Below are positions 1 through 64,000 of a stretch of 64,000 bases of DNA, piece after piece. Position 1 is the first letter of the stretch. Each line of letters opens with the position of its first letter. The notes under the pieces were generated by a model that saw nothing but the letters and a program-made list of their open reading frames with translations, ran no database searches and had not been told where the DNA came from. Made by a program: the position numbers and the translations under genes. This DNA comes from an uncultured virus (IMG/VR IMGVR_UViG_3300042880_000230) (taxonomy: Duplodnaviria > Heunggongvirae > Uroviricota > Caudoviricetes), in the IMG/VR virus record IMGVR_UViG_3300042880_000230. One strand, 5' to 3'.

Positions 1-409
1 GCTCGCCGCAGTCGTGCGGAAAAACCCGGAGGGCGGGAGTTGCCGGACGCCAGTTAGCGCGACAACCTCCAAGGTTTACCGTGTTCCAGTGCGGTGCCTT
101 AGCTAGTGTCTTGAAGAGGAAGTCGTGAAGCTGGCGGGAGTTGACGGGCACCGCATCGTCTTCCAGCACTAGCACACCTTCCGCATCCTCTGCCGCGGCC
201 ATAGCGATAGCCCTTCGGTGCGATGCCGCGCATGCTAGGTCGCAGAGCGCCACCCTCTGCGGTCCTTGAATGTTAGGGCTGATCTGTACTCCAGGGATGA
301 ACTCCAAGTCGAAGATTGCAGCTAGACCGCTAGCATCCCAGGCTTCGTCAAGGGCCTTGCGTCGATCAGCACGGTTAGGGAGGCTGATACAGAAAGCCTT
401 CAGCTTCAT
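1..409 (-). CDS. Glycosyltransferase family 25-like protein (partial, runs off the window)
   Basis: Hand translation from ATG at 409 (ATGA overlap with the upstream ORF): MKLKAFCISLPNRADRRKAL...CAASHRRAI...VLVLEDDA, typical GT25 motifs. Confidence 0.8.
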   Translation of the reverse strand, partial: MKLKAFCISLPNRADRRKALDEAWDASGLAAIFDLEFIPGVQISPNIQGPQRVALCDLACAASHRRAIAMAAAEDAEGVLVLEDDAVPVNSRQLHDFLFKTLAKAPHWNTVNLGGCRANWRPATPALRVFPHDCGE

Positions 410-1068
410 GGCAGCCAGTACGACGTTGCTGCCTGGGCGATAACAATTTCGAGATAACCGTTGACCGGGGCAGCGGTTGTGCGGTCGTACACAGGACCGT
501 CATCCATCGCCTTTACATGCAGGAACGACCCTGGGCCTGACACACCCTGGACAGTATCATAGCACCAAGTACCTAGCCTATTGTAGTAGGCGGGTTGCGG
601 CGCACCCTCCAAGCCTACGCACGCCCCCGGCAGCAGGCGCAAAGCGGTATTCAAATTCAGAGGCTCTGTTAGAGCGCCGCTAGTGATCTGCCACGCCAGC
701 ACATACGGCGTTCGATTGTACATCGCCAGCATCACAGGCGGGCGTGCCGCGCCTACAATCGTTTCGCCATCAGGGTCTAGCCCGGATAGGTTCCAGCCGC
801 CGTAGCACACCCAGTACCTGTGAGGATTTGTTGCGCTAGTAGTGAGCGGGTTTAGAGAAATCGTCAGCATGTTTCTCGACGTATCCAAGGCACCTGCCTG
901 GCAGTTGAGCGGCCAGAATTTGCCGCTAGCTACCCTGACTGTTCCTGGAAAGTTAGAAGGCTGCTTGCCTCCCGGCTCCGTCGAAATAGTGTAGGTGCCT
1001 GCGGCGCTAGGAATTGCGGGCGCTACGGTAACACCTGCGGCAATGCGGAAAAACGGCTGTAGATTCAT
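406..1068 (-). CDS. Hypothetical protein, possibly virion-associated
   Basis: 220 aa ORF with 4-nt overlaps to both neighbours in the head operon. Confidence 0.6.
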   Translation of the reverse strand: MNLQPFFRIAAGVTVAPAIPSAAGTYTISTEPGGKQPSNFPGTVRVASGKFWPLNCQAGALDTSRNMLTISLNPLTTSATNPHRYWVCYGGWNLSGLDPDGETIVGAARPPVMLAMYNRTPYVLAWQITSGALTEPLNLNTALRLLPGACVGLEGAPQPAYYNRLGTWCYDTVQGVSGPGSFLHVKAMDDGPVYDRTTAAPVNGYLEIVIAQAATSYWLP

Positions 1069-1865
1069 TGAGAAATGCGTGTTAGGGCTGCAAGGTCGAG
1101 GCTGCGTGCCTGGATGATAGCGTCAGGGTTGGCAGGCACTGCTACCAGACTGATCTCAAAGAGATAGGCTTTGCTGATCGTTCGACCGTCAGGCTCGTAG
1201 ACCCAGATTCCGCCGATAGATAGCGTCCGCAGAGACTTCTCCATGAGAGCGAACCTGGCATGCTTCATGTGCGGCGAGTTAGAAACCTGGCCTTGCACAA
1301 ACAAGCCGCGATCATCTTCCCTGACAATCGTGTAGTGTCCGGCGATGTTCTCCACCGACATCCGGTGGTCGATGAGCATCACCGGGTTGGCCATAAAATC
1401 ACGGATAGTAGAGCGGAACGCACCGACTTGGACGTTGTCACCCTGGCGGTCAGACGGTGTGATGTGCGCCCAGGTGCTAGCGTAACCTGCAAAGGTAACG
1501 TCCTGGTAGTCTACTACCTGCCCGGTCTTGTCGTCTTTGACCGCAACACCCTTCGCGTCCGTATCCAGGCACTGCCTGCGATTAGCTAGCTCGACGCGGC
1601 GGGACTCATGCGGAGTGTCTGTAATAGCCAGGGCGCAGGCATCTACCTCAATCTCGCAGCCTGTGACCGCAATCTTTCCGTCGATAGGAAGCCCGATGTT
1701 CACTAGCGCTTTGCCGTCTGCTACAGAGGCGACCACTCCTACTAGCTTTGTCTGCCCCGACATAAAGGAGACCGACCTGCCGACGCGCTCGTCAGCCGCA
1801 GGCGCTGCCTTGGGTTGGGGAGGTTTGACAGCCTTAGAGCTGACTGCGAAAACTTTGATAGCCAT
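1065..1865 (-). CDS. HK97-family prohead protease with N-terminal extension
   Basis: FAGYAST, DRQGD, MLIDH, DDRGLFV, LSIG, EISLVAVPANPDA motifs. Confidence 0.92.
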   Translation of the reverse strand: MAIKVFAVSSKAVKPPQPKAAPAADERVGRSVSFMSGQTKLVGVVASVADGKALVNIGLPIDGKIAVTGCEIEVDACALAITDTPHESRRVELANRRQCLDTDAKGVAVKDDKTGQVVDYQDVTFAGYASTWAHITPSDRQGDNVQVGAFRSTIRDFMANPVMLIDHRMSVENIAGHYTIVREDDRGLFVQGQVSNSPHMKHARFALMEKSLRTLSIGGIWVYEPDGRTISKAYLFEISLVAVPANPDAIIQARSLDLAALTRISQ

Positions 1866-1896
1866 TCCGCGACTGTGTACCCGCCGGGACGCTTTG

Positions 1897-2283
1897 TCAA
1901 TATGTGGAGGCGTCAGGAACTTCTAAAGGATAGAAAGAGCCTTCGATTCCACGGGCTAGCTCCTTCACCGCCTCTTCCGGCGTTGGGATATTTGCAAGGC
2001 TTGCACCTGCCCACTGTCTGCGAGCTAGCGCTAGCAGCACGGGGTACTGCTGCGCGGTTATGGAGTTAGGGAATGAGAGCGTGTCTAGCCAGTCCTGTTC
2101 TCCCCAGTTAATCTGCACCTCCTTGCGGATGTTCTGTAGGTCCAGCCTAAGGCTTCCGGTAGTGTACAGCACACACACGATGCCCGCATTCAGCCCGGAC
2201 CATTTCCCGTCTAGCTCCATGGTGCCTAGGTCTGTGCGAACGAGGAGGTTTCCGTAACTCGGCGAGGCGGCTAGGATTTTCAT
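1897..2283 (-). CDS. Hypothetical protein; candidate immunity partner of the MuF toxin
   Basis: 128 aa ORF overlapping the MuF fusion stop by 4 nt. Confidence 0.5.
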   Translation of the reverse strand: MKILAASPSYGNLLVRTDLGTMELDGKWSGLNAGIVCVLYTTGSLRLDLQNIRKEVQINWGEQDWLDTLSFPNSITAQQYPVLLALARRQWAGASLANIPTPEEAVKELARGIEGSFYPLEVPDASTY

Positions 2284-5207
2284 GGTCTGGACAGTTCGTA
2301 AAGCTCGTTAGCGTTCCTGACATCTACCTCTTCCGCCATCAGGTAATCGGTGGGCGCTTCCCATGCGTTAGCTTGGTCTGCCCGCCTGTGGATTAGCTGT
2401 AGCTGAGACGTGCTGAGGCGGTGTAGGTCTCCGTGGTACTTCGCCGGAAGGCCGCTCATGGCTGCGCTGACTTCGTTCTCGCTGTCGCCTGCAAACATGC
2501 CGCCTATGCTTTTACTCCACTCATTTGGACGCCCTAGCGCGTAGTGCATATTGATTCGGCAGTACGGCACAGCGCGTTCTGTTAGCTCACGGCCCTTAAC
2601 TCCGATAGCCCAGTTAGGCGAAGACGACTCGTTAGCCCCTAGCAGAGTGTCCTGATACACCCCTCCGGCTACCGGGGCAGGGTCTCTAAGGATCAAAGGC
2701 AGCACCGTCTTGTCTTCCGTTCGGAATAGCCGCAGGCATTTCCTAGTCCTGTCAGACCACTGCATGTCCACCCGCTCAAGGAACGCCTGATTCAGAGCCT
2801 GCTGCGACAGGAGAAGCATGTCAGTCTGATCTCTTGTTAGCGGCGAAATTGGCTGCTTGTCGTTAAGCATAGCCGCCTGCCCTACCCTTGTTATTTCCGT
2901 CCAGTCATTAGCAGCGACACGTCCGTTGTAGTCGAACATCTCTACCTCAGCGCCCACAAATTTCCGCTCCGTTAGCCAGCGCTTGAACATAGAAGCTCCT
3001 TTAGCCCACGACGATCCTGCCTGCTCTTGCGCCCAGCGTGTACTCCAATCCATGATTTCGATAATCTTGTCGTCCGATCCTAGCAGACGGCTCCCCATCT
3101 CCTTTGCCCATGCAGCGTATGCGCTAGTGCTAGGGTCGGAAGACCGCAGTTCATCCCAGTCCTTGCCGTTTTCGTCAGTCATCCGCACGACATTAGACGG
3201 CGAGTTAGGACGTAGCCTCGTAGGCAGTTTGTCTAGCACACCCTTCTCGTCAAGCACCGCAATCTCGTGGCTAACGTCGTCGTAGAAGGTTTCCCGTATC
3301 CCGTGGTACTCGTAGTGCATCCCTCGGTTAGCGAACCGCTTCATGTGCTGCGCACGCTTCCGCATCGTAGCCGCTAGGGTTCGATCAGGGATGAGGCGGG
3401 AGAGCGCGTGGAAGTCTGTGTCTTTAATAGCGCGGTGCATTCTGTACGCGCCTAGCCCGCCGAATACGCTATGCGCGTCCCTGTTTACTACTCCGGTAAG
3501 GGTTGGACGGTTCCGCATCGTCCACAATTCGCTAACGCTTTTATCGGATAGCACCTTCGCATCGCCTCGCGCACGCCAGCGCAAGGCACCTCCGTTATCG
3601 ACACGATAGGGAACGCCGCCTGCGACCAAGATGTTATCCGCTCCTGTGCCGATCACGTCCCAGTTAGCCATCCATGCGTCAACGTGGAAGCCTTTATGAA
3701 TCTCAGCGATCACAGCCTTGTACTCTGCGGAACTTTCGCCTAGCCGCTGCCGCATGCTTTGCAAAGTCTCCGCGCCGTCGATGAACTTGGATAGCTTAAC
3801 TGCCGCCCCGTCTGCGCGTGTGTACAGTTGGCTAGCAGGTACAGGCACAGATGCCGCCCGGTAAATCTTGTCGGCAGTCCCTTCGTCTGTTAGCTGCCCG
3901 ATACGTTCGGCAGTCGAAGCTCGCTTCATCACATAGCGTGTTCCTGTTGCCTTGTCCCTCACTAGCCGCGCCCCGGTTGTACCGCCAGCGCTGCCAAGGT
4001 CTTCAAACTCGTCCTCAATCGTAGAGCCTTCGACGTGGTATGGGAAGCCGTCTGCTTGGCGAGGGGTGTAGGTAGGCGCTGGAGGCGGCGGAGGAGGCGC
4101 TGGCGGGCGCACAGGCGCGGGAGGAGGCGCGGGCGGCGGTGTAGGCGCAGGCGGGGGCGTCCCGCCCTGAGGGCCAGACGGCGGGCGCTCGTTTACGACG
4201 GCAGGGACAGGCTTGCCGCGATCCTCCCACGTTCCGATCCCCTGCCCTTCCCGCAGAGGCAGGTCGGGCGTCTGCCCTAGCTGAGTCTTGAAGCCTGACG
4301 CAATAATCGCTCCCGTGTGGTTGATGTGGAAGCGCAGGCTGCTGGAGTATTCGATAGGGACGTTCTTAATGTTGCAGGTAGGTACGCCGCGAAAGGTTGG
4401 GCTGTTAGGTTCTACAGCTTCGCACCCCGTCACACTGATATGTGTTACGACACCGCTGTCTCGCATGGACCGGAGCGTGCCTGCGTCCGCCGCACGCCCT
4501 AACTCTGTGCGGACAATGGTCGGCACTCTGTTAGTGGCGATCTGCGGAATACGCTTGCGCACCTGCTCCATCACTTCATACGGCGACGACCCGTCTTCGA
4601 TCCCCTTAACGATAGTCTCTCGCAGACGCTGGCGGGTTGTGTCATTTATGTTAGTGACTAGCGAAGCCATCTCGTCGATGTCCGCTTGCAACACTCGGGC
4701 GCTTCCCGGACGCAGCCCAGCCCCTAGCACATCCCTGGTCTTCGACGCTACGGCATCCGCTACAGACTGCATGGGAGACCTAGCAGTTTGCTTGACTTCG
4801 ATGTCGGCGTCCTCGTTCTCCAGAACGTAAGCCAGCGCCTCCGCCCACAGAGCGCTGTGCTGGCCTGCCGGAATGTTTACGGCAGGAGCCTTTACACCGA
4901 ACACCCCTCCGTACCCTAGCGCACCGGGGTAGCTCCTCTGGACACGTTTTGCAAAGTCTGCAATAACGTCTTCGACCTGACGCTTCATCAGGGCTGTTAG
5001 CGATTTGCTGAATGTGCGAGAGGCTTTAAGGAAGGCCGAGTTGCGAATCTTGACCAAGTCAGCAGTCAGACGGCGGGCCGCTGTGCCTGTGAACGCCTCC
5101 ATTGTCCAGCCGCCTTCCGGCACTCTGCTAGCCTTGTACGCCGCAAAGAGCGCAGCCTGAGACGGGTAGCGCACCTTGGCTCCTGCTGTCTTGCGGATTG
5201 GGGGCAT
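2280..5207 (-). CDS. MuF-like minor head protein fused to a Pro-rich linker, a PI3/4-kinase/HipA-like domain and a putative ADP-ribosyltransferase domain
   Basis: Follows portal; INDTTRQRLR...IVRTE (MuF); GGTTGA..YVMK..E..NWD..DNI..VDNG (kinase fold); RLFRTE..ESSS..SENEV (R-S-E ART pattern). Confidence 0.8.
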   Translation of the reverse strand: MPPIRKTAGAKVRYPSQAALFAAYKASRVPEGGWTMEAFTGTAARRLTADLVKIRNSAFLKASRTFSKSLTALMKRQVEDVIADFAKRVQRSYPGALGYGGVFGVKAPAVNIPAGQHSALWAEALAYVLENEDADIEVKQTARSPMQSVADAVASKTRDVLGAGLRPGSARVLQADIDEMASLVTNINDTTRQRLRETIVKGIEDGSSPYEVMEQVRKRIPQIATNRVPTIVRTELGRAADAGTLRSMRDSGVVTHISVTGCEAVEPNSPTFRGVPTCNIKNVPIEYSSSLRFHINHTGAIIASGFKTQLGQTPDLPLREGQGIGTWEDRGKPVPAVVNERPPSGPQGGTPPPAPTPPPAPPPAPVRPPAPPPPPPAPTYTPRQADGFPYHVEGSTIEDEFEDLGSAGGTTGARLVRDKATGTRYVMKRASTAERIGQLTDEGTADKIYRAASVPVPASQLYTRADGAAVKLSKFIDGAETLQSMRQRLGESSAEYKAVIAEIHKGFHVDAWMANWDVIGTGADNILVAGGVPYRVDNGGALRWRARGDAKVLSDKSVSELWTMRNRPTLTGVVNRDAHSVFGGLGAYRMHRAIKDTDFHALSRLIPDRTLAATMRKRAQHMKRFANRGMHYEYHGIRETFYDDVSHEIAVLDEKGVLDKLPTRLRPNSPSNVVRMTDENGKDWDELRSSDPSTSAYAAWAKEMGSRLLGSDDKIIEIMDWSTRWAQEQAGSSWAKGASMFKRWLTERKFVGAEVEMFDYNGRVAANDWTEITRVGQAAMLNDKQPISPLTRDQTDMLLLSQQALNQAFLERVDMQWSDRTRKCLRLFRTEDKTVLPLILRDPAPVAGGVYQDTLLGANESSSPNWAIGVKGRELTERAVPYCRINMHYALGRPNEWSKSIGGMFAGDSENEVSAAMSGLPAKYHGDLHRLSTSQLQLIHRRADQANAWEAPTDYLMAEEVDVRNANELYELSRP

Positions 5208-5210
5208 GGA

Positions 5211-6515
5211 TCAGGCGTTAGGGTCTGACTGGCCGGAAGACGGGTCCATAAGCGATCCGCCAGACATGCCTGACAGTTCCAGCGGCACGCGGTTGTTAGC
5301 GGCGTAGTGGGCGTCGAGGAGCGGGTCTTCGCTGCGTGATAGACCTACCTGCTCACGCAGTTCGTTCAGCGACATAGCGCCTAGCTCCACTAGCGGACGG
5401 AAGTCTTTCACCACCTGCTCAATGTCGAGCAGCCCTGACATGTTGAACTTTACGCGCAGGTCGGGATTGAAGGATTGCGCTAGCCCGCCTGCCCCGTTGA
5501 GCTTGCCCGCGATAAGTGCTAGCATAGGGGCGCAGGTGTAGCGCCTGAAATTCATATCTTCGACCCGCGCCGTAGCGTAGTTGCTAGCAGCAGACAATCC
5601 GGCAACAGATAGCGGGACGCCGTGCGCAGCGAAAACCTGCTCAATAGCCCACCGCTCCTTCTCAATCGACTGCATCTCCTGGTGCGTCATGCCTAGCCGA
5701 GTGAACGCCCAGTCTCCTGTAAGGAAGGCCACCTTGCCTGCGTTAGAGCGTCCGGCGTACTCCGCATTGAACCTAGCCTTGAACGCCCGCCACTGATCCT
5801 CGTCCTCGTAGGACTCGCCTTTACGCGACAGGATACCTGACGGCTGCGCACCGTTAGACAGGAACTGCTCTTCCAGCGCTCCCCGATTGATGTAGGCGTT
5901 GAACAGGGAACTGCTAGCCTCTACGTCTCCAAGGCCGAGAACAAAGTTGCTAGGATGCGGACGACGGAAGTGGATGATCTCTTCCGGGAAATACGTTATC
6001 TCGCTCCCGTTCACATTGTACTTGTACTCCTTGATCTTCGTTACCTTGTCAGGCACGATCTTCATGTTAGCGGTCAGCAGCGGGTAGAGCGCCTTCGGCT
6101 GGCCGCGCCCCGACATCTCGTCCTTGAGCCAATACGCATTGCCCGTCACCTTCAGATTGAACGCCGTGTGGTAGACTAGCTCTTCCCACGAATCGTATGG
6201 GTTGGGCATAGCTAGAAGCGCCCCAAGCGGGTTGCCGTCCGGGACAGTCTTCTTGCTAGCACTAACGATAGACAGTTCTGAAGAAGAGACGACGTTAGAC
6301 GTTAGGTCCGAGGCGCGGAACGTAGCCCACACTCTTCCGGTGCTTGCTCCGATGTAGCTCTCGTAATCTGTTAGCTTGGTTATCGCTACGCCCGTCCGCT
6401 GCTCAATGAACTCGCGGGCCTTAGTGTCTAGCTGGAGCAGGTGCGACATAGCGCGTTCCCGCTCTTCGTTTTCACGGATTCGCGCAGCGTCTTTCTTTCG
6501 GTTCCAGAATGCCAT
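5211..6515 (-). CDS. Portal protein, HK97 family
   Basis: PNPY, GNAYW, EIIHFR, NGAQPSGIL, NAGK, GVP, NELRE motifs. Confidence 0.95.
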   Translation of the reverse strand: MAFWNRKKDAARIRENEERERAMSHLLQLDTKAREFIEQRTGVAITKLTDYESYIGASTGRVWATFRASDLTSNVVSSSELSIVSASKKTVPDGNPLGALLAMPNPYDSWEELVYHTAFNLKVTGNAYWLKDEMSGRGQPKALYPLLTANMKIVPDKVTKIKEYKYNVNGSEITYFPEEIIHFRRPHPSNFVLGLGDVEASSSLFNAYINRGALEEQFLSNGAQPSGILSRKGESYEDEDQWRAFKARFNAEYAGRSNAGKVAFLTGDWAFTRLGMTHQEMQSIEKERWAIEQVFAAHGVPLSVAGLSAASNYATARVEDMNFRRYTCAPMLALIAGKLNGAGGLAQSFNPDLRVKFNMSGLLDIEQVVKDFRPLVELGAMSLNELREQVGLSRSEDPLLDAHYAANNRVPLELSGMSGGSLMDPSSGQSDPNA

Positions 6516-6518
6516 AGG

Positions 6519-7139
6519 TTAGGGAGATTTGAGCTTGGGTGCTTTTTCGCAGGCGATGCACCTGCCAGTCATGAGGTACACCTTGCCGTCTCCGCTAGGC
6601 CAGACGGCTAGTTTTGCAAGCCGTGCAACGTCCTCGGCATACATGTCGAGGATAGCCGCCCGCACTGTATCGGACAGGACCGGGGAGCGGTAGGCGTAGG
6701 GATTGCCGACAATGAACTTGCGCCCTGTGTCAGGCTCTGCGCCGACGAATGCCTGGAACGACGTTAGCGGAAGCACGACGTTGATCTTCGCCCCTAGCCA
6801 CCTTGCCTGCGGCCACAGGTCTCGCCTATCGTCCGGGAAGCCTGACGCTAGCACATCCAGGGTTTCGCGGGCCAGGCTGTCATCCGCAGGCATATCAGAC
6901 TCCGTCCCTCCGGCCTGCCGCCAGGCGTTTCGTATGGCAGACACGAAACGCTCCACAGGGTCTCGCACGGTCACTAGGGTTGTTCTGTTAGCCCACAATT
7001 CGGGGTGAGCCTTGCGGACTTCCTGCGGAGTAGCGTGGGCTGGCACGCCCGCAACGGCGCTAGCGCCTAGGTATCGACCGAGACAGCCGACACCCGTGCG
7101 CGGGTTAGCTAGCAGTGCGAAGCGATCCGAGACGAACAT
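6519..7139 (-). CDS. Sulfotransferase family 2-like protein
   Basis: NPRTG (5'-PSB-like), VRDPVERFVSA (3'-PB) and WPQ motifs. Confidence 0.65.
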   Translation of the reverse strand: MFVSDRFALLANPRTGVGCLGRYLGASAVAGVPAHATPQEVRKAHPELWANRTTLVTVRDPVERFVSAIRNAWRQAGGTESDMPADDSLARETLDVLASGFPDDRRDLWPQARWLGAKINVVLPLTSFQAFVGAEPDTGRKFIVGNPYAYRSPVLSDTVRAAILDMYAEDVARLAKLAVWPSGDGKVYLMTGRCIACEKAPKLKSP

Positions 7140-7170
7140 GCCAGACCTTTACGCCACGGCCCTGCCCGCG

Positions 7171-7452
7171 TCAAGGTTCCACAACCGCTAGCACCTCCTT
7201 CGCCTTCAGCACGACATACTGACGGCCTGCGGCATGGTACTCTGTGCCTTTATGCGCTGGCACGACGACAGCGACACCTAGGCGGATAGGTGCCGGAACG
7301 TCCGGCCCTACACCGCAGACCTCTCCGGTCACGGCTTCGTTAGCTTTCTGCGAGCGGCAGACCTCCGGCAGGACGATGCCGCTAGCAGTGCGCTCTTCTT
7401 TCCTGTCGAGGATGACGAGTACGTTAGTGAATGTGGGGTGGAGTTGTGCCAT
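7171..7452 (-). CDS. groES: Co-chaperonin GroES-like protein
   Basis: LHP..VLV, EERTASGIVLP, GEVCGVGP, EVLAVV; 93 aa. Confidence 0.9.
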   Translation of the reverse strand: MAQLHPTFTNVLVILDRKEERTASGIVLPEVCRSQKANEAVTGEVCGVGPDVPAPIRLGVAVVVPAHKGTEYHAAGRQYVVLKAKEVLAVVEP

Positions 7453-7583
7453 GCCTGACCTTTACACGGGAGGAAAGATTTGTCACCTAATTATTTGACA
7501 GGCGAATCTCTAATGCTATCTGATTCGCACACCCGCCGGGACTTGCGCAAGCTCCGATGCGGAGGCTACCGGAAGCCAACGAA

Positions 7584-7632
7584 GCAAGCCGCTGCCTGAC
7601 AGGTAAAGATCACCCTGTCAGGGGCGGCTTGC
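7584..7632. terminator. Long GC-rich hairpin (terminator or part of a small RNA)
   Basis: GCAAGCCGC..CCTGACAGG pairs with CCTGTCAGG.GCGGCTTGC, just past the 7654 stop. Confidence 0.55.
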
Positions 7633-7653
7633 AGCGTGTTAGGAGTTTAGACG

Positions 7654-8094
7654 TTAGGCGACTGGGACGATGCGGACGGTCCCCTTCCGTAGCTCTGTCT
7701 CAGCCATACGGATGAAGTCGTGGATATTGTAGCGGCGGCGAACTTCCTCCACGCTGACCTTCCGGTGGTGCGCGATGAACTCCCATGGGTCCGAGAACAC
7801 CCGCACGCGGTCGGGAGGGAGGGTGTGGATGCCTGGCGAGGTGTGGACGCCTACGTTGGCGCGGAACGCGGCAGCGCCCGCGCACTGCCCGCAGCGCGAA
7901 GGGCTTTGCTGCTTGGCTCCTACGCCTGGCTCGTAGAGCGCGTGGCACGGTAGCCACATGGACGCCAGCGCCTGCCCGATGAATACCTCGGGAGGGCTAC
8001 CGCCCAGCGCTCCGGGCGTGACGCTTCGCGAAAACGGGCACCCCCCGCACGGATGCGAGGGGTGCTTTGGACTTTGTGCTAGTGGGTTGCTCAT
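7654..8094 (-). CDS. Hypothetical Cys/His-rich phage protein
   Basis: PCGGCPF, PCH, QCAGA motifs. Confidence 0.65.
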   Translation of the reverse strand: MSNPLAQSPKHPSHPCGGCPFSRSVTPGALGGSPPEVFIGQALASMWLPCHALYEPGVGAKQQSPSRCGQCAGAAAFRANVGVHTSPGIHTLPPDRVRVFSDPWEFIAHHRKVSVEEVRRRYNIHDFIRMAETELRKGTVRIVPVA

Positions 8095-8101
8095 GGGAAT
8101 G

Positions 8102-9268
8102 TTAGGCGGCGATCACTTCCGGCTTGAACGGGCGGGCCAGCACCGTCTGCTTGACGCCCCGGAACTCGCTGTGGTCCTTGACGGTCGCTTTGAATTTGAC
8201 GGTGTCGCCGATCTTTCCGGGAAGGTTGTTGGCGACTAGCGTATTTCCGTCGGCGGTCAGTAGGATGACCTTCTCGGTATAGCCGAACTGGGTGGAGTAT
8301 CCGAAACGGTTAGTCACCACCCCTTCAAACACCGCCCGCTCGCCGACGGTGCCGACGTAGTTGCTAGCCGCTGCCTGCTTCGCTTTCACCGCCTGACTCC
8401 GCGCCCGGTTGACGGCGGCGATGAGGGAGACGCCTACCCCGAAGGTCTTGCTAGTGACGTACCCTGACCGAACCACGGTGAGGAGGTTGTGGATGTACTC
8501 GCCCCCGTCGTCGGGGATTGCCAGGGCTTCGGCGATGAAGGCGTCGGCGGTCTCCTCCTCCTCTTCGGTGGGGTGGATGCCTGCGTGGAGAAGCTCCCAC
8601 GCCCCGTCCTTCGTGCTGCGAATGCCGCAATCTTCTGCGCGAGAGCGGGAAACGTACTGCCCGCCGTCCGCCTTAAGAGCTAGGGCGACCGCCTTCGTCA
8701 GGCTGTAGGCGTCGACCGCGCCGCCCTCATGCGTCCGCTCCTCGCGGTCCCCGTAGTCCCGCAGGAACTCGGAGAGGGTGGCGAAATGCTCGAACACCTT
8801 CGCCAGGTTCTCCGCCGTGTCGGCGGTGGTGAAGTGGCGGAGGCAGGACCGCCCGACCTGCTTCACCTGCCCCGCTTCGGAGCGGAGGAGGAAGGTGTCG
8901 GAGCGGCGGCGGTTCGTGGCGCAATGCTCGCACTCAATCGGAGCGGAGCGGAACCGGGCGGGCACCTCGCCCCCGGTTCCAAGAATGATGTTGCCGCCGT
9001 CGTGCGGGGTGAGGCGGGCGAGGAAGCTCCACCCCTTTACCATCACTTTCTCCTCCGCCCCCGTGATTTCCAGGTCGTGGACTTCGGCGGTAACGGTGCG
9101 GGAGGTGCTATGGTAGCCGTCCCCCGTGTAGGTGTGGACCTTCACCTGCTCCATGCGGGAGGCAGTGATGGTATAGGCGGGGATGGCGACCCCCAGCCGC
9201 TTCGCCTTCCGCTGGAGGGTAGCGAAGGCGGCGTCGAAGGCGGAAATGGAGCGGACGGTGATTTTCAT
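8102..9268 (-). CDS. Hypothetical early protein with Zn-ribbon and C-terminal OB-fold-like region
   Basis: CEHC..RRR..VGRSC; C-terminal KATVKDHSEFRGVKQT; directly behind a promoter cassette. Confidence 0.75.
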   Translation of the reverse strand: MKITVRSISAFDAAFATLQRKAKRLGVAIPAYTITASRMEQVKVHTYTGDGYHSTSRTVTAEVHDLEITGAEEKVMVKGWSFLARLTPHDGGNIILGTGGEVPARFRSAPIECEHCATNRRRSDTFLLRSEAGQVKQVGRSCLRHFTTADTAENLAKVFEHFATLSEFLRDYGDREERTHEGGAVDAYSLTKAVALALKADGGQYVSRSRAEDCGIRSTKDGAWELLHAGIHPTEEEEETADAFIAEALAIPDDGGEYIHNLLTVVRSGYVTSKTFGVGVSLIAAVNRARSQAVKAKQAAASNYVGTVGERAVFEGVVTNRFGYSTQFGYTEKVILLTADGNTLVANNLPGKIGDTVKFKATVKDHSEFRGVKQTVLARPFKPEVIAA

Positions 9269-9319
9269 GTTAGTGCGGTATATTAGATTTCTGGTTCGTC
9301 GCGGCGTGGTTCGTGCGAC

Positions 9320-9410
9320 TCCCTTTCAATACATCAGGCAAATAGATTTGCAAACGGTTTTTTGCACATTTTGCAAATTCTCTTTTTAGGTACGCATCCG
9401 CGTAGAATAT
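9320..9410 (-). promoter_or_regulatory. Repeated early-promoter cassette, copy 1
   Basis: Minus strand TTGCAA-N16-TATTGA; TGCA-N5-TGCA at 9363; TACGCATCCGCGTA at 9391. Confidence 0.75.
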
Positions 9411-9428
9411 GTTAGTGCTGCGGGCAGC

Positions 9429-9457
9429 AAAAAGCCCGCCCCCTTTCGAGGGCGGGC
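9429..9457 (-). terminator. Intrinsic terminator
   Basis: Minus strand GCCCGCCC-TCGAAAGG-GGGCGGGC followed by TTTTT. Confidence 0.8.
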
Positions 9458-9474
9458 CGCTAGTGCAGAAGATG

Positions 9475-9810
9475 TTAGCGCCAGTAGCGCTCCTCGTCCG
9501 CCTGACGTTCCGCTAGCACATAGTCCGCTTCGTTGCGGAGGTAGGCGGCGGAACCGTAAGCGGCGTAGGTTTCGGACCAGTATGTCAGGTCGATCACCCC
9601 CGCTGCCTTTACCCGCTTCGCCAGGCGCTCCGCTACTGGCTGCGGGAACTGTCCGCGCACCCACCGGGAACCGTCCGCCCCCTCGGCGGTGACGACGTGA
9701 ACGTCACGGTAAATCGCCCCGTCAGGGTTGCCCATGTCCGCCCACTCCGAGTCAAACCCGATGATGCCCGTTTCGACTCGGACTTGGCAATTTACGATTG
9801 GCTGTTTCAT
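9475..9810 (-). CDS. Hypothetical protein
   Basis: 111 aa ORF, CTAACAC before ATG, followed by a terminator. Confidence 0.7.
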   Translation of the reverse strand: MKQPIVNCQVRVETGIIGFDSEWADMGNPDGAIYRDVHVVTAEGADGSRWVRGQFPQPVAERLAKRVKAAGVIDLTYWSETYAAYGSAAYLRNEADYVLAERQADEERYWR

Positions 9811-9843
9811 GTGTTAGGTAGTTTAGTGGTTTTAGACTTTGTG

Positions 9844-10074
9844 TTAGTAGCCTGTGACCGGGTACAGGTAGCCGCGCCCGCCGCACTGGTGCGGCCCGAT
9901 ATTCAGGCCCCAGTACTCCGCAAACGCGGCAGCGGCGTGGTGGTGTGCGTTGTCTGCCTCGTAGGCGTAAGGGAACGTTTTCTGCCCCCAGTCTGTGCTT
10001 GTGACGCGGATTTTCGCGCCCTTAGTGTGTGTTGCGGCGATGTGCTTTGTGCGGAGGAAGCCGGGCTTTTTCAT
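9844..10074 (-). CDS. Hypothetical protein (start at MKKPG)
   Basis: Downstream of promoter copy 2; the longer ORF start lies inside the promoter. Confidence 0.6.
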   Translation of the reverse strand: MKKPGFLRTKHIAATHTKGAKIRVTSTDWGQKTFPYAYEADNAHHHAAAAFAEYWGLNIGPHQCGGRGYLYPVTGY

Positions 10075-10120
10075 GTGGTTTTTTCTGCGGTGGTTCGTTG
10101 TTGCGTCGTGCAACTGCTCC

Positions 10121-10200
10121 ACAAATACACCCGGCAAATAGATTTGCAAACGGTTTTTGCAAAATTGCAAATTCCCCTTCAGAATACGCGAATGCGTACC
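10121..10200 (-). promoter_or_regulatory. Repeated early-promoter cassette, copy 2
   Basis: CCCGGCAAATAGATTTGCAAACGGTTTTTGCAAAA and TACGCGAATGCGTA at 10185. Confidence 0.7.
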
Positions 10201-10392
10201 TTAGCCCGCCGCCGGAACCGCATTCGCGTAGACCGAGAGCATCGCCTTCGCTAACACAATCGCCTCTTCTACTAGCAAAGGACACCCGGCAAAGGAGGGT
10301 GCCCCGTCTTCTCTTTGCGTTATGCACAGAACCTGCTCGCCGCCCCTAGAAACTGTTAGGGTTATTGGGAACTCGTCAGGCTCCGGCTTCAT
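10201..10392 (-). CDS. Hypothetical protein
   Basis: 63 aa, 4-nt overlap with the terminase stop. Confidence 0.5.
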   Translation of the reverse strand: MKPEPDEFPITLTVSRGGEQVLCITQREDGAPSFAGCPLLVEEAIVLAKAMLSVYANAVPAAG

Positions 10393-11849
10393 GCTAGTAG
10401 CAGGCGAGAGGCTTTCAGTTCTTCGTAGGCGATAGAGATTGCGTCCACCTGGTCATCGTGGTCGCCGTCAGGGAACTGCTCAAGCTCGCTGATAAAGTCC
10501 TTGTTCCACGGGCCGCGTACCATAACAAATTTGCCTGCCGCAATCTTTGCTAGCCAGGGACTCGCCCGCATCAGCTTGCTCTTGCTCTTCGGATTGCGGG
10601 CATGGACCGCTACCCTTCCGGCTAGCTTCTGCTGGAGTGTGGACATGCCTGACTGAAAGCCGCCGACCGCTTCCACACCGACCCGTGCGATGCCTCGGCT
10701 TTCCAAGTCCTCTAGCGAAGTGCGGACGATGGCGTTCTCTACCCTAGCCCACACCATGCGCTGGCGGAACATGTCTGTGAGATAGAGCGTATCGGTCTCC
10801 CGGTCGATTGCAAGCCTTGCACCTGAAGTATAGTCGCTGGTCTGCGTTTCGGTTAGTGCCAAGTCCCACCCACGGGTTTCTGCCAGACCCGCAGGAACCT
10901 GGCTAGCATCACAGCGGCGAAGCTGGTTGAGATCCACCTGGCCGGACGCCGAGGAGCGAGGTGTCTGCTGAAATAGAGAGTCCCACTCGTACCCTAGCAG
11001 AGATGCTCGCATACCTTGCAGGAACGACAGCGGCCTGATCTCAGGCGCTAGCGGCTCACCTTCGCTACGCCCTAGCGGGTCATCTGCCCTGCCTGACGCC
11101 ACTGCCTCGTAGACGATCCGGTCGAACACCTGATGCTCCTGACCTTCGTCGATTAGCTGCTGGCGGTACTCGTCACTTGTTAGGTGTCCGATAAGGTCAT
11201 GCGGGTGCCAGCGCGTCCCGATGAGCATGATCTTCGCGTCAGGAGAAAGCCGCGTCATGCAGTCGGCAAAGAACCACTGGATGACTTTGCGCCGCTGGAT
11301 AGCGGATTCGGCTTCTGCGCGTCCTGCGTGAGGGTCGTCAATAATCAGCCAGTCCGCCCGCCGCCCCGTGAGCTTAGAACCGGAAGACCTGACGACGACG
11401 GACGATCCGTTAGTGAAGACGCACATGTCAGCGCGGTCCATTCCTGCCCTAGGGCACACGCCGCGAAAGATTCTCTGGTAAGCCGCAAGCCGCGTGATGT
11501 CCTTTACCTCCGCAAGGAACTCGACTAGCAATGCGCGGCTGAATCCTGTTAGGGCTATGTGCGTCCCTGGGTAGGCTGCCAGAATCCAAGCCACCGCACG
11601 AACCGCCAGCATCCGGCTCTTGCCGTGCTGGGGAGGAGCAGACACAGCCACTCGCGGCTTGCGCACTCCGTCAGCTACCTGCTGCACGATGTCGGCTAGC
11701 TGAAGGTGGAACGGTGTTAGCTTGTACGCGCCGCCTGCGGTCTGAGGAAAGCATAAGGAGCAGAATACGGCTAGGCATGTTCTAGCCGCATGCTCCATCC
11801 TGCTTCGCGCTACAAGGAACGCGGCGTCGCTCATCATGGTCCGGCTCAT
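10389..11849 (-). CDS. terL: Terminase large subunit
   Basis: PPQHGKS Walker A, LIIDDP, GTRWHPHD, GWDLA, FPDGDHDDQVDA. Confidence 0.95.
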   Translation of the reverse strand: MSRTMMSDAAFLVARSRMEHAARTCLAVFCSLCFPQTAGGAYKLTPFHLQLADIVQQVADGVRKPRVAVSAPPQHGKSRMLAVRAVAWILAAYPGTHIALTGFSRALLVEFLAEVKDITRLAAYQRIFRGVCPRAGMDRADMCVFTNGSSVVVRSSGSKLTGRRADWLIIDDPHAGRAEAESAIQRRKVIQWFFADCMTRLSPDAKIMLIGTRWHPHDLIGHLTSDEYRQQLIDEGQEHQVFDRIVYEAVASGRADDPLGRSEGEPLAPEIRPLSFLQGMRASLLGYEWDSLFQQTPRSSASGQVDLNQLRRCDASQVPAGLAETRGWDLALTETQTSDYTSGARLAIDRETDTLYLTDMFRQRMVWARVENAIVRTSLEDLESRGIARVGVEAVGGFQSGMSTLQQKLAGRVAVHARNPKSKSKLMRASPWLAKIAAGKFVMVRGPWNKDFISELEQFPDGDHDDQVDAISIAYEELKASRLLLA

Positions 11850-12445
11850 TCGTCGTCCTCATCCTCAGGTTCTGGTTTGCCGGAAGCGCCTAGCTTAACT
11901 TCAAACAGACCTGGGACGCGGGAGTTAGCAATCCGCATCGCCTCCACAAGTGCGTTGTCGTCTAGCTCTGTCCGGTCCTGTATAATCTCTGAACGCATAT
12001 CGGCGCTGACAGGCTTCTCTTCTTCTTGCGGCACTGGGTTGGCTAGGTGGTGGCGGTAGGCGTTAGGCGAATAGCCGTTGCGCTGTCCCTTGCAGGACAG
12101 GTAGAACATAATCGCCTTCGTATCGCCGTCCCGAATCTTCATCAGCAGTCTGCTCTCCACAGAGTCTACTTGCGCTGACATGATGTCCTCGACCTCTGCG
12201 CGAAAGTCCAGGTCGGCGGCATACCAGTATTCGTAGTCGCGGCGGATTGTGCTAGTGGCTTTAAGTGCGCCCGATATGATGCCTGCTCTGGCAGACAGCG
12301 CTTGAAGGAACGCGGCCTTGCGGGAAGCTAGGATCTGCCTTCGCTCTTCTTTCCTGTCCTGCACCCTAACGTGTTCAGGGATTCCCGCGTCCACTTTCCT
12401 GACGCGAGTCCGTGCCGGGCCGCTAGCTGGTTTCTCCTTCTTCAC
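11846..12445 (-). CDS. Terminase small subunit-like protein
   Basis: Upstream of terL with 4-nt overlap; VESRL..KI..GDTKAIMFYL pattern. Confidence 0.7.
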   Translation of the reverse strand: MKKEKPASGPARTRVRKVDAGIPEHVRVQDRKEERRQILASRKAAFLQALSARAGIISGALKATSTIRRDYEYWYAADLDFRAEVEDIMSAQVDSVESRLLMKIRDGDTKAIMFYLSCKGQRNGYSPNAYRHHLANPVPQEEEKPVSADMRSEIIQDRTELDDNALVEAMRIANSRVPGLFEVKLGASGKPEPEDEDDE

Positions 12446-12452
12446 GACGGAG

Positions 12453-13346
12453 TCAGCTAGTTTTTACACCCGCAAGCGACAAGAACTCGGCACGCGCCGC
12501 AGCCTCTTCAAAGATACCGTAGACAGACGAGGTCACCATGCGGCCATCTTTGCGTACACCGCGCAGGCATTGGCAGGTATGCTTGGCAGAGACCACTACC
12601 ATGATCCCGGCAGGGTCTAGCTTTCTGAGCGCGTCTGCGATTTGTTGCGTCAGGCGCTCCTGCACCTGCGGCCTGCGAGCATAGCCGTCTGCTAGCCTTG
12701 CGAGCTTGGATAGCCCTACCACGCGCTTTCGCGCTAGCGATGGAACATAGCCGATATGGCATTCCCCAGAGAACGGGAGTAGGTGATGCTCGCACAGAGA
12801 CACGAACGGTATTCCTGCTGAAATAATCATTCCACCATACTGAACTGGTGCGGTGTCGTCTAGGCTGAAATCCTTCTCCAGATGGATCGTCGGGTCTTCT
12901 TTAAGCCCCGATGTAAATTCTAGCATAGCCTTGATGAAGCGTGCGGGCGTCTCTAGCAAACCTTCTCGGTCAGGGTTTTCGCCTAGCCTTTGAAGCAGTC
13001 TACGAACTCCGTCCTCTGCTCCACTAGGTTCGCCAGCCTCCCATGGAAACTGAATCCACTCTGTTGGGCACTTGCGTTGAGATTTGTCTAGTAGGCAGAT
13101 GAACGGCTTGCCGGGATAGCGGCTCGCGTACTCACTCCGAGTCTTGCCAGAATCCACGAGGTCGTCCACTACAAAGTCAGCCTCTTCTGGAGAATCCGTT
13201 AGTGCTAGAGAGGGGTACTGCGCAGAGATAGCCTGCGCCGCGTGACACCCTCCTCTTGGAATACCGTAGAGCTTCGATTCGCGCGGGATCTCTTTACCTG
13301 CGACAGCGGCTAGTCGAGAAATGTCATTCCATGTTAGTATTTTCAT
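12453..13346 (-). CDS. folE: Purine phosphoribosyltransferase-like domain fused to GTP cyclohydrolase I
   Basis: N-term GIPRGG, VVDDLVDSGKT, WIQFPWE; C-term REGLLETPAR, SLCEHHLLPF, GLSKLAR, QVQERLT, HTC..RG. Confidence 0.92.
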   Translation of the reverse strand: MKILTWNDISRLAAVAGKEIPRESKLYGIPRGGCHAAQAISAQYPSLALTDSPEEADFVVDDLVDSGKTRSEYASRYPGKPFICLLDKSQRKCPTEWIQFPWEAGEPSGAEDGVRRLLQRLGENPDREGLLETPARFIKAMLEFTSGLKEDPTIHLEKDFSLDDTAPVQYGGMIISAGIPFVSLCEHHLLPFSGECHIGYVPSLARKRVVGLSKLARLADGYARRPQVQERLTQQIADALRKLDPAGIMVVVSAKHTCQCLRGVRKDGRMVTSSVYGIFEEAAARAEFLSLAGVKTS

Positions 13347-13355
13347 AGCGGATCG

Positions 13356-14075
13356 TTATGCGGGTTGAACTCCTCCAAGAGGTACGTTAGGCGCGGAGCG
13401 TGCGTCAAGGGCGTCCACTTTATAGAGCTTGTGAAGCTGCCAGCCTGCCCGGAAAAGACCTCCACGCGCTAGCACTTCTCGGCTGATTGCGTTAAGCACC
13501 TTCTCGTCCTCTCTGCGAGACCACTCAGGGTGAAGCCATATCGCCTGAAGGTTTGCAAGCCGTGCAATAGGCTTTCCTACAGTATCTTCAACCTGAGATA
13601 CCCAGTACCCTACAGACTGCTCGCTTTCAACAATGATCTTGATCTCGTTGGCGTAAGCTAGCATAGCGGCGGCTGGCGGTTCCGCTAGTTTCGGCGATAC
13701 CGTTATCCAGTCGAAGAGTTGGGAATTTCTAAGATACGCTCCGCAAGTCTCGACATGCAGCAGAATGCTTTCCTGACGCAGCCGCGAAGACAAGTAAGCT
13801 AGTGCGTTCTCTTTCTGTATCAAAGGCTCTCCTCCTGTTAGCACTACAAACTCAGAACGTGACTCGACTGCCTCTTTAACTAGCTGATCGACGGTAACTA
13901 GCAAAGACCGCTTCGGCGCAAACGCAGGATGCCATGTACCTGCGGAATCGCAGAAGGGGCACTTAACAGGACAGCCGTAAGTGCGAATGAAGAATGCGCG
14001 TCTCCCTATGTGGATACCCTCTCCTTGGAAGGCGTGGAAACGCTCATGGACAGGCAGGGTGATTTCAGCAGTCAT
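13356..14075 (-). CDS. queE: 7-carboxy-7-deazaguanine synthase (radical SAM)
   Basis: FQGEG, CPVKCPFCDS, TGGEP, TVSPK, QLHK. Confidence 0.93.
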   Translation of the reverse strand: MTAEITLPVHERFHAFQGEGIHIGRRAFFIRTYGCPVKCPFCDSAGTWHPAFAPKRSLLVTVDQLVKEAVESRSEFVVLTGGEPLIQKENALAYLSSRLRQESILLHVETCGAYLRNSQLFDWITVSPKLAEPPAAAMLAYANEIKIIVESEQSVGYWVSQVEDTVGKPIARLANLQAIWLHPEWSRREDEKVLNAISREVLARGGLFRAGWQLHKLYKVDALDARSAPNVPLGGVQPA

Positions 14076-14509
14076 GGTGTAGCGGTGGCGCTGTTTTTCG
14101 AGTCTTCCACTACCTCCACACGGGCCACGCTAACGCGCCCGCCTGTATGCGCTTGGATGACGGCGTTCACCTCCTGCAAGAGGAACGCCGCTAGCCCTTC
14201 ACTGGAGCAGTCGGGCACCTCAAAGATAGAGGCGATAAGGTCCGGCGATGTTAGCGTCTCTCGGAGAAGCGGTAGTTCCGGGTCGTCGTAGTTAAGGACT
14301 AGCGTATGATCGAACCGCTCCGCGATCCATGCTTTCAGAAACCCTAGCTTTCCGAAGTCGATAACAAAGCCGCAGGCGTCGAGAGTAGTTGCCGCGAAGG
14401 TAAACACGAAGCTCCAGTTGTGGCCGTGAATCCATGCGCAATGCCCGTCGTGGCTGGGCTGGCGGTGCGCAAAAGGTAGGTCGGTGTAGGCTTTGGTGCA
14501 GGTTATCAT
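14072..14509 (-). CDS. queD: 6-carboxytetrahydropterin synthase
   Basis: AHR..HDGHCAWIHGHNW, VIDFG, FDH, SSEGLA; start placed at the ATGA overlap. Confidence 0.92.
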   Translation of the reverse strand: MITCTKAYTDLPFAHRQPSHDGHCAWIHGHNWSFVFTFAATTLDACGFVIDFGKLGFLKAWIAERFDHTLVLNYDDPELPLLRETLTSPDLIASIFEVPDCSSEGLAAFLLQEVNAVIQAHTGGRVSVARVEVVEDSKNSATATP

Positions 14510-15765
14510 AGCTCGTAGGTTAGAGGGTCTGGGACTGATGCGCGAGCGAACGCTGTTCGGCGCATGAAGCATGGGCCGCACTTTCCGCAGTGCGACGAGC
14601 GGTTAGCGTAGCAAGACCAGGTCAGGTCTAGGGGCGCTTGTACGCGATGCCCCTCTGAAACAATCTCATGTTTCATTAGATGCCCTACAGGGTCCAGCAG
14701 CGTCATACTAGCGCCGTCGTGGACTACGTTAGCCATGGCTGTGTTAAGAATCCGAATCAGCTCCATCTCGTTATCAGGGTACGCTCCGCTCTCTTCTAGG
14801 TTTCCTCCATACGCTACGGCGTCAAACCCTCGGGACTCGGCCCACCCTACGGCTAGCGCCAGCATCTGAAAATTCCGAGCCGGAACCCACTCGTGCGCGT
14901 ATTCCGCGCCGTCTGCGCCTTCGGCCAGGTCTTTATCGGAGTCAGAAGTTAGGGTGCTGCCTGCTACGCTGGAGCGTGGCATCTCTAGCACAGAGTAGTC
15001 GCAGCGCATTCTTTGCGCGATGCTTCGCACGGCGTCCAACTCCGGAGCGGAAGCCCGGCATCCGTAGCTGAAATGCAGCAGATGGATGTCCTTGCCTTGC
15101 GAGCGCAGAATAGCCGCCGCTACAGTGGAGTCTAGCCCGCCCGAAGCAATGACGCAAACCTTAGACACAGGCTGGATGCGTCGTACCGACTCCTTAGCAA
15201 GCAGAGCGCGGACAGAATACGGCTCCAGCTTAACAGGAGCGACGGAGTCTTCTCCGACGGAATCCAGCACCGACTGCACATCGGAAGCCAGGGACGCATA
15301 GACTAGCCCCACCCCTCGGACTCGGCAGTAGTAGAGCGGCTTGTAGTTAGCCGCCAGGTAAAGCTCGTTCGGAGTGGCGACGGCTAGGGCGTATGATCCT
15401 CGAACCTTCAAAAGCGATGCGGCCAACAGGCTCGCGTTCGAGGTGTCCAATACTCGTGGAAGAACTTCGGAGTCTATCTCTCCGTCTAAACCGCCTAGCT
15501 CTTTATCGTTAGCAATGGTCCCGTTATGAAAGACGTAGCTCATCCCGTCCGAGGTATAGGGTTGCAACCTGCCCGTGGCTGCTTCTGTCGTCGGTGTTGC
15601 TCGGTTCCATCCTAGCGTGGCGGGTCGCCCTGCGATCCTCGCGGAACGTGTAGACTGCGCATCGCGTCCCCTCGCAGACGAAGCCCGAGCAAGCACGTCA
15701 AAGAGATGCCCTCTCTGGGTTTGAGTATGCTCGTCATTCCATACAATGCCGTAGATAGCGCACAT
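14506..15765 (-). CDS. queC: Gat-QueC fusion (Ntn glutamine amidotransferase + preQ0 synthase)
   Basis: MCAIYG, HNGTI, DSE (Ntn-GAT); SGGLDS, VPARN, YPD, TWSCY, CGKCGPC (QueC). Confidence 0.93.
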   Translation of the reverse strand: MCAIYGIVWNDEHTQTQRGHLFDVLARASSARGRDAQSTRSARIAGRPATLGWNRATPTTEAATGRLQPYTSDGMSYVFHNGTIANDKELGGLDGEIDSEVLPRVLDTSNASLLAASLLKVRGSYALAVATPNELYLAANYKPLYYCRVRGVGLVYASLASDVQSVLDSVGEDSVAPVKLEPYSVRALLAKESVRRIQPVSKVCVIASGGLDSTVAAAILRSQGKDIHLLHFSYGCRASAPELDAVRSIAQRMRCDYSVLEMPRSSVAGSTLTSDSDKDLAEGADGAEYAHEWVPARNFQMLALAVGWAESRGFDAVAYGGNLEESGAYPDNEMELIRILNTAMANVVHDGASMTLLDPVGHLMKHEIVSEGHRVQAPLDLTWSCYANRSSHCGKCGPCFMRRTAFARASVPDPLTYEL

Positions 15766-15770
15766 GTGAG

Positions 15771-16604
15771 TTAGTATTGAAGTGCTAGCGATTCAACAGC
15801 CTCGCGGATCATGTTGATCTGAACTCCCGTAGACGCGGCTAGGTATAGTTTGGTGCCTAGAAAGGATTGCGTGTCCTGGGCGCGTAGAATTGCCGCCGCC
15901 GTAGATGCTCGGAACGAGACGGAAGCGCCACCGCGCCACGCGCTCTCCGTCCTTAGCCGCGCTCTGTCCGGGGGTGAGATTCCGTGCCGCGCTAGAAGGC
16001 TGTCCAGCATAACACCTCCGCGAATAACATCGTCCCGCTGAAACTCTTTCAGTACGCCCTTGCCCGTGTACAAGCGCATCTTGCCGCTTCTAGGGGCGAA
16101 GTTCCAGCTAGAGGAGTCGGCGCTGTAGGGCCTGAATGCCGTTATGAAGTCGCGGTTAGTAAAGCCTAGCCAATGCACCTTCCTGCCTCGGTTCTGGTTA
16201 GTAAACCACTTCAAGTATTCGCGGTTGCCGGGGGTACTTACAATCCCACCGAACAGCAGGTAATCCGTCGTCTCGTAAAACCGATCCGCATCGCTAAAAG
16301 GAGCGCCCCGAGTAAATACAGGCATCACTCTCAACCCGCGCTCTCGCATCGTATCGTAATTCCGCATCGTGGCTTGGTGATCGCCTATAACGTCTAGCTG
16401 AACAGCGTGCTGAAAGGGCACTGCGGGGTCTGCTAGAAAGTCGCAGTATTCGGCAAGGTTGATTGGGTGCCCGCTCTTCCATGCGGTAAACGCCCCGGAG
16501 TCTAGCATGAGATGCACATCGCAGACTTGCCGCAGAGAGGCTAGCGCCCTAACCATAGCCTTGCTCATGTATGGATAGGCCACGAGTATGTGGAGCGATC
16601 TCAT
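15771..16604 (-). CDS. dpdA: DpdA-like DNA guanine transglycosylase
   Basis: LDSGAF, LDVIGD, PVF, HWLG, SADSSSW (TGT-fold motifs) inside a que cluster. Confidence 0.85.
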   Translation of the reverse strand: MRSLHILVAYPYMSKAMVRALASLRQVCDVHLMLDSGAFTAWKSGHPINLAEYCDFLADPAVPFQHAVQLDVIGDHQATMRNYDTMRERGLRVMPVFTRGAPFSDADRFYETTDYLLFGGIVSTPGNREYLKWFTNQNRGRKVHWLGFTNRDFITAFRPYSADSSSWNFAPRSGKMRLYTGKGVLKEFQRDDVIRGGVMLDSLLARHGISPPDRARLRTESAWRGGASVSFRASTAAAILRAQDTQSFLGTKLYLAASTGVQINMIREAVESLALQY

Positions 16605-17278
16605 TTCATCGCTACCTCGGGGAATTTCTTAAGTAGCGTCTTGAGCGCATCCTTTACCGCCTGCAAGTCCGCTAGAGGCACTGACAAGGAAATAGACTCG
16701 TGCGTTGCGGACGCTACGTTAGCTACTCTTTCTTGTGCCTTCGCCTGATCTTCCGATGGCCAGTCGCCTATACCGGGGCCGTTTGCTAGCATGTCTATCT
16801 CGTCTTGTGTGAAGCCGCTCAGTTCTTTCCACTCTGCATCCATGTCTGAGCAAATCTGCCCTAATCCCTCTAAATCCCACTCAGCCGACCATTTGTTAGC
16901 AGCTAGCAAGGCTGCGGATTCTTTGCTTTCACTCCAAGAAACTTCCCGATAGGAAAACCTAACGCCTGACTCCAGTTCTGCAAAGCCGTAGGCAACTGTG
17001 CCCGAGGCGTCTGGCTCGGAAAGTTCATGCGTGCGCGTAATGGCGGGATTGCCGCTAGTCTTAAAGGCTTCAACCCGTTTGTGCCCGCCGACGAGACGCC
17101 CGGTGGATAGGTTGAACAGCACGCCCGACAAGTCGCCGAACTCTGCTAGCGATTTAGCGAATGCGTCTGACTGCTTGTCGTCTTTCCACGGCAGGCGCGG
17201 ATTCTTAGCGTTAGGTGTAAGCGCCGCTGTACTGTCGGGCGGTTGCGCAGTCTTTGCGCGTTTGCGTGCGGATGCCAT
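16601..17278 (-). CDS. ParB-like N-terminal domain protein
   Basis: LTPNAKNPR, SLAEFG, LVGGHKR, AANK..EWD; typical neighbour of modification and terminase genes. Confidence 0.75.
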   Translation of the reverse strand: MASARKRAKTAQPPDSTAALTPNAKNPRLPWKDDKQSDAFAKSLAEFGDLSGVLFNLSTGRLVGGHKRVEAFKTSGNPAITRTHELSEPDASGTVAYGFAELESGVRFSYREVSWSESKESAALLAANKWSAEWDLEGLGQICSDMDAEWKELSGFTQDEIDMLANGPGIGDWPSEDQAKAQERVANVASATHESISLSVPLADLQAVKDALKTLLKKFPEVAMK

Positions 17279-17312
17279 AATCGTGGATGCTAGTCTGGAT
17301 TAGTCAGTCGCA

Positions 17313-17822
17313 TCAAGGCCGCACGGCTTCACGCGCTACCCGATACTCAAGCGCCAGCGCCTGATATGCTAGGAAATCCACATAGTTGTCCAAGCCGGAC
17401 GGGTCGCGCTGGATGCGCTCTTCCTTGAGCGCCACCATAAACTGGCATGCCTGCTCTTCTGTTAGGCCGATGCCTGTAGACTTTGCAAACCTTGCAACGA
17501 TACCGGGAAAGGACCGCTCTTCCAGCAGCACGCCCTGACCGTTCTTGTCGTACCGCTTGCCGCGCTGCCTTAGGGTCTCCGCAGCCATAGCGAGAAGCTC
17601 GCAAGCGCTAGGGAATCCGATATTGTGAGCGACGGGTGTCCCGCCCGATTCTTCAATGACAGGCAGGATCGGGACGCCTCCGCTCTCTTCGATAACAGGC
17701 AGGACGGGAACGCCTCCAGACTCCTGAATGCTAGCAGTCGGCGAAGCGCTGCTGGATGCTCGAGAGCCGGAGCCTCGGCTAGCGCTGTAGCTTGGTCCGC
17801 CTGAGTAACTTTGCGAGTTCAT
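17313..17822 (-). CDS. Hypothetical protein with Ser-rich N-terminus, internal repeats and DUF6378-like C-terminus
   Basis: RGKRYD..ERSF..FMVALK..DNYVD..Y; repeats of ESGGVPxLPVIE. Confidence 0.6.
   Translation of the reverse strand: MNSQSYSGGPSYSASRGSGSRASSSASPTASIQESGGVPVLPVIEESGGVPILPVIEESGGTPVAHNIGFPSACELLAMAAETLRQRGKRYDKNGQGVLLEERSFPGIVARFAKSTGIGLTEEQACQFMVALKEERIQRDPSGLDNYVDFLAYQALALEYRVAREAVRP
17636..17725. repeat. 36-bp coding tandem repeat, about 2.5 copies
   Basis: Encodes ESGGVPVLPVIE / ESGGVPILPVIE / ESGGTP. Confidence 0.8.
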
Positions 17823-17909
17823 GATGTAGAGTGTTAGGGTGGAAGGCGGTCTGCGCTGCATTCTTATCCACCGCAAGAAAGCACCTGACCAGACCGCCTA
17901 GCTCCGCGT

Positions 17910-19019
17910 CTACTCCACTACTGCGGATTGCGCAAGTAAATTTTCAGCAGTGCCTGCTAGTACCTCCGGGATGGGATGGCCTGACGCCTCGCACCACCTG
18001 CGCACGCCGCGCTCCATGGCGGCTAGCGCACCCCATACCGTCAGGCGAGTGCCGTCGTAGCCTTCGATCCGGGGAAGCCCTTTCATGCGGCGGATGTAGC
18101 GGATTAGCTTCCTAGCCATTGGCGCGTCCTGCATTGCTTCAGACCTGGTGGCTCGGGTGTAGTTCTTCACGGCGCGAGTACCAAACGGGCATGTCAGGAG
18201 GTTGTCCTTTGCCAGCCCGCGTCTAGGGTCTATGCGGAAGACGACGCCCTTGGAAAATTCACCGTAGTGCCAGACCCACGCTAGCTCGCCGTCTGTAAAC
18301 CGCACTCCGTCGATAACGATCCGGCGAGTATTGCCAGTGCCCTTCGATCCGGCTAGCGTTCCTCCGGGTCTGCCATGTATGCCTGGCTTCCAGCGGAACT
18401 CTGCTGGGTTGCCTTCCAGCTTGAAGCAGTAGCGGATAACGTCCACTAAGGCTAGGGTAGGCGCTCCGTCTCCTGGCGCTTTCAGCCGCATATTCTGCGG
18501 AGTTATGCTAGGGTCGCGTGGCGGTGGGATTGTCTTCTTCCCCGGCACCCGCCAGGGCTGTGCGTCCGCATCTTCCTCTAAGGCAGCGGCTAGCGCTGCG
18601 GCCTGCGCACGTCGAGATTCCTTCTCTGCTGCTGCCGCTAGCTTGGCATCTTTACGCTCCTGCCACTCCTTCTGCTTTGCGGCTATCTCTGCCGCTCGCT
18701 TTTCGTGAAGCGCTTTAACCCTGTCGGTTTCTGCGGATGCTGGCGCTAGCTTGAGATTGCCGGGAAGAATGTTAGCCGGGTTGCCGTCCTTGTAGACGAT
18801 AGGGCGTTCTGGTCTCTCGCCGCGATTCAGCAGCCACACTAGCTCCGAAGCGGATACCCACCCGGCAGATGTTAGGATGCGCTGCTCATATGAGTCCGCC
18901 TTAGGTCGCATCTTCCCGGCTACCTTCCCTCCTGTCTTCCATACTAGCCGACCGCTGTCTGCATCGTAGTCGAGTTCGCGCCTGACCGCTTCTACTGTTA
19001 GCTCAAGCGGGTCCGTCAT
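17910..19019 (-). CDS. Protein with two degenerate HNH-endonuclease-like domains
   Basis: LDYDADSGRLVWK..LVWLL..DGNPAN..NL and FRWK..IVIDG..LAWVWHYG..DNL. Confidence 0.55.
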   Translation of the reverse strand: MTDPLELTVEAVRRELDYDADSGRLVWKTGGKVAGKMRPKADSYEQRILTSAGWVSASELVWLLNRGERPERPIVYKDGNPANILPGNLKLAPASAETDRVKALHEKRAAEIAAKQKEWQERKDAKLAAAAEKESRRAQAAALAAALEEDADAQPWRVPGKKTIPPPRDPSITPQNMRLKAPGDGAPTLALVDVIRYCFKLEGNPAEFRWKPGIHGRPGGTLAGSKGTGNTRRIVIDGVRFTDGELAWVWHYGEFSKGVVFRIDPRRGLAKDNLLTCPFGTRAVKNYTRATRSEAMQDAPMARKLIRYIRRMKGLPRIEGYDGTRLTVWGALAAMERGVRRWCEASGHPIPEVLAGTAENLLAQSAVVE

Positions 19020-19345
19020 GTCCTGGTTCCCTCCATGTTAGTGTCTTCGCTGCCATCGTCTTCATCTTCGTCGTCGTCATTTTCGTCTTCGTCTTCTTCG
19101 CTAGTGTTGTAGGTAGTGCGGCAGGGGTATCGCCCTAGCAGGATCTTGCCGCAATGCACGCACTGGAATTTGCCTGACACCTCCGAGTAGGCTCCTTGCT
19201 CGTTTGTCTCCATGCGGACCCATGTCGTAACGTACACGACGTAGGCTTCGACCGTGTTAGTCTGCGGGTGGTTGCACCAGTGACGAACGCATAGCCGTGT
19301 CAGGCCTGAGAGTCCAGACAGGATGCCGGTCTTGAGCCTGTTCAT
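19016..19345 (-). CDS. Hypothetical Zn-ribbon protein with acidic tail
   Basis: CNH..CVHCG; D/E-rich C-terminus; 4-nt overlap. Confidence 0.55.
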   Translation of the reverse strand: MNRLKTGILSGLSGLTRLCVRHWCNHPQTNTVEAYVVYVTTWVRMETNEQGAYSEVSGKFQCVHCGKILLGRYPCRTTYNTSEEDEDENDDDEDEDDGSEDTNMEGTRT

Positions 19346-19456
19346 GTTACTGCGCTAGCCGCTCAAGCAGGCACTCGATAGCTAGCAGGATCAGGGTTGC
19401 CGCGATGAGCGCATATGCGGTCTGTCGGGCGTAAGATGCTAGGCGAAGACGGTTGT

Positions 19457-19705
19457 TCATGGCGCTACGTCGAAGAGTGTGCCTTCAGGCTCTGGTTCCG
19501 TCTGCTTCGTGTAGGCAGGCAGCGGTGGAGGGTCAGGGAGCGGCTCTGTAGCGACTCTGGCTATAGGCACGCGCCTGACAGTCGTCCCCTCCGGCACCTC
19601 CAGGGTGATGTTCACGTTGACTGCCTGCTGCGGCTGCGGGTCTCTGCCGCAGGAGGTTAGGATGAGTGGTGCAAGGCTTGCAAAAAACACGGCACAGGTT
19701 CTCAT
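19457..19705 (-). CDS. Putative small lipoprotein
   Basis: Hydrophobic N-terminus ending in lipobox-like LTSC. Confidence 0.5.
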   Translation of the reverse strand: MRTCAVFFASLAPLILTSCGRDPQPQQAVNVNITLEVPEGTTVRRVPIARVATEPLPDPPPLPAYTKQTEPEPEGTLFDVAP

Positions 19706-19880
19706 GGCGTGAATAGGTTAGTGTGGTAGCGGAGGAGGTAGAGCAGGACTGCCCACGGCCCTAGCGTGATTAGCCCATAGACTAGGACGCACTTGAGAAA
19801 GCCTGGCGGGTCTTCGGGGTTTGGCGGCGGAATGGCTATCATGGCTGGAGTGTGGCTGGTAGTCGCCTGCCTGTCAAATG

Positions 19881-20213
19881 TTAGCCTGCCGACTCCTGCT
19901 GCGGCTGTTGCACGGCGTCTGCGATGTCCGCCTCCGTAGCGAGAGCAGCCAGTACGTCGATAAAGACTTCACCTGCCGCCAGACTGCGGAACGCTAGGAT
20001 GGCTTCGCGCCGTCCGCCATTCTGCCGAACGTCATCCAGAGCGCGGTCGAAGACGGCTAGGGCTTTGAGGAGTCTGGCGTCGTACTCTCCGGCGGTGTGC
20101 GTCTCCGTTAGGGAATAGACAGCGGCGCGGACTTCCCACGGGATGAGCCTGCCCGCAAGTGACAGGGTGATGAGTATGCGGCGTTTGGCGGCGGTGAGTT
20201 GCTGTGCTTGCAT
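19881..20213 (-). CDS. Hypothetical protein
   Basis: 110 aa ORF with C/A-rich leader. Confidence 0.6.
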   Translation of the reverse strand: MQAQQLTAAKRRILITLSLAGRLIPWEVRAAVYSLTETHTAGEYDARLLKALAVFDRALDDVRQNGGRREAILAFRSLAAGEVFIDVLAALATEADIADAVQQPQQESAG

Positions 20214-20248
20214 GTGTTGGTGTGGTTTGTGTTAGTGCTTGGGGTGTG

Positions 20249-20737
20249 CTATTGCTTGAGGAACCAGTCGGGAATCTTTCTGTTAGTCCAGCGGGCGGGC
20301 CGTCCGCATAGAATCGCCTTCCGCTCACGATAGTAGGTGCGGTAGGCGGGCACCGCGTCCGGCCCTTTGTACTCGTCTGGCATCGCCTGCGCAAACGGTG
20401 TTACCGTCTGCGGCAGTGCGGCGAAAAGGGCGGTGCGGTCGAGGGTGTCCAGCGCTGCCTCGGTCTTGCTAGGCTGGCACGCCGTCCAGCGCATCCGCCG
20501 TTCGATGCGGAGGGCGTCCGCTAGGGCGAGCAGCCATCGCAGGTTCTCCGCGCCTGCTGCGGCCCACAGCGTACACGGGTGACGCGCATGGGTCGCCCTG
20601 TAGGGGGCGGGGAGCGACAGCGTAGCCGCTACGGTGGAGGCGATCTGGACCGCCTCCAGCAGCATCTTGTTGATGTGCTGGTCGGCGTGGGCGCGGGCAG
20701 CGCCCGCAGGCTCGGGGTGGAGGGCGAAGACGTTCAT
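20249..20737 (-). CDS. Pyrimidine dimer DNA glycosylase (endonuclease V-like family)
   Basis: MNVF.L..AA..H.DQHINKMLLE.VQ, Y..TH..HPC..W, FAQAMP..Y, AYR.YY. Confidence 0.8.
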   Translation of the reverse strand: MNVFALHPEPAGAARAHADQHINKMLLEAVQIASTVAATLSLPAPYRATHARHPCTLWAAAGAENLRWLLALADALRIERRMRWTACQPSKTEAALDTLDRTALFAALPQTVTPFAQAMPDEYKGPDAVPAYRTYYRERKAILCGRPARWTNRKIPDWFLKQ

Positions 20738-20738
20738 G

Positions 20739-21020
20739 TTAGGCGTCGAAGTCGATGGTGGCACCCTGACCTATGTTTCTGAAGACGCTGCACTTAGCGC
20801 CTGACCTAATCTGCCCCAGCCACTTGGCTAGGGTGTCGCGGCGATCAGTCTTCAGCACCTCCCCGTCTACGCGGAGGGTAAAGCGGTCGAAGCCCTGCCG
20901 CTCCTTCGCGGGGCGGGCGGCGGCAACGGCTGCGGCGACGACGGGGGCGGTGTCCGGCGCTTGGCACCCGTCGGGGAGGGTGATCGTGGCGAGGGTAAAG
21001 TCGATGGCTGGGGCGAACAT
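20739..21020 (-). CDS. Hypothetical protein
   Basis: 93 aa; TAAC-ATG coupling to the next gene. Confidence 0.6.
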   Translation of the reverse strand: MFAPAIDFTLATITLPDGCQAPDTAPVVAAAVAAARPAKERQGFDRFTLRVDGEVLKTDRRDTLAKWLGQIRSGAKCSVFRNIGQGATIDFDA

Positions 21021-21097
21021 AGGAGAAGGAGCGGTGGAGGTGTTTGGTTAGGGAAGGATGCCGCCCCGCCCGGTGAGGGGGAGGGGCGGCGGAGGTG

Positions 21098-21436
21098 TTA
21101 GACTTCCCAGATGCGTTCGGCCAGGGAGTTGAGCAGGGAGCAGACCTTACTCTTCTCCAGCTCCAGAGCGTCCCGCTTTTTGGCGAGCTTGGCTTTCTCC
21201 GCTTCAAGCTCCTCCCGCTCTTTTGCTAGAGCTGCGCGTTCGGCGGCGAGGATCTCGTCGGCCTTCGCCTTCCCCGCCTTAATGGCGTCGGCGAGGGTGA
21301 GGGCGGGGAAGAAGTCGGAGCGGATAGCACTCTCGACTTCGTGGCGGACGCGGGAGAGCCATGGGCCGAGGTAGCTGTCGGCTCCGAGCTTCTTGATGGC
21401 TGCGTCGAGGGTGGCGAGTTCTTGCTGCTTGTTCAT
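21098..21436 (-). CDS. Hypothetical coiled-coil protein
   Basis: First gene after promoter copy 3; ACTAAC-ATG. Confidence 0.7.
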   Translation of the reverse strand: MNKQQELATLDAAIKKLGADSYLGPWLSRVRHEVESAIRSDFFPALTLADAIKAGKAKADEILAAERAALAKEREELEAEKAKLAKKRDALELEKSKVCSLLNSLAERIWEV

Positions 21437-21489
21437 GTTAGTGCGGTAGGTTGGTAGTTATGTTAGCAGCGGGTGGTTCGTGCTGCGTC

Positions 21490-21603
21490 CCCCTTAATAC
21501 ATCAGGCAAAATGATTTGCAAATGGTTTTTGCAAATTGTGCAAACTTTCTTTCGGAGTACGCATCCGCGTAGAATTTCCCGCGTTCGCGTAGAAAGATGT
21601 TAG
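21490..21603 (-). promoter_or_regulatory. Repeated early-promoter cassette, copy 3
   Basis: Minus strand TTGCAA-N16-TATTAA; TGCA-N5-TGCA at 21530; TACGCATCCGCGTA at 21558. Confidence 0.75.
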
Positions 21604-21938
21604 CGTACCTTCCTGATCGTGTAGTGTCCCGCGAAGTGTGCTAGGGTAGGGAGGCGCGGGTCGCTTCGCCGCAGATATGTTAGCGGTTCCCTGCCTCGGT
21701 GCCCTGCCCACATGCACTCTACCCCGTCGAAGCCTGCGGCGGCGCAGAGAACGTGCATCCGAACGTCATGTGCTAGGGGACGCCTGACGCATTCAGACAG
21801 GTAGCGGCGTGCGGCGGGGTGGCTCTCCACGTCCGCGCTCGTAGCGGTCAGCCACTGCCAGAGTGCTGCGGCAGTCTCCTCGTCGAAGCTCCCTGCCAAG
21901 TCTGCTCTGCTAGGGTGCTGGTGGTGAATCGCTCTCAT
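21600..21938 (-). CDS. Hypothetical protein
   Basis: 112 aa ORF with 4-nt overlap. Confidence 0.55.
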   Translation of the reverse strand: MRAIHHQHPSRADLAGSFDEETAAALWQWLTATSADVESHPAARRYLSECVRRPLAHDVRMHVLCAAAGFDGVECMWAGHRGREPLTYLRRSDPRLPTLAHFAGHYTIRKVR

Positions 21939-22282
21939 TCCGCCTGGATGTAGGCGCGGTAGAGTCCATCGCGGTTCAGCGCGATGTAGTACACCGTGCG
22001 GTGCTTATGTTCTGACCACTCCCCGTCCAGCCCTAACAGGTCGATGGAGACCGACGCCCAGATTGATCCAGTAATGTGCCTGCGGTCTCGCATGGTCACG
22101 TTCACCTGCACCAGTCGGGCAATCGTCCGCATGGTGCTGGTTGCGGTGAAGACGGTGTGGGCGGTCAGGTCGCCATCCCCTTCCTGGAAGAGTTCCGCCG
22201 CCGCCAAGGCAGGCATATCGTGCGCGGCGGCGAAGTCGGCGATGAACTCGCGGCAGACGTGTCGTAGGGTCTCTGGTGTCAT
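21935..22282 (-). CDS. Hypothetical protein
   Basis: 115 aa ORF in an early cassette. Confidence 0.6.
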   Translation of the reverse strand: MTPETLRHVCREFIADFAAAHDMPALAAAELFQEGDGDLTAHTVFTATSTMRTIARLVQVNVTMRDRRHITGSIWASVSIDLLGLDGEWSEHKHRTVYYIALNRDGLYRAYIQAE

Positions 22283-22306
22283 AATGTGCTAGTGTAGAGG
22301 TAAATT

Positions 22307-22549
22307 TTAGGCAGAGGCGCGGGCGGTGCGGGCCTGCCCAACGTGGCGGGCCATCTTAGCGCTTAACTTGCGCGTGTCGGCTAGGATGTTTGCTAGGGAC
22401 GTATGGAACTCCCGCACTAACGTGTCTAGTTCATCGGCGATATACACCGCCTCCTGCTCAAACTGCGGATTCTTGAGGATGGCAGCATCCAGCTTTGCTA
22501 GGATCTGCTCGGCGCGAATGGCGTCTTGGAAGGCGGCGGAGATGTTCAT
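22307..22549 (-). CDS. Hypothetical protein
   Basis: 80 aa ORF. Confidence 0.6.
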   Translation of the reverse strand: MNISAAFQDAIRAEQILAKLDAAILKNPQFEQEAVYIADELDTLVREFHTSLANILADTRKLSAKMARHVGQARTARASA

Positions 22550-22628
22550 ATGGTTGGGAGGTGTTTGGTGTCTGGTGTTTAGCTAGGGTAGATGCCCTCC
22601 CGCCGCGATGGCGGAGAGGGCGGAGATG

Positions 22629-22811
22629 TTAGAACCCGAAGGACGGCGCGGGGGCAACCCACGGCTCCAGGATGTCGAGGGCGGCGAGCGCTGCGGCCCG
22701 CGTCTCCCCGTAGGCGATCTGGCCCACCCGGTTGATTCCGTTAAACCGCCAGGCGGCGAAGGTCTGGGTGGCTTTGTCGTACTGGCTGAGGGTGCTGAGT
22801 CCGAAGTTCAT
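22629..22811 (-). CDS. Hypothetical protein
   Basis: 60 aa, first gene after promoter copy 4; ACTAAC-ATG. Confidence 0.6.
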   Translation of the reverse strand: MNFGLSTLSQYDKATQTFAAWRFNGINRVGQIAYGETRAAALAALDILEPWVAPAPSFGF

Positions 22812-22867
22812 GTTAGTGCGGTAGGTTGGTGGTTATGTTAGCAGCGGGTAGTTCGTGCTGCTGGTCC

Positions 22868-22950
22868 TTCAATAAACCCGGCAAAAGGATTTGCAAATGG
22901 TTTTTGCAAATTGTGCAAACTTTCTTTTCCGGTACGCATCCGCGTAGATT
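22868..22950 (-). promoter_or_regulatory. Repeated early-promoter cassette, copy 4
   Basis: Minus strand TTGCAA-N16-TATTGA; TGCA-N5-TGCA at 22905; TACGCATCCGCGTA at 22933. Confidence 0.75.
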
Positions 22951-22972
22951 TGCGGTTTCCATTTGCACTAGC

Positions 22973-23006
22973 AAAAAGCCTGCCTACGCGGGGGCGCGGG
23001 CAGGCT
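22973..23006 (-). terminator. Intrinsic terminator
   Basis: Minus strand AGCCTGCC...GGCAGGCT followed by a T-tract. Confidence 0.7.
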
Positions 23007-23152
23007 CATGTGTGCGTGCGGGTGTCAGTCTTCTGTCTCGGCTTCGGCGTGGACAGTAGCGGTGGCGTAGTGCATGGCGGCGTATGTCAGGAAGCTCCCT
23101 GCCGCCCCTAGCAGAAACGCTGCCAGTCCCAGACAGATCAGGTCGGTGCGTG

Positions 23153-23803
23153 TCATGGCTGTGTCTTGTTAGGTTTGATGTGGCGCATGTGCGCTTTCGC
23201 TGAGACGGCTGCGCGGTCCAGGATACCGTGGTGGTAGCCCAGCAACTTCCCTAGCGTAATCTCTACCCTGCCTTGCTTGCGGTCGGGCGGAGCGTCCAGC
23301 ATCGGGGTGTAGTAGGCTCGCACCTTGGGGACACGCTTGGCGGTCATGTCTTGGTCAGGCCACACCATCTCAAGCTCCAGCGCTAGCAGGTAGGTTCCGG
23401 CTTCGTAGGAGACGTAGTAAAGCTGAGACGCCGCAACGAAGAGCGATGTGTCGCCTAGCTCAACGACCTCGACTTCCATCCTAGGGTGCGACTTCCGCAG
23501 GCTCTCGGCTTCCCGCTCCAGAAAGGCCCGCTCCGAGCTTCTGTTGCGGCGGAGGATGTCCGCCAGGCGGTCTCTCTGCTGTGCTAGCTTGAGCCTCTGT
23601 AGCTTGCGATACTCCAGCCACCACGTCGTCACGGCATACCCTAGCGCGAAGCACATGCAGGCGATGCCTACCCGGTACGAGGGCCATCGGATTCCTGCCA
23701 GGTAGCCAGCGGCAGCTACTGCCGTTAGCCCAGCCACAAGCAGCCAGATTCGATCTTGGTCAGGGCGCGGCCCGTCTTTGTATGGTGTCGATTTAGTTTT
23801 CAT
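23153..23803 (-). CDS. Hypothetical membrane protein (2 TM)
   Basis: Two hydrophobic segments near the N-terminus. Confidence 0.65.
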   Translation of the reverse strand: MKTKSTPYKDGPRPDQDRIWLLVAGLTAVAAAGYLAGIRWPSYRVGIACMCFALGYAVTTWWLEYRKLQRLKLAQQRDRLADILRRNRSSERAFLEREAESLRKSHPRMEVEVVELGDTSLFVAASQLYYVSYEAGTYLLALELEMVWPDQDMTAKRVPKVRAYYTPMLDAPPDRKQGRVEITLGKLLGYHHGILDRAAVSAKAHMRHIKPNKTQP

Positions 23804-23934
23804 GTGTTAGTGTGTTCCGGTGATGCGTTCACTTAGGCGCGGCAGATTGATTTGCAAGGCACCGAATAAAACGCATTCGCGTTCCAACTTTCTGCTTGCA
23901 AATTCAATCCTGACGCGATTAGGTGGCGGCTCTT

Positions 23935-24018
23935 GCCGGGGTGGTGGAATCGGTAGACACGCCAGATTTAGGATCTGGTTCCCGTTAGGGAATAGGGGTT
24001 CGAGTCCCCTCCCCGGTA
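23935..24018 (+). tRNA. tRNA-Leu (anticodon TAG), class II, CCA not encoded
   Basis: GCCGGGG/CCCCGGT acceptor, D-arm GTGGAATCGGTAGACAC, CCAGA-TTTAGGA-TCTGG anticodon arm (TAG at 23969-23971), long variable arm, AGGGG-TTCGAGT-CCCCT T-arm, discriminator A. Confidence 0.95.
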
Positions 24019-24034
24019 CTCCCCGCCGCAAACG

Positions 24035-24664
24035 CTAGCCTTCAATGGCGCGGAGGGCTTCAAGGATGTCAGGATTGCGAAGCATCTTGGCCGCGTCCCA
24101 GGCGTCCGCGCCTTGCAGCACGCCCACTCGGAGCGCCCCTAGCACTACACCGCGGCACTGGAATCCGTGCAATTCCGGGTGATACCAGTAGCGGCGGATG
24201 CCTACCTCCATAGCGGCTATAGGGTCGGGCGGGTTAGGGTAATGCCTGTACCGGGCCGCTTCGTCGCAGGTTGTAACTACGTAGCTGCCTAGCCGCCACA
24301 TCGGCACAACCGTCAGGTGCGCGGGACCGCCTAGCAGAAGATGGGGCGAGTTCACAGGGTACGGTATCTGCTGGCCTTCGGGGCGGGCGGGTTGCCAGCA
24401 CTGCCTAACCTTCCACTCCATCACCTCCCGCTCGTTATCCCGCATGAACTGGTCTACCCCTGCCGCCCGTTCTGCACACCTCTTTGCTAGTTCCACGGTC
24501 CACTCCTCGCCCGAACGCCTGGCAGGCACCGAGCGCCACGTTGCCCCGTGCCTGCCCGCAAACACACTAGCCACTTCACGCGGCGATGCGTCAGGGCGGT
24601 TGTCGATCAGCTTCCAGACCGTCGGGCTGTCATGCTCTTTCTTCCACTCGAATATCAGGTTCAT
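24035..24664 (-). CDS. Hypothetical protein
   Basis: 209 aa; N-terminus resembles the C-terminus of the upstream ORF. Confidence 0.65.
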   Translation of the reverse strand: MNLIFEWKKEHDSPTVWKLIDNRPDASPREVASVFAGRHGATWRSVPARRSGEEWTVELAKRCAERAAGVDQFMRDNEREVMEWKVRQCWQPARPEGQQIPYPVNSPHLLLGGPAHLTVVPMWRLGSYVVTTCDEAARYRHYPNPPDPIAAMEVGIRRYWYHPELHGFQCRGVVLGALRVGVLQGADAWDAAKMLRNPDILEALRAIEG

Positions 24665-24667
24665 ACG

Positions 24668-26317
24668 TTAGTCTCCGTTTGATATGTTGTCAGGTTTCTC
24701 TGCGGTCACTCCGGCAAATAGCTCAACCTCCTCCATGCCTTCCAGCACGCTTCCCGTGTCGCCGCGAATCTTCTGGCCAGGGACGCACCATAGAACGTAG
24801 CTCCCGCGGTCGGATACTTCGCCTAACTCCTCCGCCTCAGTAGGTGACGACCGCCGCACTAGCCGCCAGATATGGGGTCGGTCCTTGTCCTGCTCCCACG
24901 TTAGGCGCGGGCGGCTGTCTGCCGCTAGCGTCTCGCCGTTCTTAGGTAGTAGCCTGCCCGTGTCGTGCGGTTTGATAGCGGACGGCTCCTTTAAGGTAGG
25001 CAGATGCTCTAGGGCTTTGCCTGCGGGCGGTTGCGGCGGCAGTCTGCGGAGGCGGTCAACCCTAACGGATTGCGGTCGCGGACGCTTGTCAAACGCTACC
25101 ACCGCTATGTCTTTCCCGTGCAGGTTTACCACCGCACCCTCCAACCCTTCGACTAGCATCTCAGTGAAATCCCCGAGAGTTTCCGTGAGTGCTACACGGT
25201 CGCCGGGAAGGATAGGCTGGAGGGTGGCAAATGCTTCCTCCGCTTCCTTGGTTATCTCCTCCGCCGTTAGCACTCGGGCGTCCTTTATCGCGTTAGCCTT
25301 CTCCGCAGGCGCAGGCGTGGCACGGCGCATGTGAACCGCGCTAGCGCCTTCGATGGTGTATTGCTTGGCGCGGTCTTCCAGTACCAGACGTAACGCCTTG
25401 TCGAACACTATCTGCCGGGCGCGGCTATCCTCGGGCAGCGTGTTTGCTAGAGCTTCCAGCGCCTCCGTGGTGTCAGTCTTTTCGGCTAGGGCTTTTACGC
25501 TCTCCGATAGCGCGGTGTCTGCCGCCCGCCATGCCGCCACCGCCTCGGTGTAGTCTGCCCCTAGTTGCTCCAGACTCTTCGGCGGTGCGGCACTAGCCTC
25601 CTCCTCCTCCTTGCTAGCGCATTCCTCGCACACGTCTACTGATGCGTCGTCCTTGGACGGTAGCGGTGCCGTGAGGGATTGCGTTTGCAACGCTTGCACC
25701 TTCTCCGGCGGTGCCTTTATCCTCCACCCGCTAGTAAGCGAGGGGTGATGCTGGAACGTGACGCGCAGGTCGGGCGTGGTGTAGGCTCTGAGCCACGCCG
25801 CAAAGTGTTTCGGAATCTCGCCTAACCCTAGCGCCCCCCGCGTGCATGAGAGGGCATCCCTGACCGCACCTGCGGGCGGTATAGTGTACTCCCGGCTCCC
25901 ATCTACGCGGGCCGCGTTAGCCAGGTACTGCAAGGCCAGCCGCGCAAACGATGCGCCGCCGGGAGACGCGCAAGGTACGGCATCCTCGCCTAGCATTCCG
26001 GCGATACGGTTGGCGGTTGTCCGTTCCTCGTCCGCTTCCGGTGTCAGTTCACTAGCCGCATGCTTTTCAATCAATGCTAGCGCCCTGTCTTTGTCCTTGC
26101 ACTCCCATCCCTCTATCTCCCGGATAGCCCACACCCCGAAACGGATCAGCTCCTCCTGAGAGAGTACGTTAGGGCAGGTGGCGATCGAGACAAGGCTGTC
26201 AGGGTCTACGTTGTCCCATACCGCGCCCATGGTAGGATATTGCCGCATGGTCTTTGCTAGGTTAGGGGTGTGCCATTCCAGCCCGTGCCGTTCTATAAAG
26301 AATTCGATTTCGCTCAT
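24668..26317 (-). CDS. Multi-domain hypothetical protein (start at MSEIEF)
   Basis: Long ORF downstream of a TTGCAA promoter-like element. Confidence 0.7.
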   Translation of the reverse strand: MSEIEFFIERHGLEWHTPNLAKTMRQYPTMGAVWDNVDPDSLVSIATCPNVLSQEELIRFGVWAIREIEGWECKDKDRALALIEKHAASELTPEADEERTTANRIAGMLGEDAVPCASPGGASFARLALQYLANAARVDGSREYTIPPAGAVRDALSCTRGALGLGEIPKHFAAWLRAYTTPDLRVTFQHHPSLTSGWRIKAPPEKVQALQTQSLTAPLPSKDDASVDVCEECASKEEEEASAAPPKSLEQLGADYTEAVAAWRAADTALSESVKALAEKTDTTEALEALANTLPEDSRARQIVFDKALRLVLEDRAKQYTIEGASAVHMRRATPAPAEKANAIKDARVLTAEEITKEAEEAFATLQPILPGDRVALTETLGDFTEMLVEGLEGAVVNLHGKDIAVVAFDKRPRPQSVRVDRLRRLPPQPPAGKALEHLPTLKEPSAIKPHDTGRLLPKNGETLAADSRPRLTWEQDKDRPHIWRLVRRSSPTEAEELGEVSDRGSYVLWCVPGQKIRGDTGSVLEGMEEVELFAGVTAEKPDNISNGD

Positions 26318-26475
26318 CGTAGTGTTAGGAGGTTTCAGTGTACCGGACGTTATACCCTCACAAATGATTTGCAAGAGAGAAGTGCGGTAAAGTTATTTGC
26401 AAGCGGTTGCAAAAAAGAAACCCGCCCTCGGCGCTAGTGTCCGGGGCGGATTCGTATGCAGATTGCGCTAGTGTG

Positions 26476-26712
26476 CTAGCTTTCCTTCGATGGTGTCTGC
26501 TTAGGTATTAGCGTCAGTTCCAGACCTACGGCATCCGCTAGTTTCGCCGCCGTCTCATAGCTCATGCCTACCCGCCGACTGCTTATCAGCCCCCACCTGT
26601 GGCGGGACACGTTAGCTAGATTGCAGAGTTGTTTGTCAGTCCAGCCTAGCTCTACCATGCGAGCTTCGATTGTCCTGACCAAGTATTGCAGCGGTTTGTT
26701 ACGATGGTTCAT
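26476..26712 (-). CDS. XRE-like helix-turn-helix protein
   Basis: GWTDKQLCNLANVSR..MSYETAAKLADAVGLEL. Confidence 0.75.
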   Translation of the reverse strand: MNHRNKPLQYLVRTIEARMVELGWTDKQLCNLANVSRHRWGLISSRRVGMSYETAAKLADAVGLELTLIPKQTPSKES

Positions 26713-27113
26713 TGTGCGGAGTCAGGTTTGATGTGCGAACGAATGAAGGCGCGGGCGATGCGGTAGACTTCCCTAGCCTCCTCGACCGTGCGGATGTTAG
26801 CGGTGTGGTACTCCCTGCCCGTCATCCGCGAGAGGTGGTGGTACAGTTCCTGACGGTCTACTAGACCTCCCTGCCACGCCGGGTCGATGAGCGCGTGGAC
26901 GTGCTGTCGTGCGTTCCGCACTTCCGGCGACGGGATAGACCCTAGCGGACGGGTCCGGTTTATGGTCTTGTGGTGACAGCCGACATAGTTTCCGCAGGCA
27001 TCGCATTTCCAGAACGGGTTGTTAGCGAGGTGTGGGCGTCCGGGGTATATCTCGCGCCCATCTGTCAGGCGTGCTTCGACCTTCTGAGTGCATCCGCAGC
27101 AGTATATTTTCAT
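26709..27113 (-). CDS. Zinc-finger protein (DUF3268-like)
   Basis: YCCGC, CDACGNYVGCH, PLG, H..IDP.W. Confidence 0.75.
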   Translation of the reverse strand: MKIYCCGCTQKVEARLTDGREIYPGRPHLANNPFWKCDACGNYVGCHHKTINRTRPLGSIPSPEVRNARQHVHALIDPAWQGGLVDRQELYHHLSRMTGREYHTANIRTVEEAREVYRIARAFIRSHIKPDSAQ

Positions 27114-27138
27114 CGGTATGTTAGGCGGTAGCGAGCCT

Positions 27139-27810
27139 TCACGGCCTGCTAATTGTTAGTGGCACTGCCCCTTCTTCTGGCCGCTGTGCGTCAGGGTAGT
27201 GAACCGGGCAGTCCTTGGCGGGACGTAGGAATCCCCTCCCGTCTTTGTCTGCGTAGATGCCGCCCCAGGCTAGAGCGCATACGCTGGACATCTCTAGCCC
27301 TTTTACCCGCAGGAACGGACAGCGGGTGTGGTTGTGCCCCACATGGAGGGCGCATGTAGGTTCGCCGTCCAGCGTCCGCAGAAGCGGGACAGCTATGCTC
27401 GCGGCTTCGATGGTCCCGTTAGGGTGTGCTGCTCTGCTCTTTTCCTCTTCTGCTTCGCAGTGGTCTCTAGCCTGCTTGAGGTGGAGGGTTAGCGCGTGCA
27501 GGATACCTGGTTCTGCGTTGCTGATTTGAAGCAGCAGACTGACACGCTCCACTTCGTGCCTATGGTATAGCACTGACATCATCGCATAGACTGCCGCTCC
27601 TGTGAAGACGCGCACGCCTTTCATGTTAAGCTCTACACTGGACCCGATGTCGATGAGATGTGCAATCCTCTCACCTATGGGTGTACTGTGTGCGGCTGTC
27701 AGGATTCTGCCTTTACTGCTGGCGTATGCTAGCGCCTGGACCTCCTGGCGCTGGATAGCTGTGCTGGCAGATTCGACGGTTCCGGTAGGGTGGGTAGTCT
27801 TGTCGCTCAC
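27139..27810 (-). CDS. Hypothetical protein with Cys-rich C-terminus
   Basis: 223 aa ORF with 4-nt overlap. Confidence 0.6.
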   Translation of the reverse strand: MSDKTTHPTGTVESASTAIQRQEVQALAYASSKGRILTAAHSTPIGERIAHLIDIGSSVELNMKGVRVFTGAAVYAMMSVLYHRHEVERVSLLLQISNAEPGILHALTLHLKQARDHCEAEEEKSRAAHPNGTIEAASIAVPLLRTLDGEPTCALHVGHNHTRCPFLRVKGLEMSSVCALAWGGIYADKDGRGFLRPAKDCPVHYPDAQRPEEGAVPLTISRP

Positions 27811-28031
27811 CTGGCACCTCCTTTGCGGCTGAAGTCTCTGCGGCGCTGCCTCTGGTTAGGCAGCTTTACGTTAGGGATTCCCTTCGCCGCAGGCTTGTAG
27901 GTTCGGTGGGTAGGGTTACGGATACCGTCCGACACGACGCGGCGGGCGCGGTCGATGCGCTCGTCCAGCGTCTCTTGCTCCGCCCCCATCTTCCACACGT
28001 CGGCCTGCATCCGCGCTAGGGTTAGGCTCAT
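27807..28031 (-). CDS. Hypothetical protein
   Basis: 74 aa, 4-nt overlaps on both sides. Confidence 0.55.
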   Translation of the reverse strand: MSLTLARMQADVWKMGAEQETLDERIDRARRVVSDGIRNPTHRTYKPAAKGIPNVKLPNQRQRRRDFSRKGGAR

Positions 28032-28363
28032 ACTTCACCGCCTTCCCCGAACGTAGTCCCCAGCGCCACTAGCTCATTCGCCTGTTTAACGGCTAGCTCC
28101 GCGTATCTGCTGCTGGTCTCGTCCATAGTACTGTCGGCTCGGTCCCCTGTTAGGGTTGCGGCGATAAAGTCTAGCCGCCTGCTCTCACGAATCATCTCGT
28201 CCAGGGCAGGGATACCTGACATGGGAACCTTGAGGTGGATAGCCGCGTAGACCCTGACCGTCTCTCCTGCCGCGCCGTACTCTACCCCATGAGAGAAGGT
28301 GTGGTGCGGCTTCGGAAACATCGGCTCGTTTATCCTGCCATTCTGCTGCTCTTCTACGTTCAT
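28028..28363 (-). CDS. Hypothetical protein
   Basis: 111 aa ORF. Confidence 0.6.
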   Translation of the reverse strand: MNVEEQQNGRINEPMFPKPHHTFSHGVEYGAAGETVRVYAAIHLKVPMSGIPALDEMIRESRRLDFIAATLTGDRADSTMDETSSRYAELAVKQANELVALGTTFGEGGEV

Positions 28364-28400
28364 TGCTTTATTGCGTTAGGTTGTGCAAGCTGTGCAACTG

Positions 28401-28655
28401 TCACTTGCGGCGGCGTTTCTGCAAGAGTGCGGCAGCGGCTAGCGCTAGCAGGACGGTCGGCGACTGCGGCTCTGGTGTTACGGTAGGAGCGGGGGCGGGC
28501 GCAGGGTCAACGTGGATGCCATTGTGGTCCCAGTGATCGATGTGCCAGATGCTGACGCCTCCGGGGCCGTCGCTGCCGAGGAATGACCATTGAGCGTAGG
28601 CGGTCGGAGTAAGCGCTAGCGCTACGGCGGCGAGGAGGAGTGTGGTTGTCTTCAT
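28401..28655 (-). CDS. Small PEP-CTERM-like sorting-signal protein
   Basis: Signal peptide ending AYA; C-terminal TPEP + hydrophobic stretch + KRRRK. Confidence 0.7.
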   Translation of the reverse strand: MKTTTLLLAAVALALTPTAYAQWSFLGSDGPGGVSIWHIDHWDHNGIHVDPAPAPAPTVTPEPQSPTVLLALAAAALLQKRRRK

Positions 28656-28999
28656 GGGTCTGTGTGTGTTTGCTGTTAGCGGAAAGTGCCGAGGAGGGAG
28701 AGCGCTAGCGATGCTGCGGCTAGCACAAGCAGGGCGGTTGCGGCAAGGTCTATCCAGTCGAAGACCGTCCTGCGGCTAGCGGTTTCAGTCTTTGCTTCCC
28801 GGTCTGGCCGGGTGCCGTTTTCAGTGTATGGGTTCATGGTAGTATGGATGGTAAAATGTTATTTTCGGATACCCGGCATATATAGCACGGGTGAATTAGA
28901 TTTGCAACACGTTAGTTCTGCTTCGGGATTCTTTCTCTCTGCTCCTGTATGCTGTACCTCCTGCCGCACCTGTGAATGCCTGATGCATAAGATTCGCAG

Positions 29000-29488
29000 T
29001 TAGTTCTGTGAAGCGATCCTTGCCGAAGCAATCGCCTGCGCCATCTCTTTTTCCGCGTCCCCCAGCGGACCCATAGCGGCGATGGTTACGGCTGCGGCTA
29101 GCCGAGTGTCTGGCAGTTTCCCGTCCATCAGCCGCATGATGACATTGGACATTACACGGGCCGACTCCTCTACTTCGCCTAGCAGATGCAGAAGCACTTC
29201 GTTCTCCGGCGTGCTTTGTCCGGTGATGCTAATCAGTTCCGCCGCATGCGCTGTCAGGCTGTTATGCGGTTCTCCCAGCCCGCACTCTTTTAAGATGTTA
29301 GCGATTTCCAGAGCCTGATGCAGGATGCGTTCGGCGCGCCCCGCGTTCTGCGTACCATCCGGCGTGTCCATGCGGTAAGCGATGCGGAGGGCGTGCGCCC
29401 AGTCGTCAGGGAACTCCTTCGGGTTCTTTGGAGGATTTGCAAGGCGTGCAATAATCTGTCTGTAGAGTGGTGCTGTGTTAGCGTTCAT
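29000..29488 (-). CDS. Hypothetical protein
   Basis: ORF from MNANT. Confidence 0.6.
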   Translation of the reverse strand: MNANTAPLYRQIIARLANPPKNPKEFPDDWAHALRIAYRMDTPDGTQNAGRAERILHQALEIANILKECGLGEPHNSLTAHAAELISITGQSTPENEVLLHLLGEVEESARVMSNVIMRLMDGKLPDTRLAAAVTIAAMGPLGDAEKEMAQAIASARIASQN

Positions 29489-29520
29489 AGTAGTATGCTG
29501 GGATGTGGGTTGTGCTAGGG

Positions 29521-30222
29521 TTAGAAGGTTGCGACTGCCGCCCGCAGGTCGTCCAGCGTTCTGTGGCACTGGCGGAGGGCGATGATGACGAAGTCCAGTG
29601 GCGACTCGCAGGCCACTAGCTCAATGATGCGGAGCGCGTCCGCCTGCGGGATTACGAGCGCCTTCGCTAGCTTCCCGGCTTCGACCTCCCGCACCCGAGG
29701 GTCAGCACGCATAGCGGAGGTGACGTAAGCGCACGCCTGCTCTTTCGTTAGTCTGAAAGGCTCTGCCTGCATGCAGGTCAGGACGACCGTCAGGGCTAGC
29801 GGAAGCCCAGCTTCTGTCAGGCGAATGATGCGGTGGTTGCCGTCTACGACTCTGAGTGCGTTAGGGATTCCCGGTATCGTGACAGCGAGGAGCGGGTAGT
29901 GAATCCGCCTGTAGGGGAGCTTGTCCGCTGCCTCCCGCATCATCGGCGTGATGCCGTCCGACACTAGCTTCTCCGCGTGCGGCCCGATGTCCGTCACCGC
30001 CATCGTCCACTCTCCGCGCTGTATTGCTAGCGCCCAGAGACTTCGGATGTCGTACCTCAGGTCCAGGCTCTCTTCGTCGGCCTGGTAAATCTGCGCACGG
30101 CTAGCGACTTCCGCCGCCCATGCGTCAAAGTCCGGTCCTTGCAGGATTGCGGACATGGCGTTGCCATCGACCCGCCAGCGGGCGGTGAACTTTGCTAGTG
30201 CTTCTGCTGTGATGTAGCTCAT
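29521..30222 (-). CDS. ParB/sulfiredoxin-like domain protein
   Basis: PLLAV...VVDGNHR motif. Confidence 0.55.
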   Translation of the reverse strand: MSYITAEALAKFTARWRVDGNAMSAILQGPDFDAWAAEVASRAQIYQADEESLDLRYDIRSLWALAIQRGEWTMAVTDIGPHAEKLVSDGITPMMREAADKLPYRRIHYPLLAVTIPGIPNALRVVDGNHRIIRLTEAGLPLALTVVLTCMQAEPFRLTKEQACAYVTSAMRADPRVREVEAGKLAKALVIPQADALRIIELVACESPLDFVIIALRQCHRTLDDLRAAVATF

Positions 30223-30242
30223 TTTGTTTTCAGGCGTAAGTG

Positions 30243-30581
30243 TTAGGCTGGGACTCCGACAAACCCCGATCCGCAGCAGTTAGAGAAGTTAAACCCGGCA
30301 AACCCGTCGCGGTCCACCCGCGTAAAGTAGTCGCGCCCGCGACCTACTAGCCAGATACCGCCGACGCCCATGGTATGCTCTGCGAAACCTTCGACGGCTT
30401 GCGCGGGGCGTGGGGCGTGCTTCTCGCATTGCGTTATCCCGTCCACCATCCCGTCGTACTGGCTGCTGACGGCGACGTGGAGCGTGCCTGCCTCCAGGGC
30501 GGAGGTGACGAAGCGGCTGAATGTGGCCCTCGTCGGCTTGGCAGACGCGAGGGCTTTCTGGATTGCTAGTGAGGATTTCAT
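30243..30581 (-). CDS. Hypothetical protein
   Basis: 112 aa; FDG/YDG-MVD, GRGRDYF, NCCG; CTAAC-ATG. Confidence 0.7.
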   Translation of the reverse strand: MKSSLAIQKALASAKPTRATFSRFVTSALEAGTLHVAVSSQYDGMVDGITQCEKHAPRPAQAVEGFAEHTMGVGGIWLVGRGRDYFTRVDRDGFAGFNFSNCCGSGFVGVPA

Positions 30582-30606
30582 GTTAGCGAATGTGTGTGTG
30601 TAGCTG

Positions 30607-31185
30607 TTACCTGTTAGTCCATGCTGCGACTTCTTCGTCGGTCACTTCTGACTGTGGCCGTGGCAGGCTGCGACCGGAGTTCTGCCAGTGCCAGTCTCTG
30701 TTAGTGTTGATTTCGGCCACGATCCGCTCGCGGACGGCGGCGGCGTCCTTAGCGGCCAACTCGCCGATTGCCGCTTTCGCGGCTTCGATGTCGGCGGTGG
30801 ATTTCGCCGTGGACTGAAACCTGCCGAGGCTCCAGTCGAGGAAGAATCCGCCCCCGGTGGCGGCAATCTTCACCTCCACCAGCCATTCGGCTGGAAATGC
30901 CGCTTCAATGCTGCGGCAGGCGGCGATTTCCTGCGCCGTGATTGGCGCGACCCCGAAGGGCTTGGCGAGGCGGCGAGCCTCGCGGGCAAATCCTTCCGCC
31001 TTCGCCTCCCATGTCCGGCGGTCGGACAAGTCCGATGTCGCCGCCGCTTTCTCCGCCCATTTGGCGGCTGACGCCTCCGCCGCCGCAATCTCTGCGGCGC
31101 GGTCGGCAATGCGCTCGGCCCGTGCGGCGAGGCGGGCGGTTTCGGGGGTGTCGGCGAGGGCGTTTCCGTGGAGGTCTGTGTTCAT
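30607..31185 (-). CDS. Hypothetical protein
   Basis: First gene after promoter copy 5. Confidence 0.7.
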   Translation of the reverse strand: MNTDLHGNALADTPETARLAARAERIADRAAEIAAAEASAAKWAEKAAATSDLSDRRTWEAKAEGFAREARRLAKPFGVAPITAQEIAACRSIEAAFPAEWLVEVKIAATGGGFFLDWSLGRFQSTAKSTADIEAAKAAIGELAAKDAAAVRERIVAEINTNRDWHWQNSGRSLPRPQSEVTDEEVAAWTNR

Positions 31186-31220
31186 GTGGTTCGGTTTATG
31201 TTTAGATACGCTTGTAGCGT

Positions 31221-31340
31221 CCCCCTTAATAAACCCGGCAAAATGATTTGCAAATGGTTTTTTGCAAATTGTGCAAACTTTCTTTTCGGTACGCGAACGC
31301 GGGTAAAAAGATGCTAGGGATACGCACTTGCGTAGAATTA
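31221..31340 (-). promoter_or_regulatory. Repeated early-promoter cassette, copy 5
   Basis: Minus strand TTGCAA-N16-TATTAA; TGCA-N5-TGCA at 31263; TACGCACTTGCGTA at 31321. Confidence 0.75.
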
Positions 31341-31362
31341 GTTAGCGCCTGATTGCTAACAT

Positions 31363-31401
31363 AAAAAGCCCCGCCTCCGGGAACCACTCCAGAGACGGGG
31401 C
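31363..31401 (-). terminator. Intrinsic terminator after the ligase gene
   Basis: Minus strand GCCCCG...CGGGGC followed by TTTTT. Confidence 0.7.
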
Positions 31402-31416
31402 ACCGCACACAAATTG

Positions 31417-32547
31417 TTAGTCTATACGCTGGCGCATGAGCTTGGCGTGGCGCGGGATTCCTGCGCTTGTCAGGCCCTTGTATTTTACAGTCCAGAGCTT
31501 GCCGATGTACTTGGATTTGTTAGTCAGCATAGCGGCGGTCGTAGCGTCGTCGCCTACCACGCCTGCGGCGAACGTCCCCTGCCCGTTAGGCATCCGCAGG
31601 AAGGCGCGGGTTGCTAGCCCTCCCCGGTTCCCGACCCCCTCCTGCAAGTCCACCAGGGTGAACTCTGCGTCGTCGAAGCGCTTCAGCTTCAGCAGGGCGT
31701 GGGAGCGTCCTGCAAAGTACTGCGAGTCGGGCACCCTGACCATGATGCCTTCGTACCCCTCTCCGACCGCTCTTTCTTCGTAGGCTTCAAGCTCCTGCTC
31801 GCCGGACACTAGCCGAGTGCTGACCCTAACGATGCAGTCGTCGCTCTCCACTCGCGGCATGATCTGGTTTTCGATCATCCGCGTCCTGACGGAAAACTGT
31901 TCGCTGCCTATACCTGGGCCTGCAATGTCGTAGAGGTGGAACTGGATGAGAAGCTGTGATTGTGTTAGCGCCTCCCTAGTAGGATTCTGCTTCCTAACAA
32001 GTGAGCTGATCTTCTCGAACTCCGACTTCAGCGCGTGGTTGTACAGTTCGCCGTCCAGCACGATGTTAGGGTAGGCTTCCAGCACGGGAGCGACTGCCCG
32101 CAGAATGTGCGGAACCGCTACGATTGTCTTCCCCTTGCGGGTCTGTGCGTAGGGCTTGCCGTCCTTAAGGTAGATCAGGCATCGGTGCCCGTCTAGCTTA
32201 GGCTGTACCGCTAGCGGAAACGCAATCTTGCCTTTCGCCACCCGGTCCTGGTAGGTGTGGGCCAGCATAGGCTCGACCCACTCCGCTCCGCAATCGTTAG
32301 GGCTTTCTGCCGCTCCCGCGTCTACCTTCTTCTGCCAGAGCGCCCTAGCTTCAAAGTCCGCCTGCTGCTCCGGGTTGCGTGCGTTCGCCTTGCCAGTGTT
32401 AGTCGCCTGGCAGTCTGTCCACTTGGTCGTCTGCATCTTGCCGCCGACGATACCTTCGGTCGTGCGGTATGCGCCGCCTTCGTGTTCGATCTGCCAGATG
32501 CGGATGCGTCCGGCTTTGTCTTTCTTGTAGAGTGTAGGGAGTTTCAT
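31417..32547 (-). CDS. ATP-dependent DNA ligase
   Basis: PMLA, QPKLDGHRC (KxDG), LDGELY, YEGIMVR, LLKLK. Confidence 0.95.
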   Translation of the reverse strand: MKLPTLYKKDKAGRIRIWQIEHEGGAYRTTEGIVGGKMQTTKWTDCQATNTGKANARNPEQQADFEARALWQKKVDAGAAESPNDCGAEWVEPMLAHTYQDRVAKGKIAFPLAVQPKLDGHRCLIYLKDGKPYAQTRKGKTIVAVPHILRAVAPVLEAYPNIVLDGELYNHALKSEFEKISSLVRKQNPTREALTQSQLLIQFHLYDIAGPGIGSEQFSVRTRMIENQIMPRVESDDCIVRVSTRLVSGEQELEAYEERAVGEGYEGIMVRVPDSQYFAGRSHALLKLKRFDDAEFTLVDLQEGVGNRGGLATRAFLRMPNGQGTFAAGVVGDDATTAAMLTNKSKYIGKLWTVKYKGLTSAGIPRHAKLMRQRID

Positions 32548-32555
32548 GTGAATTG

Positions 32556-33164
32556 TTAGGCCGGGTCCGGCGTTCCGTTAGGGTTGGCGACCCAGTTCCG
32601 CTTGCTCACGATCCGCTCCCAGGTCTCGCGGACCTGCGGCCAGAAGTCCACCCCTAGCAGAGAGGCGGCGTTATGGCTTGCGGCAATCGCTAGCTCATGC
32701 GCCCGCGCCCACTTCTCCGGGTACTCGTCTGCGGCAATCTCCGAGACCGCAGGCTTCGGCACAGACAGCAGGTGTGCCGCCGCAGACGCGAGCCTAGCTA
32801 GCGCACTGTGTGTCGAGTAGGCATCCCTTTCGTTAGGCGGCGCTCCGCAGTATCGCTCCATCACTCCCCACTCTAGCCGAATCCGCCCGTCCAGGCGGGT
32901 CTCCCTGTACCAGAGGTGGAGCAGGAAGATGCCTATGTCGCCTAACGCATCGCGGGCCGCTGCGTCGTGTTCTGCCGGGGTGCCTCTGATCCCCTGCTTT
33001 TTCTTGAGGATGGCGTGGGTGAGTTCGCCGATCTCCTCCAGGAATCCGAGGGCGGGGTCGCTAGCGTTCTCTTGGGTGGTAGCTCCGAAGTTAGCCTCGC
33101 CCCACTCTCCGATGGCAGTTGCAAGCCGTGCAAATTCGTAAGGTGTGATCGTGGTCTGTGTCAT
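32556..33164 (-). CDS. MazG-like nucleotide pyrophosphohydrolase
   Basis: EEIGEL..DALGD all-alpha NTP-PPase motif. Confidence 0.75.
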   Translation of the reverse strand: MTQTTITPYEFARLATAIGEWGEANFGATTQENASDPALGFLEEIGELTHAILKKKQGIRGTPAEHDAAARDALGDIGIFLLHLWYRETRLDGRIRLEWGVMERYCGAPPNERDAYSTHSALARLASAAAHLLSVPKPAVSEIAADEYPEKWARAHELAIAASHNAASLLGVDFWPQVRETWERIVSKRNWVANPNGTPDPA

Positions 33165-33191
33165 TTCAGTTCTATTGTTAGGGGTGATTTG

Positions 33192-33554
33192 CTAGTGCTT
33201 GCTCCAGGCATCGCCGTCGGAGTCGGAGAAGCCAGAGCCGTCGCCAGGTTCTGCGGCTGCGGCTATCGCAGCGTGGTGTGTGGCGAGTTCTGCGGCGAGG
33301 TCGGCGGTAGCTGCTTCTGCTGCGTCCAGCGCGGCTTCCCACTGAGCGCAGAGCGGTCCACCGAGTTCTCCGAAGAACATTCCGGCAGAGTTGAAAGTCG
33401 CTAGGGCGACTTCCGGTTTCCGGGTCCAGCGCCCGAAGGCGCTGACTAGGGCGGGACGGTTAGCCGCTACGAAGGCTTCGTGTGCCGCCTGCTTTGCTGC
33501 CTGTATGCGCCGACTTAGGGCAACGGCAGCGGCTTGAGCGTGGTGTGGGTCCAT
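33192..33554 (-). CDS. Hypothetical protein
   Basis: 120 aa ORF. Confidence 0.55.
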   Translation of the reverse strand: MDPHHAQAAAVALSRRIQAAKQAAHEAFVAANRPALVSAFGRWTRKPEVALATFNSAGMFFGELGGPLCAQWEAALDAAEAATADLAAELATHHAAIAAAAEPGDGSGFSDSDGDAWSKH

Positions 33555-33613
33555 AGGCTAGGTGACGTTAGGGTAGGTGCCCTCCCCGCCGCAGTGGCGA
33601 GGAGGGCTATGTG

Positions 33614-34033
33614 TTAGTCGATGTAGTCCACGAATCCGATGTGGCGGAACACTGCCACCTTCCGCACCGATCCGTCAGGCTGCGGCTGGTCTACGCTTTC
33701 CCGCTTAGAGAAGGCGAAGACGGGTTTCAGCCCTACCGACTCCAGGCGGCGGGCCAGGGCTGTCATCAGCCAGGGAGCGCCCCCGATCATCACCCGCGTC
33801 CCCTCGGGGAGGAGGTGGCGGTCGGCCCATGCCTTGGCGATGTCCGCCAGCTTCCACGCCCGCTCGCGGACTTCCTCCGGGCTGGGGAGTTCGTCCACCG
33901 TAAGGAGGGCGGACACCGCCGCCGTCTCCTCCGGCGTGTCCAGCGCCATGACAAAGGCGGTGAACTGCTCCGGGGTGGCGGCGTGTTGCGTCAGGTTGAG
34001 AGTGAGGACGATTGGATTGCTAGGGATATTCAT
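33614..34033 (-). CDS. Conserved-looking hypothetical protein
   Basis: LNLTQH.ATPEQ, MIGGAPWLM, AFS.RES, FRH.GFV. Confidence 0.7.
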   Translation of the reverse strand: MNIPSNPIVLTLNLTQHAATPEQFTAFVMALDTPEETAAVSALLTVDELPSPEEVRERAWKLADIAKAWADRHLLPEGTRVMIGGAPWLMTALARRLESVGLKPVFAFSKRESVDQPQPDGSVRKVAVFRHIGFVDYID

Positions 34034-34089
34034 GGGTGTGGTTCTGTTAGTGTTAGTGTTAGTGTGTGTATGCTGGGGTGGGCTGCTGC

Positions 34090-34329
34090 TTAAGAGTTCA
34101 GCCAGCGAGCGTATTCCCACCCCTTCTGCGTGAAAATATAGCTGCCATTGCGCAGGTCCAGCAGGCAGGCGACCAAGAGGGCGCTGTCGCTCTCGTTATC
34201 GTCGTCCCCCTCCAGCTCGAGGCTGGGCGCTTTACTCTCGTAGAGCGCCGCCCCGTTACGCCTGGCGTAGCGAACGTGTTCTTCAAAGCGGCGGAAAGTT
34301 TCGGCGGTAATGGTGTGGCAGATGTTCAT
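34090..34329 (-). CDS. Hypothetical protein
   Basis: First gene after promoter copy 6. Confidence 0.55.
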   Translation of the reverse strand: MNICHTITAETFRRFEEHVRYARRNGAALYESKAPSLELEGDDDNESDSALLVACLLDLRNGSYIFTQKGWEYARWLNS

Positions 34330-34344
34330 ATGGTTGTTACTGTC

Positions 34345-34460
34345 CCCCCTTAATAAACCCGGCAAAAGGATTTGCAAATGGTTTTTTGCAAATTGTGCAA
34401 ACTTTCTTTAGAGGTACGCACTCGCGTAGGTTTTACCCGCGTTCGCGTAGAAAGATGTTA
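34345..34460 (-). promoter_or_regulatory. Repeated early-promoter cassette, copy 6
   Basis: Minus strand TTGCAA-N16-TATTAA; TGCA-N5-TGCA at 34387; TACGCACTCGCGTA at 34415. Confidence 0.75.
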
Positions 34461-34757
34461 GGTGGAAAAGCTCCGCACAAGATTCGACACTAGCGCAAAG
34501 TCGTGCTTGTCGGCAGGTGTCAGGCGCTTTACCGCCGCCTCGGCGCGTAGCGCGTCACCCTTGCGCATCCGGGGTGAGTGCCAGACTATCCCTAACACTT
34601 TCAGTCCGCGCAGGCACCTGGCACCTTTTCCTGCGGCGTGCTGCTCGACTCGCTTTTCGACATTGCTAGTGATCCCCGTGTACAGCAGGCGCTTCCCATT
34701 AGGGCGCTCTGCCGCCAGCAGGTAGACGCGCCAGCGGATGTCGGGGTCGGCGCTCAC
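34458..34757 (-). CDS. GIY-YIG nuclease (short, YhbQ-like)
   Basis: WRVYLL..LYTGIT..KR..QH..GKGA..ALRAE..VK; GTG start in a GTGA overlap. Confidence 0.8.
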   Translation of the reverse strand: MSADPDIRWRVYLLAAERPNGKRLLYTGITSNVEKRVEQHAAGKGARCLRGLKVLGIVWHSPRMRKGDALRAEAAVKRLTPADKHDFALVSNLVRSFST

Positions 34758-35065
34758 GTTAGGCGTTTCAGCCTGGCCCTCTGCCCTGCCGAGGTGTGAT
34801 TGCGCCACCGGGCTTCTGCGATCCGCAGCAGGTTCGTCCTCCGCATCCACTCCCATGGGCACTCGCCCGGTCTTGACCGTGCCACTACCTGGCCGGACGG
34901 CAGCAGCCGCATAATCTTGATCTTGTCCTCGCCTTCTTTTAGCGGTTCCTCGGTCTCTATGGATATTCGCAGCAACTCGCATACACTTGCTAGTGGCAGG
35001 ATGCAGTGGCTAGTCCCGTCAGGACTGTCCTCCGCGTAGAACTTTGGGAATGGGCGTGGCGGCAT
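34754..35065 (-). CDS. Hypothetical protein
   Basis: ORF from MPPRP filling the gap between RNase H and GIY-YIG. Confidence 0.5.
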   Translation of the reverse strand: MPPRPFPKFYAEDSPDGTSHCILPLASVCELLRISIETEEPLKEGEDKIKIMRLLPSGQVVARSRPGECPWEWMRRTNLLRIAEARWRNHTSAGQRARLKRLT

Positions 35066-35627
35066 CTGGGTGCGGGGTGTAGAGCCTGCTAGTAGCACAC
35101 CACGCAAACTTCGCATCTGTTTTCTCGTCCCAGTTAAGCAATCCCTGACGGCGGGCTTCCCCGGCTAGGGTGTCGGCGCGTTCGTTCCCTCGCACTCCGG
35201 TGTGCCCCCGGACGTGCCCGAATGTCAGGTGCGTCCCTCCCGACCTGTGGTACTTCATCGCCGCCTTCGTCTGCATCAGCAGGTCCAGATTCGCCACCTG
35301 CTTCCCATGGCTGGTCTTCCAGCCGTTAGCCTTCCACGTCGTCCACCACTTCGTCAGAGCATGGATCGACCACTCCGAGTCCGTTAGGACGATCAGCCTG
35401 CGCTTAGGGGCGGGCCGCACGAACTCCAGCGCCCGCAGGATGGCGGTTAGCTCCATCGTTATGTTAGTTGCGCCGGACGCCTCCGACCCGTACTTCTCGC
35501 GCACCAGGCTTACCCACGAAGCGGTAAATGCCCACCCGCCGCTCCCGTCTTTGGCCGACGAGCTTCCGTCTGTGTAGATAGTGATCGGCTCCTCAGTGTA
35601 CTGGCTGTGTGCGCGTGCGGTTCTCAT
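35019..35627 (-). CDS. rnhA: Ribonuclease HI
   Basis: IYTDGS, TN..MELTA, TDS, W..NGWKT, HVRGH.G..GNERAD.LA. Confidence 0.95.
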   Translation of the reverse strand: MRTARAHSQYTEEPITIYTDGSSSAKDGSGGWAFTASWVSLVREKYGSEASGATNITMELTAILRALEFVRPAPKRRLIVLTDSEWSIHALTKWWTTWKANGWKTSHGKQVANLDLLMQTKAAMKYHRSGGTHLTFGHVRGHTGVRGNERADTLAGEARRQGLLNWDEKTDAKFAWCATSRLYTPHPDAATPIPKVLRGGQS

Positions 35628-35648
35628 GGCGGGAGTGGGTAGAAGAAA

Positions 35649-35680
35649 CGCGCCGCCCGAGGTAGGTCAGGCGGCGCGTT
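35649..35680 (-). terminator. Intrinsic terminator
   Basis: ACGCGCCGCC...GGCGGCGCGT hairpin followed by TTCTT on the minus strand. Confidence 0.65.
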
Positions 35681-35706
35681 GCGTTAGCTATCAGGTCCGG
35701 TCGTCC

Positions 35707-36795
35707 TCAGTCTTGGAGGCTGTACCACTCGTTGATGATGTGGATGAAGCTCGCTCCCAGGGTGGACGGGTCCACGTTAGGGTCTGCCAGGCCCTGCTTC
35801 TCCGCCGCCAATCGCAGCGCTTCGGTGACGGTGTCCGCTTGGTCGTTGTGGACCGTGAAGGAGAAGCTAACCATTTCGTGGGAGGCGGTCGAGTTGCCGT
35901 GGAGCTTCACGCCGTCCTTGACCATGCGCCGTTTGATCTCGTCGGTAAGTTGCGCCCCGGTGAGCTTCCTAGCCAAGTCGAGCGCTTCTTCGACGTTCGC
36001 GCCGCTGTCGAGGTAGCTAACAAGATCCTTGAGCTTGCTCCAGCCGATCCCTTTCAGCTTCGCCTCCGTAATCCCGAGGCGGGTGACGGTGCCGTAGATG
36101 CCGATCAGATATTGCGCCTTGCGGTACTTCATCCCAAGTCGGCGCTCGACGTACTTGGCGAAACCTTTCTGCCCTTCGGCGAAGGCTTCCTCGCCGACAC
36201 TAACAACTCCTGGGTCGGCGTGAGCGTCGGTCGCCTGAATCACGGACAGCACGCCGCCGAGCGTCAGGTAGGTCTGCTCGACGGTGCTGTGGAGGTTGTC
36301 GGCGGCAGTGATGGCGTTGCCGTTAGCGGACGCCAGCGCATCCTTGACGGATGGGAGTTGCTTTACAGGCTTGGCAGGCTCTACAGGCTCTGCCGTCTTC
36401 TTTTTGCTAGCCTTCGCTGGCGCTTCCTCCTCTTCCTCCGCTTCCTCGTTGTCTACCACCACCATCGGACCTTCGTCCTCCTCTTCCTCCTCTTCGATTA
36501 CCGCAGCCTTCGGCTTTTTCTTGCTAGCCGCTTTCGCGGCAGGAGCGGCGGTCTCGAACGGTTCAATCTCGGCGGGGGCGGCGGAGTCTACCGCCTTTTT
36601 CGACTTTGCTGTTTTGGCTAGGTCGTACACCCCATGCTCCGGCCACCAGGCCAGAATGAAGTAGGTTTCCCCTTCTTCTAGATCGCCGGACTCCCCGGCG
36701 GGGTAGCCCTTGAAGGTGACTTGGGTGCCGACTTCCAGCACGACAGGGGCGGCGGACTTGATGTTTTTCTTGTTAGCAACAGTGGACTTGCTCAT
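35707..36795 (-). CDS. Hypothetical protein with acidic/Lys-Ala linker
   Basis: 362 aa ORF with its own promoter and terminator. Confidence 0.75.
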   Translation of the reverse strand: MSKSTVANKKNIKSAAPVVLEVGTQVTFKGYPAGESGDLEEGETYFILAWWPEHGVYDLAKTAKSKKAVDSAAPAEIEPFETAAPAAKAASKKKPKAAVIEEEEEEDEGPMVVVDNEEAEEEEEAPAKASKKKTAEPVEPAKPVKQLPSVKDALASANGNAITAADNLHSTVEQTYLTLGGVLSVIQATDAHADPGVVSVGEEAFAEGQKGFAKYVERRLGMKYRKAQYLIGIYGTVTRLGITEAKLKGIGWSKLKDLVSYLDSGANVEEALDLARKLTGAQLTDEIKRRMVKDGVKLHGNSTASHEMVSFSFTVHNDQADTVTEALRLAAEKQGLADPNVDPSTLGASFIHIINEWYSLQD

Positions 36796-36854
36796 GGGGT
36801 GTGGTTGGTTGGTTGGTTGGTTTGGCGCTCCGCACTTCGCGGTGCTGCTGCTGA

Positions 36855-36900
36855 TTTACGCACGGCAAAAGGATTTGCAAACGGTTTTTGCAAATTTTTT
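36855..36900 (-). promoter_or_regulatory. Shortened copy of the TTGCAA promoter cassette
   Basis: CGGCAAAAGGATTTGCAAACGGTTTTTGCAAA. Confidence 0.65.
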
Positions 36901-37535
36901 CACCTAGACCGCTTCGGGCCGGGTTTCACCTTCTCCCGCGCATACGCACCCTCCCACGCGGGTACGCGCAGGAATTTCCTGCTAGCGGCGGACTCCGAAG
37001 AGGTGCCTGACTCCAACCTAACACGCTCTCGGACGAGGAGCGCCAGGGCGCAGGCGTCCACCTCGTCTTTGCTAGCGTTGGTCGGCAGCATGTTAGCGGG
37101 CCACCCTAGCTGCTGCATCCGAGGTCCGATAGCTGACGCCATCTGGGACTTGTCAGAGTGTCCGTGTCCTGCCGTCCAGGCTTTAAGGGTGGAGGGCGCT
37201 ACAGACAGCACACGCGCCCGGTACTCCAGAAGTGTTATGCGTGCGACCCCGCCCCACTCTGCTAGCGTAGTTACTCGCCCTTTAGCGTTCATTGCATAGT
37301 CCTCAATCCCTACCCACAAAATGCTAGGGCCTGCGCATACCCCTGTTTTCGCCTGCCCAACGGTGTCCCGGAGGCGCTGCTGGAGATACGCTAGCCGCTC
37401 TGCGTATCGGAGTTTGGCGTTTCCGAACGTGGCGCGGGTTGCTAGCATCTCTCCGTTGTGTTCCGCTACTGCAAAGAATCCAGTCCCCGTGACAGACAGG
37501 TCAAGCCCGATGTATATGTTAGTGGGTTGATTCAT
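36900..37535 (-). CDS. ruvC: RuvC-like Holliday junction resolvase
   Basis: IGLDLSVTGTG, IEDY, LAEWGG, PSTLK..G.G..DK, DEVDA. Confidence 0.85.
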   Translation of the reverse strand: MNQPTNIYIGLDLSVTGTGFFAVAEHNGEMLATRATFGNAKLRYAERLAYLQQRLRDTVGQAKTGVCAGPSILWVGIEDYAMNAKGRVTTLAEWGGVARITLLEYRARVLSVAPSTLKAWTAGHGHSDKSQMASAIGPRMQQLGWPANMLPTNASKDEVDACALALLVRERVRLESGTSSESAASRKFLRVPAWEGAYAREKVKPGPKRSR

Positions 37536-38488
37536 GGAAGCTGGAAGCATAAAGTGCAAGCCGTGCAATTTCGTGCGGTAGTCGTGCCTGACGAGTTGCA
37601 CACTGCCAGACGCGGCGGGAGCGGCGGTGCCGATGCCGCATTGCCCTCATGGCTGAGAATAGCGTGGAGCGGCTGGCGCACCTCTCTATAGATCTGCTCT
37701 TCCGCCCACTCCAGTCTTGCTACAACCGTTAGGTCTTTGTACGGAAGCACACCCGGCCTTGGATAGTCCTTAGCCCCGTAGATAATGGTGACTTTGTCGG
37801 AGATTGGTTCTGTTAGAGTTTCCCGCAGCAGAGGGACGTATAGACTAGCCTGGTTGATGTGGTCGGCATCCGGCCCGGTAAGCGCCTCAAACAGTGTTAG
37901 CTTTTTCGATTTAATCTCCAGCACGCGCAGCCCGTCGTTCGTCCGCATAAGCACGTCAGGCGATCCTTGCACAAAGGATCTTTCCGAAACCACGACCATT
38001 TCGTTGTAGTACGACACGCTTCCTCGGCAGTTAGGACATCCGGCTGGAGCCTTGAGACCGTACCCACGGTGATGCGTGTTACCGCACCCGCAGGACCACA
38101 CGCCGTAGAAGTTAGTCGCTCCGTAGGCGCGGATTAGGCTAGCTCGGATGTGGGTCTCTACTGCTCGACCTATCGCCCACATAATTCGGTCTGCCGACCT
38201 AGGCGAAGTGCTAGTAGTAACCGTGTCAGGGTATAGCCGAAAGATTGCATGCCTTCGCGGGCACCACCCTTTCACTAGTGCGCTAGCGTGAACATAGCGC
38301 GAGCCTAAGCGAACCGCCTCTGCCGCGCTGTCTACGGTAGCTAAGGCGCGAGACAGGGTGCCGCTATCTTCTACGCTAGGAAGGACTTCCTCTGCTAGGG
38401 CAGCGGTTGCTTGTCGGCGTCTGGCTAGCGGGCTTGCCGCCGGGGACGGTAGCTGTAGCTTCTGCCTGATTCTTGTTATAGCACTCAT
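37532..38488 (-). CDS. PD-(D/E)XK exonuclease, Cas4-like, with Zn/Fe-S cysteines
   Basis: CPR, G..H, GSPD, EIKS, Q...Y, terminal C..C..C. Confidence 0.75.
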   Translation of the reverse strand: MSAITRIRQKLQLPSPAASPLARRRQATAALAEEVLPSVEDSGTLSRALATVDSAAEAVRLGSRYVHASALVKGWCPRRHAIFRLYPDTVTTSTSPRSADRIMWAIGRAVETHIRASLIRAYGATNFYGVWSCGCGNTHHRGYGLKAPAGCPNCRGSVSYYNEMVVVSERSFVQGSPDVLMRTNDGLRVLEIKSKKLTLFEALTGPDADHINQASLYVPLLRETLTEPISDKVTIIYGAKDYPRPGVLPYKDLTVVARLEWAEEQIYREVRQPLHAILSHEGNAASAPPLPPRLAVCNSSGTTTARNCTACTLCFQLP

Positions 38489-38844
38489 AGTTGCACGGCT
38501 TGCAAAATTGCGTCCACTACATAGTCAGGGCAAACTACTAGCCTGCCTCCTGGGTGGTGGCGTGTCGCAAGGAACTCAATCTGGATGACAGGCATTTCTC
38601 CCGCCGTCTCCGCCGCCGAGGCTATGGAGTCTAGCATCTTTCGCGTAACGGTAAACGATCCGGCTTCAGTGCATTTGCATTCAAGACGCATAACTGCTCT
38701 GACCCTAACGTCTCCCTTTACCTCCTGATTTCCGCTGCCCGGTGTTACGCTTCCACCTACCCGCTTGGCTAGGATCTTCTCCTGGCGCGGGGCGTGTTTG
38801 TAGCCTTCGGAAGTTCGCTTCCGCTTAGGAATCGACATGCTCAT
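38485..38844 (-). CDS. Hjc-like PD-(D/E)XK endonuclease
   Basis: E..LA..GG..PGSG..KGD..ECK. Confidence 0.7.
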   Translation of the reverse strand: MSMSIPKRKRTSEGYKHAPRQEKILAKRVGGSVTPGSGNQEVKGDVRVRAVMRLECKCTEAGSFTVTRKMLDSIASAAETAGEMPVIQIEFLATRHHPGGRLVVCPDYVVDAILQAVQL

Positions 38845-39350
38845 ATCCGTGCTAGCAAAGCCTCCTCTTCGTCAGTTTCTTCTACGCCAGTCTCTTCGGC
38901 AGATGAGACGGCGCTGACGCCGTAGAGCGCCTCCAGTCGGTCGAGCCTGCGACGACCTCTTTCCTCTACCGCTTTCTGCGCGTTAGCAGAGACAGTGAGC
39001 GCTTGGATGTTGCCTAGCGTATATCCACCCGATGGGTCGATGCGGTCTACGGACATTCTGTTAGCGCGGTCTTCCGACGTGTAGCTGAAAAAGCCTACTG
39101 AAGCAGACCATTCTCTCCATTCGGCTAGTGTCAGTGCGAACGGTATGCGCCTCTGTCTGGCATGGTGCCTAACATCGTTGAAGTATGCCGCCGCAGGGTC
39201 TAGCTTGCGTGCGCGGATAGAGCGGTGCCGGGTGCAATAGCGCGATCTGACAGAGCCTTTCTCGTAGACCTTCCGCTCGCAATCTTCTGCCACGCAGACG
39301 CCGGGCACGCGCTCCGTCTTGCAAGGGAACACCTCAGGCTTCCTCCTCAT
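38841..39350 (-). CDS. HNH-like endonuclease with Zn motif
   Basis: C...DC..YC.RH; SVDRID...GY..GNI......N..K. Confidence 0.7.
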   Translation of the reverse strand: MRRKPEVFPCKTERVPGVCVAEDCERKVYEKGSVRSRYCTRHRSIRARKLDPAAAYFNDVRHHARQRRIPFALTLAEWREWSASVGFFSYTSEDRANRMSVDRIDPSGGYTLGNIQALTVSANAQKAVEERGRRRLDRLEALYGVSAVSSAEETGVEETDEEEALLARI

Positions 39351-40623
39351 TGGTCTCCTCCTCTTCGTCGTGTTCTGCGATAGCGCTTGCCGCAGTCTCG
39401 GCGGCTTTGTGCTTGTTAGCGATCTTCCGCACAAGCGCCATGTCGATTAGCTTGTGGACTTCGTGCAGACCTTCCAGGCTATTGTCAGGCGGTAGCGGCT
39501 CCAGCGAATGCCGCATCCGCATCGCGGCAATAATGGTAGCGCGGACTAGCTTCTGCTCGTAGGGGTTGTCTCGCAGCCACTTGGCAATGTCCTCTTTTTT
39601 GCGGAAGGTGTCCTCGGTGAAATCCGCTAGGCGATACCTGCCTCCGCTGCCTGTAGCTAGGCCGAACTTGAAGCAGTAGACGGCGACGGTTGCGCTGTCA
39701 TCCACTGTGCCTGGAGGCAGTCCGCTTTCGTGTCCGTCCGCTAGCACAACAGTAAACGCTCCTTCGTTGATCGACTTGCCGTGCTTGGTCTTCTCGAATT
39801 TGAAGAACAGTTCAGTGCCTGTCCTAACCTTATCGCCTTCCTCGTCTTTCCCTTCCTCCTCCTTGCCCTTCATGGCGATCTTGGTAGTAGGCAGGTGGTT
39901 GATCTGCCTGCCGCCTGGAAGTGTGCGCGGGTCGCCTAGCACAAAGCCTACCTTCATCCGCCACTGGTTAAGGAGCAGGACGGTGACGTAGTGCCCGCGC
40001 CTGCGCTCGCGCCCCCAAGATGTTATGATCTTGGAACACATAACGCCCATAAGAGCGGCTAGCGCTCCCATCGTCTTGTCCTCGGCAGAGCGGTCCATCA
40101 CCGCCTTCGGCACGCAGGTAGGCACGGAGTCTACGACCGCGAACCCGACTACGTCTACGGCCATCATGGCTGCTAGGGTATCTACTGCCTGCTCGCCTGT
40201 GTCTGGTGTAATAACGCGCAGTCGGCGGGTGTCTACTCCTAGCCTTTTAGCCCACTCAGGATCATACAGCTTCTCGGCGTCTACAAATACCGCTAGCTTA
40301 TTAGGGTGCTTCTTCTGGAACCCTGCGATTGCAAGGAGTGCAACTAGGGTTTTCCCGCTAGACTCAAACCCGTAGATCATACCTGCGTAGCCTTCGGCGA
40401 AACCTCCGCAGAGTCCTAAGTCCAGAGCGAACGCGCCGCACGGTGAGTGGTTAGCGCGGGGCATCTTGTCTCCCCTGACCACGACACCCTGGCCGTGGAC
40501 GCTGACAATCTCCGCTTCCATCTTCTGTAATTCGTCAGACGTAGGCGCGGCGTCGAGTGCTTCGCGCCCTGCTCTAGATGGTGAGGTGGTGCGTGTGCGT
40601 GCTGGTCCTGATTTTGCTGGCAT
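39334..40623 (-). CDS. recA: RecA/UvsX-like recombinase
   Basis: LD.GL.GG, YGFESSGKT, FVDAE, VVDSV, NQWR.K, PGG. Confidence 0.92.
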   Translation of the reverse strand: MPAKSGPARTRTTSPSRAGREALDAAPTSDELQKMEAEIVSVHGQGVVVRGDKMPRANHSPCGAFALDLGLCGGFAEGYAGMIYGFESSGKTLVALLAIAGFQKKHPNKLAVFVDAEKLYDPEWAKRLGVDTRRLRVITPDTGEQAVDTLAAMMAVDVVGFAVVDSVPTCVPKAVMDRSAEDKTMGALAALMGVMCSKIITSWGRERRRGHYVTVLLLNQWRMKVGFVLGDPRTLPGGRQINHLPTTKIAMKGKEEEGKDEEGDKVRTGTELFFKFEKTKHGKSINEGAFTVVLADGHESGLPPGTVDDSATVAVYCFKFGLATGSGGRYRLADFTEDTFRKKEDIAKWLRDNPYEQKLVRATIIAAMRMRHSLEPLPPDNSLEGLHEVHKLIDMALVRKIANKHKAAETAASAIAEHDEEEETNEEEA

Positions 40624-40646
40624 AGTAGTGGTAGATGTTAGTGTTA

Positions 40647-40958
40647 TCAGCCTTTGATGAACTCTTCGCGGTAGTCGGATAGCATGGAGTCCGCCGCCTC
40701 AAAGGCTGCGTCACCTGCCTCCCGGATTCTAGCGGCGGTCGTAGGCATGGAGACCCTGACATGCACTTTGCCGAAGTTGAACTCCCCGAGGTTTTCGGTA
40801 AATCCTAGCTCTACTTCGACGCTAGTCCCGTCAGTCTCGCGTGGTGTGTAGGATGTGTTTCGGATAGGCAGCGCGGTCTTCTCTCCGGTGCGCTTGTTCT
40901 CCGTAATACCTGCCGCTTCGCCTTGTCCGGCTCTTGTTCTTTTCGGTGCTGTAGACAT
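40647..40958 (-). CDS. Hypothetical protein
   Basis: 103 aa; G.T.NLG.F...V pattern. Confidence 0.65.
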   Translation of the reverse strand: MSTAPKRTRAGQGEAAGITENKRTGEKTALPIRNTSYTPRETDGTSVEVELGFTENLGEFNFGKVHVRVSMPTTAARIREAGDAAFEAADSMLSDYREEFIKG

Positions 40959-40996
40959 ATTGGTTGGGTCTTTCTTCGTTTGTTAGGGGTGATTCG

Positions 40997-41539
40997 TTAC
41001 CGCCTGCCTGCTAGCGCTTTTTGCAGCGGCTCTCGGTGGTGTTCTCGCAGGTGCCCTGTCTGCCCGCAGATGATGGACAGAATAGCTAGCAGAATCTTTT
41101 TCGCTTCCGGCACAGAGTAGCAGTAGAACGCGGGTCCGCGCCCGCTCTTTGCTTTCGTTACCGGACGCGGGATGTAGCCGCGTTTGAGCCAGCTACTGAA
41201 TAGCTCTGGACTGCGGCCTAGCACAGCGCTCATCTCAAGCGCTGTTAGCGTGTACTGCGTCTTGCCTGTGGCAACTTCGGTACGCTCCTTGCCGTGCCGC
41301 GCAAACAATCCTGACAGGACGTAGTCTCTTAGCTTGGCGTTATACTTGGACACGCTAGGCGATCTACCTTCCGCTTTCGCTTTCTGCGTGCGCTGGCGCT
41401 CTGCTCTAGCTAGAATCCGCGCTCTGTATTCTGGGTCGTTAGCGTACTTGTCACGCCGCGACGTGTTCATCTTCTCATCCGACTTGGGACGAGTGTACGA
41501 CTTCACCGGAGGCAGTGGGTTGGCTTTGGATGTTGTCAT
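40997..41539 (-). CDS. Putative DNA-binding protein (MerR-like HTH)
   Basis: EMSAVLGRS......W..RG.IP.P...Y.Y. Confidence 0.55.
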   Translation of the reverse strand: MTTSKANPLPPVKSYTRPKSDEKMNTSRRDKYANDPEYRARILARAERQRTQKAKAEGRSPSVSKYNAKLRDYVLSGLFARHGKERTEVATGKTQYTLTALEMSAVLGRSPELFSSWLKRGYIPRPVTKAKSGRGPAFYCYSVPEAKKILLAILSIICGQTGHLREHHREPLQKALAGRR

Positions 41540-41540
41540 G

Positions 41541-42929
41541 TTAGTCTGTGTGAACGGTTACACCGACACTGACAAAGCCTCGGATTCTGGAATTTGCAAA
41601 CGCATTTAGCAGAGGAATGCGACGGTCTATGATAGTGAACCAGCAGGGCACAGGCTTGCTAGCCATCCTGCGGCGGATGCGTCCTATCGTCTGGATTGCG
41701 TCGGCTCGCGGAGTTGCGTCGATGCCTGCGTCTAGCCAAGGGATATTCACACCCTCCCGCATCTGTGCGTATGTCCCTAGCACTATCTTGATCCTGCTGC
41801 TATCCTTGATAGCCTGATGCGCTGCGGCAGTGACTAGGCGCTTGCGCGGCTTCTTGACTCTCCGCTTGAAGTCGTCAGGGTGTATCGTGAAGCCTGTGTA
41901 AAACCCGAAGTCGGCTTTGTCTATGCCTGCCGATACTAACATCTTATGCAAGATTTGCAAATGCCTTACGCTGTCCGACATAATAACCAGCCGACGCCCT
42001 CTTCGGTGCAGGTCTATCGCCGTATCGGTTATGATCTTGTTTCTGCCGGGGCAGTCTGTCAGGAATGGAATGAATGGCGCTAGCTGATTCTTATCGGCTA
42101 GCCATTTCGGCGCTGTGAAATCCGAATAGATAGCGTAGCAGTGGGTCTCCATCTCGTCACCTTCTGCCAGCGCAGATACCGGGCCGAAGTAGTCCTCCAC
42201 AAGACGCCAGCACCCGTCTTTGCGGTTAGGCGTGGCGGTAAGCGCTAGCTTGTACTTCGCAGGGAATAGCGGCAGGGACTTGGAAAACTCTCTAGCACCT
42301 AGCCTGTGCGCCTCGTCCCAGATAACGAAGCCGAACTGCTCGGCCCACCCGCTAGGGATGTCGCCTGTGATTAGGTTATGGATCACCGCTACTACGAACT
42401 CCTTGTCTGCCGGGAAGTACCCAGCTTGAACAATGCCCACCTGCCCCGCTTTAAGACCTAGGTGTTTCCTAGCTTCCTGTATCCACTGGTGTGCCAGGGT
42501 AACGGACGGCACTATCGCTAGCGTGGCGCGTCCAAGAGTGCCTGCCACATAGCACGCGCATACGGTTTTGCCTGAACCTGTCTGCGCCTGGGCGCATGCT
42601 GCTAGCTGAGAACGTGTCCGCTCTAGCACTTCAGCGAAGAAAGCCTCCTGGCCCGGAGGAGCGCTTTTATGCGTAGGCGATGGCAGGCATTTAGCGGTCA
42701 GTGTTCTGGAACCTTCCGTCGTATTGTCTACGATCTCATGTCCATCCTTGCGCAGCCATTCGACGCCGATTGTTAGCGGGAGTCCTGTAAAGGCACCCTC
42801 GCTAACAACCGGGTCGATAGCGTCCACTGGTGTCCCGTCGAAACTCTTAGGCTTCACGACGCAGTGCTGTGCGTACTCCTTCGCTAGGCGGCTAGGAACC
42901 CACAGCATCGAATCGGCTCGGAGCTTCAT
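41541..42929 (-). CDS. SF2 (DEAH) helicase
   Basis: TGSGKT, DEAH, TATP.R.DG, EG.NIP, Q..GRI.R. Confidence 0.92.
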   Translation of the reverse strand: MKLRADSMLWVPSRLAKEYAQHCVVKPKSFDGTPVDAIDPVVSEGAFTGLPLTIGVEWLRKDGHEIVDNTTEGSRTLTAKCLPSPTHKSAPPGQEAFFAEVLERTRSQLAACAQAQTGSGKTVCACYVAGTLGRATLAIVPSVTLAHQWIQEARKHLGLKAGQVGIVQAGYFPADKEFVVAVIHNLITGDIPSGWAEQFGFVIWDEAHRLGAREFSKSLPLFPAKYKLALTATPNRKDGCWRLVEDYFGPVSALAEGDEMETHCYAIYSDFTAPKWLADKNQLAPFIPFLTDCPGRNKIITDTAIDLHRRGRRLVIMSDSVRHLQILHKMLVSAGIDKADFGFYTGFTIHPDDFKRRVKKPRKRLVTAAAHQAIKDSSRIKIVLGTYAQMREGVNIPWLDAGIDATPRADAIQTIGRIRRRMASKPVPCWFTIIDRRIPLLNAFANSRIRGFVSVGVTVHTD

Positions 42930-42957
42930 ACGGTTAGTCTAGTGTAGGCTGCTGGGC

Positions 42958-44064
42958 TTACTCAAACGGCTCTGGCGATGCCTGACCTGTGCGGCGGCGG
43001 GCCGGGCCTGCGGCGACGGGCGCTGCGGGTGCCTGCCTTGCGCGGGCTGGCGCTGCTGCTGGAGCGGGGCGTGCCGCAGGACGTGCGGCAGGCGCTGCCT
43101 GCGGGCGCGACGTAGCGGCGGGCTGGCGCATAGGCACTCGCGCCCTAGCAGGTGCGGCAGGCTGTGCCTCTTCCTCCTGCTCTTGCGCGTCTCCTTCGTG
43201 CTGCATGGGGATCTGGTCGTCGTCGTCTTCTGCTAGGACGGCTTCCTGCTCCCTGCGCGAACCGGGCAGGGCTTTAGGTACTCCTCCCCTAGCCGCAGGC
43301 CGCTCCTCGTCTGCAACAGGCACCGCGAATGCCTTGCAGTAGTCAACGGGTGTGAGGTCTTCGTTAGCAGGCTTGACGACTTTACCCGGATTCTGCGTAG
43401 ACATGAGCGGCTCGTTGCCGTACTCCGCTTCGACTTCGTTCCAGTCTAGCATCTCGAATATCTGGTTATTGTCCAGCATGACAGGCTCGCCGATTGCTGC
43501 CGACTTGTCATCCGTCCCGCGCTGCATGAAGAGGTACATTCCGCGCATCGTGTGCTGGTTACGCTCACAGGCTGCTTGGAGTTGAAGGAACGTGTTCCGC
43601 ATACCGACGGGCACCGCCATGATGCGTCGTGAACCTTTGTGCAGGCGTCCATCTTTGTTGCTAGTCCATTCACCGATCTCGTAGACCGTCATAAGGAATC
43701 GCCGCGAACTGCGCTCGCCTGCCTGGCAGTACGGGCAGTGCTGCCCGACAGACGCCAGACAGATTTCCCGGAGGTTGCGTTTGCTAGTCTGCGGGTCGAT
43801 CAGGTCATGCTCTGTAATGAGGATAGACCCCTGACTCTCTTCGTCTGGTGCGATGAACCAGTCGTCTAGCAGAATGACGCCTTTGCCTTCGCCTTTCGGA
43901 AGCCAAAAGCGGTACGGGAGGTGTCCGGCTTCGCGGCGTGCCTGCTGCTTGCGCTCTTCTTCTTCTGCGATGCGAAGCGCTGCGGGTCCGCTAATGCCCG
44001 CCGACACGGTACGCTGTGGAGTGCGTGCGGTCGAGGCAGGTTTGCGTTGGATAGGTAGTGGCAT
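42958..44064 (-). CDS. Probable single-stranded DNA-binding protein
   Basis: RFWL, H..C...CPYC Zn motif, acidic then Ala/Pro tail; next to primase. Confidence 0.6.
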   Translation of the reverse strand: MPLPIQRKPASTARTPQRTVSAGISGPAALRIAEEEERKQQARREAGHLPYRFWLPKGEGKGVILLDDWFIAPDEESQGSILITEHDLIDPQTSKRNLREICLASVGQHCPYCQAGERSSRRFLMTVYEIGEWTSNKDGRLHKGSRRIMAVPVGMRNTFLQLQAACERNQHTMRGMYLFMQRGTDDKSAAIGEPVMLDNNQIFEMLDWNEVEAEYGNEPLMSTQNPGKVVKPANEDLTPVDYCKAFAVPVADEERPAARGGVPKALPGSRREQEAVLAEDDDDQIPMQHEGDAQEQEEEAQPAAPARARVPMRQPAATSRPQAAPAARPAARPAPAAAPARARQAPAAPVAAGPARRRTGQASPEPFE

Positions 44065-44150
44065 ATTGCTTGTTGTGTTAGTAGGGTTGTGTTAGTGAAG
44101 TCGAGACTTCGTTGTTGTTCTAGTTCTAGTTTGCAGCCTTTGCAATTTGT

Positions 44151-45134
44151 TTATTCCGGGAAAATCATGTTATAGACCTCTTCGCCTGAGAGTCTGTCAG
44201 GGTCTCCATGCGGAGGTAGCTGTGGCGCATACACTTCCACTTCGCCGTCTAATAGATGGAACGCGCCGCCTGTCTCGTATTTGCCTAGCTTGGCATCCCA
44301 CCGACCGAAGATGCCTTGGTCGCCCGCGTCGTCTCCGTCGAATAGCAAATGAACTGGGTCGCCCTTCTCAATTAAAAGGGAGGCCTGCATGCTTGACAGT
44401 TTGCTGCCCATGACTGCTGCTACATCCGCAAACTCTCTAACTCCTTCCTCGACTAGCCGTGCGTAGGCAAACTGCCCTTCGACGATGATTGTAGGAAAAC
44501 CTTGCCGCAGCAGGTGTCCGCCTAGCAGATGCTTTGACTTGTTAAGCGGAGGGTAGGTGTACTTCGGAACCTTTGCCAGATCACTAACACTCCTGCCGAC
44601 GAACCCGTGCAGGATACCGTTTAAGGACTTCACTGGGAACATGACGCGCTGTGCGTCAGGGTCGAACCGTAGCTCCAAGATGGCTGCGGTGCCTTCCCCT
44701 ACACCCCTCCGCAGCAGGTACTCCCTAGCAGACCGCACGCTCCACGCCGCCGGATACATGTAATAGGCGACCGACTCGTCCAGCTTCTGGCTAACGGACT
44801 CCTTGCGAATCATCTCGGTCTCAAACTCCTCGAAATCTACTTCGATCTCTAGCGCTTCGGCCCACGCTGCTAGGGCCGGGTCAAACCTGCCGTCTTGCGC
44901 CGTGACCTTACTAACAAGGTCTGCGACGTTGCCGTGTTCGTGGCAGGAGAAGCAGTGGTATCCGCTCCGGCCTGTCGGATTCGCGTGGATGCGGAAGGAG
45001 GGTCTGCGGTCTGTACCGCGAGCATGGTTGCTAGCAGCGAAAGGGCAAGCCAGCACTAGCCAACCGTCCTGCGCCTGCATAGGATCGTGAAGCCCTAGCC
45101 GCCTGCATACTTCCCTGATGTTGCTCTCTGTCAT
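44151..45134 (-). CDS. DNA primase (CHC2 Zn finger + TOPRIM)
   Basis: CPF..H..D..PSF..CFSC; YL..RG; IVEG; FDGDDAG; DPD. Confidence 0.9.
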   Translation of the reverse strand: MTESNIREVCRRLGLHDPMQAQDGWLVLACPFAASNHARGTDRRPSFRIHANPTGRSGYHCFSCHEHGNVADLVSKVTAQDGRFDPALAAWAEALEIEVDFEEFETEMIRKESVSQKLDESVAYYMYPAAWSVRSAREYLLRRGVGEGTAAILELRFDPDAQRVMFPVKSLNGILHGFVGRSVSDLAKVPKYTYPPLNKSKHLLGGHLLRQGFPTIIVEGQFAYARLVEEGVREFADVAAVMGSKLSSMQASLLIEKGDPVHLLFDGDDAGDQGIFGRWDAKLGKYETGGAFHLLDGEVEVYAPQLPPHGDPDRLSGEEVYNMIFPE

Positions 45135-45222
45135 TGTGCTAGGTGCTTTGCGCCGTGCGGGTTTCTCCGTACCCTCCCAGGTGTTTTATTTCCCGCACGG
45201 CGCATCGCAGATCGTTTCCTGC

Positions 45223-45684
45223 TTACTTGCGAACCTCGACGTGGACGTTCGTAGTGCCTACTCCCGGACGTGCGCAGGTTGTAGCTAGTGCTGATCCAGC
45301 GTGTTCGGTAACCGCCTTCTTCGTAGCGCTAACGCACTTCATGAAGACTTCCTCGCTAACGTGTTTGCGAAGGGCTTCTACCGAGATCGACTCTGTGGTA
45401 GGCGTGTCGATGTACGCCCGCAGCGGCAGCATATCCCCGCTCTCGGTCAGGAGGTCGATGTCTGCGTCTTTCAGCCCCGCCTCCTGCATCGCGGTAAGCA
45501 GCGCCTTGCGTGCCTTCTCCGCCGCGCTCTTAGCGGCGTTTGCCGCTTTGTTGTTAGTGTAGAAGTCCCTCGCCAGGCGCATAATGTCTAGCGAAACTTC
45601 AGGCTTCCCTGCTATCCCGGTAACGGGTGCCCGTCTGCGTGCTGGCGCAGGCTGTGCGACAGGTGAGGATGTAGTGCGTGCCAT
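45223..45684 (-). CDS. Hypothetical protein
   Basis: 153 aa ORF behind a TTGCAA element. Confidence 0.7.
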   Translation of the reverse strand: MARTTSSPVAQPAPARRRAPVTGIAGKPEVSLDIMRLARDFYTNNKAANAAKSAAEKARKALLTAMQEAGLKDADIDLLTESGDMLPLRAYIDTPTTESISVEALRKHVSEEVFMKCVSATKKAVTEHAGSALATTCARPGVGTTNVHVEVRK

Positions 45685-45815
45685 AGTGCTTGTAGTGTTA
45701 GTGGTTATGTTTCGGTTGGGTGCGTCTCCGCACTGCTACCATTGCACCGTGTATTGGATTTGCAAGTGTTATTGCGAATTATTTTATGCCTTTGAGATTT
45801 GCAAGCCGTGCATTT

Positions 45816-48617
45816 TTAGACCGCCACCCAGGGCGGGCGGACGGGCTGAATGTCGGGCTGCTCCTCCATCTCTGCTAGCGACTTTCCAACCGATACATCT
45901 GCCACAACCGGAACTTTCAATGTTAGGCCGAACTTCTCCTTCAGCGGCTGGTTCTGCATACACCACCGCAGCCATTGCGCGGCATCGGTCGCTACCTCTT
46001 CTCTAGCCAGCACAACGGTAGCGTCGTGGATGAACCCTAGCACTCGCATCTGGTCCGGGTCGCATCCGTTAGCGAACAGGGTCGCGCCCATAAGCCCTAG
46101 GTCGGATGCGAATCCTTGGACAGGCGAGTTAATTCCCTGCCGTTCTGCTTCCTTCCGTGTGCCTTCTTCTACGCTGTCGATGTCGGGCAGTCTGCGAAGT
46201 GCCCCGTGCAGTGACCTAACGTATTTGTGCTTGGCGACAAATGCCCGCATGTTATCGTGGTACTTTGTCAGGCCGGGGTATAACGTAAAGTAGGTTTCCC
46301 TGGCTCTTTCTGCCTGTCGGTCTGTAACGGTCACGCCGTAGGAGGTCTTGGCGTAGCTAACAAACTTCCTCCACCACATGCCGTACAAGAAGCCGAAGTT
46401 AACCGCCTTAGCCATTTGCCTTAACTCTTTCTGCTTGGGCTTACCTGCCGCTTTCCACTGGGCGTCTGTCATTCCTGCTACCCGCTGCGCCGTCATGGCG
46501 TGAATGTCGCCGCCCTCTGCGTACACCTTAATCATGTTAGTCTCGTTAGCCTGGCAGGCGGCGATCCGAAGCTCTGCCTGGCTCAAGTCGCACTCTACGA
46601 ACACCCACCCAGGAGGAGCTTTGAATATCTTGCGGAAGGCCATAGCTTCTTCGCCTCGCTTTGGGATGTTCTGTAGGTTAGGCTCTCGGCAGTTGCTGCG
46701 TCCGGTGACTGCTACGTCTAAGCCGAAAGACGGGTGGAGTGCGTCAGGGTCTATGTTCTCTAGATACCACCAGAAACCTTTCGCCGCCTCTTCGTTCAGT
46801 TCAAACACCCTAGCCTTGTCGATCCCGTAGGTTGTGCCTCGGTAGGAGAAAACTGTGCTAGGAGTTACTGCGGTGACCGCGTCTCCGAATCCGCTATCGC
46901 GTACCCTCCTCGGCCCTTCGGGTATAGCTATGTTGGACGCGGCGAACGCTTCCACGATGCGCTTGCCGTAGCCGCCTGACTTCAGGCGTGGGACTTCTAC
47001 CCACTGCTCGGAAGACTCCCGGCCCATAAAACTCTTAATGAGCGTGGCGATGGTCGAGTACTCCATGTACTTCGCCACCCACGGAATGTGAGAGAAATAC
47101 GGCAGATGGTCCTTCTTGCTAGTGCTTTCAAGTTGCTCATCTACGGCTAGCTTCCGCGTCTTCTTCGTAGCTACGATGGACTCAAGAAACATGCCGTCCT
47201 GTGCGAACAGAATATCCCTAACGAAATCGGCCCGCGAAAACTTCAACCCTTTGTCGGCGTGCCTGCGTAGAACTCCAGGCCATTTCTGCGCCGCTTCTTC
47301 TAGCAGCTCTTTCTCCATGCTGGCGCACCGTGTAGTCAGCGACTGCCCTAGCGCTTTAAGCTCTGCCTTGTCTACCGGAAGCCCGTAGCGTTCGGCATGG
47401 TTGAAAAAGACGTGCTTGATAGCTGGCATTTTCACTTCGGTGTAGACCGCGTAGTTGCGAGGATCTTTCTTGGCTTCGGCAATCAGCACCTTTGCTAGTC
47501 TCAACCCAGCGTCTACGTCTCCGCAGCCGTAACGGATCATCTTGTCATGCGGGACCAGATCCATGCGGGACTTGCCGACGTGTACCGGGTCCGCGTTGAA
47601 GGCGTCCGCGTAGCCTGCTAGGGCAGGAACCCATCGGCGGGTGCATTCGTCGAGATTCTTCTGGCGCATGTTCTCGTCTACCGTATGTGCTAGCTGGAGC
47701 GTGTCGTGACGCCAGTCTGCTATCTCAATTCCGTACTGCCGGAAATGGTGTGCGTCGAACTTAAGGTTGTGCCCGCACACCGCCACGTTAGGGTTTTCCA
47801 GCAACTCTTTGACCTGACGCTGTAGTCGGAGGAGTGTGCGGCTTGTGAGCTTAGGTAGGTGTCTAGAGCTTTCTCCTCGCAGCGCATCGTTGTTCCAGTA
47901 CTCTAGATTGAACGGGACGATGATAGCCTTGCCTTCTTCGGCGCAAAGCTGAACTGTTAGGATCGCTCTCTGGTTAAACCACTTGTAGCCTAGCGTTTCT
48001 GTATCGACTACGAGCGCTCTTGGCTGGGAGGCTACTAACTCTTCGATGTCTACAGACCACTGGTAGTCCAGAGCGCTTGCTTGTGTAGCTTCCTGCATCT
48101 CCCAGCCGCACTCTGCTAGCGTGATGACCTGCTTCAGGTCCGACTCTACGATAGGCGCGATCTGCGGACGGATAAACAGATTAGCCATACTTTGGATAGG
48201 CATCACCGGGCGCGTCCCCGTCCTGTCGAACGTGTGGAACGATCCGCGTGCTGTCGTGATCTTCATCGCTTTGCCTGCTGCCTGCCGCAGCGCCTTTGTC
48301 CCTAGCGTAACAACGCACCGAGCAGATGGGAACATTGCGACCGCCGCCGCAAACTCGCTAGCGTATTCCTCAAGATGCTGCGCTATGAGCTTTTCGTTTT
48401 CCGAGATTGCTTCCGGTATAGGAGCGCATGGGGTAACGAACGCGACACCCTCTGCCGCCGCATCGCCTAGCATCTCAAGCAGCCGTGCCTTTTGTTTTTC
48501 CGGCATGCAGACCTGCGCCGTCTGGCTTGCTACGGAAGGCGCGTCTGTGATAATGAGCAGCTTCGGAGTATCTGAGTCACTCTGCACTAGCAGTTGTCCG
48601 ACTTGAGTTGTTTTCAT
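45816..48617 (-). CDS. polA: Family A DNA polymerase with N-terminal UDG-like domain and 3'-5' exonuclease
   Basis: DTET, HNLKFD, YGCGD (exo); TGR, PNLQNIP, DLSQAELR, R..AKAVNFG.LYG, NSPVQG, IHD. Confidence 0.95.
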   Translation of the reverse strand: MKTTQVGQLLVQSDSDTPKLLIITDAPSVASQTAQVCMPEKQKARLLEMLGDAAAEGVAFVTPCAPIPEAISENEKLIAQHLEEYASEFAAAVAMFPSARCVVTLGTKALRQAAGKAMKITTARGSFHTFDRTGTRPVMPIQSMANLFIRPQIAPIVESDLKQVITLAECGWEMQEATQASALDYQWSVDIEELVASQPRALVVDTETLGYKWFNQRAILTVQLCAEEGKAIIVPFNLEYWNNDALRGESSRHLPKLTSRTLLRLQRQVKELLENPNVAVCGHNLKFDAHHFRQYGIEIADWRHDTLQLAHTVDENMRQKNLDECTRRWVPALAGYADAFNADPVHVGKSRMDLVPHDKMIRYGCGDVDAGLRLAKVLIAEAKKDPRNYAVYTEVKMPAIKHVFFNHAERYGLPVDKAELKALGQSLTTRCASMEKELLEEAAQKWPGVLRRHADKGLKFSRADFVRDILFAQDGMFLESIVATKKTRKLAVDEQLESTSKKDHLPYFSHIPWVAKYMEYSTIATLIKSFMGRESSEQWVEVPRLKSGGYGKRIVEAFAASNIAIPEGPRRVRDSGFGDAVTAVTPSTVFSYRGTTYGIDKARVFELNEEAAKGFWWYLENIDPDALHPSFGLDVAVTGRSNCREPNLQNIPKRGEEAMAFRKIFKAPPGWVFVECDLSQAELRIAACQANETNMIKVYAEGGDIHAMTAQRVAGMTDAQWKAAGKPKQKELRQMAKAVNFGFLYGMWWRKFVSYAKTSYGVTVTDRQAERARETYFTLYPGLTKYHDNMRAFVAKHKYVRSLHGALRRLPDIDSVEEGTRKEAERQGINSPVQGFASDLGLMGATLFANGCDPDQMRVLGFIHDATVVLAREEVATDAAQWLRWCMQNQPLKEKFGLTLKVPVVADVSVGKSLAEMEEQPDIQPVRPPWVAV

Positions 48618-48647
48618 AATTTGCAAGGTTTGCAGTTGTTGCTAGGG

Positions 48648-49898
48648 TTATACCATCCACTCGTTGCTGTTGTTGTCTTCCTCTTCCTCTTCCGCCGGGA
48701 GTTCATCGAATCTGATAGGCGTGAAGGATCGGCCTATGCCGATAACAGGTTGATCGCCTTCCCGGTTCTTCAGCATCTCTGCGATGATCTTGGAATGTGA
48801 GTGGGGCGGCGGTGCCGGGCGCAGGCCGACCACTACGCTAGCATCTTGCGGGATAGAGTCGGTGCCGCCGATATTGTCTAGCGACATAGCCTTGCTCGAC
48901 GCGCCGGACTGGTTCCGGTTAAACTGTACTGTAGAGATCACTGGGATATTTCGAGAGAGTGCCATGCGCTTTATGTCCCTAACGACATCGGATAGCGCCT
49001 CCCACTTCTTAACGTGTTCTGCGCCATTGCTGCGGAGCAGGTAGAGCGCGTCAATGCAGACTACTTCCGGGCCTACGTCGTCGATGATGGAAATGATGCC
49101 GTCCGTATCCTTGCTGAAGTCACCGCTAACAAGATGGATCGGTGCGTGGTTTCCGAGGTCTGCTGCTGCTGCCCGCAGGCGTTCGGTCTCATGCCAGTCC
49201 GTTGTCCCTGTCCGCATATCGTTGGGGTTTACTCCGGTCATAAGCCCTAGCCATCTGCGTACAATCTGATCCAGCCCCATCTCCATCGAAACGAACAGTA
49301 CTGATTTGCCTAGCAAGTGATTGGCGTGGGCTACACTCAGGAGCGTCCAGGACTTACCCGTGCCCGGTCTACCTACGATGAATCCTAGCTCTCCTCCGCC
49401 TAGTCCGTGCGTGGCTGCGTCAAACGTAGGCCAGCACAAGGATGCTCCGAAAAGCCCGACGTGAGTGCGTGCAGCCTCGATGTTAGCCAGGACGGTCTGC
49501 GCGTGCTGCTCCATTGTGACTGATGCGTTAGCGTTCTGCGCATGGTTTACTCCAGCCAGCATCTCGCGGAGGAGCGCCTGGATGCTGTCGATGTCGCGCG
49601 ACTGCATCGACATTGTTAGAGCGCTCATGCGGTCCCTGACAGAATTGTACGCCGCTCGCTGCGCGATGCGCCCTAGCAGAGCCTCGGGCGGCTGCTCGCT
49701 AGGAAACTCGTCCAGGCTTTTACGGTTCTGCGCGAACGCTTCAAGGTTAGGAAATACCGTGTAGGACGTAAGGTAGGCCCTAGCAAAGTCTGCGAACGGA
49801 AGCTCCTGTTCAGTAAAGTGCGTCCGAGGTGCGCGACGGAAGACGGCGGCGGACTGCCGCTGTGCGCAGGCGTAAAGGAATAGTAGTCCGGCGCTCAT
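48648..49898 (-). CDS. DnaB-like replicative helicase
   Basis: GRPGTGKS, SMEM, ID..YL, QFNR, D.I.QDA, KNREG; start at MSAGL. Confidence 0.9.
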   Translation of the reverse strand: MSAGLLFLYACAQRQSAAVFRRAPRTHFTEQELPFADFARAYLTSYTVFPNLEAFAQNRKSLDEFPSEQPPEALLGRIAQRAAYNSVRDRMSALTMSMQSRDIDSIQALLREMLAGVNHAQNANASVTMEQHAQTVLANIEAARTHVGLFGASLCWPTFDAATHGLGGGELGFIVGRPGTGKSWTLLSVAHANHLLGKSVLFVSMEMGLDQIVRRWLGLMTGVNPNDMRTGTTDWHETERLRAAAADLGNHAPIHLVSGDFSKDTDGIISIIDDVGPEVVCIDALYLLRSNGAEHVKKWEALSDVVRDIKRMALSRNIPVISTVQFNRNQSGASSKAMSLDNIGGTDSIPQDASVVVGLRPAPPPHSHSKIIAEMLKNREGDQPVIGIGRSFTPIRFDELPAEEEEEDNNSNEWMV

Positions 49899-50446
49899 TG
49901 TGGTGCTTGGATAGTGAACCCTGAGAGCGTTGTGAGGAATGAGGCTGGCCACCAGCTTGATCCTGCTAGCGGAGTCGCGCCCTGAGTCAGCAGAGCCTTC
50001 CCGCTTAGGAGCCAGCGGCGAAGGAACCATTCTAGCGAATAGGCTGCTTTCTCGTCTACTGGTAGACGCGCCTGCTGTCCGGTAAATCCTGGAATCACTA
50101 GCGCATGTCTGTCTCTAACGGCGTCCGACCATTCGACGCCCGCTCCAGCAATCATGCGGCAAGCGCTAGGGAGTGGGATGACGGCTGTAGCTATGCCTTT
50201 CGAGACTAGCGCTCTCGCAGCGATGAACACTTTGTCGATGTTAGGGACTCCGTCTCCTGCCATGTGGAGGAATCCGCCTTTCTTGAACTGCGACGCCGCA
50301 TCCGGTAGCCACTGCGACCAGCGCTCGGCATCAGCGCATCCGCAGTTCGACATTGTCAGCTTCATATTGTGGTATCTGCTAGGGATGTACGACGCTAGGA
50401 AAGCATCGCTCATCTGCTTGTTTTCGGTTGGGTCTTTTTCGTTCAC
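49895..50446 (-). CDS. Putative helicase loader (degenerate DnaC-like)
   Basis: Lies between initiator and helicase; IPSRY motif; no intact Walker A. Confidence 0.45.
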   Translation of the reverse strand: MNEKDPTENKQMSDAFLASYIPSRYHNMKLTMSNCGCADAERWSQWLPDAASQFKKGGFLHMAGDGVPNIDKVFIAARALVSKGIATAVIPLPSACRMIAGAGVEWSDAVRDRHALVIPGFTGQQARLPVDEKAAYSLEWFLRRWLLSGKALLTQGATPLAGSSWWPASFLTTLSGFTIQAPQ

Positions 50447-50468
50447 GGTGTGTGTGTCGGGTTATATG

Positions 50469-51734
50469 TTAGTCTGGGAGTGAGTCAAAATCTGGCAAGC
50501 TGTCCGGGGCGGTCTGCGTAGCACTATGCTTCGCGGACGACAAGCGGGACCATCGGCGTTTCGCGGCATCCGCATCGCGCTGCCGCTGCTGTGCGGTGGT
50601 TAGCGTATTCGCTGCCTGTACCGCCTCCCGCGCTGCCTTGCGGGTCTCCTTCGCCTGTACCGTCTGGGCGTGCTGCGCGTCAACGTGCGCCTCTGCTGCC
50701 GCCTTCGTCATGCCCTTCCGCAGCATGAGCGTCCTAACCTCACGGTCCCTGAGAGGTAGCGCCGCTAGCCGCTCGTACTCATCGCGGGCTGCGAAGGCTG
50801 CTTCAAACTTGTCAGAGAACTTGACTGTGAACCTAACAGAAGGCACAGATGGCGGAGTGTTCTGCATCCAGTGGAAAAGCTCTGCCCGCAGGATTAGCCA
50901 GTGTTCGGAGAGCCAGCGGACAAACGTGCGAGCCTTTGCTGCGTCCCTGCCGAAGGCGCGGACTAGGAAGCGGCGGAGGATAGCAGAGTCGGACTGTGTA
51001 AGCGATAGCTGGGTAGAGTCCGGGTGGAACTCGACACAGGCGTCCATCCATAGCGTGCAGCAGCCTTGCGGTGTTAAGGCGTCCTGCTTCACCTTCCGGC
51101 GGGAGGAGGTGTGCGCCATGGTTGCGTTTGCTAGGGTTTGCAATTCTTGCATTCTCGCTTCCATATCAAACTCATCCTTGTCCGTCGAAGACGGGCAGGG
51201 TGTTTTTGGTACATTTCTCTTAATGCTTTTGGTACAGTTAAGGGTAAAAGTATTTTTTACCTTTTTGGGCACTTGGGTATAAGATTCTTTTACCCCTTGA
51301 GGGTTACTAACACGTTTTGGAACTGGCAGTTTCATCGGATTCTCCGGGTTGTATTCGTAGTTGAGTGCGTATGCGTAGCGGTTCCTTACGGCCCGCTTCC
51401 GTACTAGACCCTGCTCGCAGAGGCTAGCTAGGGCTGCTGAGACCGTAGGCTGGCTGAGTCCTAGACCTGGAGCATAGCAAGCGCCGTCCTTACCGGACAC
51501 CCCGTCGATGAAGTGTCGAAGTGTTATCACCTCCCACTCCTTACCCCACGCTGCCGTCCGGTCGAAGATGAAAGCCGCGACCATGAACTGGGATACTGTT
51601 AGGGCAGGACGCCACACGCGCATAAGAACCTTCCACCACTCGCGGAATTCTAGCGGGTTTTTCAGCGCACCGTCTCCCCAATCTTCCGACAGGTTTTTGT
51701 TGACACGCTGGCGTGGTATGATAGACTTCGGCAT
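50469..51734 (-). CDS. Putative replication initiator (N-terminal winged HTH)
   Basis: FIFDRT..WGK, GLSQPTVSAALASL...GLV; internal AT-rich repeats. Confidence 0.6.
   Translation of the reverse strand: MPKSIIPRQRVNKNLSEDWGDGALKNPLEFREWWKVLMRVWRPALTVSQFMVAAFIFDRTAAWGKEWEVITLRHFIDGVSGKDGACYAPGLGLSQPTVSAALASLCEQGLVRKRAVRNRYAYALNYEYNPENPMKLPVPKRVSNPQGVKESYTQVPKKVKNTFTLNCTKSIKRNVPKTPCPSSTDKDEFDMEARMQELQTLANATMAHTSSRRKVKQDALTPQGCCTLWMDACVEFHPDSTQLSLTQSDSAILRRFLVRAFGRDAAKARTFVRWLSEHWLILRAELFHWMQNTPPSVPSVRFTVKFSDKFEAAFAARDEYERLAALPLRDREVRTLMLRKGMTKAAAEAHVDAQHAQTVQAKETRKAAREAVQAANTLTTAQQRQRDADAAKRRWSRLSSAKHSATQTAPDSLPDFDSLPD
51200..51320. promoter_or_regulatory. Candidate replication origin
   Basis: AT-rich island with two related palindromes and TTTTGGTACA x2 inside the initiator gene. 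Confidence 0.5.
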
Positions 51735-51773
51735 TGCTTGCTAGTCTCTTGGTTGGGTCTGCTTCGCAATTCT

Positions 51774-51815
51774 AGCCCGGTCTCGCACGTCCCATGCGCG
51801 ACCGGGCTTTGTTTT
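51774..51815. terminator. Hairpin / probable terminator
   Basis: AGCCCGGTC...GACCGGGCT followed by TTGTTTT on the plus strand. Confidence 0.55.
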
Positions 51816-51817
51816 GC

Positions 51818-52252
51818 CTAGCGCCTCCACCTCCTAGCCAGTGCGTCTACGAGCCGCCGGATCGGGCTAGGCTTAGGGCACTCAATCCACCGCTCGCCTC
51901 GCGCTGCTGCGGCGTTTACTACGTCTACCTCGTCCGCTACCGCCTCCTGATATTCCCGGTAGTATGCCACAGGCGACGAGTCCTGCTCGGCCCTGGCAGA
52001 CACTACGCCGTAGGCTTTAAGGTGCGCCTTGCGGAGCTTGCGGCGAGCTAGCGGCCCACGCCGGAACTGGATGAACCACCGCTGCTCCCGGTAGTCCCAT
52101 TTGATTTCGCTAACACGATCAGTCTGCGTATCGCCTAGCTGCTTGAAGTCGATACCGCCGGAGATTTGCAAGCCGTGCAATCCACCATCTGGAGATATGC
52201 GAAGGACTTGCAGCCTGTTAGGCGTCTGAGTTGGGAGGGTAGGAGAGTTCAT
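51818..52252 (-). CDS. Hypothetical protein of the AAA+/DUF1257/DUF2997 module
   Basis: I.PDG..L...ID...LG.....R.S.I.W; TAAC-ATG coupled to the DUF2997 gene. Confidence 0.6.
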   Translation of the reverse strand: MNSPTLPTQTPNRLQVLRISPDGGLHGLQISGGIDFKQLGDTQTDRVSEIKWDYREQRWFIQFRRGPLARRKLRKAHLKAYGVVSARAEQDSSPVAYYREYQEAVADEVDVVNAAAARGERWIECPKPSPIRRLVDALARRWRR

Positions 52253-52253
52253 G

Positions 52254-52448
52254 TTAGTATCCGGTAGTGGTTGCGCCGCCTGTCGCCGGGATGCAAGCCT
52301 CGGGCTTGTCCTCGTAGCCTACTGTGGTTCCGCCGCTGAGACCCTCTTCGATAGCACGGGTGGCGTCTTTGCAGGAGGCGTCGGTGAAGCCTTCGGCTTC
52401 GATCTTTACCGCCCCGTCAGGGCGAATCTTAATTGTAATCGACTTCAT
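52254..52448 (-). CDS. DUF2997-like protein
   Basis: I.I.I.PDG.V.IEAEGF....C..AT..IE..L.G.....KPE. Confidence 0.85.
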   Translation of the reverse strand: MKSITIKIRPDGAVKIEAEGFTDASCKDATRAIEEGLSGGTTVGYEDKPEACIPATGGATTTGY

Positions 52449-52450
52449 TC

Positions 52451-52480
52451 TAGTAGTTCGTTAGTAGTTCGTTAGTAGTT
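52451..52480. repeat. 11-bp tandem repeat in an intergenic region
   Basis: TAGTAGTTCGT, about 2.7 copies. Confidence 0.75.
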
Positions 52481-52941
52481 CAGACCATTGCCTTAATTGT
52501 TATGCTGCCGTCCGGTTCGGTGATGTAGTCGCTAATCATGAAGCCTTGCGACTCGGCTAGCTCTACTGCTGCGGCGGCGCTGTAGCTAACAAGGAGCTTG
52601 CCTATAGGCGACTCCGGGTTGCCTAGCAGCTTGCGGAGATGCGTGGAGCCGCCTGCGTGGTACGGCGTAGCTCCGGGGTGGGCGTCGTACTTTGCTAGGT
52701 ATCCGCCTTTGTTATCGGAGACCAGCCCGATGTCGAAGTAGCAGTCGGGAAGCCTGACAACGTAGTCGCAGACTTCGGAAGGACGCCCCTCGCGGCGTAG
52801 CTGGTCCGGGTAGTACATACGAGGCGCGGCGTTAGCTTCGAGAGAAGCCTTGATGCCTTGTTCGGCTAGCTTGCGCAGTGCGCTCTGCAAGGCGGAGATA
52901 GAACGGATAGGGACTTGATTGACTGTGCTAGTGTGTGACAT
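52480..52941 (-). CDS. DUF1257/Ycf35-like protein
   Basis: MSH, AL..AL..L, DIGL, Y.......A..QG, DGSI.I. Confidence 0.75.
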   Translation of the reverse strand: MSHTSTVNQVPIRSISALQSALRKLAEQGIKASLEANAAPRMYYPDQLRREGRPSEVCDYVVRLPDCYFDIGLVSDNKGGYLAKYDAHPGATPYHAGGSTHLRKLLGNPESPIGKLLVSYSAAAAVELAESQGFMISDYITEPDGSITIKAMV

Positions 52942-52990
52942 ATATTTCTGGTACGAGTTACTTTAATACAAGGGATTGAATTTGCAAGTG

Positions 52991-53701
52991 TTAGTTTACC
53001 CCAATTTGTCGGCGGCGCTTTGTAGGCAGAGCCACTAGAACGGCAGCGGGTCCGGCTACCGTAGGCACTCCAGGCTGTGCAGCAGGCTGGGCCGTAGGCG
53101 CTATCGTTACCTCGGTAGAGGCAGGCGCTAGGACCGTCTCGGAGAAGACGTAGTCGCACACGTCGTCGCGGTAGAGCTTGCGGTATTCTTCGCGCTGCGG
53201 CGTAACTCCTAGCGCCTCTGCCTGCTCTACGGTAAGCCGCTCCAGCGGCCCGGAGATACTAGCGTGGTCTGTCACGCAATCGACAGAACGGAGCATCCTG
53301 ACTTTAACGTCCAGCAGTGCCGCGCCATCCCGTACAAGGTAGTACCTGTTGGCGGTGATCTTAGAGATGCCTGCGCTAGATCCATTCGGAGACCAGTTGC
53401 TAGTCGTCTGCCCCATAACTTTGATAATCGTTCCGTTAGGGACGGTGTAGCTGCTAGCCTGCATATAGCCGTAGACCGTCATGTCCTGCGGCACACGCTG
53501 CTCGCCTGCGTGCATACGCTTGGCGACCGATGGGCGCTTCGCCTGGTAGCCTCGGCGCTGGATGTGTCGTGCAGTCTCGCCCGAGGCGGTGTAGATGTTG
53601 ACCTCTTTCATAGACGGGTCTGTGGGCGCGTGGAATACTAGCACTCTCGCAGATGACCGGGCCAGGTTTACGCTTCCTACGTCTAGTGAGATTATTGGCA
53701 T
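52991..53701 (-). CDS. Hypothetical protein
   Basis: 236 aa ORF between the AAA+ gene and DUF1257. Confidence 0.7.
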   Translation of the reverse strand: MPIISLDVGSVNLARSSARVLVFHAPTDPSMKEVNIYTASGETARHIQRRGYQAKRPSVAKRMHAGEQRVPQDMTVYGYMQASSYTVPNGTIIKVMGQTTSNWSPNGSSAGISKITANRYYLVRDGAALLDVKVRMLRSVDCVTDHASISGPLERLTVEQAEALGVTPQREEYRKLYRDDVCDYVFSETVLAPASTEVTIAPTAQPAAQPGVPTVAGPAAVLVALPTKRRRQIGVN

Positions 53702-53734
53702 ATTGTTAGGTGGTTGGGTCTGGTTCGTGTTCTG

Positions 53735-55399
53735 TTAGTTCATATTTCGGCGGCGGGCTGGGCCGGAGGCGTCGGCTTGCGTAGCGGCTGGCGCTTTGCG
53801 AGCAGGCTTGGACGGGTCGGGAGAAGAGGCGGGCACCGCGTTCTTGCTAGCCCACGCTTCCATCGCAGCGAAGTCTTCCGCGAAGGACTGGGAGAGCGGT
53901 TTGATAGTTTGCAATTCTTGCAAAATTGTCGCTCCGCTCACAGGTGCCCCTTTACGGAAGGCGGCGCTGACCGCACGTTGAACCGCGCTCTCAAGCTCCG
54001 CGCCGACGTAGCCAGAAGACTCTGCTGCTGCGGCTTGCAGGTCTTTGATCTTGCTAGGATCTTGCTTGGCTTTTCGCAGGTGGATGCGGAGGATTTCCAG
54101 ACGCTCGACTGTGTTAGGCGGGTTGACCCCGAAGACTTCGTCGATCCGGCCTTTGCGGACGAGAGCAGAGTCGATGCCCTCGGCGCGGTTAGCAGCGAAG
54201 CAGAAGAACGCGCCAGTTTCGTTAGTCTGCATGAAGTCCAGCAGCGTTCCGATCATGCGCCGAGTAATGCCGCCGTCGCCGCCGACCGTGTTCATGCCCA
54301 TGGTCCGGTCGATCTCGTCGGCAAACACAACGCACTCACCTAGCGCTTCGATGTCCTTGCACAGACGGCGGACGTTAGCCTCGGTCTGCCCTACGATACC
54401 GCCGAAGAGAGCGCCGATGTGGATTTTGATAGCAGGGATGCGGAAGATTGCGCCGAAGGTAGACGCTGTCAGGCTTTTACCTGTACCAGGAGGGCCGATA
54501 AGGGTGACGCCTCGCGGACGCTTTACCCCGAACGCTAGCGCTTCCGGCGTGCGGTCAACCGCCCGCGCCTGCGCCCACTCCTTTAGCAGGTCCAGCCCGC
54601 CGACGTTCTCCAGAGCCACTTCTGGCATAATCTCCAGCAGGCCAGACGCCTTGATCGTGTCCGCCTTCGCCGCCATCACCCGGCGGTTGAAGGATGTAAA
54701 TGGTATGTTAGGGATCTGGTCGCGGAAGTCGATCAAGGTAGCACATACCGCCGTCTCTGCTTCCAGGCAGGTCAGCCCTCCCGCCGACACCGCCAGCTGG
54801 CGCATCTCGTCCGCAGGGTAGGTCTGGGGCGTTCCGCGCCGCTGCTCTGCGTCGTCTGCGAATACCTTAGCGATAAGGGTCTCAAGCTCTGCTGTGTCAG
54901 GGAGTGCCATGTCGATGACTGGAATGTCGTGGGACAGTTCCTCGGGCACGTTAAAGGTTTCGGGGACCGAGAGTATGATGCGCTGGCCGGACCTAGCAGG
55001 AAGCTCCCACGCATAGTACCGCAGCAGGCTAACAATTTCCGGGTTGGGCTGCGCTCCGAGAAAAGCGTGCAGGTCCGAGAACATGCACACCGTGCGAGGG
55101 TCCATAGGTGCTGGGGACGTAACCGCGCTAACGTCTAGCACTGCTTTCAGCGCCTTGACTACGCCCGCCTCCTCCCGCTTGAAACTGCCCGTGGCGTGGT
55201 CTGCGATGCGCCAGTTCCTAGCCAAGTCCCAGCACCGGAAAGGGCGGGCACCTTGCGGGGAGCGAGCGCAGTATTCGTGCAGAGCCTGCTCGACTCTGTT
55301 AGGCTCGCGAGACCGGATCACCATAACGCCTACGGCGGAGGAGTCGTAGCGTGTAAAGGCGGCGAGGAAGTCGGAAATGGATTTGTGTTCGTCTTGCAT
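53735..55399 (-). CDS. Ycf46-like AAA+ ATPase
   Basis: Degenerate N-terminal AAA domain; VGGLDLLKEW, GPPGTGKS, DEID, AN, RKGRIDE, P..ER.EIL.IHL, GAELE. Confidence 0.88.
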   Translation of the reverse strand: MQDEHKSISDFLAAFTRYDSSAVGVMVIRSREPNRVEQALHEYCARSPQGARPFRCWDLARNWRIADHATGSFKREEAGVVKALKAVLDVSAVTSPAPMDPRTVCMFSDLHAFLGAQPNPEIVSLLRYYAWELPARSGQRIILSVPETFNVPEELSHDIPVIDMALPDTAELETLIAKVFADDAEQRRGTPQTYPADEMRQLAVSAGGLTCLEAETAVCATLIDFRDQIPNIPFTSFNRRVMAAKADTIKASGLLEIMPEVALENVGGLDLLKEWAQARAVDRTPEALAFGVKRPRGVTLIGPPGTGKSLTASTFGAIFRIPAIKIHIGALFGGIVGQTEANVRRLCKDIEALGECVVFADEIDRTMGMNTVGGDGGITRRMIGTLLDFMQTNETGAFFCFAANRAEGIDSALVRKGRIDEVFGVNPPNTVERLEILRIHLRKAKQDPSKIKDLQAAAAESSGYVGAELESAVQRAVSAAFRKGAPVSGATILQELQTIKPLSQSFAEDFAAMEAWASKNAVPASSPDPSKPARKAPAATQADASGPARRRNMN

Positions 55400-55427
55400 G
55401 TGTTAGTATGGTTGGGGTGTGGGTCTA

Positions 55428-55535
55428 CTTTACACCCGGCAAAAGATTTGCAAGCAGAGACTCAAAGAATTTTCAGAGATTGCAATTTGCAAAGATTTGC
55501 AAAGTTACGGCCTGGAAATTTGCAAGCCGTGCATT
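55428..55535 (-). promoter_or_regulatory. TTGCAA promoter variant with clustered TGCA boxes
   Basis: CCCGGCAAAAGATTTGCAAG plus five further TGCA including the exact 13-mer at 55521. Confidence 0.65.
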
Positions 55536-55550
55536 TCTCAGACCGACCCT

Positions 55551-56960
55551 CTACGCCTTACGAAGCGCCCAGAATAGCCCGATTTCGCTGCTATCCTCTC
55601 GGAAATCCAAGGTGTAGTCCTTGCCCAGCATATCCGTTAGGCGCTCTACTCCGCATGCCCCGTGATACTCCCCGAAGATCAGCTTTGGAAGATTCTCCAG
55701 CGTGTGCAAGGCAGCTAGCACCTCCCACTCCCCTCCTTCGCAGTCAGTTTTGATAACGTCGATAGGGCCGTCACTTTCGTCTAGCCACACAGCAGGTACA
55801 GTCCGGCGTGATGTTCCTAGGCAGTGATTGCAGCCAGGGTCAGACTGCGGTTTGGAGTACGGAAGCCATCGCTCGCTAGGGTGTACAGCCGCAGGAACGA
55901 TCTTAGCGCTAGGGTTGTTGAGCCATAACAACTGCTGCGCATCGACGTTAGGCTCGTATATAACTTGCGTAGCATCCGGCCATATACGGTGCATCGCCCA
56001 CGACGCAAGACCTATGAAACCCCCAATGTCTACTATCTTCCTAGGGCGCAAGTCTAGCTCTAGGAGCTTAGTGCGGAATCTGTAGGTGTCAGAAGATAGC
56101 AAGTCTCTAAGGTTGTACCTGTGCCAGTAGTGATCTCCGATCCAGCAGGTGTCAACCCATCCACTAGGCACTACCCGCCGCTGTAGGGTGGTAGTTAGGG
56201 GCGACTCCCGCAAACACTCTACCGCAGCCTGACTGATCGACTCGCCCTCATAGACACTGATCTCGTTTTCCCTGAAGAACCTGCTAGTGTCGAAGCGGTC
56301 TTCTCTAGGTGCTTCCCTGACGATAGGTTTTCCGAGCCCTACGGCGATAGCGTGGAGCGCCGTCTGATTCCCGAAGAATGCTTTGCAGCCTGCAATTATG
56401 TTAGCAGCTTCAAGAAAGTTAGCGGTTGGCACCCAAGGAATGTGACCGAACTGGGCTGTGAAAGCCTCATGCTCTTCTTGCAGCCCTAGGAAGATAGCGT
56501 CGTGACCGTAAAGCTCTACTAGCTTATGCCAGTGTGCATCTTCTCCGCGTGCGCGTGCAGTCCTCACAAAAACATACCCAACACCAGACGCAGGGCAAGG
56601 AGCAATCAGCCACGGACGCTCTAGCAGTCGAACGTCCCAGCCTATGCCTCGCGTACCCCCATGGGCGGATATAAGGTTAGGGTAATCCCGCAAGTGATCC
56701 CTCCACCCGTCTAAGGAGGAGCCACACGGTGCCGGAGACCATAGCACTTCTCCGATGTATGGCTGGGCCTCTAGCAGAGGAGCAATAACCGAAGCGTGCG
56801 CCTCTGTCATAGGCATGACAGTTCTGTAAGGATCGCACGACAGAATGAACCGATCCGCGCCGCCTACTGCTTTGACGGTTGCTAGCGAAAAGATCGTGTC
56901 GCCATAGTCCCCTGAGTGCGAAAAGTCAGGCGGAGTTCCTACAGGGTAGTATCGTTTCAT
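55551..56960 (-). CDS. GT9-like glycosyltransferase fused to FkbM-like methyltransferase
   Basis: HSGDYGD, PLLEAQPYI, FFGNQT..HAIA.GLGKP; VDIGGFIG, YEPN, IKTDCEGGE. Confidence 0.8.
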   Translation of the reverse strand: MKRYYPVGTPPDFSHSGDYGDTIFSLATVKAVGGADRFILSCDPYRTVMPMTEAHASVIAPLLEAQPYIGEVLWSPAPCGSSLDGWRDHLRDYPNLISAHGGTRGIGWDVRLLERPWLIAPCPASGVGYVFVRTARARGEDAHWHKLVELYGHDAIFLGLQEEHEAFTAQFGHIPWVPTANFLEAANIIAGCKAFFGNQTALHAIAVGLGKPIVREAPREDRFDTSRFFRENEISVYEGESISQAAVECLRESPLTTTLQRRVVPSGWVDTCWIGDHYWHRYNLRDLLSSDTYRFRTKLLELDLRPRKIVDIGGFIGLASWAMHRIWPDATQVIYEPNVDAQQLLWLNNPSAKIVPAAVHPSERWLPYSKPQSDPGCNHCLGTSRRTVPAVWLDESDGPIDVIKTDCEGGEWEVLAALHTLENLPKLIFGEYHGACGVERLTDMLGKDYTLDFREDSSEIGLFWALRKA

Positions 56961-57634
56961 ATCCAAGTCTGGCGGTCGTTGGTTTTTCCGCTAATGTTAG
57001 AGCTTCCTGCTTCCTGCCCGCAAATCCAGCGGCGAGGGCAGTAGACCTTCCAGTCGCGCCGTTGGTGGGCTAGCTCTAGCTGGTGATCGACGTGCTTGTT
57101 AGTGCCTGCGTAGTCAGGGGCGTGGCAGATGTGCCGGTAGAATTGATGGAAAGTCCTAGCATGAAGCGCATAGGCGTGCGTCCGGTTGACTGACCTTCCT
57201 ACGATAACGTGCGGCGACTCGGTCTCTTCAAAGTCCTGACGGTGCTGCCCGCCAAGGTATATCTGCCCCCAGTCGTTAGGCACGTTGTCCATGAATCGGT
57301 TGAGGTCTTCTAGCGCATTGTCCAGAAAGAACACGTCGTCTTCCAGCACCAGGATGCTGCCTAGCGCTAGCTGATACCGCTCGTCTCTGATGTGAAGGGC
57401 ATCCTCTACAATTCTTTGGTGTGACCGCATGCAACCCCACGCGCCCGCGCCCGACTGCCAGCAGGCAGGGTGTGAAGTCCAGTCGCCTATCACTGCATTA
57501 ACTACCTCAAACCGATCCCAGTCCTTCACCATCCTGGACGACATGAGATGCTCTAGCACCTGTGTTCGCCTGTCCGGCCTATGAGCGCAATTGATGAGAT
57601 AGACTCTGTCGAACAACTCTGTTAGTGTCTTCAT
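56957..57634 (-). CDS. Glycosyltransferase family 25-like protein
   Basis: YLIN..RPDR, GAWGC..SH, LVLEDD, W..IYLG, THAY, Q..G.S.I. Confidence 0.85.
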   Translation of the reverse strand: MKTLTELFDRVYLINCAHRPDRRTQVLEHLMSSRMVKDWDRFEVVNAVIGDWTSHPACWQSGAGAWGCMRSHQRIVEDALHIRDERYQLALGSILVLEDDVFFLDNALEDLNRFMDNVPNDWGQIYLGGQHRQDFEETESPHVIVGRSVNRTHAYALHARTFHQFYRHICHAPDYAGTNKHVDHQLELAHQRRDWKVYCPRRWICGQEAGSSNISGKTNDRQTWI

Positions 57635-57822
57635 GGGTCTACTGCTTCGCCACCGCCTTCTTCGCCACCGCCTTCTTCGCCACCGCCGCCTGAACCGCTA
57701 GGCAGGGGTGCAGAGCTTGATCCGCCAGAAGAGTAGACGGAACTGCTAGACTCCGACACCGAGGTGCTAGTCTTTGCAGACCCGCTGGAAGACGAGGGGG
57801 AGGATGAGGAGGATGATGTCAT
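57631..57822 (-). CDS. Small Ser/Gly-rich peptide
   Basis: ATGA overlaps at both ends; includes a 15-bp repeat x3 at about 57645-57688. Confidence 0.5.
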   Translation of the reverse strand: MTSSSSSSPSSSSGSAKTSTSVSESSSSVYSSGGSSSAPLPSGSGGGGEEGGGEEGGGEAVDP

Positions 57823-59297
57823 TCGCGTGGGTAGGCAGAGTTGATAAATGCTTCGTTAGCTTCAAACTGTTGGGCAGAGCGCGACGGGAATCGCATCCCG
57901 ACAAATCCTTTCCGAATAGCCGTCAGTCGCACGCACACCTTTGCAGGTCTCCTGCCGAATCGGTAGCACTCGACAATCAGTTCGCCGCGAACCACCCTAG
58001 CGCATCGCACTGGACCAGTATCTCCTGACGCACTACACACTTCGACAGTATCGTACTCGCAGACTGCCATGAAGCGAGGATCGACAGGCACCCGCGAAAT
58101 CCGACCCTTGATCTTTAGCGTCATCACGTCATCGAACCTAACATCAGGCATCTCATGCGCGAAGAGGGCAGCGTAGCCTGACGCGAGCCACGGTGCAGGC
58201 ACGATAGCAGTGGACTTGTCAGAGCCGAGCGATGCAGAGCTAGTGCTGGAGCCGGACGAAGAAGAGCTAGAGCCCGGGTCTATCTTGATCCCTGTTAGTG
58301 CAGGTGCAGCAATGACCCCTGTATGCCGCTGCTGTAGCCACAGAACGTCAGCGCCTGCCTCGTCTTTGACCGTGATGAACTCCGCTAGTAAAACGTGTCC
58401 GGTAGTTTCGGTGTTCACTGGAGCGGACGTAGTCGATATGATAGAGCCGCCCGTTGGTGTGTAGTAGTTGACCGTGATGCCGTTGATAGTCCTGCTAGCT
58501 TTAGAGAAATTGATCTGTGCGTAGACGCTGTGGCTAGCGGATACTGTAACGGATGCCCCGCCGATACCTACTTCCCGCAGCGAAGCAAACGGGATGCCTG
58601 TGACGGTAGCGCTAGCCCAGTCAGCGTAGGACACCCTGCCCGCAGAGAAATAGGCAGTGGTTGCGCCTGTCATCGCACCCGCAAACCCTAGCTTCCAGTC
58701 TAGCGTAGCCGCCTGCGGGCTATCTTCGTACACTTCCACGCTAACAATCTTCACGGCTGCGCCCGACGCTACAAGCTCAAACTTGTTGAGCGCCACTAGC
58801 ATCTCGCCGTCCTGTGCGGTTGGCGCTGTACCGTTTGCAAGGAATGCAACTTCAGCCCGCAGGGCCGACACACGAAGCCAGGAAATGTAAGTACCCGGCG
58901 CTAGCACTTTGTAGGGCGCGGGCGTAGCACTCAGCTTCGTATAGGTAGTAGACGGGTCGCCCTCATGCACCATAACGACAGAGCGCTCTATGCTGTGCGA
59001 TCTCTGGCTAGTCGCGCCTACCGGGCGCTGCCGCAGCCATTGCGATTGACCGTCCGTTAGGCTGACGCCGAACACGCCGCCTCGGTCTACGACGTAAGGG
59101 AAGAGGGAGCGGCGGGCATCAAGCGCCTCCTGCGCTAGCTCAATCACTACCATACTGCCTTCACGGCGAAGGCGAATGCCCGGTCCTTCCGAGACGCCTA
59201 GGCTGTTAGCGCCGACCTTGTTTACCTCCGCCGCAATCCGATTGAGCGCCGCAGCCAGTTCCGGCTGACCTGTGATTTTGAAGGTTCCTAGTGCCAT
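57819..59297 (-). CDS. Putative distal tail protein with poly-Ser tract
   Basis: Second gene after the tape measure; beta-rich; PGSSSSSSGSSTSSAS. Confidence 0.6.
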   Translation of the reverse strand: MALGTFKITGQPELAAALNRIAAEVNKVGANSLGVSEGPGIRLRREGSMVVIELAQEALDARRSLFPYVVDRGGVFGVSLTDGQSQWLRQRPVGATSQRSHSIERSVVMVHEGDPSTTYTKLSATPAPYKVLAPGTYISWLRVSALRAEVAFLANGTAPTAQDGEMLVALNKFELVASGAAVKIVSVEVYEDSPQAATLDWKLGFAGAMTGATTAYFSAGRVSYADWASATVTGIPFASLREVGIGGASVTVSASHSVYAQINFSKASRTINGITVNYYTPTGGSIISTTSAPVNTETTGHVLLAEFITVKDEAGADVLWLQQRHTGVIAAPALTGIKIDPGSSSSSSGSSTSSASLGSDKSTAIVPAPWLASGYAALFAHEMPDVRFDDVMTLKIKGRISRVPVDPRFMAVCEYDTVEVCSASGDTGPVRCARVVRGELIVECYRFGRRPAKVCVRLTAIRKGFVGMRFPSRSAQQFEANEAFINSAYPRE

Positions 59298-59301
59298 GGC
59301 G

Positions 59302-60075
59302 TTAGTAAATGTCGGCGTCCCATCCAGCCCTACCTGACAGCTTCCAGCTTTCATGCAAGCGAAGACCGTTGCCGACGGTCTCCATCCGAGCAGTAGACTT
59401 GAGCCATGTGCGCGTGCCTACGTTAGGGAGGAGGTACGAAGCTGGCGGTGTGTCGATCTTGCCTAGAGATGCTAGGTTGATGCCTTGCGTTATCTTCGTG
59501 CGGTCAGGGATGGTGCGAACGCGGGTGTAGACTAGCCCTGGGCTATAGTAGGACTTGATTCCGGCCTTGGGGTTAGGCGCTCCAGAGATGAGCGGTCGGA
59601 AGCCTAGGAACTCTCCTGTCTTTTTGTCGAACTCGGCACCATTCTTCCACGTTGCAGGATCGGCAGGCTTGCCAGCAAACTCCGGGAAGTCAGGGTGCGT
59701 CTCAATAGGCTCGCTGTCTGTGGCTCCTTCCAGCGTGTACGTTACAAGCTCACCGTCCTCGCCTGTAGCCTGCTCCGGCATACCCGGCCCATTGCTGCCG
59801 GGAGAAGGCTCTGGATCGACTCCTTCAAAATTCACGCTAACAGTCGCCAGGTAGCCTTCGATCCTCCTGATGGTAGCCTTCTTCCGCATAAGCCAGGAAA
59901 ATTCTGGATGCACTTTGAGCGCCCTGACTAGCCTAATGGCATCGTCGTACTTGCAGGTGTACTCAAGCACGGCGCTGCCTACTCCGCTGTCGTCGATCTC
60001 TATGCTATGGTCAACGCCTTCGACTAGCGTTGCCAGGGAGCTACCAATGTAGAGGATTCTGCTAGTGTCTGCCAT
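59302..60075 (-). CDS. Putative tail protein
   Basis: Directly after the tape measure; EPIETHP.F motif. Confidence 0.6.
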   Translation of the reverse strand: MADTSRILYIGSSLATLVEGVDHSIEIDDSGVGSAVLEYTCKYDDAIRLVRALKVHPEFSWLMRKKATIRRIEGYLATVSVNFEGVDPEPSPGSNGPGMPEQATGEDGELVTYTLEGATDSEPIETHPDFPEFAGKPADPATWKNGAEFDKKTGEFLGFRPLISGAPNPKAGIKSYYSPGLVYTRVRTIPDRTKITQGINLASLGKIDTPPASYLLPNVGTRTWLKSTARMETVGNGLRLHESWKLSGRAGWDADIY

Positions 60076-60082
60076 AATGTTA

Positions 60083-62464
60083 TCAGGTTGAAGTCACGCG
60101 GAGAACTGACGTATTGCTAGTATTTTTCGAGATGCGTTCAAGCTCGGAAAGGATAGCCCTGTCCAGAGTGCCGCCTGCGGATGCAGGAGACGTGCCGCCT
60201 AGCAGAGTATTAGTCTTTGCCGAGTTCTCGTTGATAGACTGCAAAGTCGTTAGCTGCTGGCGCTGAACTTCCGCAGGGTCTTGCTTGCCCGCAAAGAATC
60301 CGCCGCCACCGCCCATGCTCTGCAAAGAGTCCGCCACGCCTTGAAAGCTAGGCCCGTTCTTAGCTTTATCGGCACGGGCATTTACTAGCCGTTCTGCAAG
60401 CGATGCTGCTTCGATGTCGCTAACGCCTGTAGCTTCGATGATAGAACGCTTCTCGCGTAGCAGGTCGATCTCGCGCTGTATCCGGTCAGCCGCAGTAGTG
60501 TCGCCCGCAGCCTCGGCTTCTGCCGCTGCGATGCTGCGCATAATATCCTCCTTAGACTGCGCCTGCTTCTTTTCCTTGTCCATCTGCTCGGAACTTTTCA
60601 GAGCTTGGCTAGGGTTCCACTTGGTAGGGTCGAACTTGAAGAAAGATGATAGTCCGGCGGCTGGCCTGATGTCCTTCTGCGCATTCTTTGCCCACATCGC
60701 AGCCTCCGCGTTGCGCTTGTTCTCGTAGAAGATTCCACCGAGCGCATCCTTAAGAAGGTTAGCGTCTACAGCTAGCTCGGCGTAGTATGATTTGGTTTTA
60801 CCGCTGGCACCTTCAATGCCTTCGGCCCTCGTTCTCTCTAGCACTTTCTGGAATTGCTCAAGAGCCTCTGTGCTTTTACGCATTTCCTCTTCAGTCTTCG
60901 ATTCCAGAATAGTCTTGTTAATCGCAACGAACTGCTCGCGCAGGGCGCGGAGATTAACGACCGCACCTCCGTCGCTATTATTGCTCATTGCCGATATTGC
61001 AGAACCCATAAGACCTACCATTTGCGTAAGCCCGTCCACTGCGGATTTGATAGGACCGCCAGCCATAGACCCTATGCGAACCTGAAGGTCGTCTACGGCA
61101 TTGCCTAGCTTTTTCGCACTGCCTGCCGCAGTATCACCGATAGCTTGCTCAAACCTAGCGCCAGCGCCCGCTGCGCTTTCCATCTTAGCCTGCATAGCCC
61201 CGAAGCTGCTAGCGTTTGCGGCTAGGATAGAAGAGATGTCAAGGTTTTCCGCTCCGAAGAGTTTTACTAGCGTGCTTTGGTCAAGCCGCGCTAGCTTTTT
61301 CATGATGTCTTCAACCGAGTTTAAGCTAGGCGATAGCTCATACGCGGCCACGCCTGCGCTAGCCATAGCCTCTTCCGCGTCCTTGGTAGGCGCTACCAGC
61401 CTAGCAAATATTGCGCCTAGACCGCGACCAGCCATGCCGCCCCTGACACCGTTGTTTGCCAAGATTGCCAGTGCCGCCGACACTGTCTCAATCGGGATTT
61501 TCATCGCGGACGCAACAGGCGCAATGAACTTCATGGACTCACCCATGTCGTCGATGGAAGCAGGCGATGCGTTAGCGGCTGCCGTTAGCGTGTCGATAAT
61601 CCGTGTCGTGTCTTTTGCGCCTAGCTGAAACGCCGACATAGAGGCGACCATAATTTCGGCAGCACGGCCCATCTGAATTTCTCCCGCCGCCGCTAGGCGA
61701 AGCGTAGCTGTTAGCGAGCCAGCAGCCTGCTCGGCGCTCATACCTGCCGCTACTAGCTCCCGCAGTCCTCCCGCCTTTTCGATAGAGTTGAAGGCGTTAC
61801 TTCCTGACAGAGCGGCTTCCCTAAGAGTATTGAATGCGGCGGACGTTTTGTCGATCTCACCTACCGCAGCGACTCCAGCCATAGCCTGCTCAAAGTCCAT
61901 AGCGTCCTTGATCGTGTCCCGCATAACCGCGCCAGTCGCCGCAAGCACAGCCGCAGGAGCGGCGAATCTTCCTAGCATCGACAGATTTAGCATGCCGCCT
62001 CCACCCGCGCCGCCACCCGCGTCAGCGACGCTAGCGCTACCGCCGCTCATGACCGCAGTGCGGTGCCGAGACGTTACGCTCTGCTGCGAGCGCTTAGATA
62101 CGGAATTGATAGCAGTAGACGCTCTGTTAGCATTAGCGGCGACAAGGGCTAGAGAGGACGCCATCGTCGCCAGCACCTGCTCTATCCCTGCTAGCTTACT
62201 CGCGGACGAGGCTAGCTGACTTGCAGAGTTTGAGCTAGCCAGCAGCTTCTTGTCAAGATCCCCGGTCGCTGTAGCCATCGCGTTCATCCGCTTGACGATA
62301 GCTTCAGAAGGTAGGCTTTTTTCCAGCCGGGTGAACATCGACATGACCCGCGAAGTACGGCCCTCCAGCCTAGCCAATCCCATGTCGATCTGCTTCAACC
62401 CGGCCAAAGCATTGCTAGGGTCGGAGAGGAAGTCAATTCCTACATTGGATTGGGTAGTACTCAT
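60083..62464 (-). CDS. Tail tape measure protein (TP901-like core)
   Basis: FEQAMAGV.A, L.LAAAG, D.LT.AAN, L.ILANNG..G..AG; Ala-rich. Confidence 0.92.
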   Translation of the reverse strand: MSTTQSNVGIDFLSDPSNALAGLKQIDMGLARLEGRTSRVMSMFTRLEKSLPSEAIVKRMNAMATATGDLDKKLLASSNSASQLASSASKLAGIEQVLATMASSLALVAANANRASTAINSVSKRSQQSVTSRHRTAVMSGGSASVADAGGGAGGGGMLNLSMLGRFAAPAAVLAATGAVMRDTIKDAMDFEQAMAGVAAVGEIDKTSAAFNTLREAALSGSNAFNSIEKAGGLRELVAAGMSAEQAAGSLTATLRLAAAGEIQMGRAAEIMVASMSAFQLGAKDTTRIIDTLTAAANASPASIDDMGESMKFIAPVASAMKIPIETVSAALAILANNGVRGGMAGRGLGAIFARLVAPTKDAEEAMASAGVAAYELSPSLNSVEDIMKKLARLDQSTLVKLFGAENLDISSILAANASSFGAMQAKMESAAGAGARFEQAIGDTAAGSAKKLGNAVDDLQVRIGSMAGGPIKSAVDGLTQMVGLMGSAISAMSNNSDGGAVVNLRALREQFVAINKTILESKTEEEMRKSTEALEQFQKVLERTRAEGIEGASGKTKSYYAELAVDANLLKDALGGIFYENKRNAEAAMWAKNAQKDIRPAAGLSSFFKFDPTKWNPSQALKSSEQMDKEKKQAQSKEDIMRSIAAAEAEAAGDTTAADRIQREIDLLREKRSIIEATGVSDIEAASLAERLVNARADKAKNGPSFQGVADSLQSMGGGGGFFAGKQDPAEVQRQQLTTLQSINENSAKTNTLLGGTSPASAGGTLDRAILSELERISKNTSNTSVLRVTST

Positions 62465-62465
62465 G

Positions 62466-62633
62466 TTAGTGCAGGTGTCGGCAGATTAGTCCTTGAGTGG
62501 CGAAGTGACAGTGTTCGTAACTGAATGCAGTAGCTAGCGATATGTCGTGTAGAATTTGATCCGGCAGAAGCCCACTAACCGCCCGCACTGAAACAATCAG
62601 TCTGATTGGCCAGGGGGCGTGCAGTCGTTTCCC
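62466..62633 (-). CDS. -1 frameshift extension of the tail assembly chaperone
   Basis: In-frame G GGA AAC at 62633-62627; the -1 frame stays open to TAA at 62468-62466. Confidence 0.75.
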   Translation of the reverse strand, partial: GKRLHAPWPIRLIVSVRAVSGLLPDQILHDISLATAFSYEHCHFATQGLICRHLH

Positions 62634-63142
62634 TCCGTGCGGGGTAGGCCCGGAGTAGCGGGAGCGCTAGCTAGAACGCGAGTGCGCCCGCCGTCCTGAA
62701 GGTACTGCGTCACTTCTGACACTAGCTCAAACACCGCAGGGCCGTAAGGGATGGACGCGGAGAACTCCTCGACCTGCTGCCTGTAGTCGGGCGCTTTCGA
62801 GACGGCTAGCGCTTCTCGGCTAGTAGGCAGGCTGCCGATAAATACGACCTCGCACGCAGCCAGCACGGTGTCTGCCACGTTATCGGCTTTCGCTGTGACT
62901 AGCGCATTGTTGCTGCGCATGAAGATCATCAGGTCGGACAGGGTCAGGCACCGGAGATTAAAGCCTGCGACAACCCATCCGCTTCCATCCAGACCCGCCG
63001 CCTCACCCTCACCGATAACCAGTTTCGCAGCCTCCTCATCCGGCAGCGCGGGAGACGCGCCGCCGCCTAGCACTGCGTCCAGTTGCTTGTCTTCTTCGCT
63101 GTACGCTGCGGCAGGCTGTGCTGTTGCTCTCTTAGGTCTCAT
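62597..63142 (-). CDS. Tail assembly chaperone
   Basis: Upstream of the tape measure with a slippery site near its end. Confidence 0.75.
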   Translation of the reverse strand: MRPKRATAQPAAAYSEEDKQLDAVLGGGASPALPDEEAAKLVIGEGEAAGLDGSGWVVAGFNLRCLTLSDLMIFMRSNNALVTAKADNVADTVLAACEVVFIGSLPTSREALAVSKAPDYRQQVEEFSASIPYGPAVFELVSEVTQYLQDGGRTRVLASAPATPGLPRTEGNDCTPPGQSD

Positions 63143-63672
63143 TCTTGTGGGGTGGTGGTGGGTAATTGTGTTTCCGGCGTATGCACTAGCCGTTCAAGTG
63201 CGGAGGGTACAGGCTCGGCAGTCGCAGGCTTCATCCCTCGGCGCAAAGCCGCGATGTGCTTGCGAGATCCTTCTGTTAGCCAGAGGTGCGTCTTGACTCC
63301 CTGCTGGTCGTGTACCGCCATAGGCACCACAGCCCGTTCTGACAGGTGCTTGCGTTCGATGTCTGCGAAGTTGATAATAGCGGCTAGCGCAAATGAGAGC
63401 GGGCAGACAGGGTTTTCCGCGACATAACGGAATGGGTCGCTAGACGCTACTAGCGCTTTCGATACGTCCACGATTCTCTCAGGATCGTGCGACTGGAAAA
63501 TGAAGATCGCCTGCCTGTGTCCGCTAGCGTACTGGACAAGTTTTGCAGGTCTTGCAAGTGGCACCCCCACAGAGAGGAGTGCGGCGGCTAGCACCCGGTC
63601 TTTGACCACATAGGTGTTGCGGTTCTGTAGGTCCACGCCTTTGGCGCGAATAGCGTTAGTGTCTCTGGCCAT
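63139..63672 (-). CDS. Hypothetical protein in the tail operon
   Basis: ORF from MARDT with 4-nt overlap. Confidence 0.6.
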   Translation of the reverse strand: MARDTNAIRAKGVDLQNRNTYVVKDRVLAAALLSVGVPLARPAKLVQYASGHRQAIFIFQSHDPERIVDVSKALVASSDPFRYVAENPVCPLSFALAAIINFADIERKHLSERAVVPMAVHDQQGVKTHLWLTEGSRKHIAALRRGMKPATAEPVPSALERLVHTPETQLPTTTPQE

Positions 63673-63680
63673 AAAAGTTA

Positions 63681-63701
63681 GCCGGGGAATTAGCACCCGG
63701 C
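63681..63701 (-). terminator. Hairpin after the putative tail tube gene
   Basis: GCCGGG...CCCGGC then TAACTTTT on the minus strand. Confidence 0.45.
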
Positions 63702-63722
63702 AGGGTTAGAACTCAGCCTGCG

Positions 63723-64000
63723 TTAGGCTCCGATAGCGTCCCAGCTCTTCAGCGAAACCACTGTCTGGATGTAGTCTTCATTGGAGAGGGTGACTTGGAT
63801 CTTTGTGATGTAGAGCGTGCCGACGATCAGTTCACCGGAGAACACGGCAGCGTTAGCGAGGACCACAGTATCGCCCACGTCGTCGTTACTAGTGCCCGGT
63901 GCGCCGTAGCCAGTGATTTCCACTTCGTTGCCGCGATTGTAGAAGGCCGCGTTGCACACCTCTCCGCATCCGTTACGGATTTCCTTCAGGTCGCTACTGA
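63723..64000 (-). CDS. Probable major tail protein, C-terminal part (partial)
   Basis: Frame open to the window edge; upstream of chaperone and tape measure; SNEDY motif. Confidence 0.5.
   Translation of the reverse strand, partial: SSDLKEIRNGCGEVCNAAFYNRGNEVEITGYGAPGTSNDDVGDTVVLANAAVFSGELIVGTLYITKIQVTLSNEDYIQTVVSLKSWDAIGA

Follow-up and report, generated by a model that had tools for sequence, protein, structure and literature searches.

CTAG is usually among the most depleted tetramers of bacterial DNA. Why does it recur throughout the genome of an uncultured member of the Caudoviricetes, and how is this related to the only tRNA found there, which reads CTA? We addressed these questions in a window of 64,000 nucleotides (58.4% G+C), the whole stretch of DNA analysed here. 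Gene calls and start codons are those of our own ORF calls, which place 74 of 82 non-overlapping ORFs on the minus strand. Contigs from four other public lake or freshwater runs contain the same sequence, with three differences in 20 kb, and the bias described below is therefore no assembly artefact. The features discussed are collected in Table 1.

Table 1. Features of the window, with the matches or counts that define them
Feature	Position	Strand	Basis
GYTAG/CTARC lattice, genome-wide	1..64000	both	604 GCTAG and 300 GTTAG (both strands counted), at 769 distinct TA-centred sites
Promoter-proximal gene, CTA-poor	8102..9268	-	65% G+C; motif present in 3 of 18 high-occupancy slots
GTP cyclohydrolase I (FolE)	12453..13346	-	Pfam E = 1.4e-57; NCBIfam NF006826, 199 bits, above cut-off
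QueE-like radical SAM enzyme	13356..14075	-	Pfam Radical_SAM; NCBIfam QueE models E ~1e-20, below cut-offs
QueD-like 6-carboxytetrahydropterin synthase	14072..14581	-	PHROG 2389, E = 2.7e-32; NCBIfam TIGR03367 below cut-off
Gat-QueC (glutamine amidotransferase-QueC fusion)	14506..15765	-	Pfam QueC, E = 5.9e-49, and GATase_7
DpdA-like DNA guanine transglycosylase, 277 aa	15771..16604	-	PHROG 887, E = 3.9e-28
ParB/Srx-like protein adjoining dpdA	16601..17278	-	PHROG 620 and 498
tRNA-Leu, anticodon UAG (TAG), reads CUA	23935..24019	+	ARAGORN; Rfam RF00005, 57.8 bits
Promoter-proximal gene, CTA-poor	30607..31185	-	2 of 12 slots used
Promoter-proximal gene, CTA-poor	35707..36795	-	4 of 22 slots used
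Primase, Zn-ribbon CHC2	44151..45134		Counted in favour of a reader other than DpdA

The enriched word

Altogether the window contains 526 copies of CTAG versus 232 expected at zero order (2.27-fold), and the excess survives a maximal-order Markov correction (z = 4.5). The local counts given in a preliminary description, nine in 61141-61440 and six in 1-600, are exact (1.09 and 2.17 expected), and the genome-wide excess of CTAG and GTTAG is stronger than was claimed there. The unit, which that description took to be CTAG or CTA followed by a purine, has to be redefined. Where both the 5' G and the 3' C are missing, CTAG is depleted (57 copies versus about 116 expected, 0.49-fold). What is enriched is thus GCTAG/CTAGC plus GTTAG/CTAAC, that is, the double-stranded pentamer GYTAG/CTARC. 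Its 904 copies per 64 kb correspond to about 3.9 times the expectation, and its TA-centred sites are spread at even density along the window, on average one in about 83 bp.

The raw counts are skewed between the strands. GTTAG occurs 246 times on the plus strand (55 expected), and on the coding strand CTAAC stands at 246 versus 54 for GTTAG, while CTAA is found 335 times on the coding (minus) strand (1.78-fold) and only 81 times on the plus strand. The palindrome GCTAGC, with 135 copies versus 19.7 expected in the window, is nevertheless below the expectation from GCTAG and CTAGC (172.6, z = -6.7), and is simply two overlapping copies of the GYTAG word. By codon phase, CTA is distributed as 479, 529 and 271 copies, with 198 more in the 7.4 kb of non-coding DNA. 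There, enrichment reaches 4.2-fold for GCTAG and 4.7-fold for both CTAGC and CTAAC.

Codon context and the probable cost of CTA

For coding DNA we used a null model in which synonymous codons were permuted, with every protein and every codon count kept fixed. CTAG exceeds this null with 460 copies versus 252 (z = 17.6), and CTA spanning a codon junction with 530 versus 285 (z = 16.9). The corresponding numbers are 291 versus 87 for GCTAG, 239 versus 106 for CTAGC, 119 versus 35 for GCTAGC, 185 versus 75 for CTAAC (z = 15, 2.4-fold) and 47 versus 17 for GTTAG (2.7-fold). Thus, despite the raw skew, CTAAC and GTTAG are enriched alike and no orientation is seen beyond the coding constraint; hexamers in the two orientations also behave alike under a coding-aware null (CTAACA 4.2-fold, TGTTAG 5.4-fold). 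All three reading frames, the two orientations and the non-coding DNA thus share the excess, which bears out the earlier claim that it extends beyond in-frame CTA to codon junctions, stops and the DNA between genes.

The motif fills 762 of the 2658 synonymous slots, and up to 59% in some classes (59% for CTAAC in phase 1 and 57% for CTAGC in phase 0). The share of GCT among Ala codons is 20% overall, rising to 71% before AAC and 69% before AGC, and that of CTA among Leu codons is 37-77% inside motif contexts versus 5-14% outside them. Dipeptide usage is shifted as well (Leu-Ala 1.31-fold, Leu-Thr 1.36-fold, Pro-Asn 1.65-fold). CTA accounts for 480 of 1578 Leu codons (30%), and 343 of these 480 lie inside a motif; the high use of CTA is a by-product of the motif, and the phage tRNA is cognate to this overused codon.

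A signal in translation or mRNA might take the form of a tRNA-driven preference for CTA, a codon-pair bias, hidden off-frame stops or a CUAAC leader element. In 41 of 74 genes, CTARC is located in the 25 nt that precede the called start, and few genes have a Shine-Dalgarno sequence; in addition, 21 copies of CTAAC are in stop-codon phase (the TAA stops number 32 in total), and a stop triplet lies within all three motif cores. However, sites that span a codon junction show the same degree of enrichment as in-frame sites, and reverse complements are equally enriched. Off-frame TAG is raised 1.62-fold, but TAA (1.03-fold) and TGA (0.83-fold) indicate that hidden stops are not generally favoured. 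The scarcity of CTA outside the motif also argues against this reading, as do the genes likeliest to be under translational selection, which drop CTA and retain the motif. A translational or mRNA signal is largely refuted, and we consider it extremely improbable.

The tRNA-Leu(UAG) is the only tRNA in the window, as the preliminary description had stated, and it is encoded on the strand opposite to the called genes. A simple scan detected no consensus sigma-70 promoter for it. The idea that the tRNA offsets a translational cost of CTA gains indirect support from the genes located directly behind strong conserved promoters, genes that are presumably expressed early or at a high level. In these promoter-proximal genes the motif occupies 8 of 72 in-frame slots (11%), versus 414 of 853 (49%) elsewhere (p = 1.2e-10), but their use of junction slots is unchanged (35 of 110 versus 297 of 1076, p = 0.37). 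Since they drop in-frame CTA and keep the junction motif, CTA itself appears to carry a translational cost, which tRNA-Leu(UAG) would offset.

Spacing, turnover and candidate readers

Motif sites avoid each other at short range. Relative to random placement, the frequency of site pairs is 0.37 at 1-10 bp, 0.45 at 11-20 bp and 0.71 at 21-30 bp, whereas nine control words give ratios of 0.64-1.50. A slot-aware simulation confirms the repulsion (z = -5.9 at 11-20 bp), and in-frame (0.50) and junction (0.36) sites each show it separately. Sites also repel each other in two relatives, L012 and L014.

Relatives whose proteins are 51-80% identical retain the bias at the same density, with partial turnover of the sites. 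In the relative comparison, 104 of 242 sites are found at the same aligned position, and third codon positions are identical in 58% of cases inside motifs versus 46% outside. Between L012 and L014 there are 56 recent mismatches, none of which destroys or creates a motif; about 3.9 were expected inside motifs (56 x 0.070), and the single one seen there converts CTAGC to CTAAC. A search for a close cultured relative found none, and relatives of the FolE protein are scattered over many phyla.

These observations bear on a functionless, context-dependent bias of mutation or repair (a reversed very-short-patch-type repair or a polymerase), which the tRNA would just follow. The pressure is indeed genome-wide and even, acts in non-coding DNA and shifts dipeptide usage, and GTTAG is one C-to-T step away from GCTAG. 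Independent mutation, however, predicts neither the repulsion within about 25 bp nor the lack of motif-breaking changes among the 56 recent mismatches. A simple decay of CTAGC also fails to fit the stricter demand of CTAAC for the flanking C (73%, versus 53% of CTAG sites followed by a 3' C), and protein-family searches of the window revealed no Vsr-like or methyltransferase gene. We therefore regard a mutational origin as improbable.

The genome is also strongly purged of 6-bp palindromes. The counts of 59 of the 64 palindromes sum to 134 versus 987 expected at zero order (22 are absent), and in coding DNA the same 59 reach 118 versus 831 under the permutation null, in line with restriction-site avoidance. 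Among the palindromes with at least 15 expected copies, 21 of 26 occur at most twice; 13 non-palindromic hexamers with at least 15 expected copies are equally rare, and GGCC is at 0.35-fold. The lattice might thus be a passive by-product, either because the purge of restriction-type words leaves 'safe' CTAG words as filler or because an unusual host signature has been copied. In L043, another contig with a DpdA, a palindrome purge is accompanied by other pentamers enriched 4-4.7-fold, and strong word skews can thus arise in DpdA genomes that lack the GYTAG motif; moreover, alternatives to the motif, CTGG for example, are necessarily in deficit under the permutation null. A filler word, however, should not repel itself, and should reach neither a 4-5-fold excess in non-coding DNA nor an occupancy of about half its slots. 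GCTAGC, moreover, is itself depleted relative to its two pentamers. Against a copied host signature, the GCTAG bias is absent in 80 bacterial loci from many phyla (observed/expected median 0.125-0.13, maximum 1.56), and a phage tRNA reading CTA suggests a host poor in this codon. Both forms of by-product seem to us quite improbable.

Frame independence, slot occupancy, spacing, the density kept in the relative and the spared polymorphisms together argue for selection on DNA rather than codon preference. Our best explanation, in which we place slightly better than even confidence, is selection on double-stranded DNA for many well-spaced copies of G(C/T)TAG (complement CTARC), and we infer that a protein reads this word. 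The DNA-level pressure put forward earlier is upheld by its frame independence, orientation symmetry and action in non-coding DNA; the suggestion that it could be a plain polymerase or repair bias is disfavoured by the spacing and the polymorphisms. Under such selection, synonymous codons and codon junctions would be chosen to spell GYTAG wherever the proteins permit, so that Leu is written CTA ahead of G or AC, Ala is written GCT ahead of AGC or AAC, and stops take the form C-TAA-C. The tRNA-Leu(UAG) would supply decoding for the motif-driven CTA codons, which genes behind strong conserved promoters still shun.

The candidate reader that we favour is encoded by the phage itself, which carries a predicted DpdA together with the full preQ0 pathway. 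The AlphaFold model of the DpdA-like protein (pLDDT 95.3) has tRNA-guanine transglycosylases as its best PDB matches (E = 8.5e-5, TMq 0.48), and the protein has no Pfam or NCBIfam match at the thresholds applied. FolE bears an N-terminal extension of about 100 aa. The ParB/Srx-like protein has a GxxRxxA-type box (GHKRVEA), and its sequence lacks the DGQQR motif, a DpdB motif according to the available text of PMC10164549. Gat-QueC accompanies archaeosine (dG+) in phage 9g, as described in the available part of PMC10516641, and its presence here would make dG+ the likely base. From gene content and word statistics we tentatively propose that the phage's own DpdA may read GYTAG and swap the motif G for a 7-deazaguanine, probably dG+. 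If it does, and with the same reserve, the genome would be written to be densely modifiable, with about half of the synonymous opportunities turned into a spaced lattice of deoxyarchaeosine-type bases; nearly all restriction sites beyond the reach of the modification would be purged, and tRNA-Leu(UAG) would have been acquired to make this affordable. The DpdA would then have a new specificity that can be deduced from the sequence itself, in the first genome selected for modification-target density, a mirror of restriction-site avoidance.

Several observations are consistent with this proposal. Public data include a DpdA of 76% identity, as expected if the biased relative has one, and the few 6-bp palindromes to have escaped the purge contain TAGC or GCTA. 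In the available text of PMC10164549, a bacterial DpdA needs a C after the target G, within CAGCTG; in the window a C follows 53% of the CTAG sites. However, the suggested link of the bias to the 7-deazaguanine system is not general, since the GYTAG bias is absent from all 25 further viral contigs that encode a related DpdA (33-45% identity). Published DpdA targets, as far as covered by the accessible text of these sources, are GA and GGC in CAjan and GA in iggy (PMC7544227, PMC10484667) and the G within CAGCTG in Salmonella Montevideo (PMC10164549), not TAG. In Seurat, related to CAjan with its GA/GGC target, GA-containing palindromes are not tolerated, and deducing a target from the palindromes that survive is thus not a validated rule. 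The set of tolerated palindromes is different in L028, a sister contig with a DpdA, and residual palindromes show no clustering near motif sites in the window.

Alternatively, the word could be read by a DnaG-type primase with CTA-centred starts, by an abundant protein that binds or packages DNA and whose footprint is about 25 bp, or as a Chi-like signal for protection from host exonuclease. Firmicute DnaG primases initiate at 5'-CTA, and the window encodes a primase and a DnaB helicase. The spacing of sites fits a footprint, both strands are enriched, several unassigned proteins have counterparts in the biased relative and none in the unbiased L016, and the bias does not track DpdA across other phages. 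Nevertheless, one site per 83 bp would be much denser than priming or Chi requires, a Chi-like signal is expected to be oriented and no orientation is seen beyond coding constraint, and protein-family searches of the window turned up no candidate protein. A reader other than DpdA is in our view unlikely.

Comparison with known systems

Chi, uptake sequences and HIP1 are over-represented short words, each of which pointed the way to a DNA transaction. GYTAG is notable in that it contains what is usually the rarest bacterial tetramer, fills about half of the places open to it and is spaced, in a palindrome-purged phage with a predicted 7-deazaguanine pathway. The tRNAs of phages reportedly correspond to codons that a phage uses more than its host does (Bailly-Bechet et al. 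2007), and here, too, a single tRNA reads a codon that is frequent in the phage. The difference is that the codon excess is secondary to a DNA motif and that some genes still avoid CTA. The window is also a clear-cut natural case in which a constraint on the DNA imposes a rare codon and a phage tRNA compensates, with both forces separable in one genome.

The near absence of 6-bp palindromes resembles restriction-site avoidance in other phages. Avoidance alone is insufficient, however, as one CTAG-containing family is here positively enriched 3-5-fold and spaced. The set of FolE, QueD, QueE, Gat-QueC and DpdA genes is shared with sequence-specific DpdA systems, whose enzymes recognise short motifs, whereas no published target resembles GYTAG and the modification is only predicted in this phage; our literature search found no published genome enriched for its own DpdA target. 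If a phage enzyme does read GYTAG, the word would be a target open to direct testing for a DpdA about which little is known, and modification specificity could be inferred from genomes alone.

HIP1 (GCGATCGC) is a highly iterated 8-bp palindrome of cyanobacterial chromosomes. According to the available text of PMC4390886, in which CTAG is not mentioned, it is likewise a short word present in all frames at about one per kb or denser, with proposed upkeep via a DNA-modifying enzyme. In contrast, the phage unit is a degenerate, non-palindromic pentamer. Its full palindrome is under-represented relative to its halves rather than enriched beyond its sub-words, and the non-palindromic CTAAC/GTTAG are enriched as well. 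Finally, WACTRTGAC, a nick-associated 9-mer of a group of Pseudomonas phages, is described in the accessible part of PMC11780129 as a short, mostly intragenic motif enriched in a phage clade beyond sequence similarity. Each of those genomes carries about 13 copies of it, clustered towards one end, whereas the roughly 900 copies of GYTAG are evenly spread.

Gene content of the window and its enriched word

The window is a 64 kb section of tailed-phage genome with a G+C content of 58.4%, in which 74 of 82 non-overlapping ORFs, taken as simple longest-ORF calls with no gene finder, lie on the minus strand. Genes assigned by means of Pfam and PHROGs are listed in the table together with the other located features. 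A nucleotide search of the window against phages gave no match, and protein searches for cultured phages using the polymerase, terminase, portal and DpdA (the predicted 7-deazaguanine transglycosylase) returned distant relatives alone, with less than 40% identity. The same sequence was found in contigs of lake and freshwater runs. Four runs showed three differences in 20 kb, none of them inside the enriched motif, a sample too small for a test of population variation.

Features of the window and polymerase genes of its relatives
Feature	Position	Strand	Remark
Large terminase, portal, prohead protease, tape measure			Structural and packaging genes; Pfam and PHROGs
Family A DNA polymerase, DnaB helicase, DnaG-type primase			Replication genes; Pfam and PHROGs
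RecA, ligase, RNase H			Further DNA-metabolism genes; Pfam and PHROGs
FolE, QueE, QueD, Gat-QueC, DpdA-like transglycosylase, adjoining ParB-like protein			7-deazaguanine cluster; Pfam and PHROGs
ParB-like protein	16601-17278	-	Beside dpdA
tRNA-Leu(UAG)	23935-24019	+	Sole tRNA of the window
Promoter cores	Starts 55453, 36880, 34377, 31253, 22896, 21521, 10149, 9353	-	Conserved repeat
Loose ends	36863, 36894		Seen in all four runs
Region of family 25 glycosyltransferase, 471-aa protein and glucosyltransferase-like fragment	55551-57634 and 2-409	-
DNA polymerase gene, contig L012	2962-6580		1205 aa
DNA polymerase gene, contig L013	1466-5579		At least 1370 aa
DNA polymerase gene, contig L014	9991-13075

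A family 25 glycosyltransferase adjoins a 471-aa protein with a borderline match to FkbM methyltransferases (22.0 bits versus a cut-off of 22.7), and a glucosyltransferase-like fragment lies at the window edge. These could be genes for surface glycans or could make up a second system of DNA modification. The DNA polymerase of the window (936 aa) is shorter than those of two syntenic relatives, and the relatives' alignment to it breaks into two or three blocks, the pattern that would be expected of an intein or other insertions.

The preliminary description had reported an excess of CTAG, and its local counts were reproduced exactly on recount. In the whole window, CTAG has 526 copies versus 232 expected under a zero-order model. 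CTA on the coding strand occurs 1477 times versus 795 expected (Markov z = 22), and the raw counts of CTAAC (246 versus 55), CTAACA (119 versus 13) and GCTAGC (135 versus 20) are elevated as well. As that description had also stated, CTA extends beyond in-frame codons, with 479, 529 and 271 copies in the three codon phases and a further 198 in 7.4 kb of non-coding DNA.

As a null model we used a genome-wide permutation of synonymous codons that keeps all proteins and all codon counts fixed, including the high CTA count. All four pentamers exceed this expectation, namely GCTAG (291 versus 87), CTAGC (239 versus 106), CTAAC (185 versus 75) and GTTAG (47 versus 17), and so do CTAACA (4.2-fold) and its complement TGTTAG (5.4-fold). 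Since both orientations are enriched under this null, the raw skew between CTAAC (246) and GTTAG (54) is mostly due to coding constraint. The enrichment is strand-symmetric, as expected of a word that is read on duplex DNA. CTAG that lacks both the 5' G and the 3' C is depleted (57 versus about 116 expected), and GCTAGC is rarer than its two pentamers predict (z = -6.7); therefore, the enriched unit is GYTAG/CTARC. Thus the DNA-level excess of the earlier account stands, whereas its unit is neither CTAG nor the NheI palindrome. A general hidden-stop effect is ruled out by the off-frame TAA (1.03-fold) and TGA (0.83-fold), neither of which is enriched in coding DNA.

Spacing, conservation and distribution of the motif

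Motif sites are depleted in each other's vicinity. Compared with random placement, the ratio of site pairs was 0.37 at 1-10 bp, 0.45 at 11-20 bp and 0.71 at 21-30 bp, and about 0.9-1.0 from 31 bp onwards, versus pair ratios of 0.64-1.50 for nine control words of similar abundance. The short-range deficit persists in a simulation that accounts for protein constraint (z = -5.9 at 11-20 bp), is seen for in-frame and codon-junction-spanning sites taken separately, and recurs in the relatives. Close to an existing site, the occupancy of slots, i.e. of places where the protein sequence allows the motif, is near the unenriched level. This drop matches a locally saturating benefit, for example that of a footprint. 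The alternative that we weighed, in which mutation bias rather than selection lies behind the word, does not account for it, because independent mutation predicts neither the drop nor site avoidance. Local compensation of lost sites was also considered and set aside, the signal being weak (z = 2.8 at 11-20 bp and 0.9 at 1-10 bp).

Comparison with relatives likewise argues against mutation bias. Three metagenome contigs (L012, L013 and L014) are syntenic with the window at protein identities of 51-80% and carry the same bias (CTAG 2.2-2.4-fold, CTAAC 4.5-5.4-fold). In a 20.3 kb codon alignment with 68% nucleotide identity, 104 of the window's 242 motif sites are common to the relative, and third codon positions are 58% identical within motifs versus 46% outside. 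Given this shared density and the fraction of sites kept, the density has been retained while individual sites have partly turned over. Recent substitutions also spare the motif: in a small sample of 56 differences between L012 and L014 over 6 kb, none creates or destroys a motif, about 3.9 were expected inside motifs, and the sole substitution found there converts CTAGC to CTAAC.

Among the contigs and loci examined, only the clade of the window shows the GYTAG bias. The bias was seen neither in nine more distant viral contigs retrieved by their polymerase nor in 12 metagenome contigs of no more than 49% identity. None of the 25 viral contigs encoding a DpdA relative has it, nor does any of the 57 viral contigs that have a run of 23 tRNA bases in common with the window (these are unrelated, with about 42% G+C) or any of 80 bacterial loci of many phyla, where the median observed/expected ratio of GCTAG is 0.13. 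In one Burkholderiales MAG locus CTAG is undepleted (1.08), but there is no GTTAG or CTA signal. In two distant polymerase relatives (L016 and L009), TA steps are concentrated in GTAC-type rather than CTAG-type words (GTACG 2.2-2.4-fold); the preferred TA context seems to be particular to each lineage.

With respect to the host, a FolE scan of bacterial genomes gave matches of about 50% identity across many phyla and no host signal, and an Atlas look-up of the family 25 glycosyltransferase returned viral clusters alone. A DpdA homologue with 39% identity (P0089) bears the source name Vulcanococcus, a freshwater picocyanobacterium; as the sole organism name encountered for this DpdA group, it gives a weak hint at hosts. 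A search of the open literature gave no account of a phage rich in CTAG or of a genome enriched in target sites, and the HIP literature does not mention CTAG.

Codon choice, promoters and the leucine tRNA

Codon choice follows the motif context. Before AAC and AGC, GCT makes up 71% and 69% of alanine codons, respectively, versus 20% overall. AGC accounts for 59% of the serine codons that follow NCT versus 26% of the others, and CTA for 37-77% of leucine codons in motif contexts versus 5-14% outside. Because of this dependence, the 30% share of CTA among leucine codons, of which 343 of 480 copies lie inside the motif, is a by-product of the word. The slots that permit one of the four pentamers are occupied in 762 of 2658 cases, with a maximum of 59% for xCT-AAC. 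A Shine-Dalgarno sequence was seen in few of the 74 called genes, the leaders being C/A-rich, and CTARC lies within 25 nt of the start in 41 of them. CTAAC occurs in stop-codon phase in 21 copies, the total number of TAA stops being 32.

The eight promoter copies are conserved over about 60 bp and contain paired TTGCAA boxes of the TTGCAA-N16-TATTAA type. TTGCAA occurs 56 times in the window versus 9.9 expected, and TTGCACGGCTTGCAAA variants are also present inside genes. The two loose ends in the table suggest alternative junctions at one promoter repeat.

A promoter-proximal group was set a priori as the six genes that start no more than 400 nt downstream of a conserved promoter core. In this group, 8 of 72 in-frame CTA motif slots are used, compared with 414 of 853 in the remaining genes (p = 1.2e-10, Fisher test), whereas junction-spanning slots are used at a similar rate (35 of 110 versus 297 of 1076, p = 0.37). 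A split by G+C at third positions agrees (p = 3.9e-5 and 0.46, respectively). Since only the in-frame slots are avoided, the DNA pressure is uniform and it is the CTA codon that is avoided in these genes. We infer that they are early or highly expressed, so that the avoidance presumably sits where translation matters most or comes earliest. It is the strongest support available for the earlier proposal that the tRNA offsets the cost of CTA, and the proposed combination of a DNA-level pressure with a compensating tRNA proved right in outline. The single CTA-reading tRNA of that proposal is present; every called gene lies on the opposite strand, and TTGCAA boxes occur upstream on the tRNA's own strand. 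A simple scan around it detected neither a consensus promoter nor a terminator.

Palindrome purge and candidate readers of the word

Of all 64 six-base palindromes, 22 are absent from the window, and 59 together account for 134 copies versus 987 expected. The purge holds under a coding-aware null (118 versus 831) and is shared by L012, L013 and L014 (0.16-0.20) and by the more distant L016 (0.37); GGCC is also reduced (0.35-fold). The exceptions are GCTAGC, which comprises two motif copies, AGCGCT, with 54% of copies overlapping the motif, TAGCTA, TGCGCA (in this phage only) and TTGCAA, the -35-like box of the repeated promoter. A T-W-G-C rule for tolerated palindromes was rejected, since the promoter boxes account for TTGCAA and the enriched coding words do not include TTGC. 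In coding DNA, 13 non-palindromic hexamers with at least 15 copies expected are seen at most twice, including GAGCAC (0 versus 20.8), GGCCTC/GAGGCC, ATCGAG and ACCGGC/GCCGGT, and these hexamers may be sites for asymmetric restriction systems; GTCAGG is enriched 4.7-fold (56 versus 12).

Such a near-total purge makes it conceivable that GYTAG is in excess passively, as a "safe word". However, a filler word would be expected without self-repulsion and would not be expected at the 4-5-fold enrichment that the motif reaches in non-coding DNA.

The window's DpdA is one idea for the reader of the motif. Its predicted model (pLDDT 95.3) best matches solved structures of tRNA-guanine transglycosylases (E = 8.5e-5, TMq 0.48). 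In a DpdA tree without support values it is adjacent to the DpdA of viral contig L028, and a public DpdA that is 76% identical would fit a biased relative carrying one. The 7-deazaguanine pathway genes are present, the surviving palindromes of the window are those containing TAGC/GCTA, and the bacterial enzyme requires a C after the target G, according to PMC10164549. In several other DpdA contigs, moreover, it is precisely the GA-containing palindromes that survive, as in L047, where these number 35 versus 34.6 expected and all others 7 versus 106. On the other hand, none of the published DpdA targets is similar to GYTAG, DpdA in other contigs is not accompanied by the bias, residual palindromes are not sheltered near motif sites, and phage Seurat, a relative of CAjan, lacks the GA-palindrome pattern. 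The rule that the palindromes left in a genome point to the target of its DpdA is attractive for L047, is not seen in Seurat, and serves as a lead only. A protective umbrella over palindromes was rejected, as they do not cluster at motif sites apart from built-in sequence overlap (AGCGCT, AGCT). Other candidate readers may be the primase encoded at 44151-45134 or a DNA-binding protein, or the word may have a Chi-like role. The window and L012 have unassigned proteins in common that L016 lacks.

Bacterial DpdB carries a DGQQR motif, as described in PMC10164549. The ParB-like protein of the window has a GxxRxxA-type box (GHKRVEA) in place of DGQQR and is therefore not an obvious DpdB. L028, with the DpdA closest to that of the window, retains AGCT, TGCA and GCGC. 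Four other DpdA contigs (L042, L043, L047 and L037) instead keep or enrich GATC and TCGA (1.9-3.6-fold), with other palindromes purged. Their retention matches the GA target reported for the DpdA of iggy and CAjan in PMC7544227 and PMC10484667, but could equally reflect a host signature.

Follow-up and report, generated by a model that had tools for sequence, protein, structure and literature searches.

TGCA-N5-TGCA dyads dispersed over a siphophage genome: a probable docking array for a DNA-binding protein of the phage

What could a phage gain from a short motif, TGCA-N5-TGCA, that recurs over its whole genome and mostly inside genes? The window (the whole stretch of DNA analysed here, 64 kb long) belongs to a virulent-looking freshwater siphophage of ~76 kb, in whose whole genome 34 such sites are found. 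They were originally predicted to be binding sites through which one protein links promoter control to genome-wide silencing, organisation or packaging. All genes of this phage lie on the minus strand, so that the exact 13-mer, TGCAAGCCGTGCA, reads TGCACGGCTTGCA in its sense-strand form. Eight exact copies are present in the window, one of them reversed, as had been described (TGCAAGCCGTGCA is on the minus strand at 38492 and on the plus strand at all other exact copies in the table), against 0.00 expected; none of 100 dinucleotide shuffles had any match, which agrees with the initial estimate of far less than one copy by chance. Searching for TGCA-N5-TGCA gave 29 sites in the window, against 1.26 expected (sd 0.99, shuffle maximum 4), and returned 26/26 of the coordinates first listed, plus three that had been overlooked. 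The sites do sit mostly within genes, 21/29 falling within ORFs and 8/29 being intergenic according to the ORF tiling of the window. In a codon-preserving comparison that the original prediction had itself proposed (1000 synonymous-codon shuffles of 86 ORFs), none of the shuffles (0/1000; mean 3.73, sd 1.35, maximum 9) reached the 22 intragenic sites observed, a count that probably doubles the site at 37555, which is within two overlapping ORFs; the exact 13-mer occurred 0.11 times on average in these shuffles and twice at most, against 7 observed. Only the N5 spacing is enriched, with 34 sites genome-wide, and every other spacing between N0 and N12 gives 0-4.

The unit is best described as a dyad, wT-TGCA-N5-TGCA-Aw, i.e. 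(A/T)T-TGCA-N5-TGCA-A(A/T), rather than as the exact 13-mer, and the information content of the aligned sites is symmetric and limited to positions -4 to +15. Intragenic sites fall in differing codon phases, which indicates a signal at the DNA level. In the relatives L141 and L142, which share 71-73% nucleotide identity with the window, both TGCA arms are retained at 7/9 window sites, an outcome with a chance of ~1e-7 by our own arithmetic, and column identity is 92% in the arms, 56% in the N5 centre and 70% in the flanks. Purifying selection is confined to the two arms and, where sites are lost among relatives, new ones nearby take their place. The asymmetric form of the site is biased in orientation in the window phage (15:4, two-sided binomial ~0.02, our own count), which would not be expected of a wholly symmetric site in double-stranded DNA. 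A hairpin, too, would fit conserved arms around a free centre.

Table. Dyad sites in the window, with the genes for candidate binders and for the AAA ATPase.
Feature	Position	Strand	Context
Dyad TGCAAGGCTTGCA, perfect 13-bp palindrome	1993..2005		Inside ORF 1897-2283
Dyad, sense TGCAGACTTTGCA	4950..4962		Inside ORF 2280-5207; overlooked at first
Exact 13-mer, sense TGCACGGCTTGCA	6615..6627	-	Inside ORF 6519-7139
Dyad, intergenic cassette	9363..9375		Upstream of ORF 8102-9268
Dyad, perfect palindrome	10809..10821		Inside terminase large subunit gene; missing at homologous place in L018-L020
Exact 13-mer	13554..13566	-	Inside QueE-like gene
Candidate binder 3, ParB_N-like protein	16601..17278	-	Adjoins DpdA
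Dyad	17484..17496		Inside ORF 17313-17876
Dyad, perfect palindrome	19670..19682		Inside ORF 19457-19705
Dyad, intergenic cassette: hairpin, AAAGAAAGTT, dyad, TTGCAAATC..TTTGCC	21530..21542	-	
Dyad, cassette of 21530 type	22905..22917	-	
Dyad	25686..25698		Inside ORF 24668-26374
Dyad, intergenic	28384..28396	-	21 nt before ORF start 28363
Dyad	29438..29450	-	Inside ORF 29000-29569
Dyad, cassette	31263..31275	-	
Exact 13-mer	33120..33132	-	Inside ORF 32556-33164
Dyad, cassette	34387..34399	-	
Exact 13-mer	37555..37567	-	Exonuclease/RuvC-like gene junction
Exact 13-mer, opposite orientation	38492..38504	+	7 nt before resolvase gene end
Dyad	40330..40342	-	Inside RecA/UvsX-like gene; overlooked at first
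Candidate binder 1, MerR-like winged HTH, 180 aa	40997..41539	-	Between SF2 helicase and RecA-like genes
Dyad	41947..41959		Inside SF2 helicase gene; identical at homologous place in L142
Dyad, intergenic	44132..44144		L142 retains both TGCA arms
Exact 13-mer, intergenic after PolA	45800..45812	-	L142: arms retained, centre differs
Dyad	48622..48634		4 nt before PolA ATG; arms retained in L141 and L142
Candidate binder 2, lambda-O-like winged-helix protein, 421 aa	50469..51734	-	
Dyad	51139..51151		Mid lambda-O-like gene; arms retained in L141 and L142
Exact 13-mer	52167..52179	-	Inside ORF 51818-52252; decayed in L141
Cdc48/p97-like AAA ATPase, 245-aa N-terminal part of unknown kind	53735..55399	-	Only protein common with Cluster O mycobacteriophages
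Dyad	53910..53922		Inside AAA ATPase gene; arms retained in L141
Cluster upstream of AAA ATPase gene	55453..55533	-	Exact 13-mer 55521-55533 and four more TTGCAA boxes, ~80 bp; possibly a control region or origin
Dyad	58836..58848		Inside ORF 57819-59354; lost in L141; overlooked at first
Dyad	63544..63556		Inside ORF 63139-63696

Seven other phages were found to carry a dyad array of their own, in 16-40 copies. They are Aeromonas HJ05 (TTGCAACYGGTTGCAA), Rhodobacter RcDurkin (TGCAATCGATTGCA), Pseudomonas SM1 (TGCAARCGCTTGCA), Agrobacterium JP1 (TTGCAAACGTTTGCAA, with 35 TGCA-N6-TGCA sites), two metagenomic phages, G003 (TGCAACWGTTGCA, 30 copies) and G004 (TTGACCGTCGGTCAA, 19 copies), and mycobacteriophage Corndog, whose published 17-bp dyad we confirmed in 34 copies; JP1 served as a prediction case, examined once the pattern was known. 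An unbiased count of 5-mer dyads ranked the dispersed array top in 8/8 genomes, the next unrelated dyad having 4-9 copies. All eight array phages, in fact, encode a rare Cdc48-like AAA ATPase, and it is this protein and a lambda-O-like winged-helix protein, both overlooked in the original prediction, that track the array best. The window ATPase has a full-length homologue in Corndog, gp96 (28% identity, 95% cover, E 1e-43), and in 6/8 genomes a dyad is located 39-134 bp upstream of the ATPase start codon (P = 5e-7 under uniform placement, 1.5e-3 when intergenic enrichment is allowed for).

Considering these data together, we infer, with a probability of roughly 55%, that the sites are a genome-wide array bound by a single phage-encoded protein, a dimer with two-fold symmetry, to which the TGCA arms, one helical turn apart, would present both major grooves on the same face of the helix. 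A reading as hairpins, formed in single-stranded DNA or mRNA and serving, for instance, lagging-strand priming or assembly, or RNA processing or stability, is a very improbable alternative, although orientation bias fits it (11:1 in HJ05, none in SM1, 11:10), every site is transcribed because all genes lie on one strand, the arms are conserved around what would be a free loop, and G004 altered both arms jointly with complementarity kept. The stem, however, would be merely 4-6 bp long, most lineages keep the TGCA arms with no compensatory drift, and the 1-2 nt centres of relatives (TGCAAC-W-GTTGCA, TGCAAT-CG-ATTGCA) would impose impossible or very tight loops unless the arm partly opened; an Rfam search, moreover, returned one tRNA and nothing else. 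That an endonuclease or nickase of the phage might target the sites, as in localised nicks of the T5 or tf type or with an interrupted-palindrome enzyme, has a probability close to negligible. GCA-N5-TGC does look like a restriction site of the interrupted-palindrome type, the sites are dispersed independently of gene borders, and the gene complement of the phage includes a ligase, two resolvases and an HNH protein, but the HNH protein is not common to the relatives and cutting at symmetric sites would yield double-strand breaks.

With regard to promoter control, some copies do sit in conserved intergenic cassettes, as had been noticed, and these cassettes hold five to eight dyad copies. In none of six genomes, however, was a -10 hexamer found at a constant offset from the sites, and a sigma-70 consensus scan did not call the cassettes as promoters, both of which speak against the predicted link to promoters. 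Dyad symmetry, selection on the arms alone and a separate version in each phage favour the part of the prediction concerning sites for one protein, whereas the control of promoters is no more than a secondary function, and it is unlikely that switching individual promoters is the main one. We find little probability in an operator array of the stoperator kind, in which a repressor would act at early promoters and block transcription genome-wide from the dispersed sites. The cassette copies, the modest 15:4 bias and a SM1 dyad located immediately downstream of the TATAAT box preceding the AAA ATPase gene would agree with it. Besides the missing promoter element at a fixed offset, ~70% of the sites are intragenic, neither integrase nor repressor was found among 97 ORFs, and the site is symmetric, whereas stoperators, as summarised in PMC4351075, are asymmetric, transcription-oriented elements of a temperate phage with a repressor; the analogy originally drawn with phage L5 thus fails. 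It is nonetheless probable that a protein binding the array would also modulate expression through the cassette copies and those upstream of the AAA ATPase gene.

Sites occur at ~1 per 2.2 kb in the window phage, with no gap above 4.7 kb or below 0.9 kb, and the CV is 0.41, against 0.96 for random placement, with 0/20,000 random sets equally even. In G003 the CV is 0.38 for the 30 TGCAACnGTTGCA copies and 0.51 for all 36 sites (0/20,000), and spacing is also even in SM1 (P = 1e-4), JP1 (P = 8e-4) and G004 (P = 4.5e-4); it is not significantly so in HJ05 (P 0.20) or, with the TGCA-N6-TGCA sites counted, in RcDurkin (P 0.13), and it is not even in Corndog (CV 1.03). Four genomes each have ~29% of their sites in intergenic DNA, where 6-9% would be expected, and the phage would seem to place sites there where possible and within genes otherwise. 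As coverage is kept rather than exact position, the bound protein, or its cargo, most likely acts along a kilobase or two. Given a density of about one site per 2 kb, and the distant relatives' own versions, the dyads probably act as a docking array, spread over the whole genome and previously undescribed, for a DNA-binding protein of the phage. Our best reading is that this protein acts in organising or replicating DNA and not in controlling promoters: the array may serve to organise or compact replicating phage DNA, or to load replication or recombination factors.

A rival reading, which we consider unlikely, is that of distributed initiator sites, where the O-like protein would bind each dyad and, with a 183-aa ORF (49895-50446) and a DnaB-like helicase (48648-50030) encoded downstream, load or reload the replicative helicase. 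If this were true, the phage would have many origin or restart sites ~2 kb apart and not one iteron cluster. The order O-like gene, ~185-aa ORF and DnaB is shared by the window phage, HJ05, RcDurkin and SM1, and in these four (4/4 genomes checked) a dyad lies within the O-like gene, although at this density a 1.3-kb gene would hold one by chance about half the time. The even spacing matches the scale of Okazaki fragments, as would suit a role in replication, and the half-site cluster upstream of the ATPase gene would also suit an origin. The N-terminal domain of the O-like protein is a winged helix with structural matches of Z up to 9.9, including the N-terminal domains of DnaD and of DnaB(Bs), the protein's language-model neighbours are Phage_rep_O clusters (0.95), and weak Phage_rep_O matches were seen in 12/16 homologues; the Pfam matches, however, all fall under the curated cut-off (best E 0.0022). 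The sites, furthermore, are single dispersed dyads, whereas lambda-type origins are tight iteron clusters, and the Corndog array occurs in the absence of an O-like protein.

As to the binder itself, the MerR-like protein is our first, still tentative, choice, which leaves this candidate of the original prediction among the two best. Its model (pLDDT 80) has MerR-family DNA-binding domains, RacA included, as 8/10 top structural matches (Z 5.0-6.5), and the protein is present in 6/7 other phages examined, Corndog being the exception. The Z scores of the structural matches to the candidate binders are no more than middling, and a Foldseek search of the PDB gave nothing at E <= 0.001. The O-like protein is a possible binder of somewhat lower likelihood, and the remaining odds, beyond a small share for the ParB_N-like protein, go to some other protein. 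Putative recognition helices of the O-like and MerR-like proteins vary greatly between lineages with the same TGCA arms, with no obvious tracking of the changed G004 dyad. The XRE (26476), HNH-like (17910) and 29521 proteins, also proposed earlier, are poor candidates because they have no homologue in two or more of five related complete array genomes.

A parS/KorB-type array, at which the ParB_N-like protein would load on each palindrome and spread or slide to silence or organise the DNA, appears improbable to us. Like parS and KorB operators, the site is a 13-16 bp palindrome, coverage-type spacing would suit a spreading factor, and ParB_N-like proteins are encoded in 8/8 array genomes, but ParB_N domains are common in phages. 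The window protein, moreover, is matched by PHROGs and our own profile (E 4.6e-5) only, not by Pfam, and has no evident HTH or nucleotide-binding motif, while no ParA was seen among 97 ORFs. The second ParB_N protein of HJ05 has a weak methyltransferase-domain match and SM1 gp51 is annotated ParB_N_like_MT, which suggests a different role for these proteins; the authors of the Corndog paper doubted that the ParB-like protein of that phage has a part in genome stability (PMC4351075).

Among known systems, the stoperators of Cluster A mycobacteriophages (L5) resemble the array in having tens of 13-bp copies genome-wide and one binding protein, but the sites described here are symmetric and mostly intragenic, in a phage where no repressor or integrase was found. 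The RK2 KorB operators, about a dozen 13-bp palindromes with a central G/C on a 60-kb replicon, bound by a ParB-family protein, are similarly short, multi-copy and both near to and far from promoters; this virulent phage differs in its higher density and even spacing, and no ParA or clear HTH-bearing ParB was seen in it. Lambda O binds dyad-symmetric repeats through a winged-helix N-terminal domain, and in lambda as in the window phage the gene for the initiator or initiator-like protein contains one such repeat and is followed by a helicase gene, although ori-lambda is one tight cluster of four iterons and not 34 single sites over a whole genome. RacA, which unlike the MerR-like phage protein is a cellular sporulation protein of Bacillus subtilis, has ~25 ram sites. 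Its DNA-binding domain aligns with the MerR-like model at Z 5.2 (rmsd 2.8, 67 aligned residues), and relatives of the window phage use dyads of RacA-like length (14-bp TGCA-N6-TGCA). As described in PMC12266134, this MerR-like winged-HTH protein attaches as a symmetric dimer to inverted repeats of 14 bp that are scattered along a region of the chromosome, and it compacts DNA. Corndog shares only the AAA ATPase with the window phage, with no detectable O-like or MerR-like homologue, and its dyad differs in sequence and arm length (7+3+7), with sites that crowd at one genome end. In spite of this, its 17-bp repeats (5'-TGTTCGGNNNCCGAACA), already published for Cluster O with the predictions that a dimer binds them and that they serve something other than the initiation of transcription, are, as described in that account (PMC4351075), similar in several ways: more than 30 copies in an apparently non-temperate siphophage of ~70 kb, invariant inverted arms around a variable centre, and many copies intragenic with most away from promoters. 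As in the window phage, a Corndog repeat also lies upstream of the AAA ATPase gene, at a distance of 48 bp.

The original prediction held that a dispersed TGCA-N5-TGCA motif, with eight exact copies of one 13-mer, runs through the window mostly inside genes, and the counts bear this out: the exact 13-mer occurs eight times (seven on the + strand and one on the - strand, against 0.00 expected), and the general form 29 times, against 1.26 expected and a shuffle maximum of 4. All 26 coordinates then listed are indeed present, but three further sites, at 4950, 40330 and 58836, had been missed. The excess also withstands the codon-preserving shuffles that had been proposed as a check (n = 1000, with proteins and per-gene codon usage kept), as 22 intragenic sites were observed against a mean of 3.73 and a maximum of 9, and seven copies of the exact 13-mer against a mean of 0.11. 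Because a fuller record of the same phage (G001, 99.995% identity) adds 11.9 kb missing from the window, the genome comes to about 75.9 kb with 34 sites, and N5 is the sole enriched spacing in it, each other spacing from N0 to N12 being represented by 0-4 sites. The total of TGCA tetramers is 247 versus 232 expected, so that the tetramer by itself is neither depleted nor over-represented, and restriction-modification or TGCA avoidance was rejected on this count. A scan of viral contigs for the exact 15-mer returned at least 104 single, unrelated matches, which is chance level for such a huge collection and uninformative.

On the sense strand the site usually reads TTGCACGGCTTGCAAA. Its information content is symmetric and lies within positions -4 to +15 (A/T, T, TGCA, five loose bases, TGCA, A, A/T), and a number of copies, of the form TGCAAG-S-CTTGCA, are palindromic over all 13 bp. 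Hairpin signals and nick sites are two of the rival explanations for the sites. Over the whole genome 24 of the 34 sites are intragenic, and since codon phases 0, 1 and 2 are all used, the signal is one at the level of DNA and not of the peptide. The asymmetric variant favours one orientation in the window phage (15:4; two-sided binomial, about 0.02); the ratio is 11:10 in Pseudomonas phage SM1, and orientation is undefined in Rhodobacter phage RcDurkin. In two metagenomic relatives (L141 and L142), the replication block of which aligns with that of the window at 71-73% nucleotide identity, both TGCA arms are kept at the homologous position in seven of the nine window sites covered. Identity over these nine sites is 92% in the eight arm columns versus 56% in the five centre columns, with 70% in 60 flanking columns, which indicates that the unit is two arms at fixed spacing and not the exact 13-mer. 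Where a site has been lost, furthermore, a new one is found within about 1 kb, as is the case for those at 52167 and 58836 in comparison with L141, and for the terminase site at 10809 in comparison with other relatives (L018-L020). SM1 and PaMx31 (99% identical) differ at 2 of 420 bases within sites, where 4.2 would be expected, the two phages being too similar for this comparison to have power.

No close relative was found in the phage collection, and a search with PolA recovered distant relatives that have only the replication/recombination block in common with the window phage, to which Aeromonas phage HJ05 and RcDurkin add a match to part of its tape measure protein. These phages carry arrays of their own, each with its own version of the dyad, and Agrobacterium phage JP1, picked afterwards as a test of the prediction, has one as well; N5 or N6 versions are also present on further fragments. 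When all 5-mer inverted repeats were counted blindly, the array ranked first in eight of eight genomes, the runner-up being an unrelated dyad with 4-9 copies. Five of the eight genomes show ruler-like spacing under a single site definition, and RcDurkin joins them if its 10-mer core is used. The share of intergenic sites is about 29% in each of four genomes versus 6-9% expected, an excess that would be expected if a site were needed every so often and put outside genes when possible.

Dyad arrays in the window phage and in other array-bearing phages, with the evenness of their spacing.
Genome	Site version	Copies	Sites used for spacing	CV	Evenness
Window phage	TGCA-N5-TGCA		34 (gaps 937-4708 bp)	0.41 (random 0.96)	0 of 20,000 random sets as even
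IMG/VR genome G003	TGCAAC[AT]GTTGCA	30 (36 N5 sites)	30 (TGCAACnGTTGCA)	0.38	0 of 20,000 as even
Pseudomonas phage SM1	TGCAA[AG]CGCTTGCA	30	30	0.55	P 1e-4
Agrobacterium phage JP1	TGCA-N6-TGCA, mostly TTGCAAACGTTTGCAA	35	35	0.60	P 8e-4
IMG/VR genome G004	TTGACCGTCGGTCAA, arms changed	19	19	0.46	P 4.5e-4
Rhodobacter phage RcDurkin	TGCAATCGATTGCA	40 of core	40 (10-mer core)	0.65	P 0.003
Rhodobacter phage RcDurkin	TGCA-N6-TGCA	31	31	0.79	P 0.13
Aeromonas phage HJ05	TTGCAAC[CT]GGTTGCAA	16	18	0.77	P 0.20
Mycobacteriophage Corndog			34	1.03	P 0.73

Two departures from the common form deserve mention. In G004 (L154-L158; complete, 88 kb), TTGACC/GGTCAA stand in place of the TGCA arms with the hexamer-N3-hexamer layout retained, and such an arm replacement would be a natural specificity switch, useful for identifying the binder. 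In G005 and a related contig (L135, L136), TGCACG-C-CGTGCA (13-bp) and TGCACG-NN-CGTGCA (14-bp) occur within one genome, so a putative binder seems to tolerate plus or minus one base between half-sites.

With regard to transcription, no -10-like hexamer was found at a fixed offset from the dyad in the window phage and five relatives, TAnnnT being present at 2-4 of 18-36 sites at most at any offset in the six genomes, and in the window phage there is no information content downstream of the dyad. A sigma-70 consensus scan gave 2 promoter-like sites versus 4.5 expected, none at the intergenic cassettes described below. The sites were accordingly rejected as sigma-70 promoters, with -35/-10 hexamers 16-18 bp apart, as no -10 stands at a fixed offset; the operator layout of the MerR family, in which the dyad occupies a 19-bp spacer between -35 and -10, was rejected as well, there being no -10 after the dyad. 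The absent -10 makes a classical MerR activator less likely, and leaves binding by a MerR-like domain unaffected. A sigma-54 promoter, the consensus of which is TGGCAC-N5-TTGC, was dropped by inspection only, its spacing being two bases too short. Between 5 and 8 site copies lie within conserved intergenic cassettes, in which a hairpin, AAAGAAAGTT, the dyad and TTGCAAATC..TTTGCCGGGT follow in this order; the hairpin CTACGCGGATGCGTA precedes five of the eight cassettes, and TTGCAAATC has 17 copies on the sense strand and 0 on the other. These cassettes are probably early promoters and are promoter-like to the eye, but the consensus scan does not call them. As a separate observation, CACTAACA has 23 copies on the sense strand versus 2 on the opposite one, and there are seven of ACTAACATGA; the former is a conserved stop-start or translation-initiation context of the TAA-C-ATG type ahead of many genes (for example in the 9268, 21207 and 22811 regions).

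Three phage proteins that may bind DNA are found along with the arrays. The predicted model of the MerR-like protein (180 aa; pLDDT 80) gave nothing at E <= 0.001 in Foldseek against the PDB, and residues 95-180 of the model match MerR-family DNA-binding domains, including that of RacA, in eight of the ten top rows (Z 5.0-6.5). In PMC12266134, RacA is described as a symmetric dimer that sits on 14-bp inverted repeats and compacts DNA. Homologues of the MerR-like protein are found in HJ05, SM1, RcDurkin, JP1, G003 and G004, and none was detected in Corndog. The lambda-O-like protein (421 aa), encoded upstream of a 183-aa ORF and a DnaB-like helicase, has the same distribution, being present in these six genomes besides the window phage and not in Corndog. 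Its N-terminal domain is a winged helix, a generic fold (Z up to 9.9 in structural comparison), its language-model neighbours in a protein atlas are Phage_rep_O (score 0.95), and PF04492 (Phage_rep_O) matches 12 of 16 homologues, all below threshold (best E 0.0022). ParB_N-like proteins are present in eight of eight array genomes, with weak scores in the window phage and G003: that of the window matches phrog_620 (PHROGs, E 3.9e-21) and a custom ParB_N profile (E 4.6e-5), with no Pfam match at 0.01, and that of G003 was missed by Pfam and by the window query and found by the custom profile. Searches of PDB sequences with the three proteins and an O-like profile gave nothing useful. Covariation between recognition helix and dyad version showed no clear pattern for the O-like and MerR-like proteins, and is unreadable because these helices vary too freely. 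Other candidate binders named in the original prediction, an XRE protein (26476), HNH-like proteins (17910) and a second ParB-like protein (29521), are poor candidates, being without homologues in two or more of five related complete genomes.

A fourth protein is an AAA ATPase, the AAA domain of which is Cdc48/p97-like (best E 7e-58; p97 entries about 1e-55), with no match for the first 245 residues. Among the window proteins it alone has a homologue in Corndog (phmmer, E 2.5e-49), and of 50,697 phage records just 53 contain full-length homologues, namely proteobacterial relatives, one Streptococcus satellite (Javan368) and 34 records of Cluster O mycobacteriophages, including Corndog gp96; the Rhizobium L338C group is also among the 53. 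In six of eight genomes its gene has a dyad 39-134 bp upstream (P 5e-7 if placement is uniform, and 1.5e-3 once intergenic enrichment is taken into account). ParB_N domains, too, occur both in Cluster O phages and in the window phage group. This rare AAA ATPase is the common denominator of these array-bearing phages. It is a single-domain AAA ATPase, followed in most relatives by a conserved 153-aa protein and then a DUF2997 protein.

All ORFs of any length in the window are on the minus strand. PHROGs and Pfam name a terminase, a portal, a head protease and the tape measure protein; a replication/recombination block with the AAA ATPase, the DnaB-like helicase, PolA, a DnaG-like primase, an SF2 helicase, a RecA/UvsX-like protein, two resolvases and a Cas4-like exonuclease; an ATP-dependent ligase and RNase H; and the 7-deazaguanine genes FolE, QueE, QueD, Gat-QueC and DpdA. 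By the same models no integrase, repressor, excisionase or RNA polymerase family is present among 97 ORFs, and the phage would not obviously be temperate. The 7-deazaguanine DNA-modification cluster is complete and adjoins the ParB_N-like gene; relatives at 72% nucleotide identity (L018-L020) are without the whole of it, their alignment skipping from 16872 to 12406. Window DNA was found in 12 public runs from lake, freshwater or riverine metagenomes, as assembled contigs and none of them RNA. Contigs from four of these runs are near-identical to the window (3 substitutions), and in all four they break within the PolA gene, the same foreign sequence following on either side of the break, which points to a variant carrying an insertion, or a different segment, there; the annotation of HJ05 has two CDS, some 700 bp apart, in the PolA region. 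An Rfam search of the 64 kb at gathering score returned tRNA and no other RNA family.

Coordinates of features in the window; all eight cassettes close with TTGCAAATCnnTTTGCCGGGTnTATT.
Feature	Position (nt)	Remarks
Cassette	9353-9420	
Cassette	10100-10175	
Cassette	21480-21560	
Cassette	22850-22935	
Cassette	31210-31290	
Cassette	34340-34420	
Cassette	36840-36900	
Cassette	55400-55460	
GroES-like co-chaperonin gene	7171-7452	among head genes; phrog_3188, E 1e-10
7-deazaguanine DNA-modification cluster	12453-16604	FolE, QueE, QueD, glutamine amidotransferase-QueC fusion, DpdA-like transglycosylase
ParB_N-like gene	16601-17278	
tRNA-Leu, anticodon TAG	23935-24019 (+)	opposite strand to all protein genes; ARAGORN and Rfam
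MerR-like gene	40997-41539	
Contig breaks	45934-45969	3' part of PolA gene
Lambda-O-like gene	50469-51734	
AAA ATPase gene	53735-55399	

The symmetry of the site, the placement of its arms one helical turn apart, purifying selection on the arms only, the turnover of sites at kept density, their even spacing and the lack of promoter elements argue for a protein-bound array that would act along the DNA. Once bound, such an array could organise or compact phage DNA; alternatively, it might load replication or recombination factors. A more ambitious proposal, to which we give roughly one chance in five, is that the dyad array, a dimeric binder and the Cdc48/p97-like AAA ATPase form a single phage "chromatin" system shared across phage groups. 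From its sites some 2 kb apart, the binder would coat or partition phage DNA as this replicates, the unfoldase stripping or remodelling it when the phage switches to packaging, and the system would be common to siphophages of Alpha- and Gammaproteobacteria and to Cluster O mycobacteriophages, with DNA specificities swapped. If this were true, the decade-old repeats of Corndog would be explained by a previously unrecognised system. If the array does organise or replicate phage DNA, it would constitute a new level of architecture in phage genomes, and would bear on any recoding or engineering of these phages, in which sites could be destroyed by synonymous changes. Dyad arrays are in any case not a mycobacteriophage oddity, as they are kept by phages of Pseudomonas, Aeromonas, Rhodobacter, Agrobacterium and uncultured freshwater hosts, and the question is now testable in the culturable SM1, JP1, RcDurkin, HJ05 and Corndog, with a short list of 3-4 candidate proteins.

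In the literature searched, no paper gives these motif strings in connection with a phage, none of the papers listed for Samunavirus and HJ05 is on repeats, and the words "motif" and "palindrom" are absent from the text of the RcF cluster paper that describes RcDurkin. Among known systems, the original prediction had likened the array to L5-type stoperators, and a stoperator-like silencer is a rival explanation; the window site, in fact, is two-fold symmetric, not asymmetric and transcription-oriented, and neither an immunity repressor nor an integrase is found among the 97 ORFs. A spreading system like that of ParB or KorB is another rival: as with ParB-parS and KorB operators, the site is palindromic and falls within 13-16 bp, but no ParA-type ATPase family is represented among the 97 ORFs, unlike in ParB-parS. 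A third is that the O-like protein runs a replication system with many origins; unlike in a lambda-type origin, however, the window sites occur singly and scattered, the smallest gap being 937 bp, and half-sites are clustered only at 55453-55533. The array itself has its parallel in Cluster O mycobacteriophages, in which, according to PMC4351075, a 17-bp dyad occurs more than 30 times. Dispersed dyad arrays in a non-temperate phage have been in print since 2015, without a function, and what is added here is a proteobacterial family, ruler-like spacing, arm-specific selection and the AAA ATPase in common. Like those arrays, that of the window phage (34 dyads in 75.9 kb) has conserved arms and a variable centre and is spread genome-wide, largely inside genes and not tied to promoters, in a phage that, like those of Cluster O, is not obviously temperate (97 ORFs, PHROGs).
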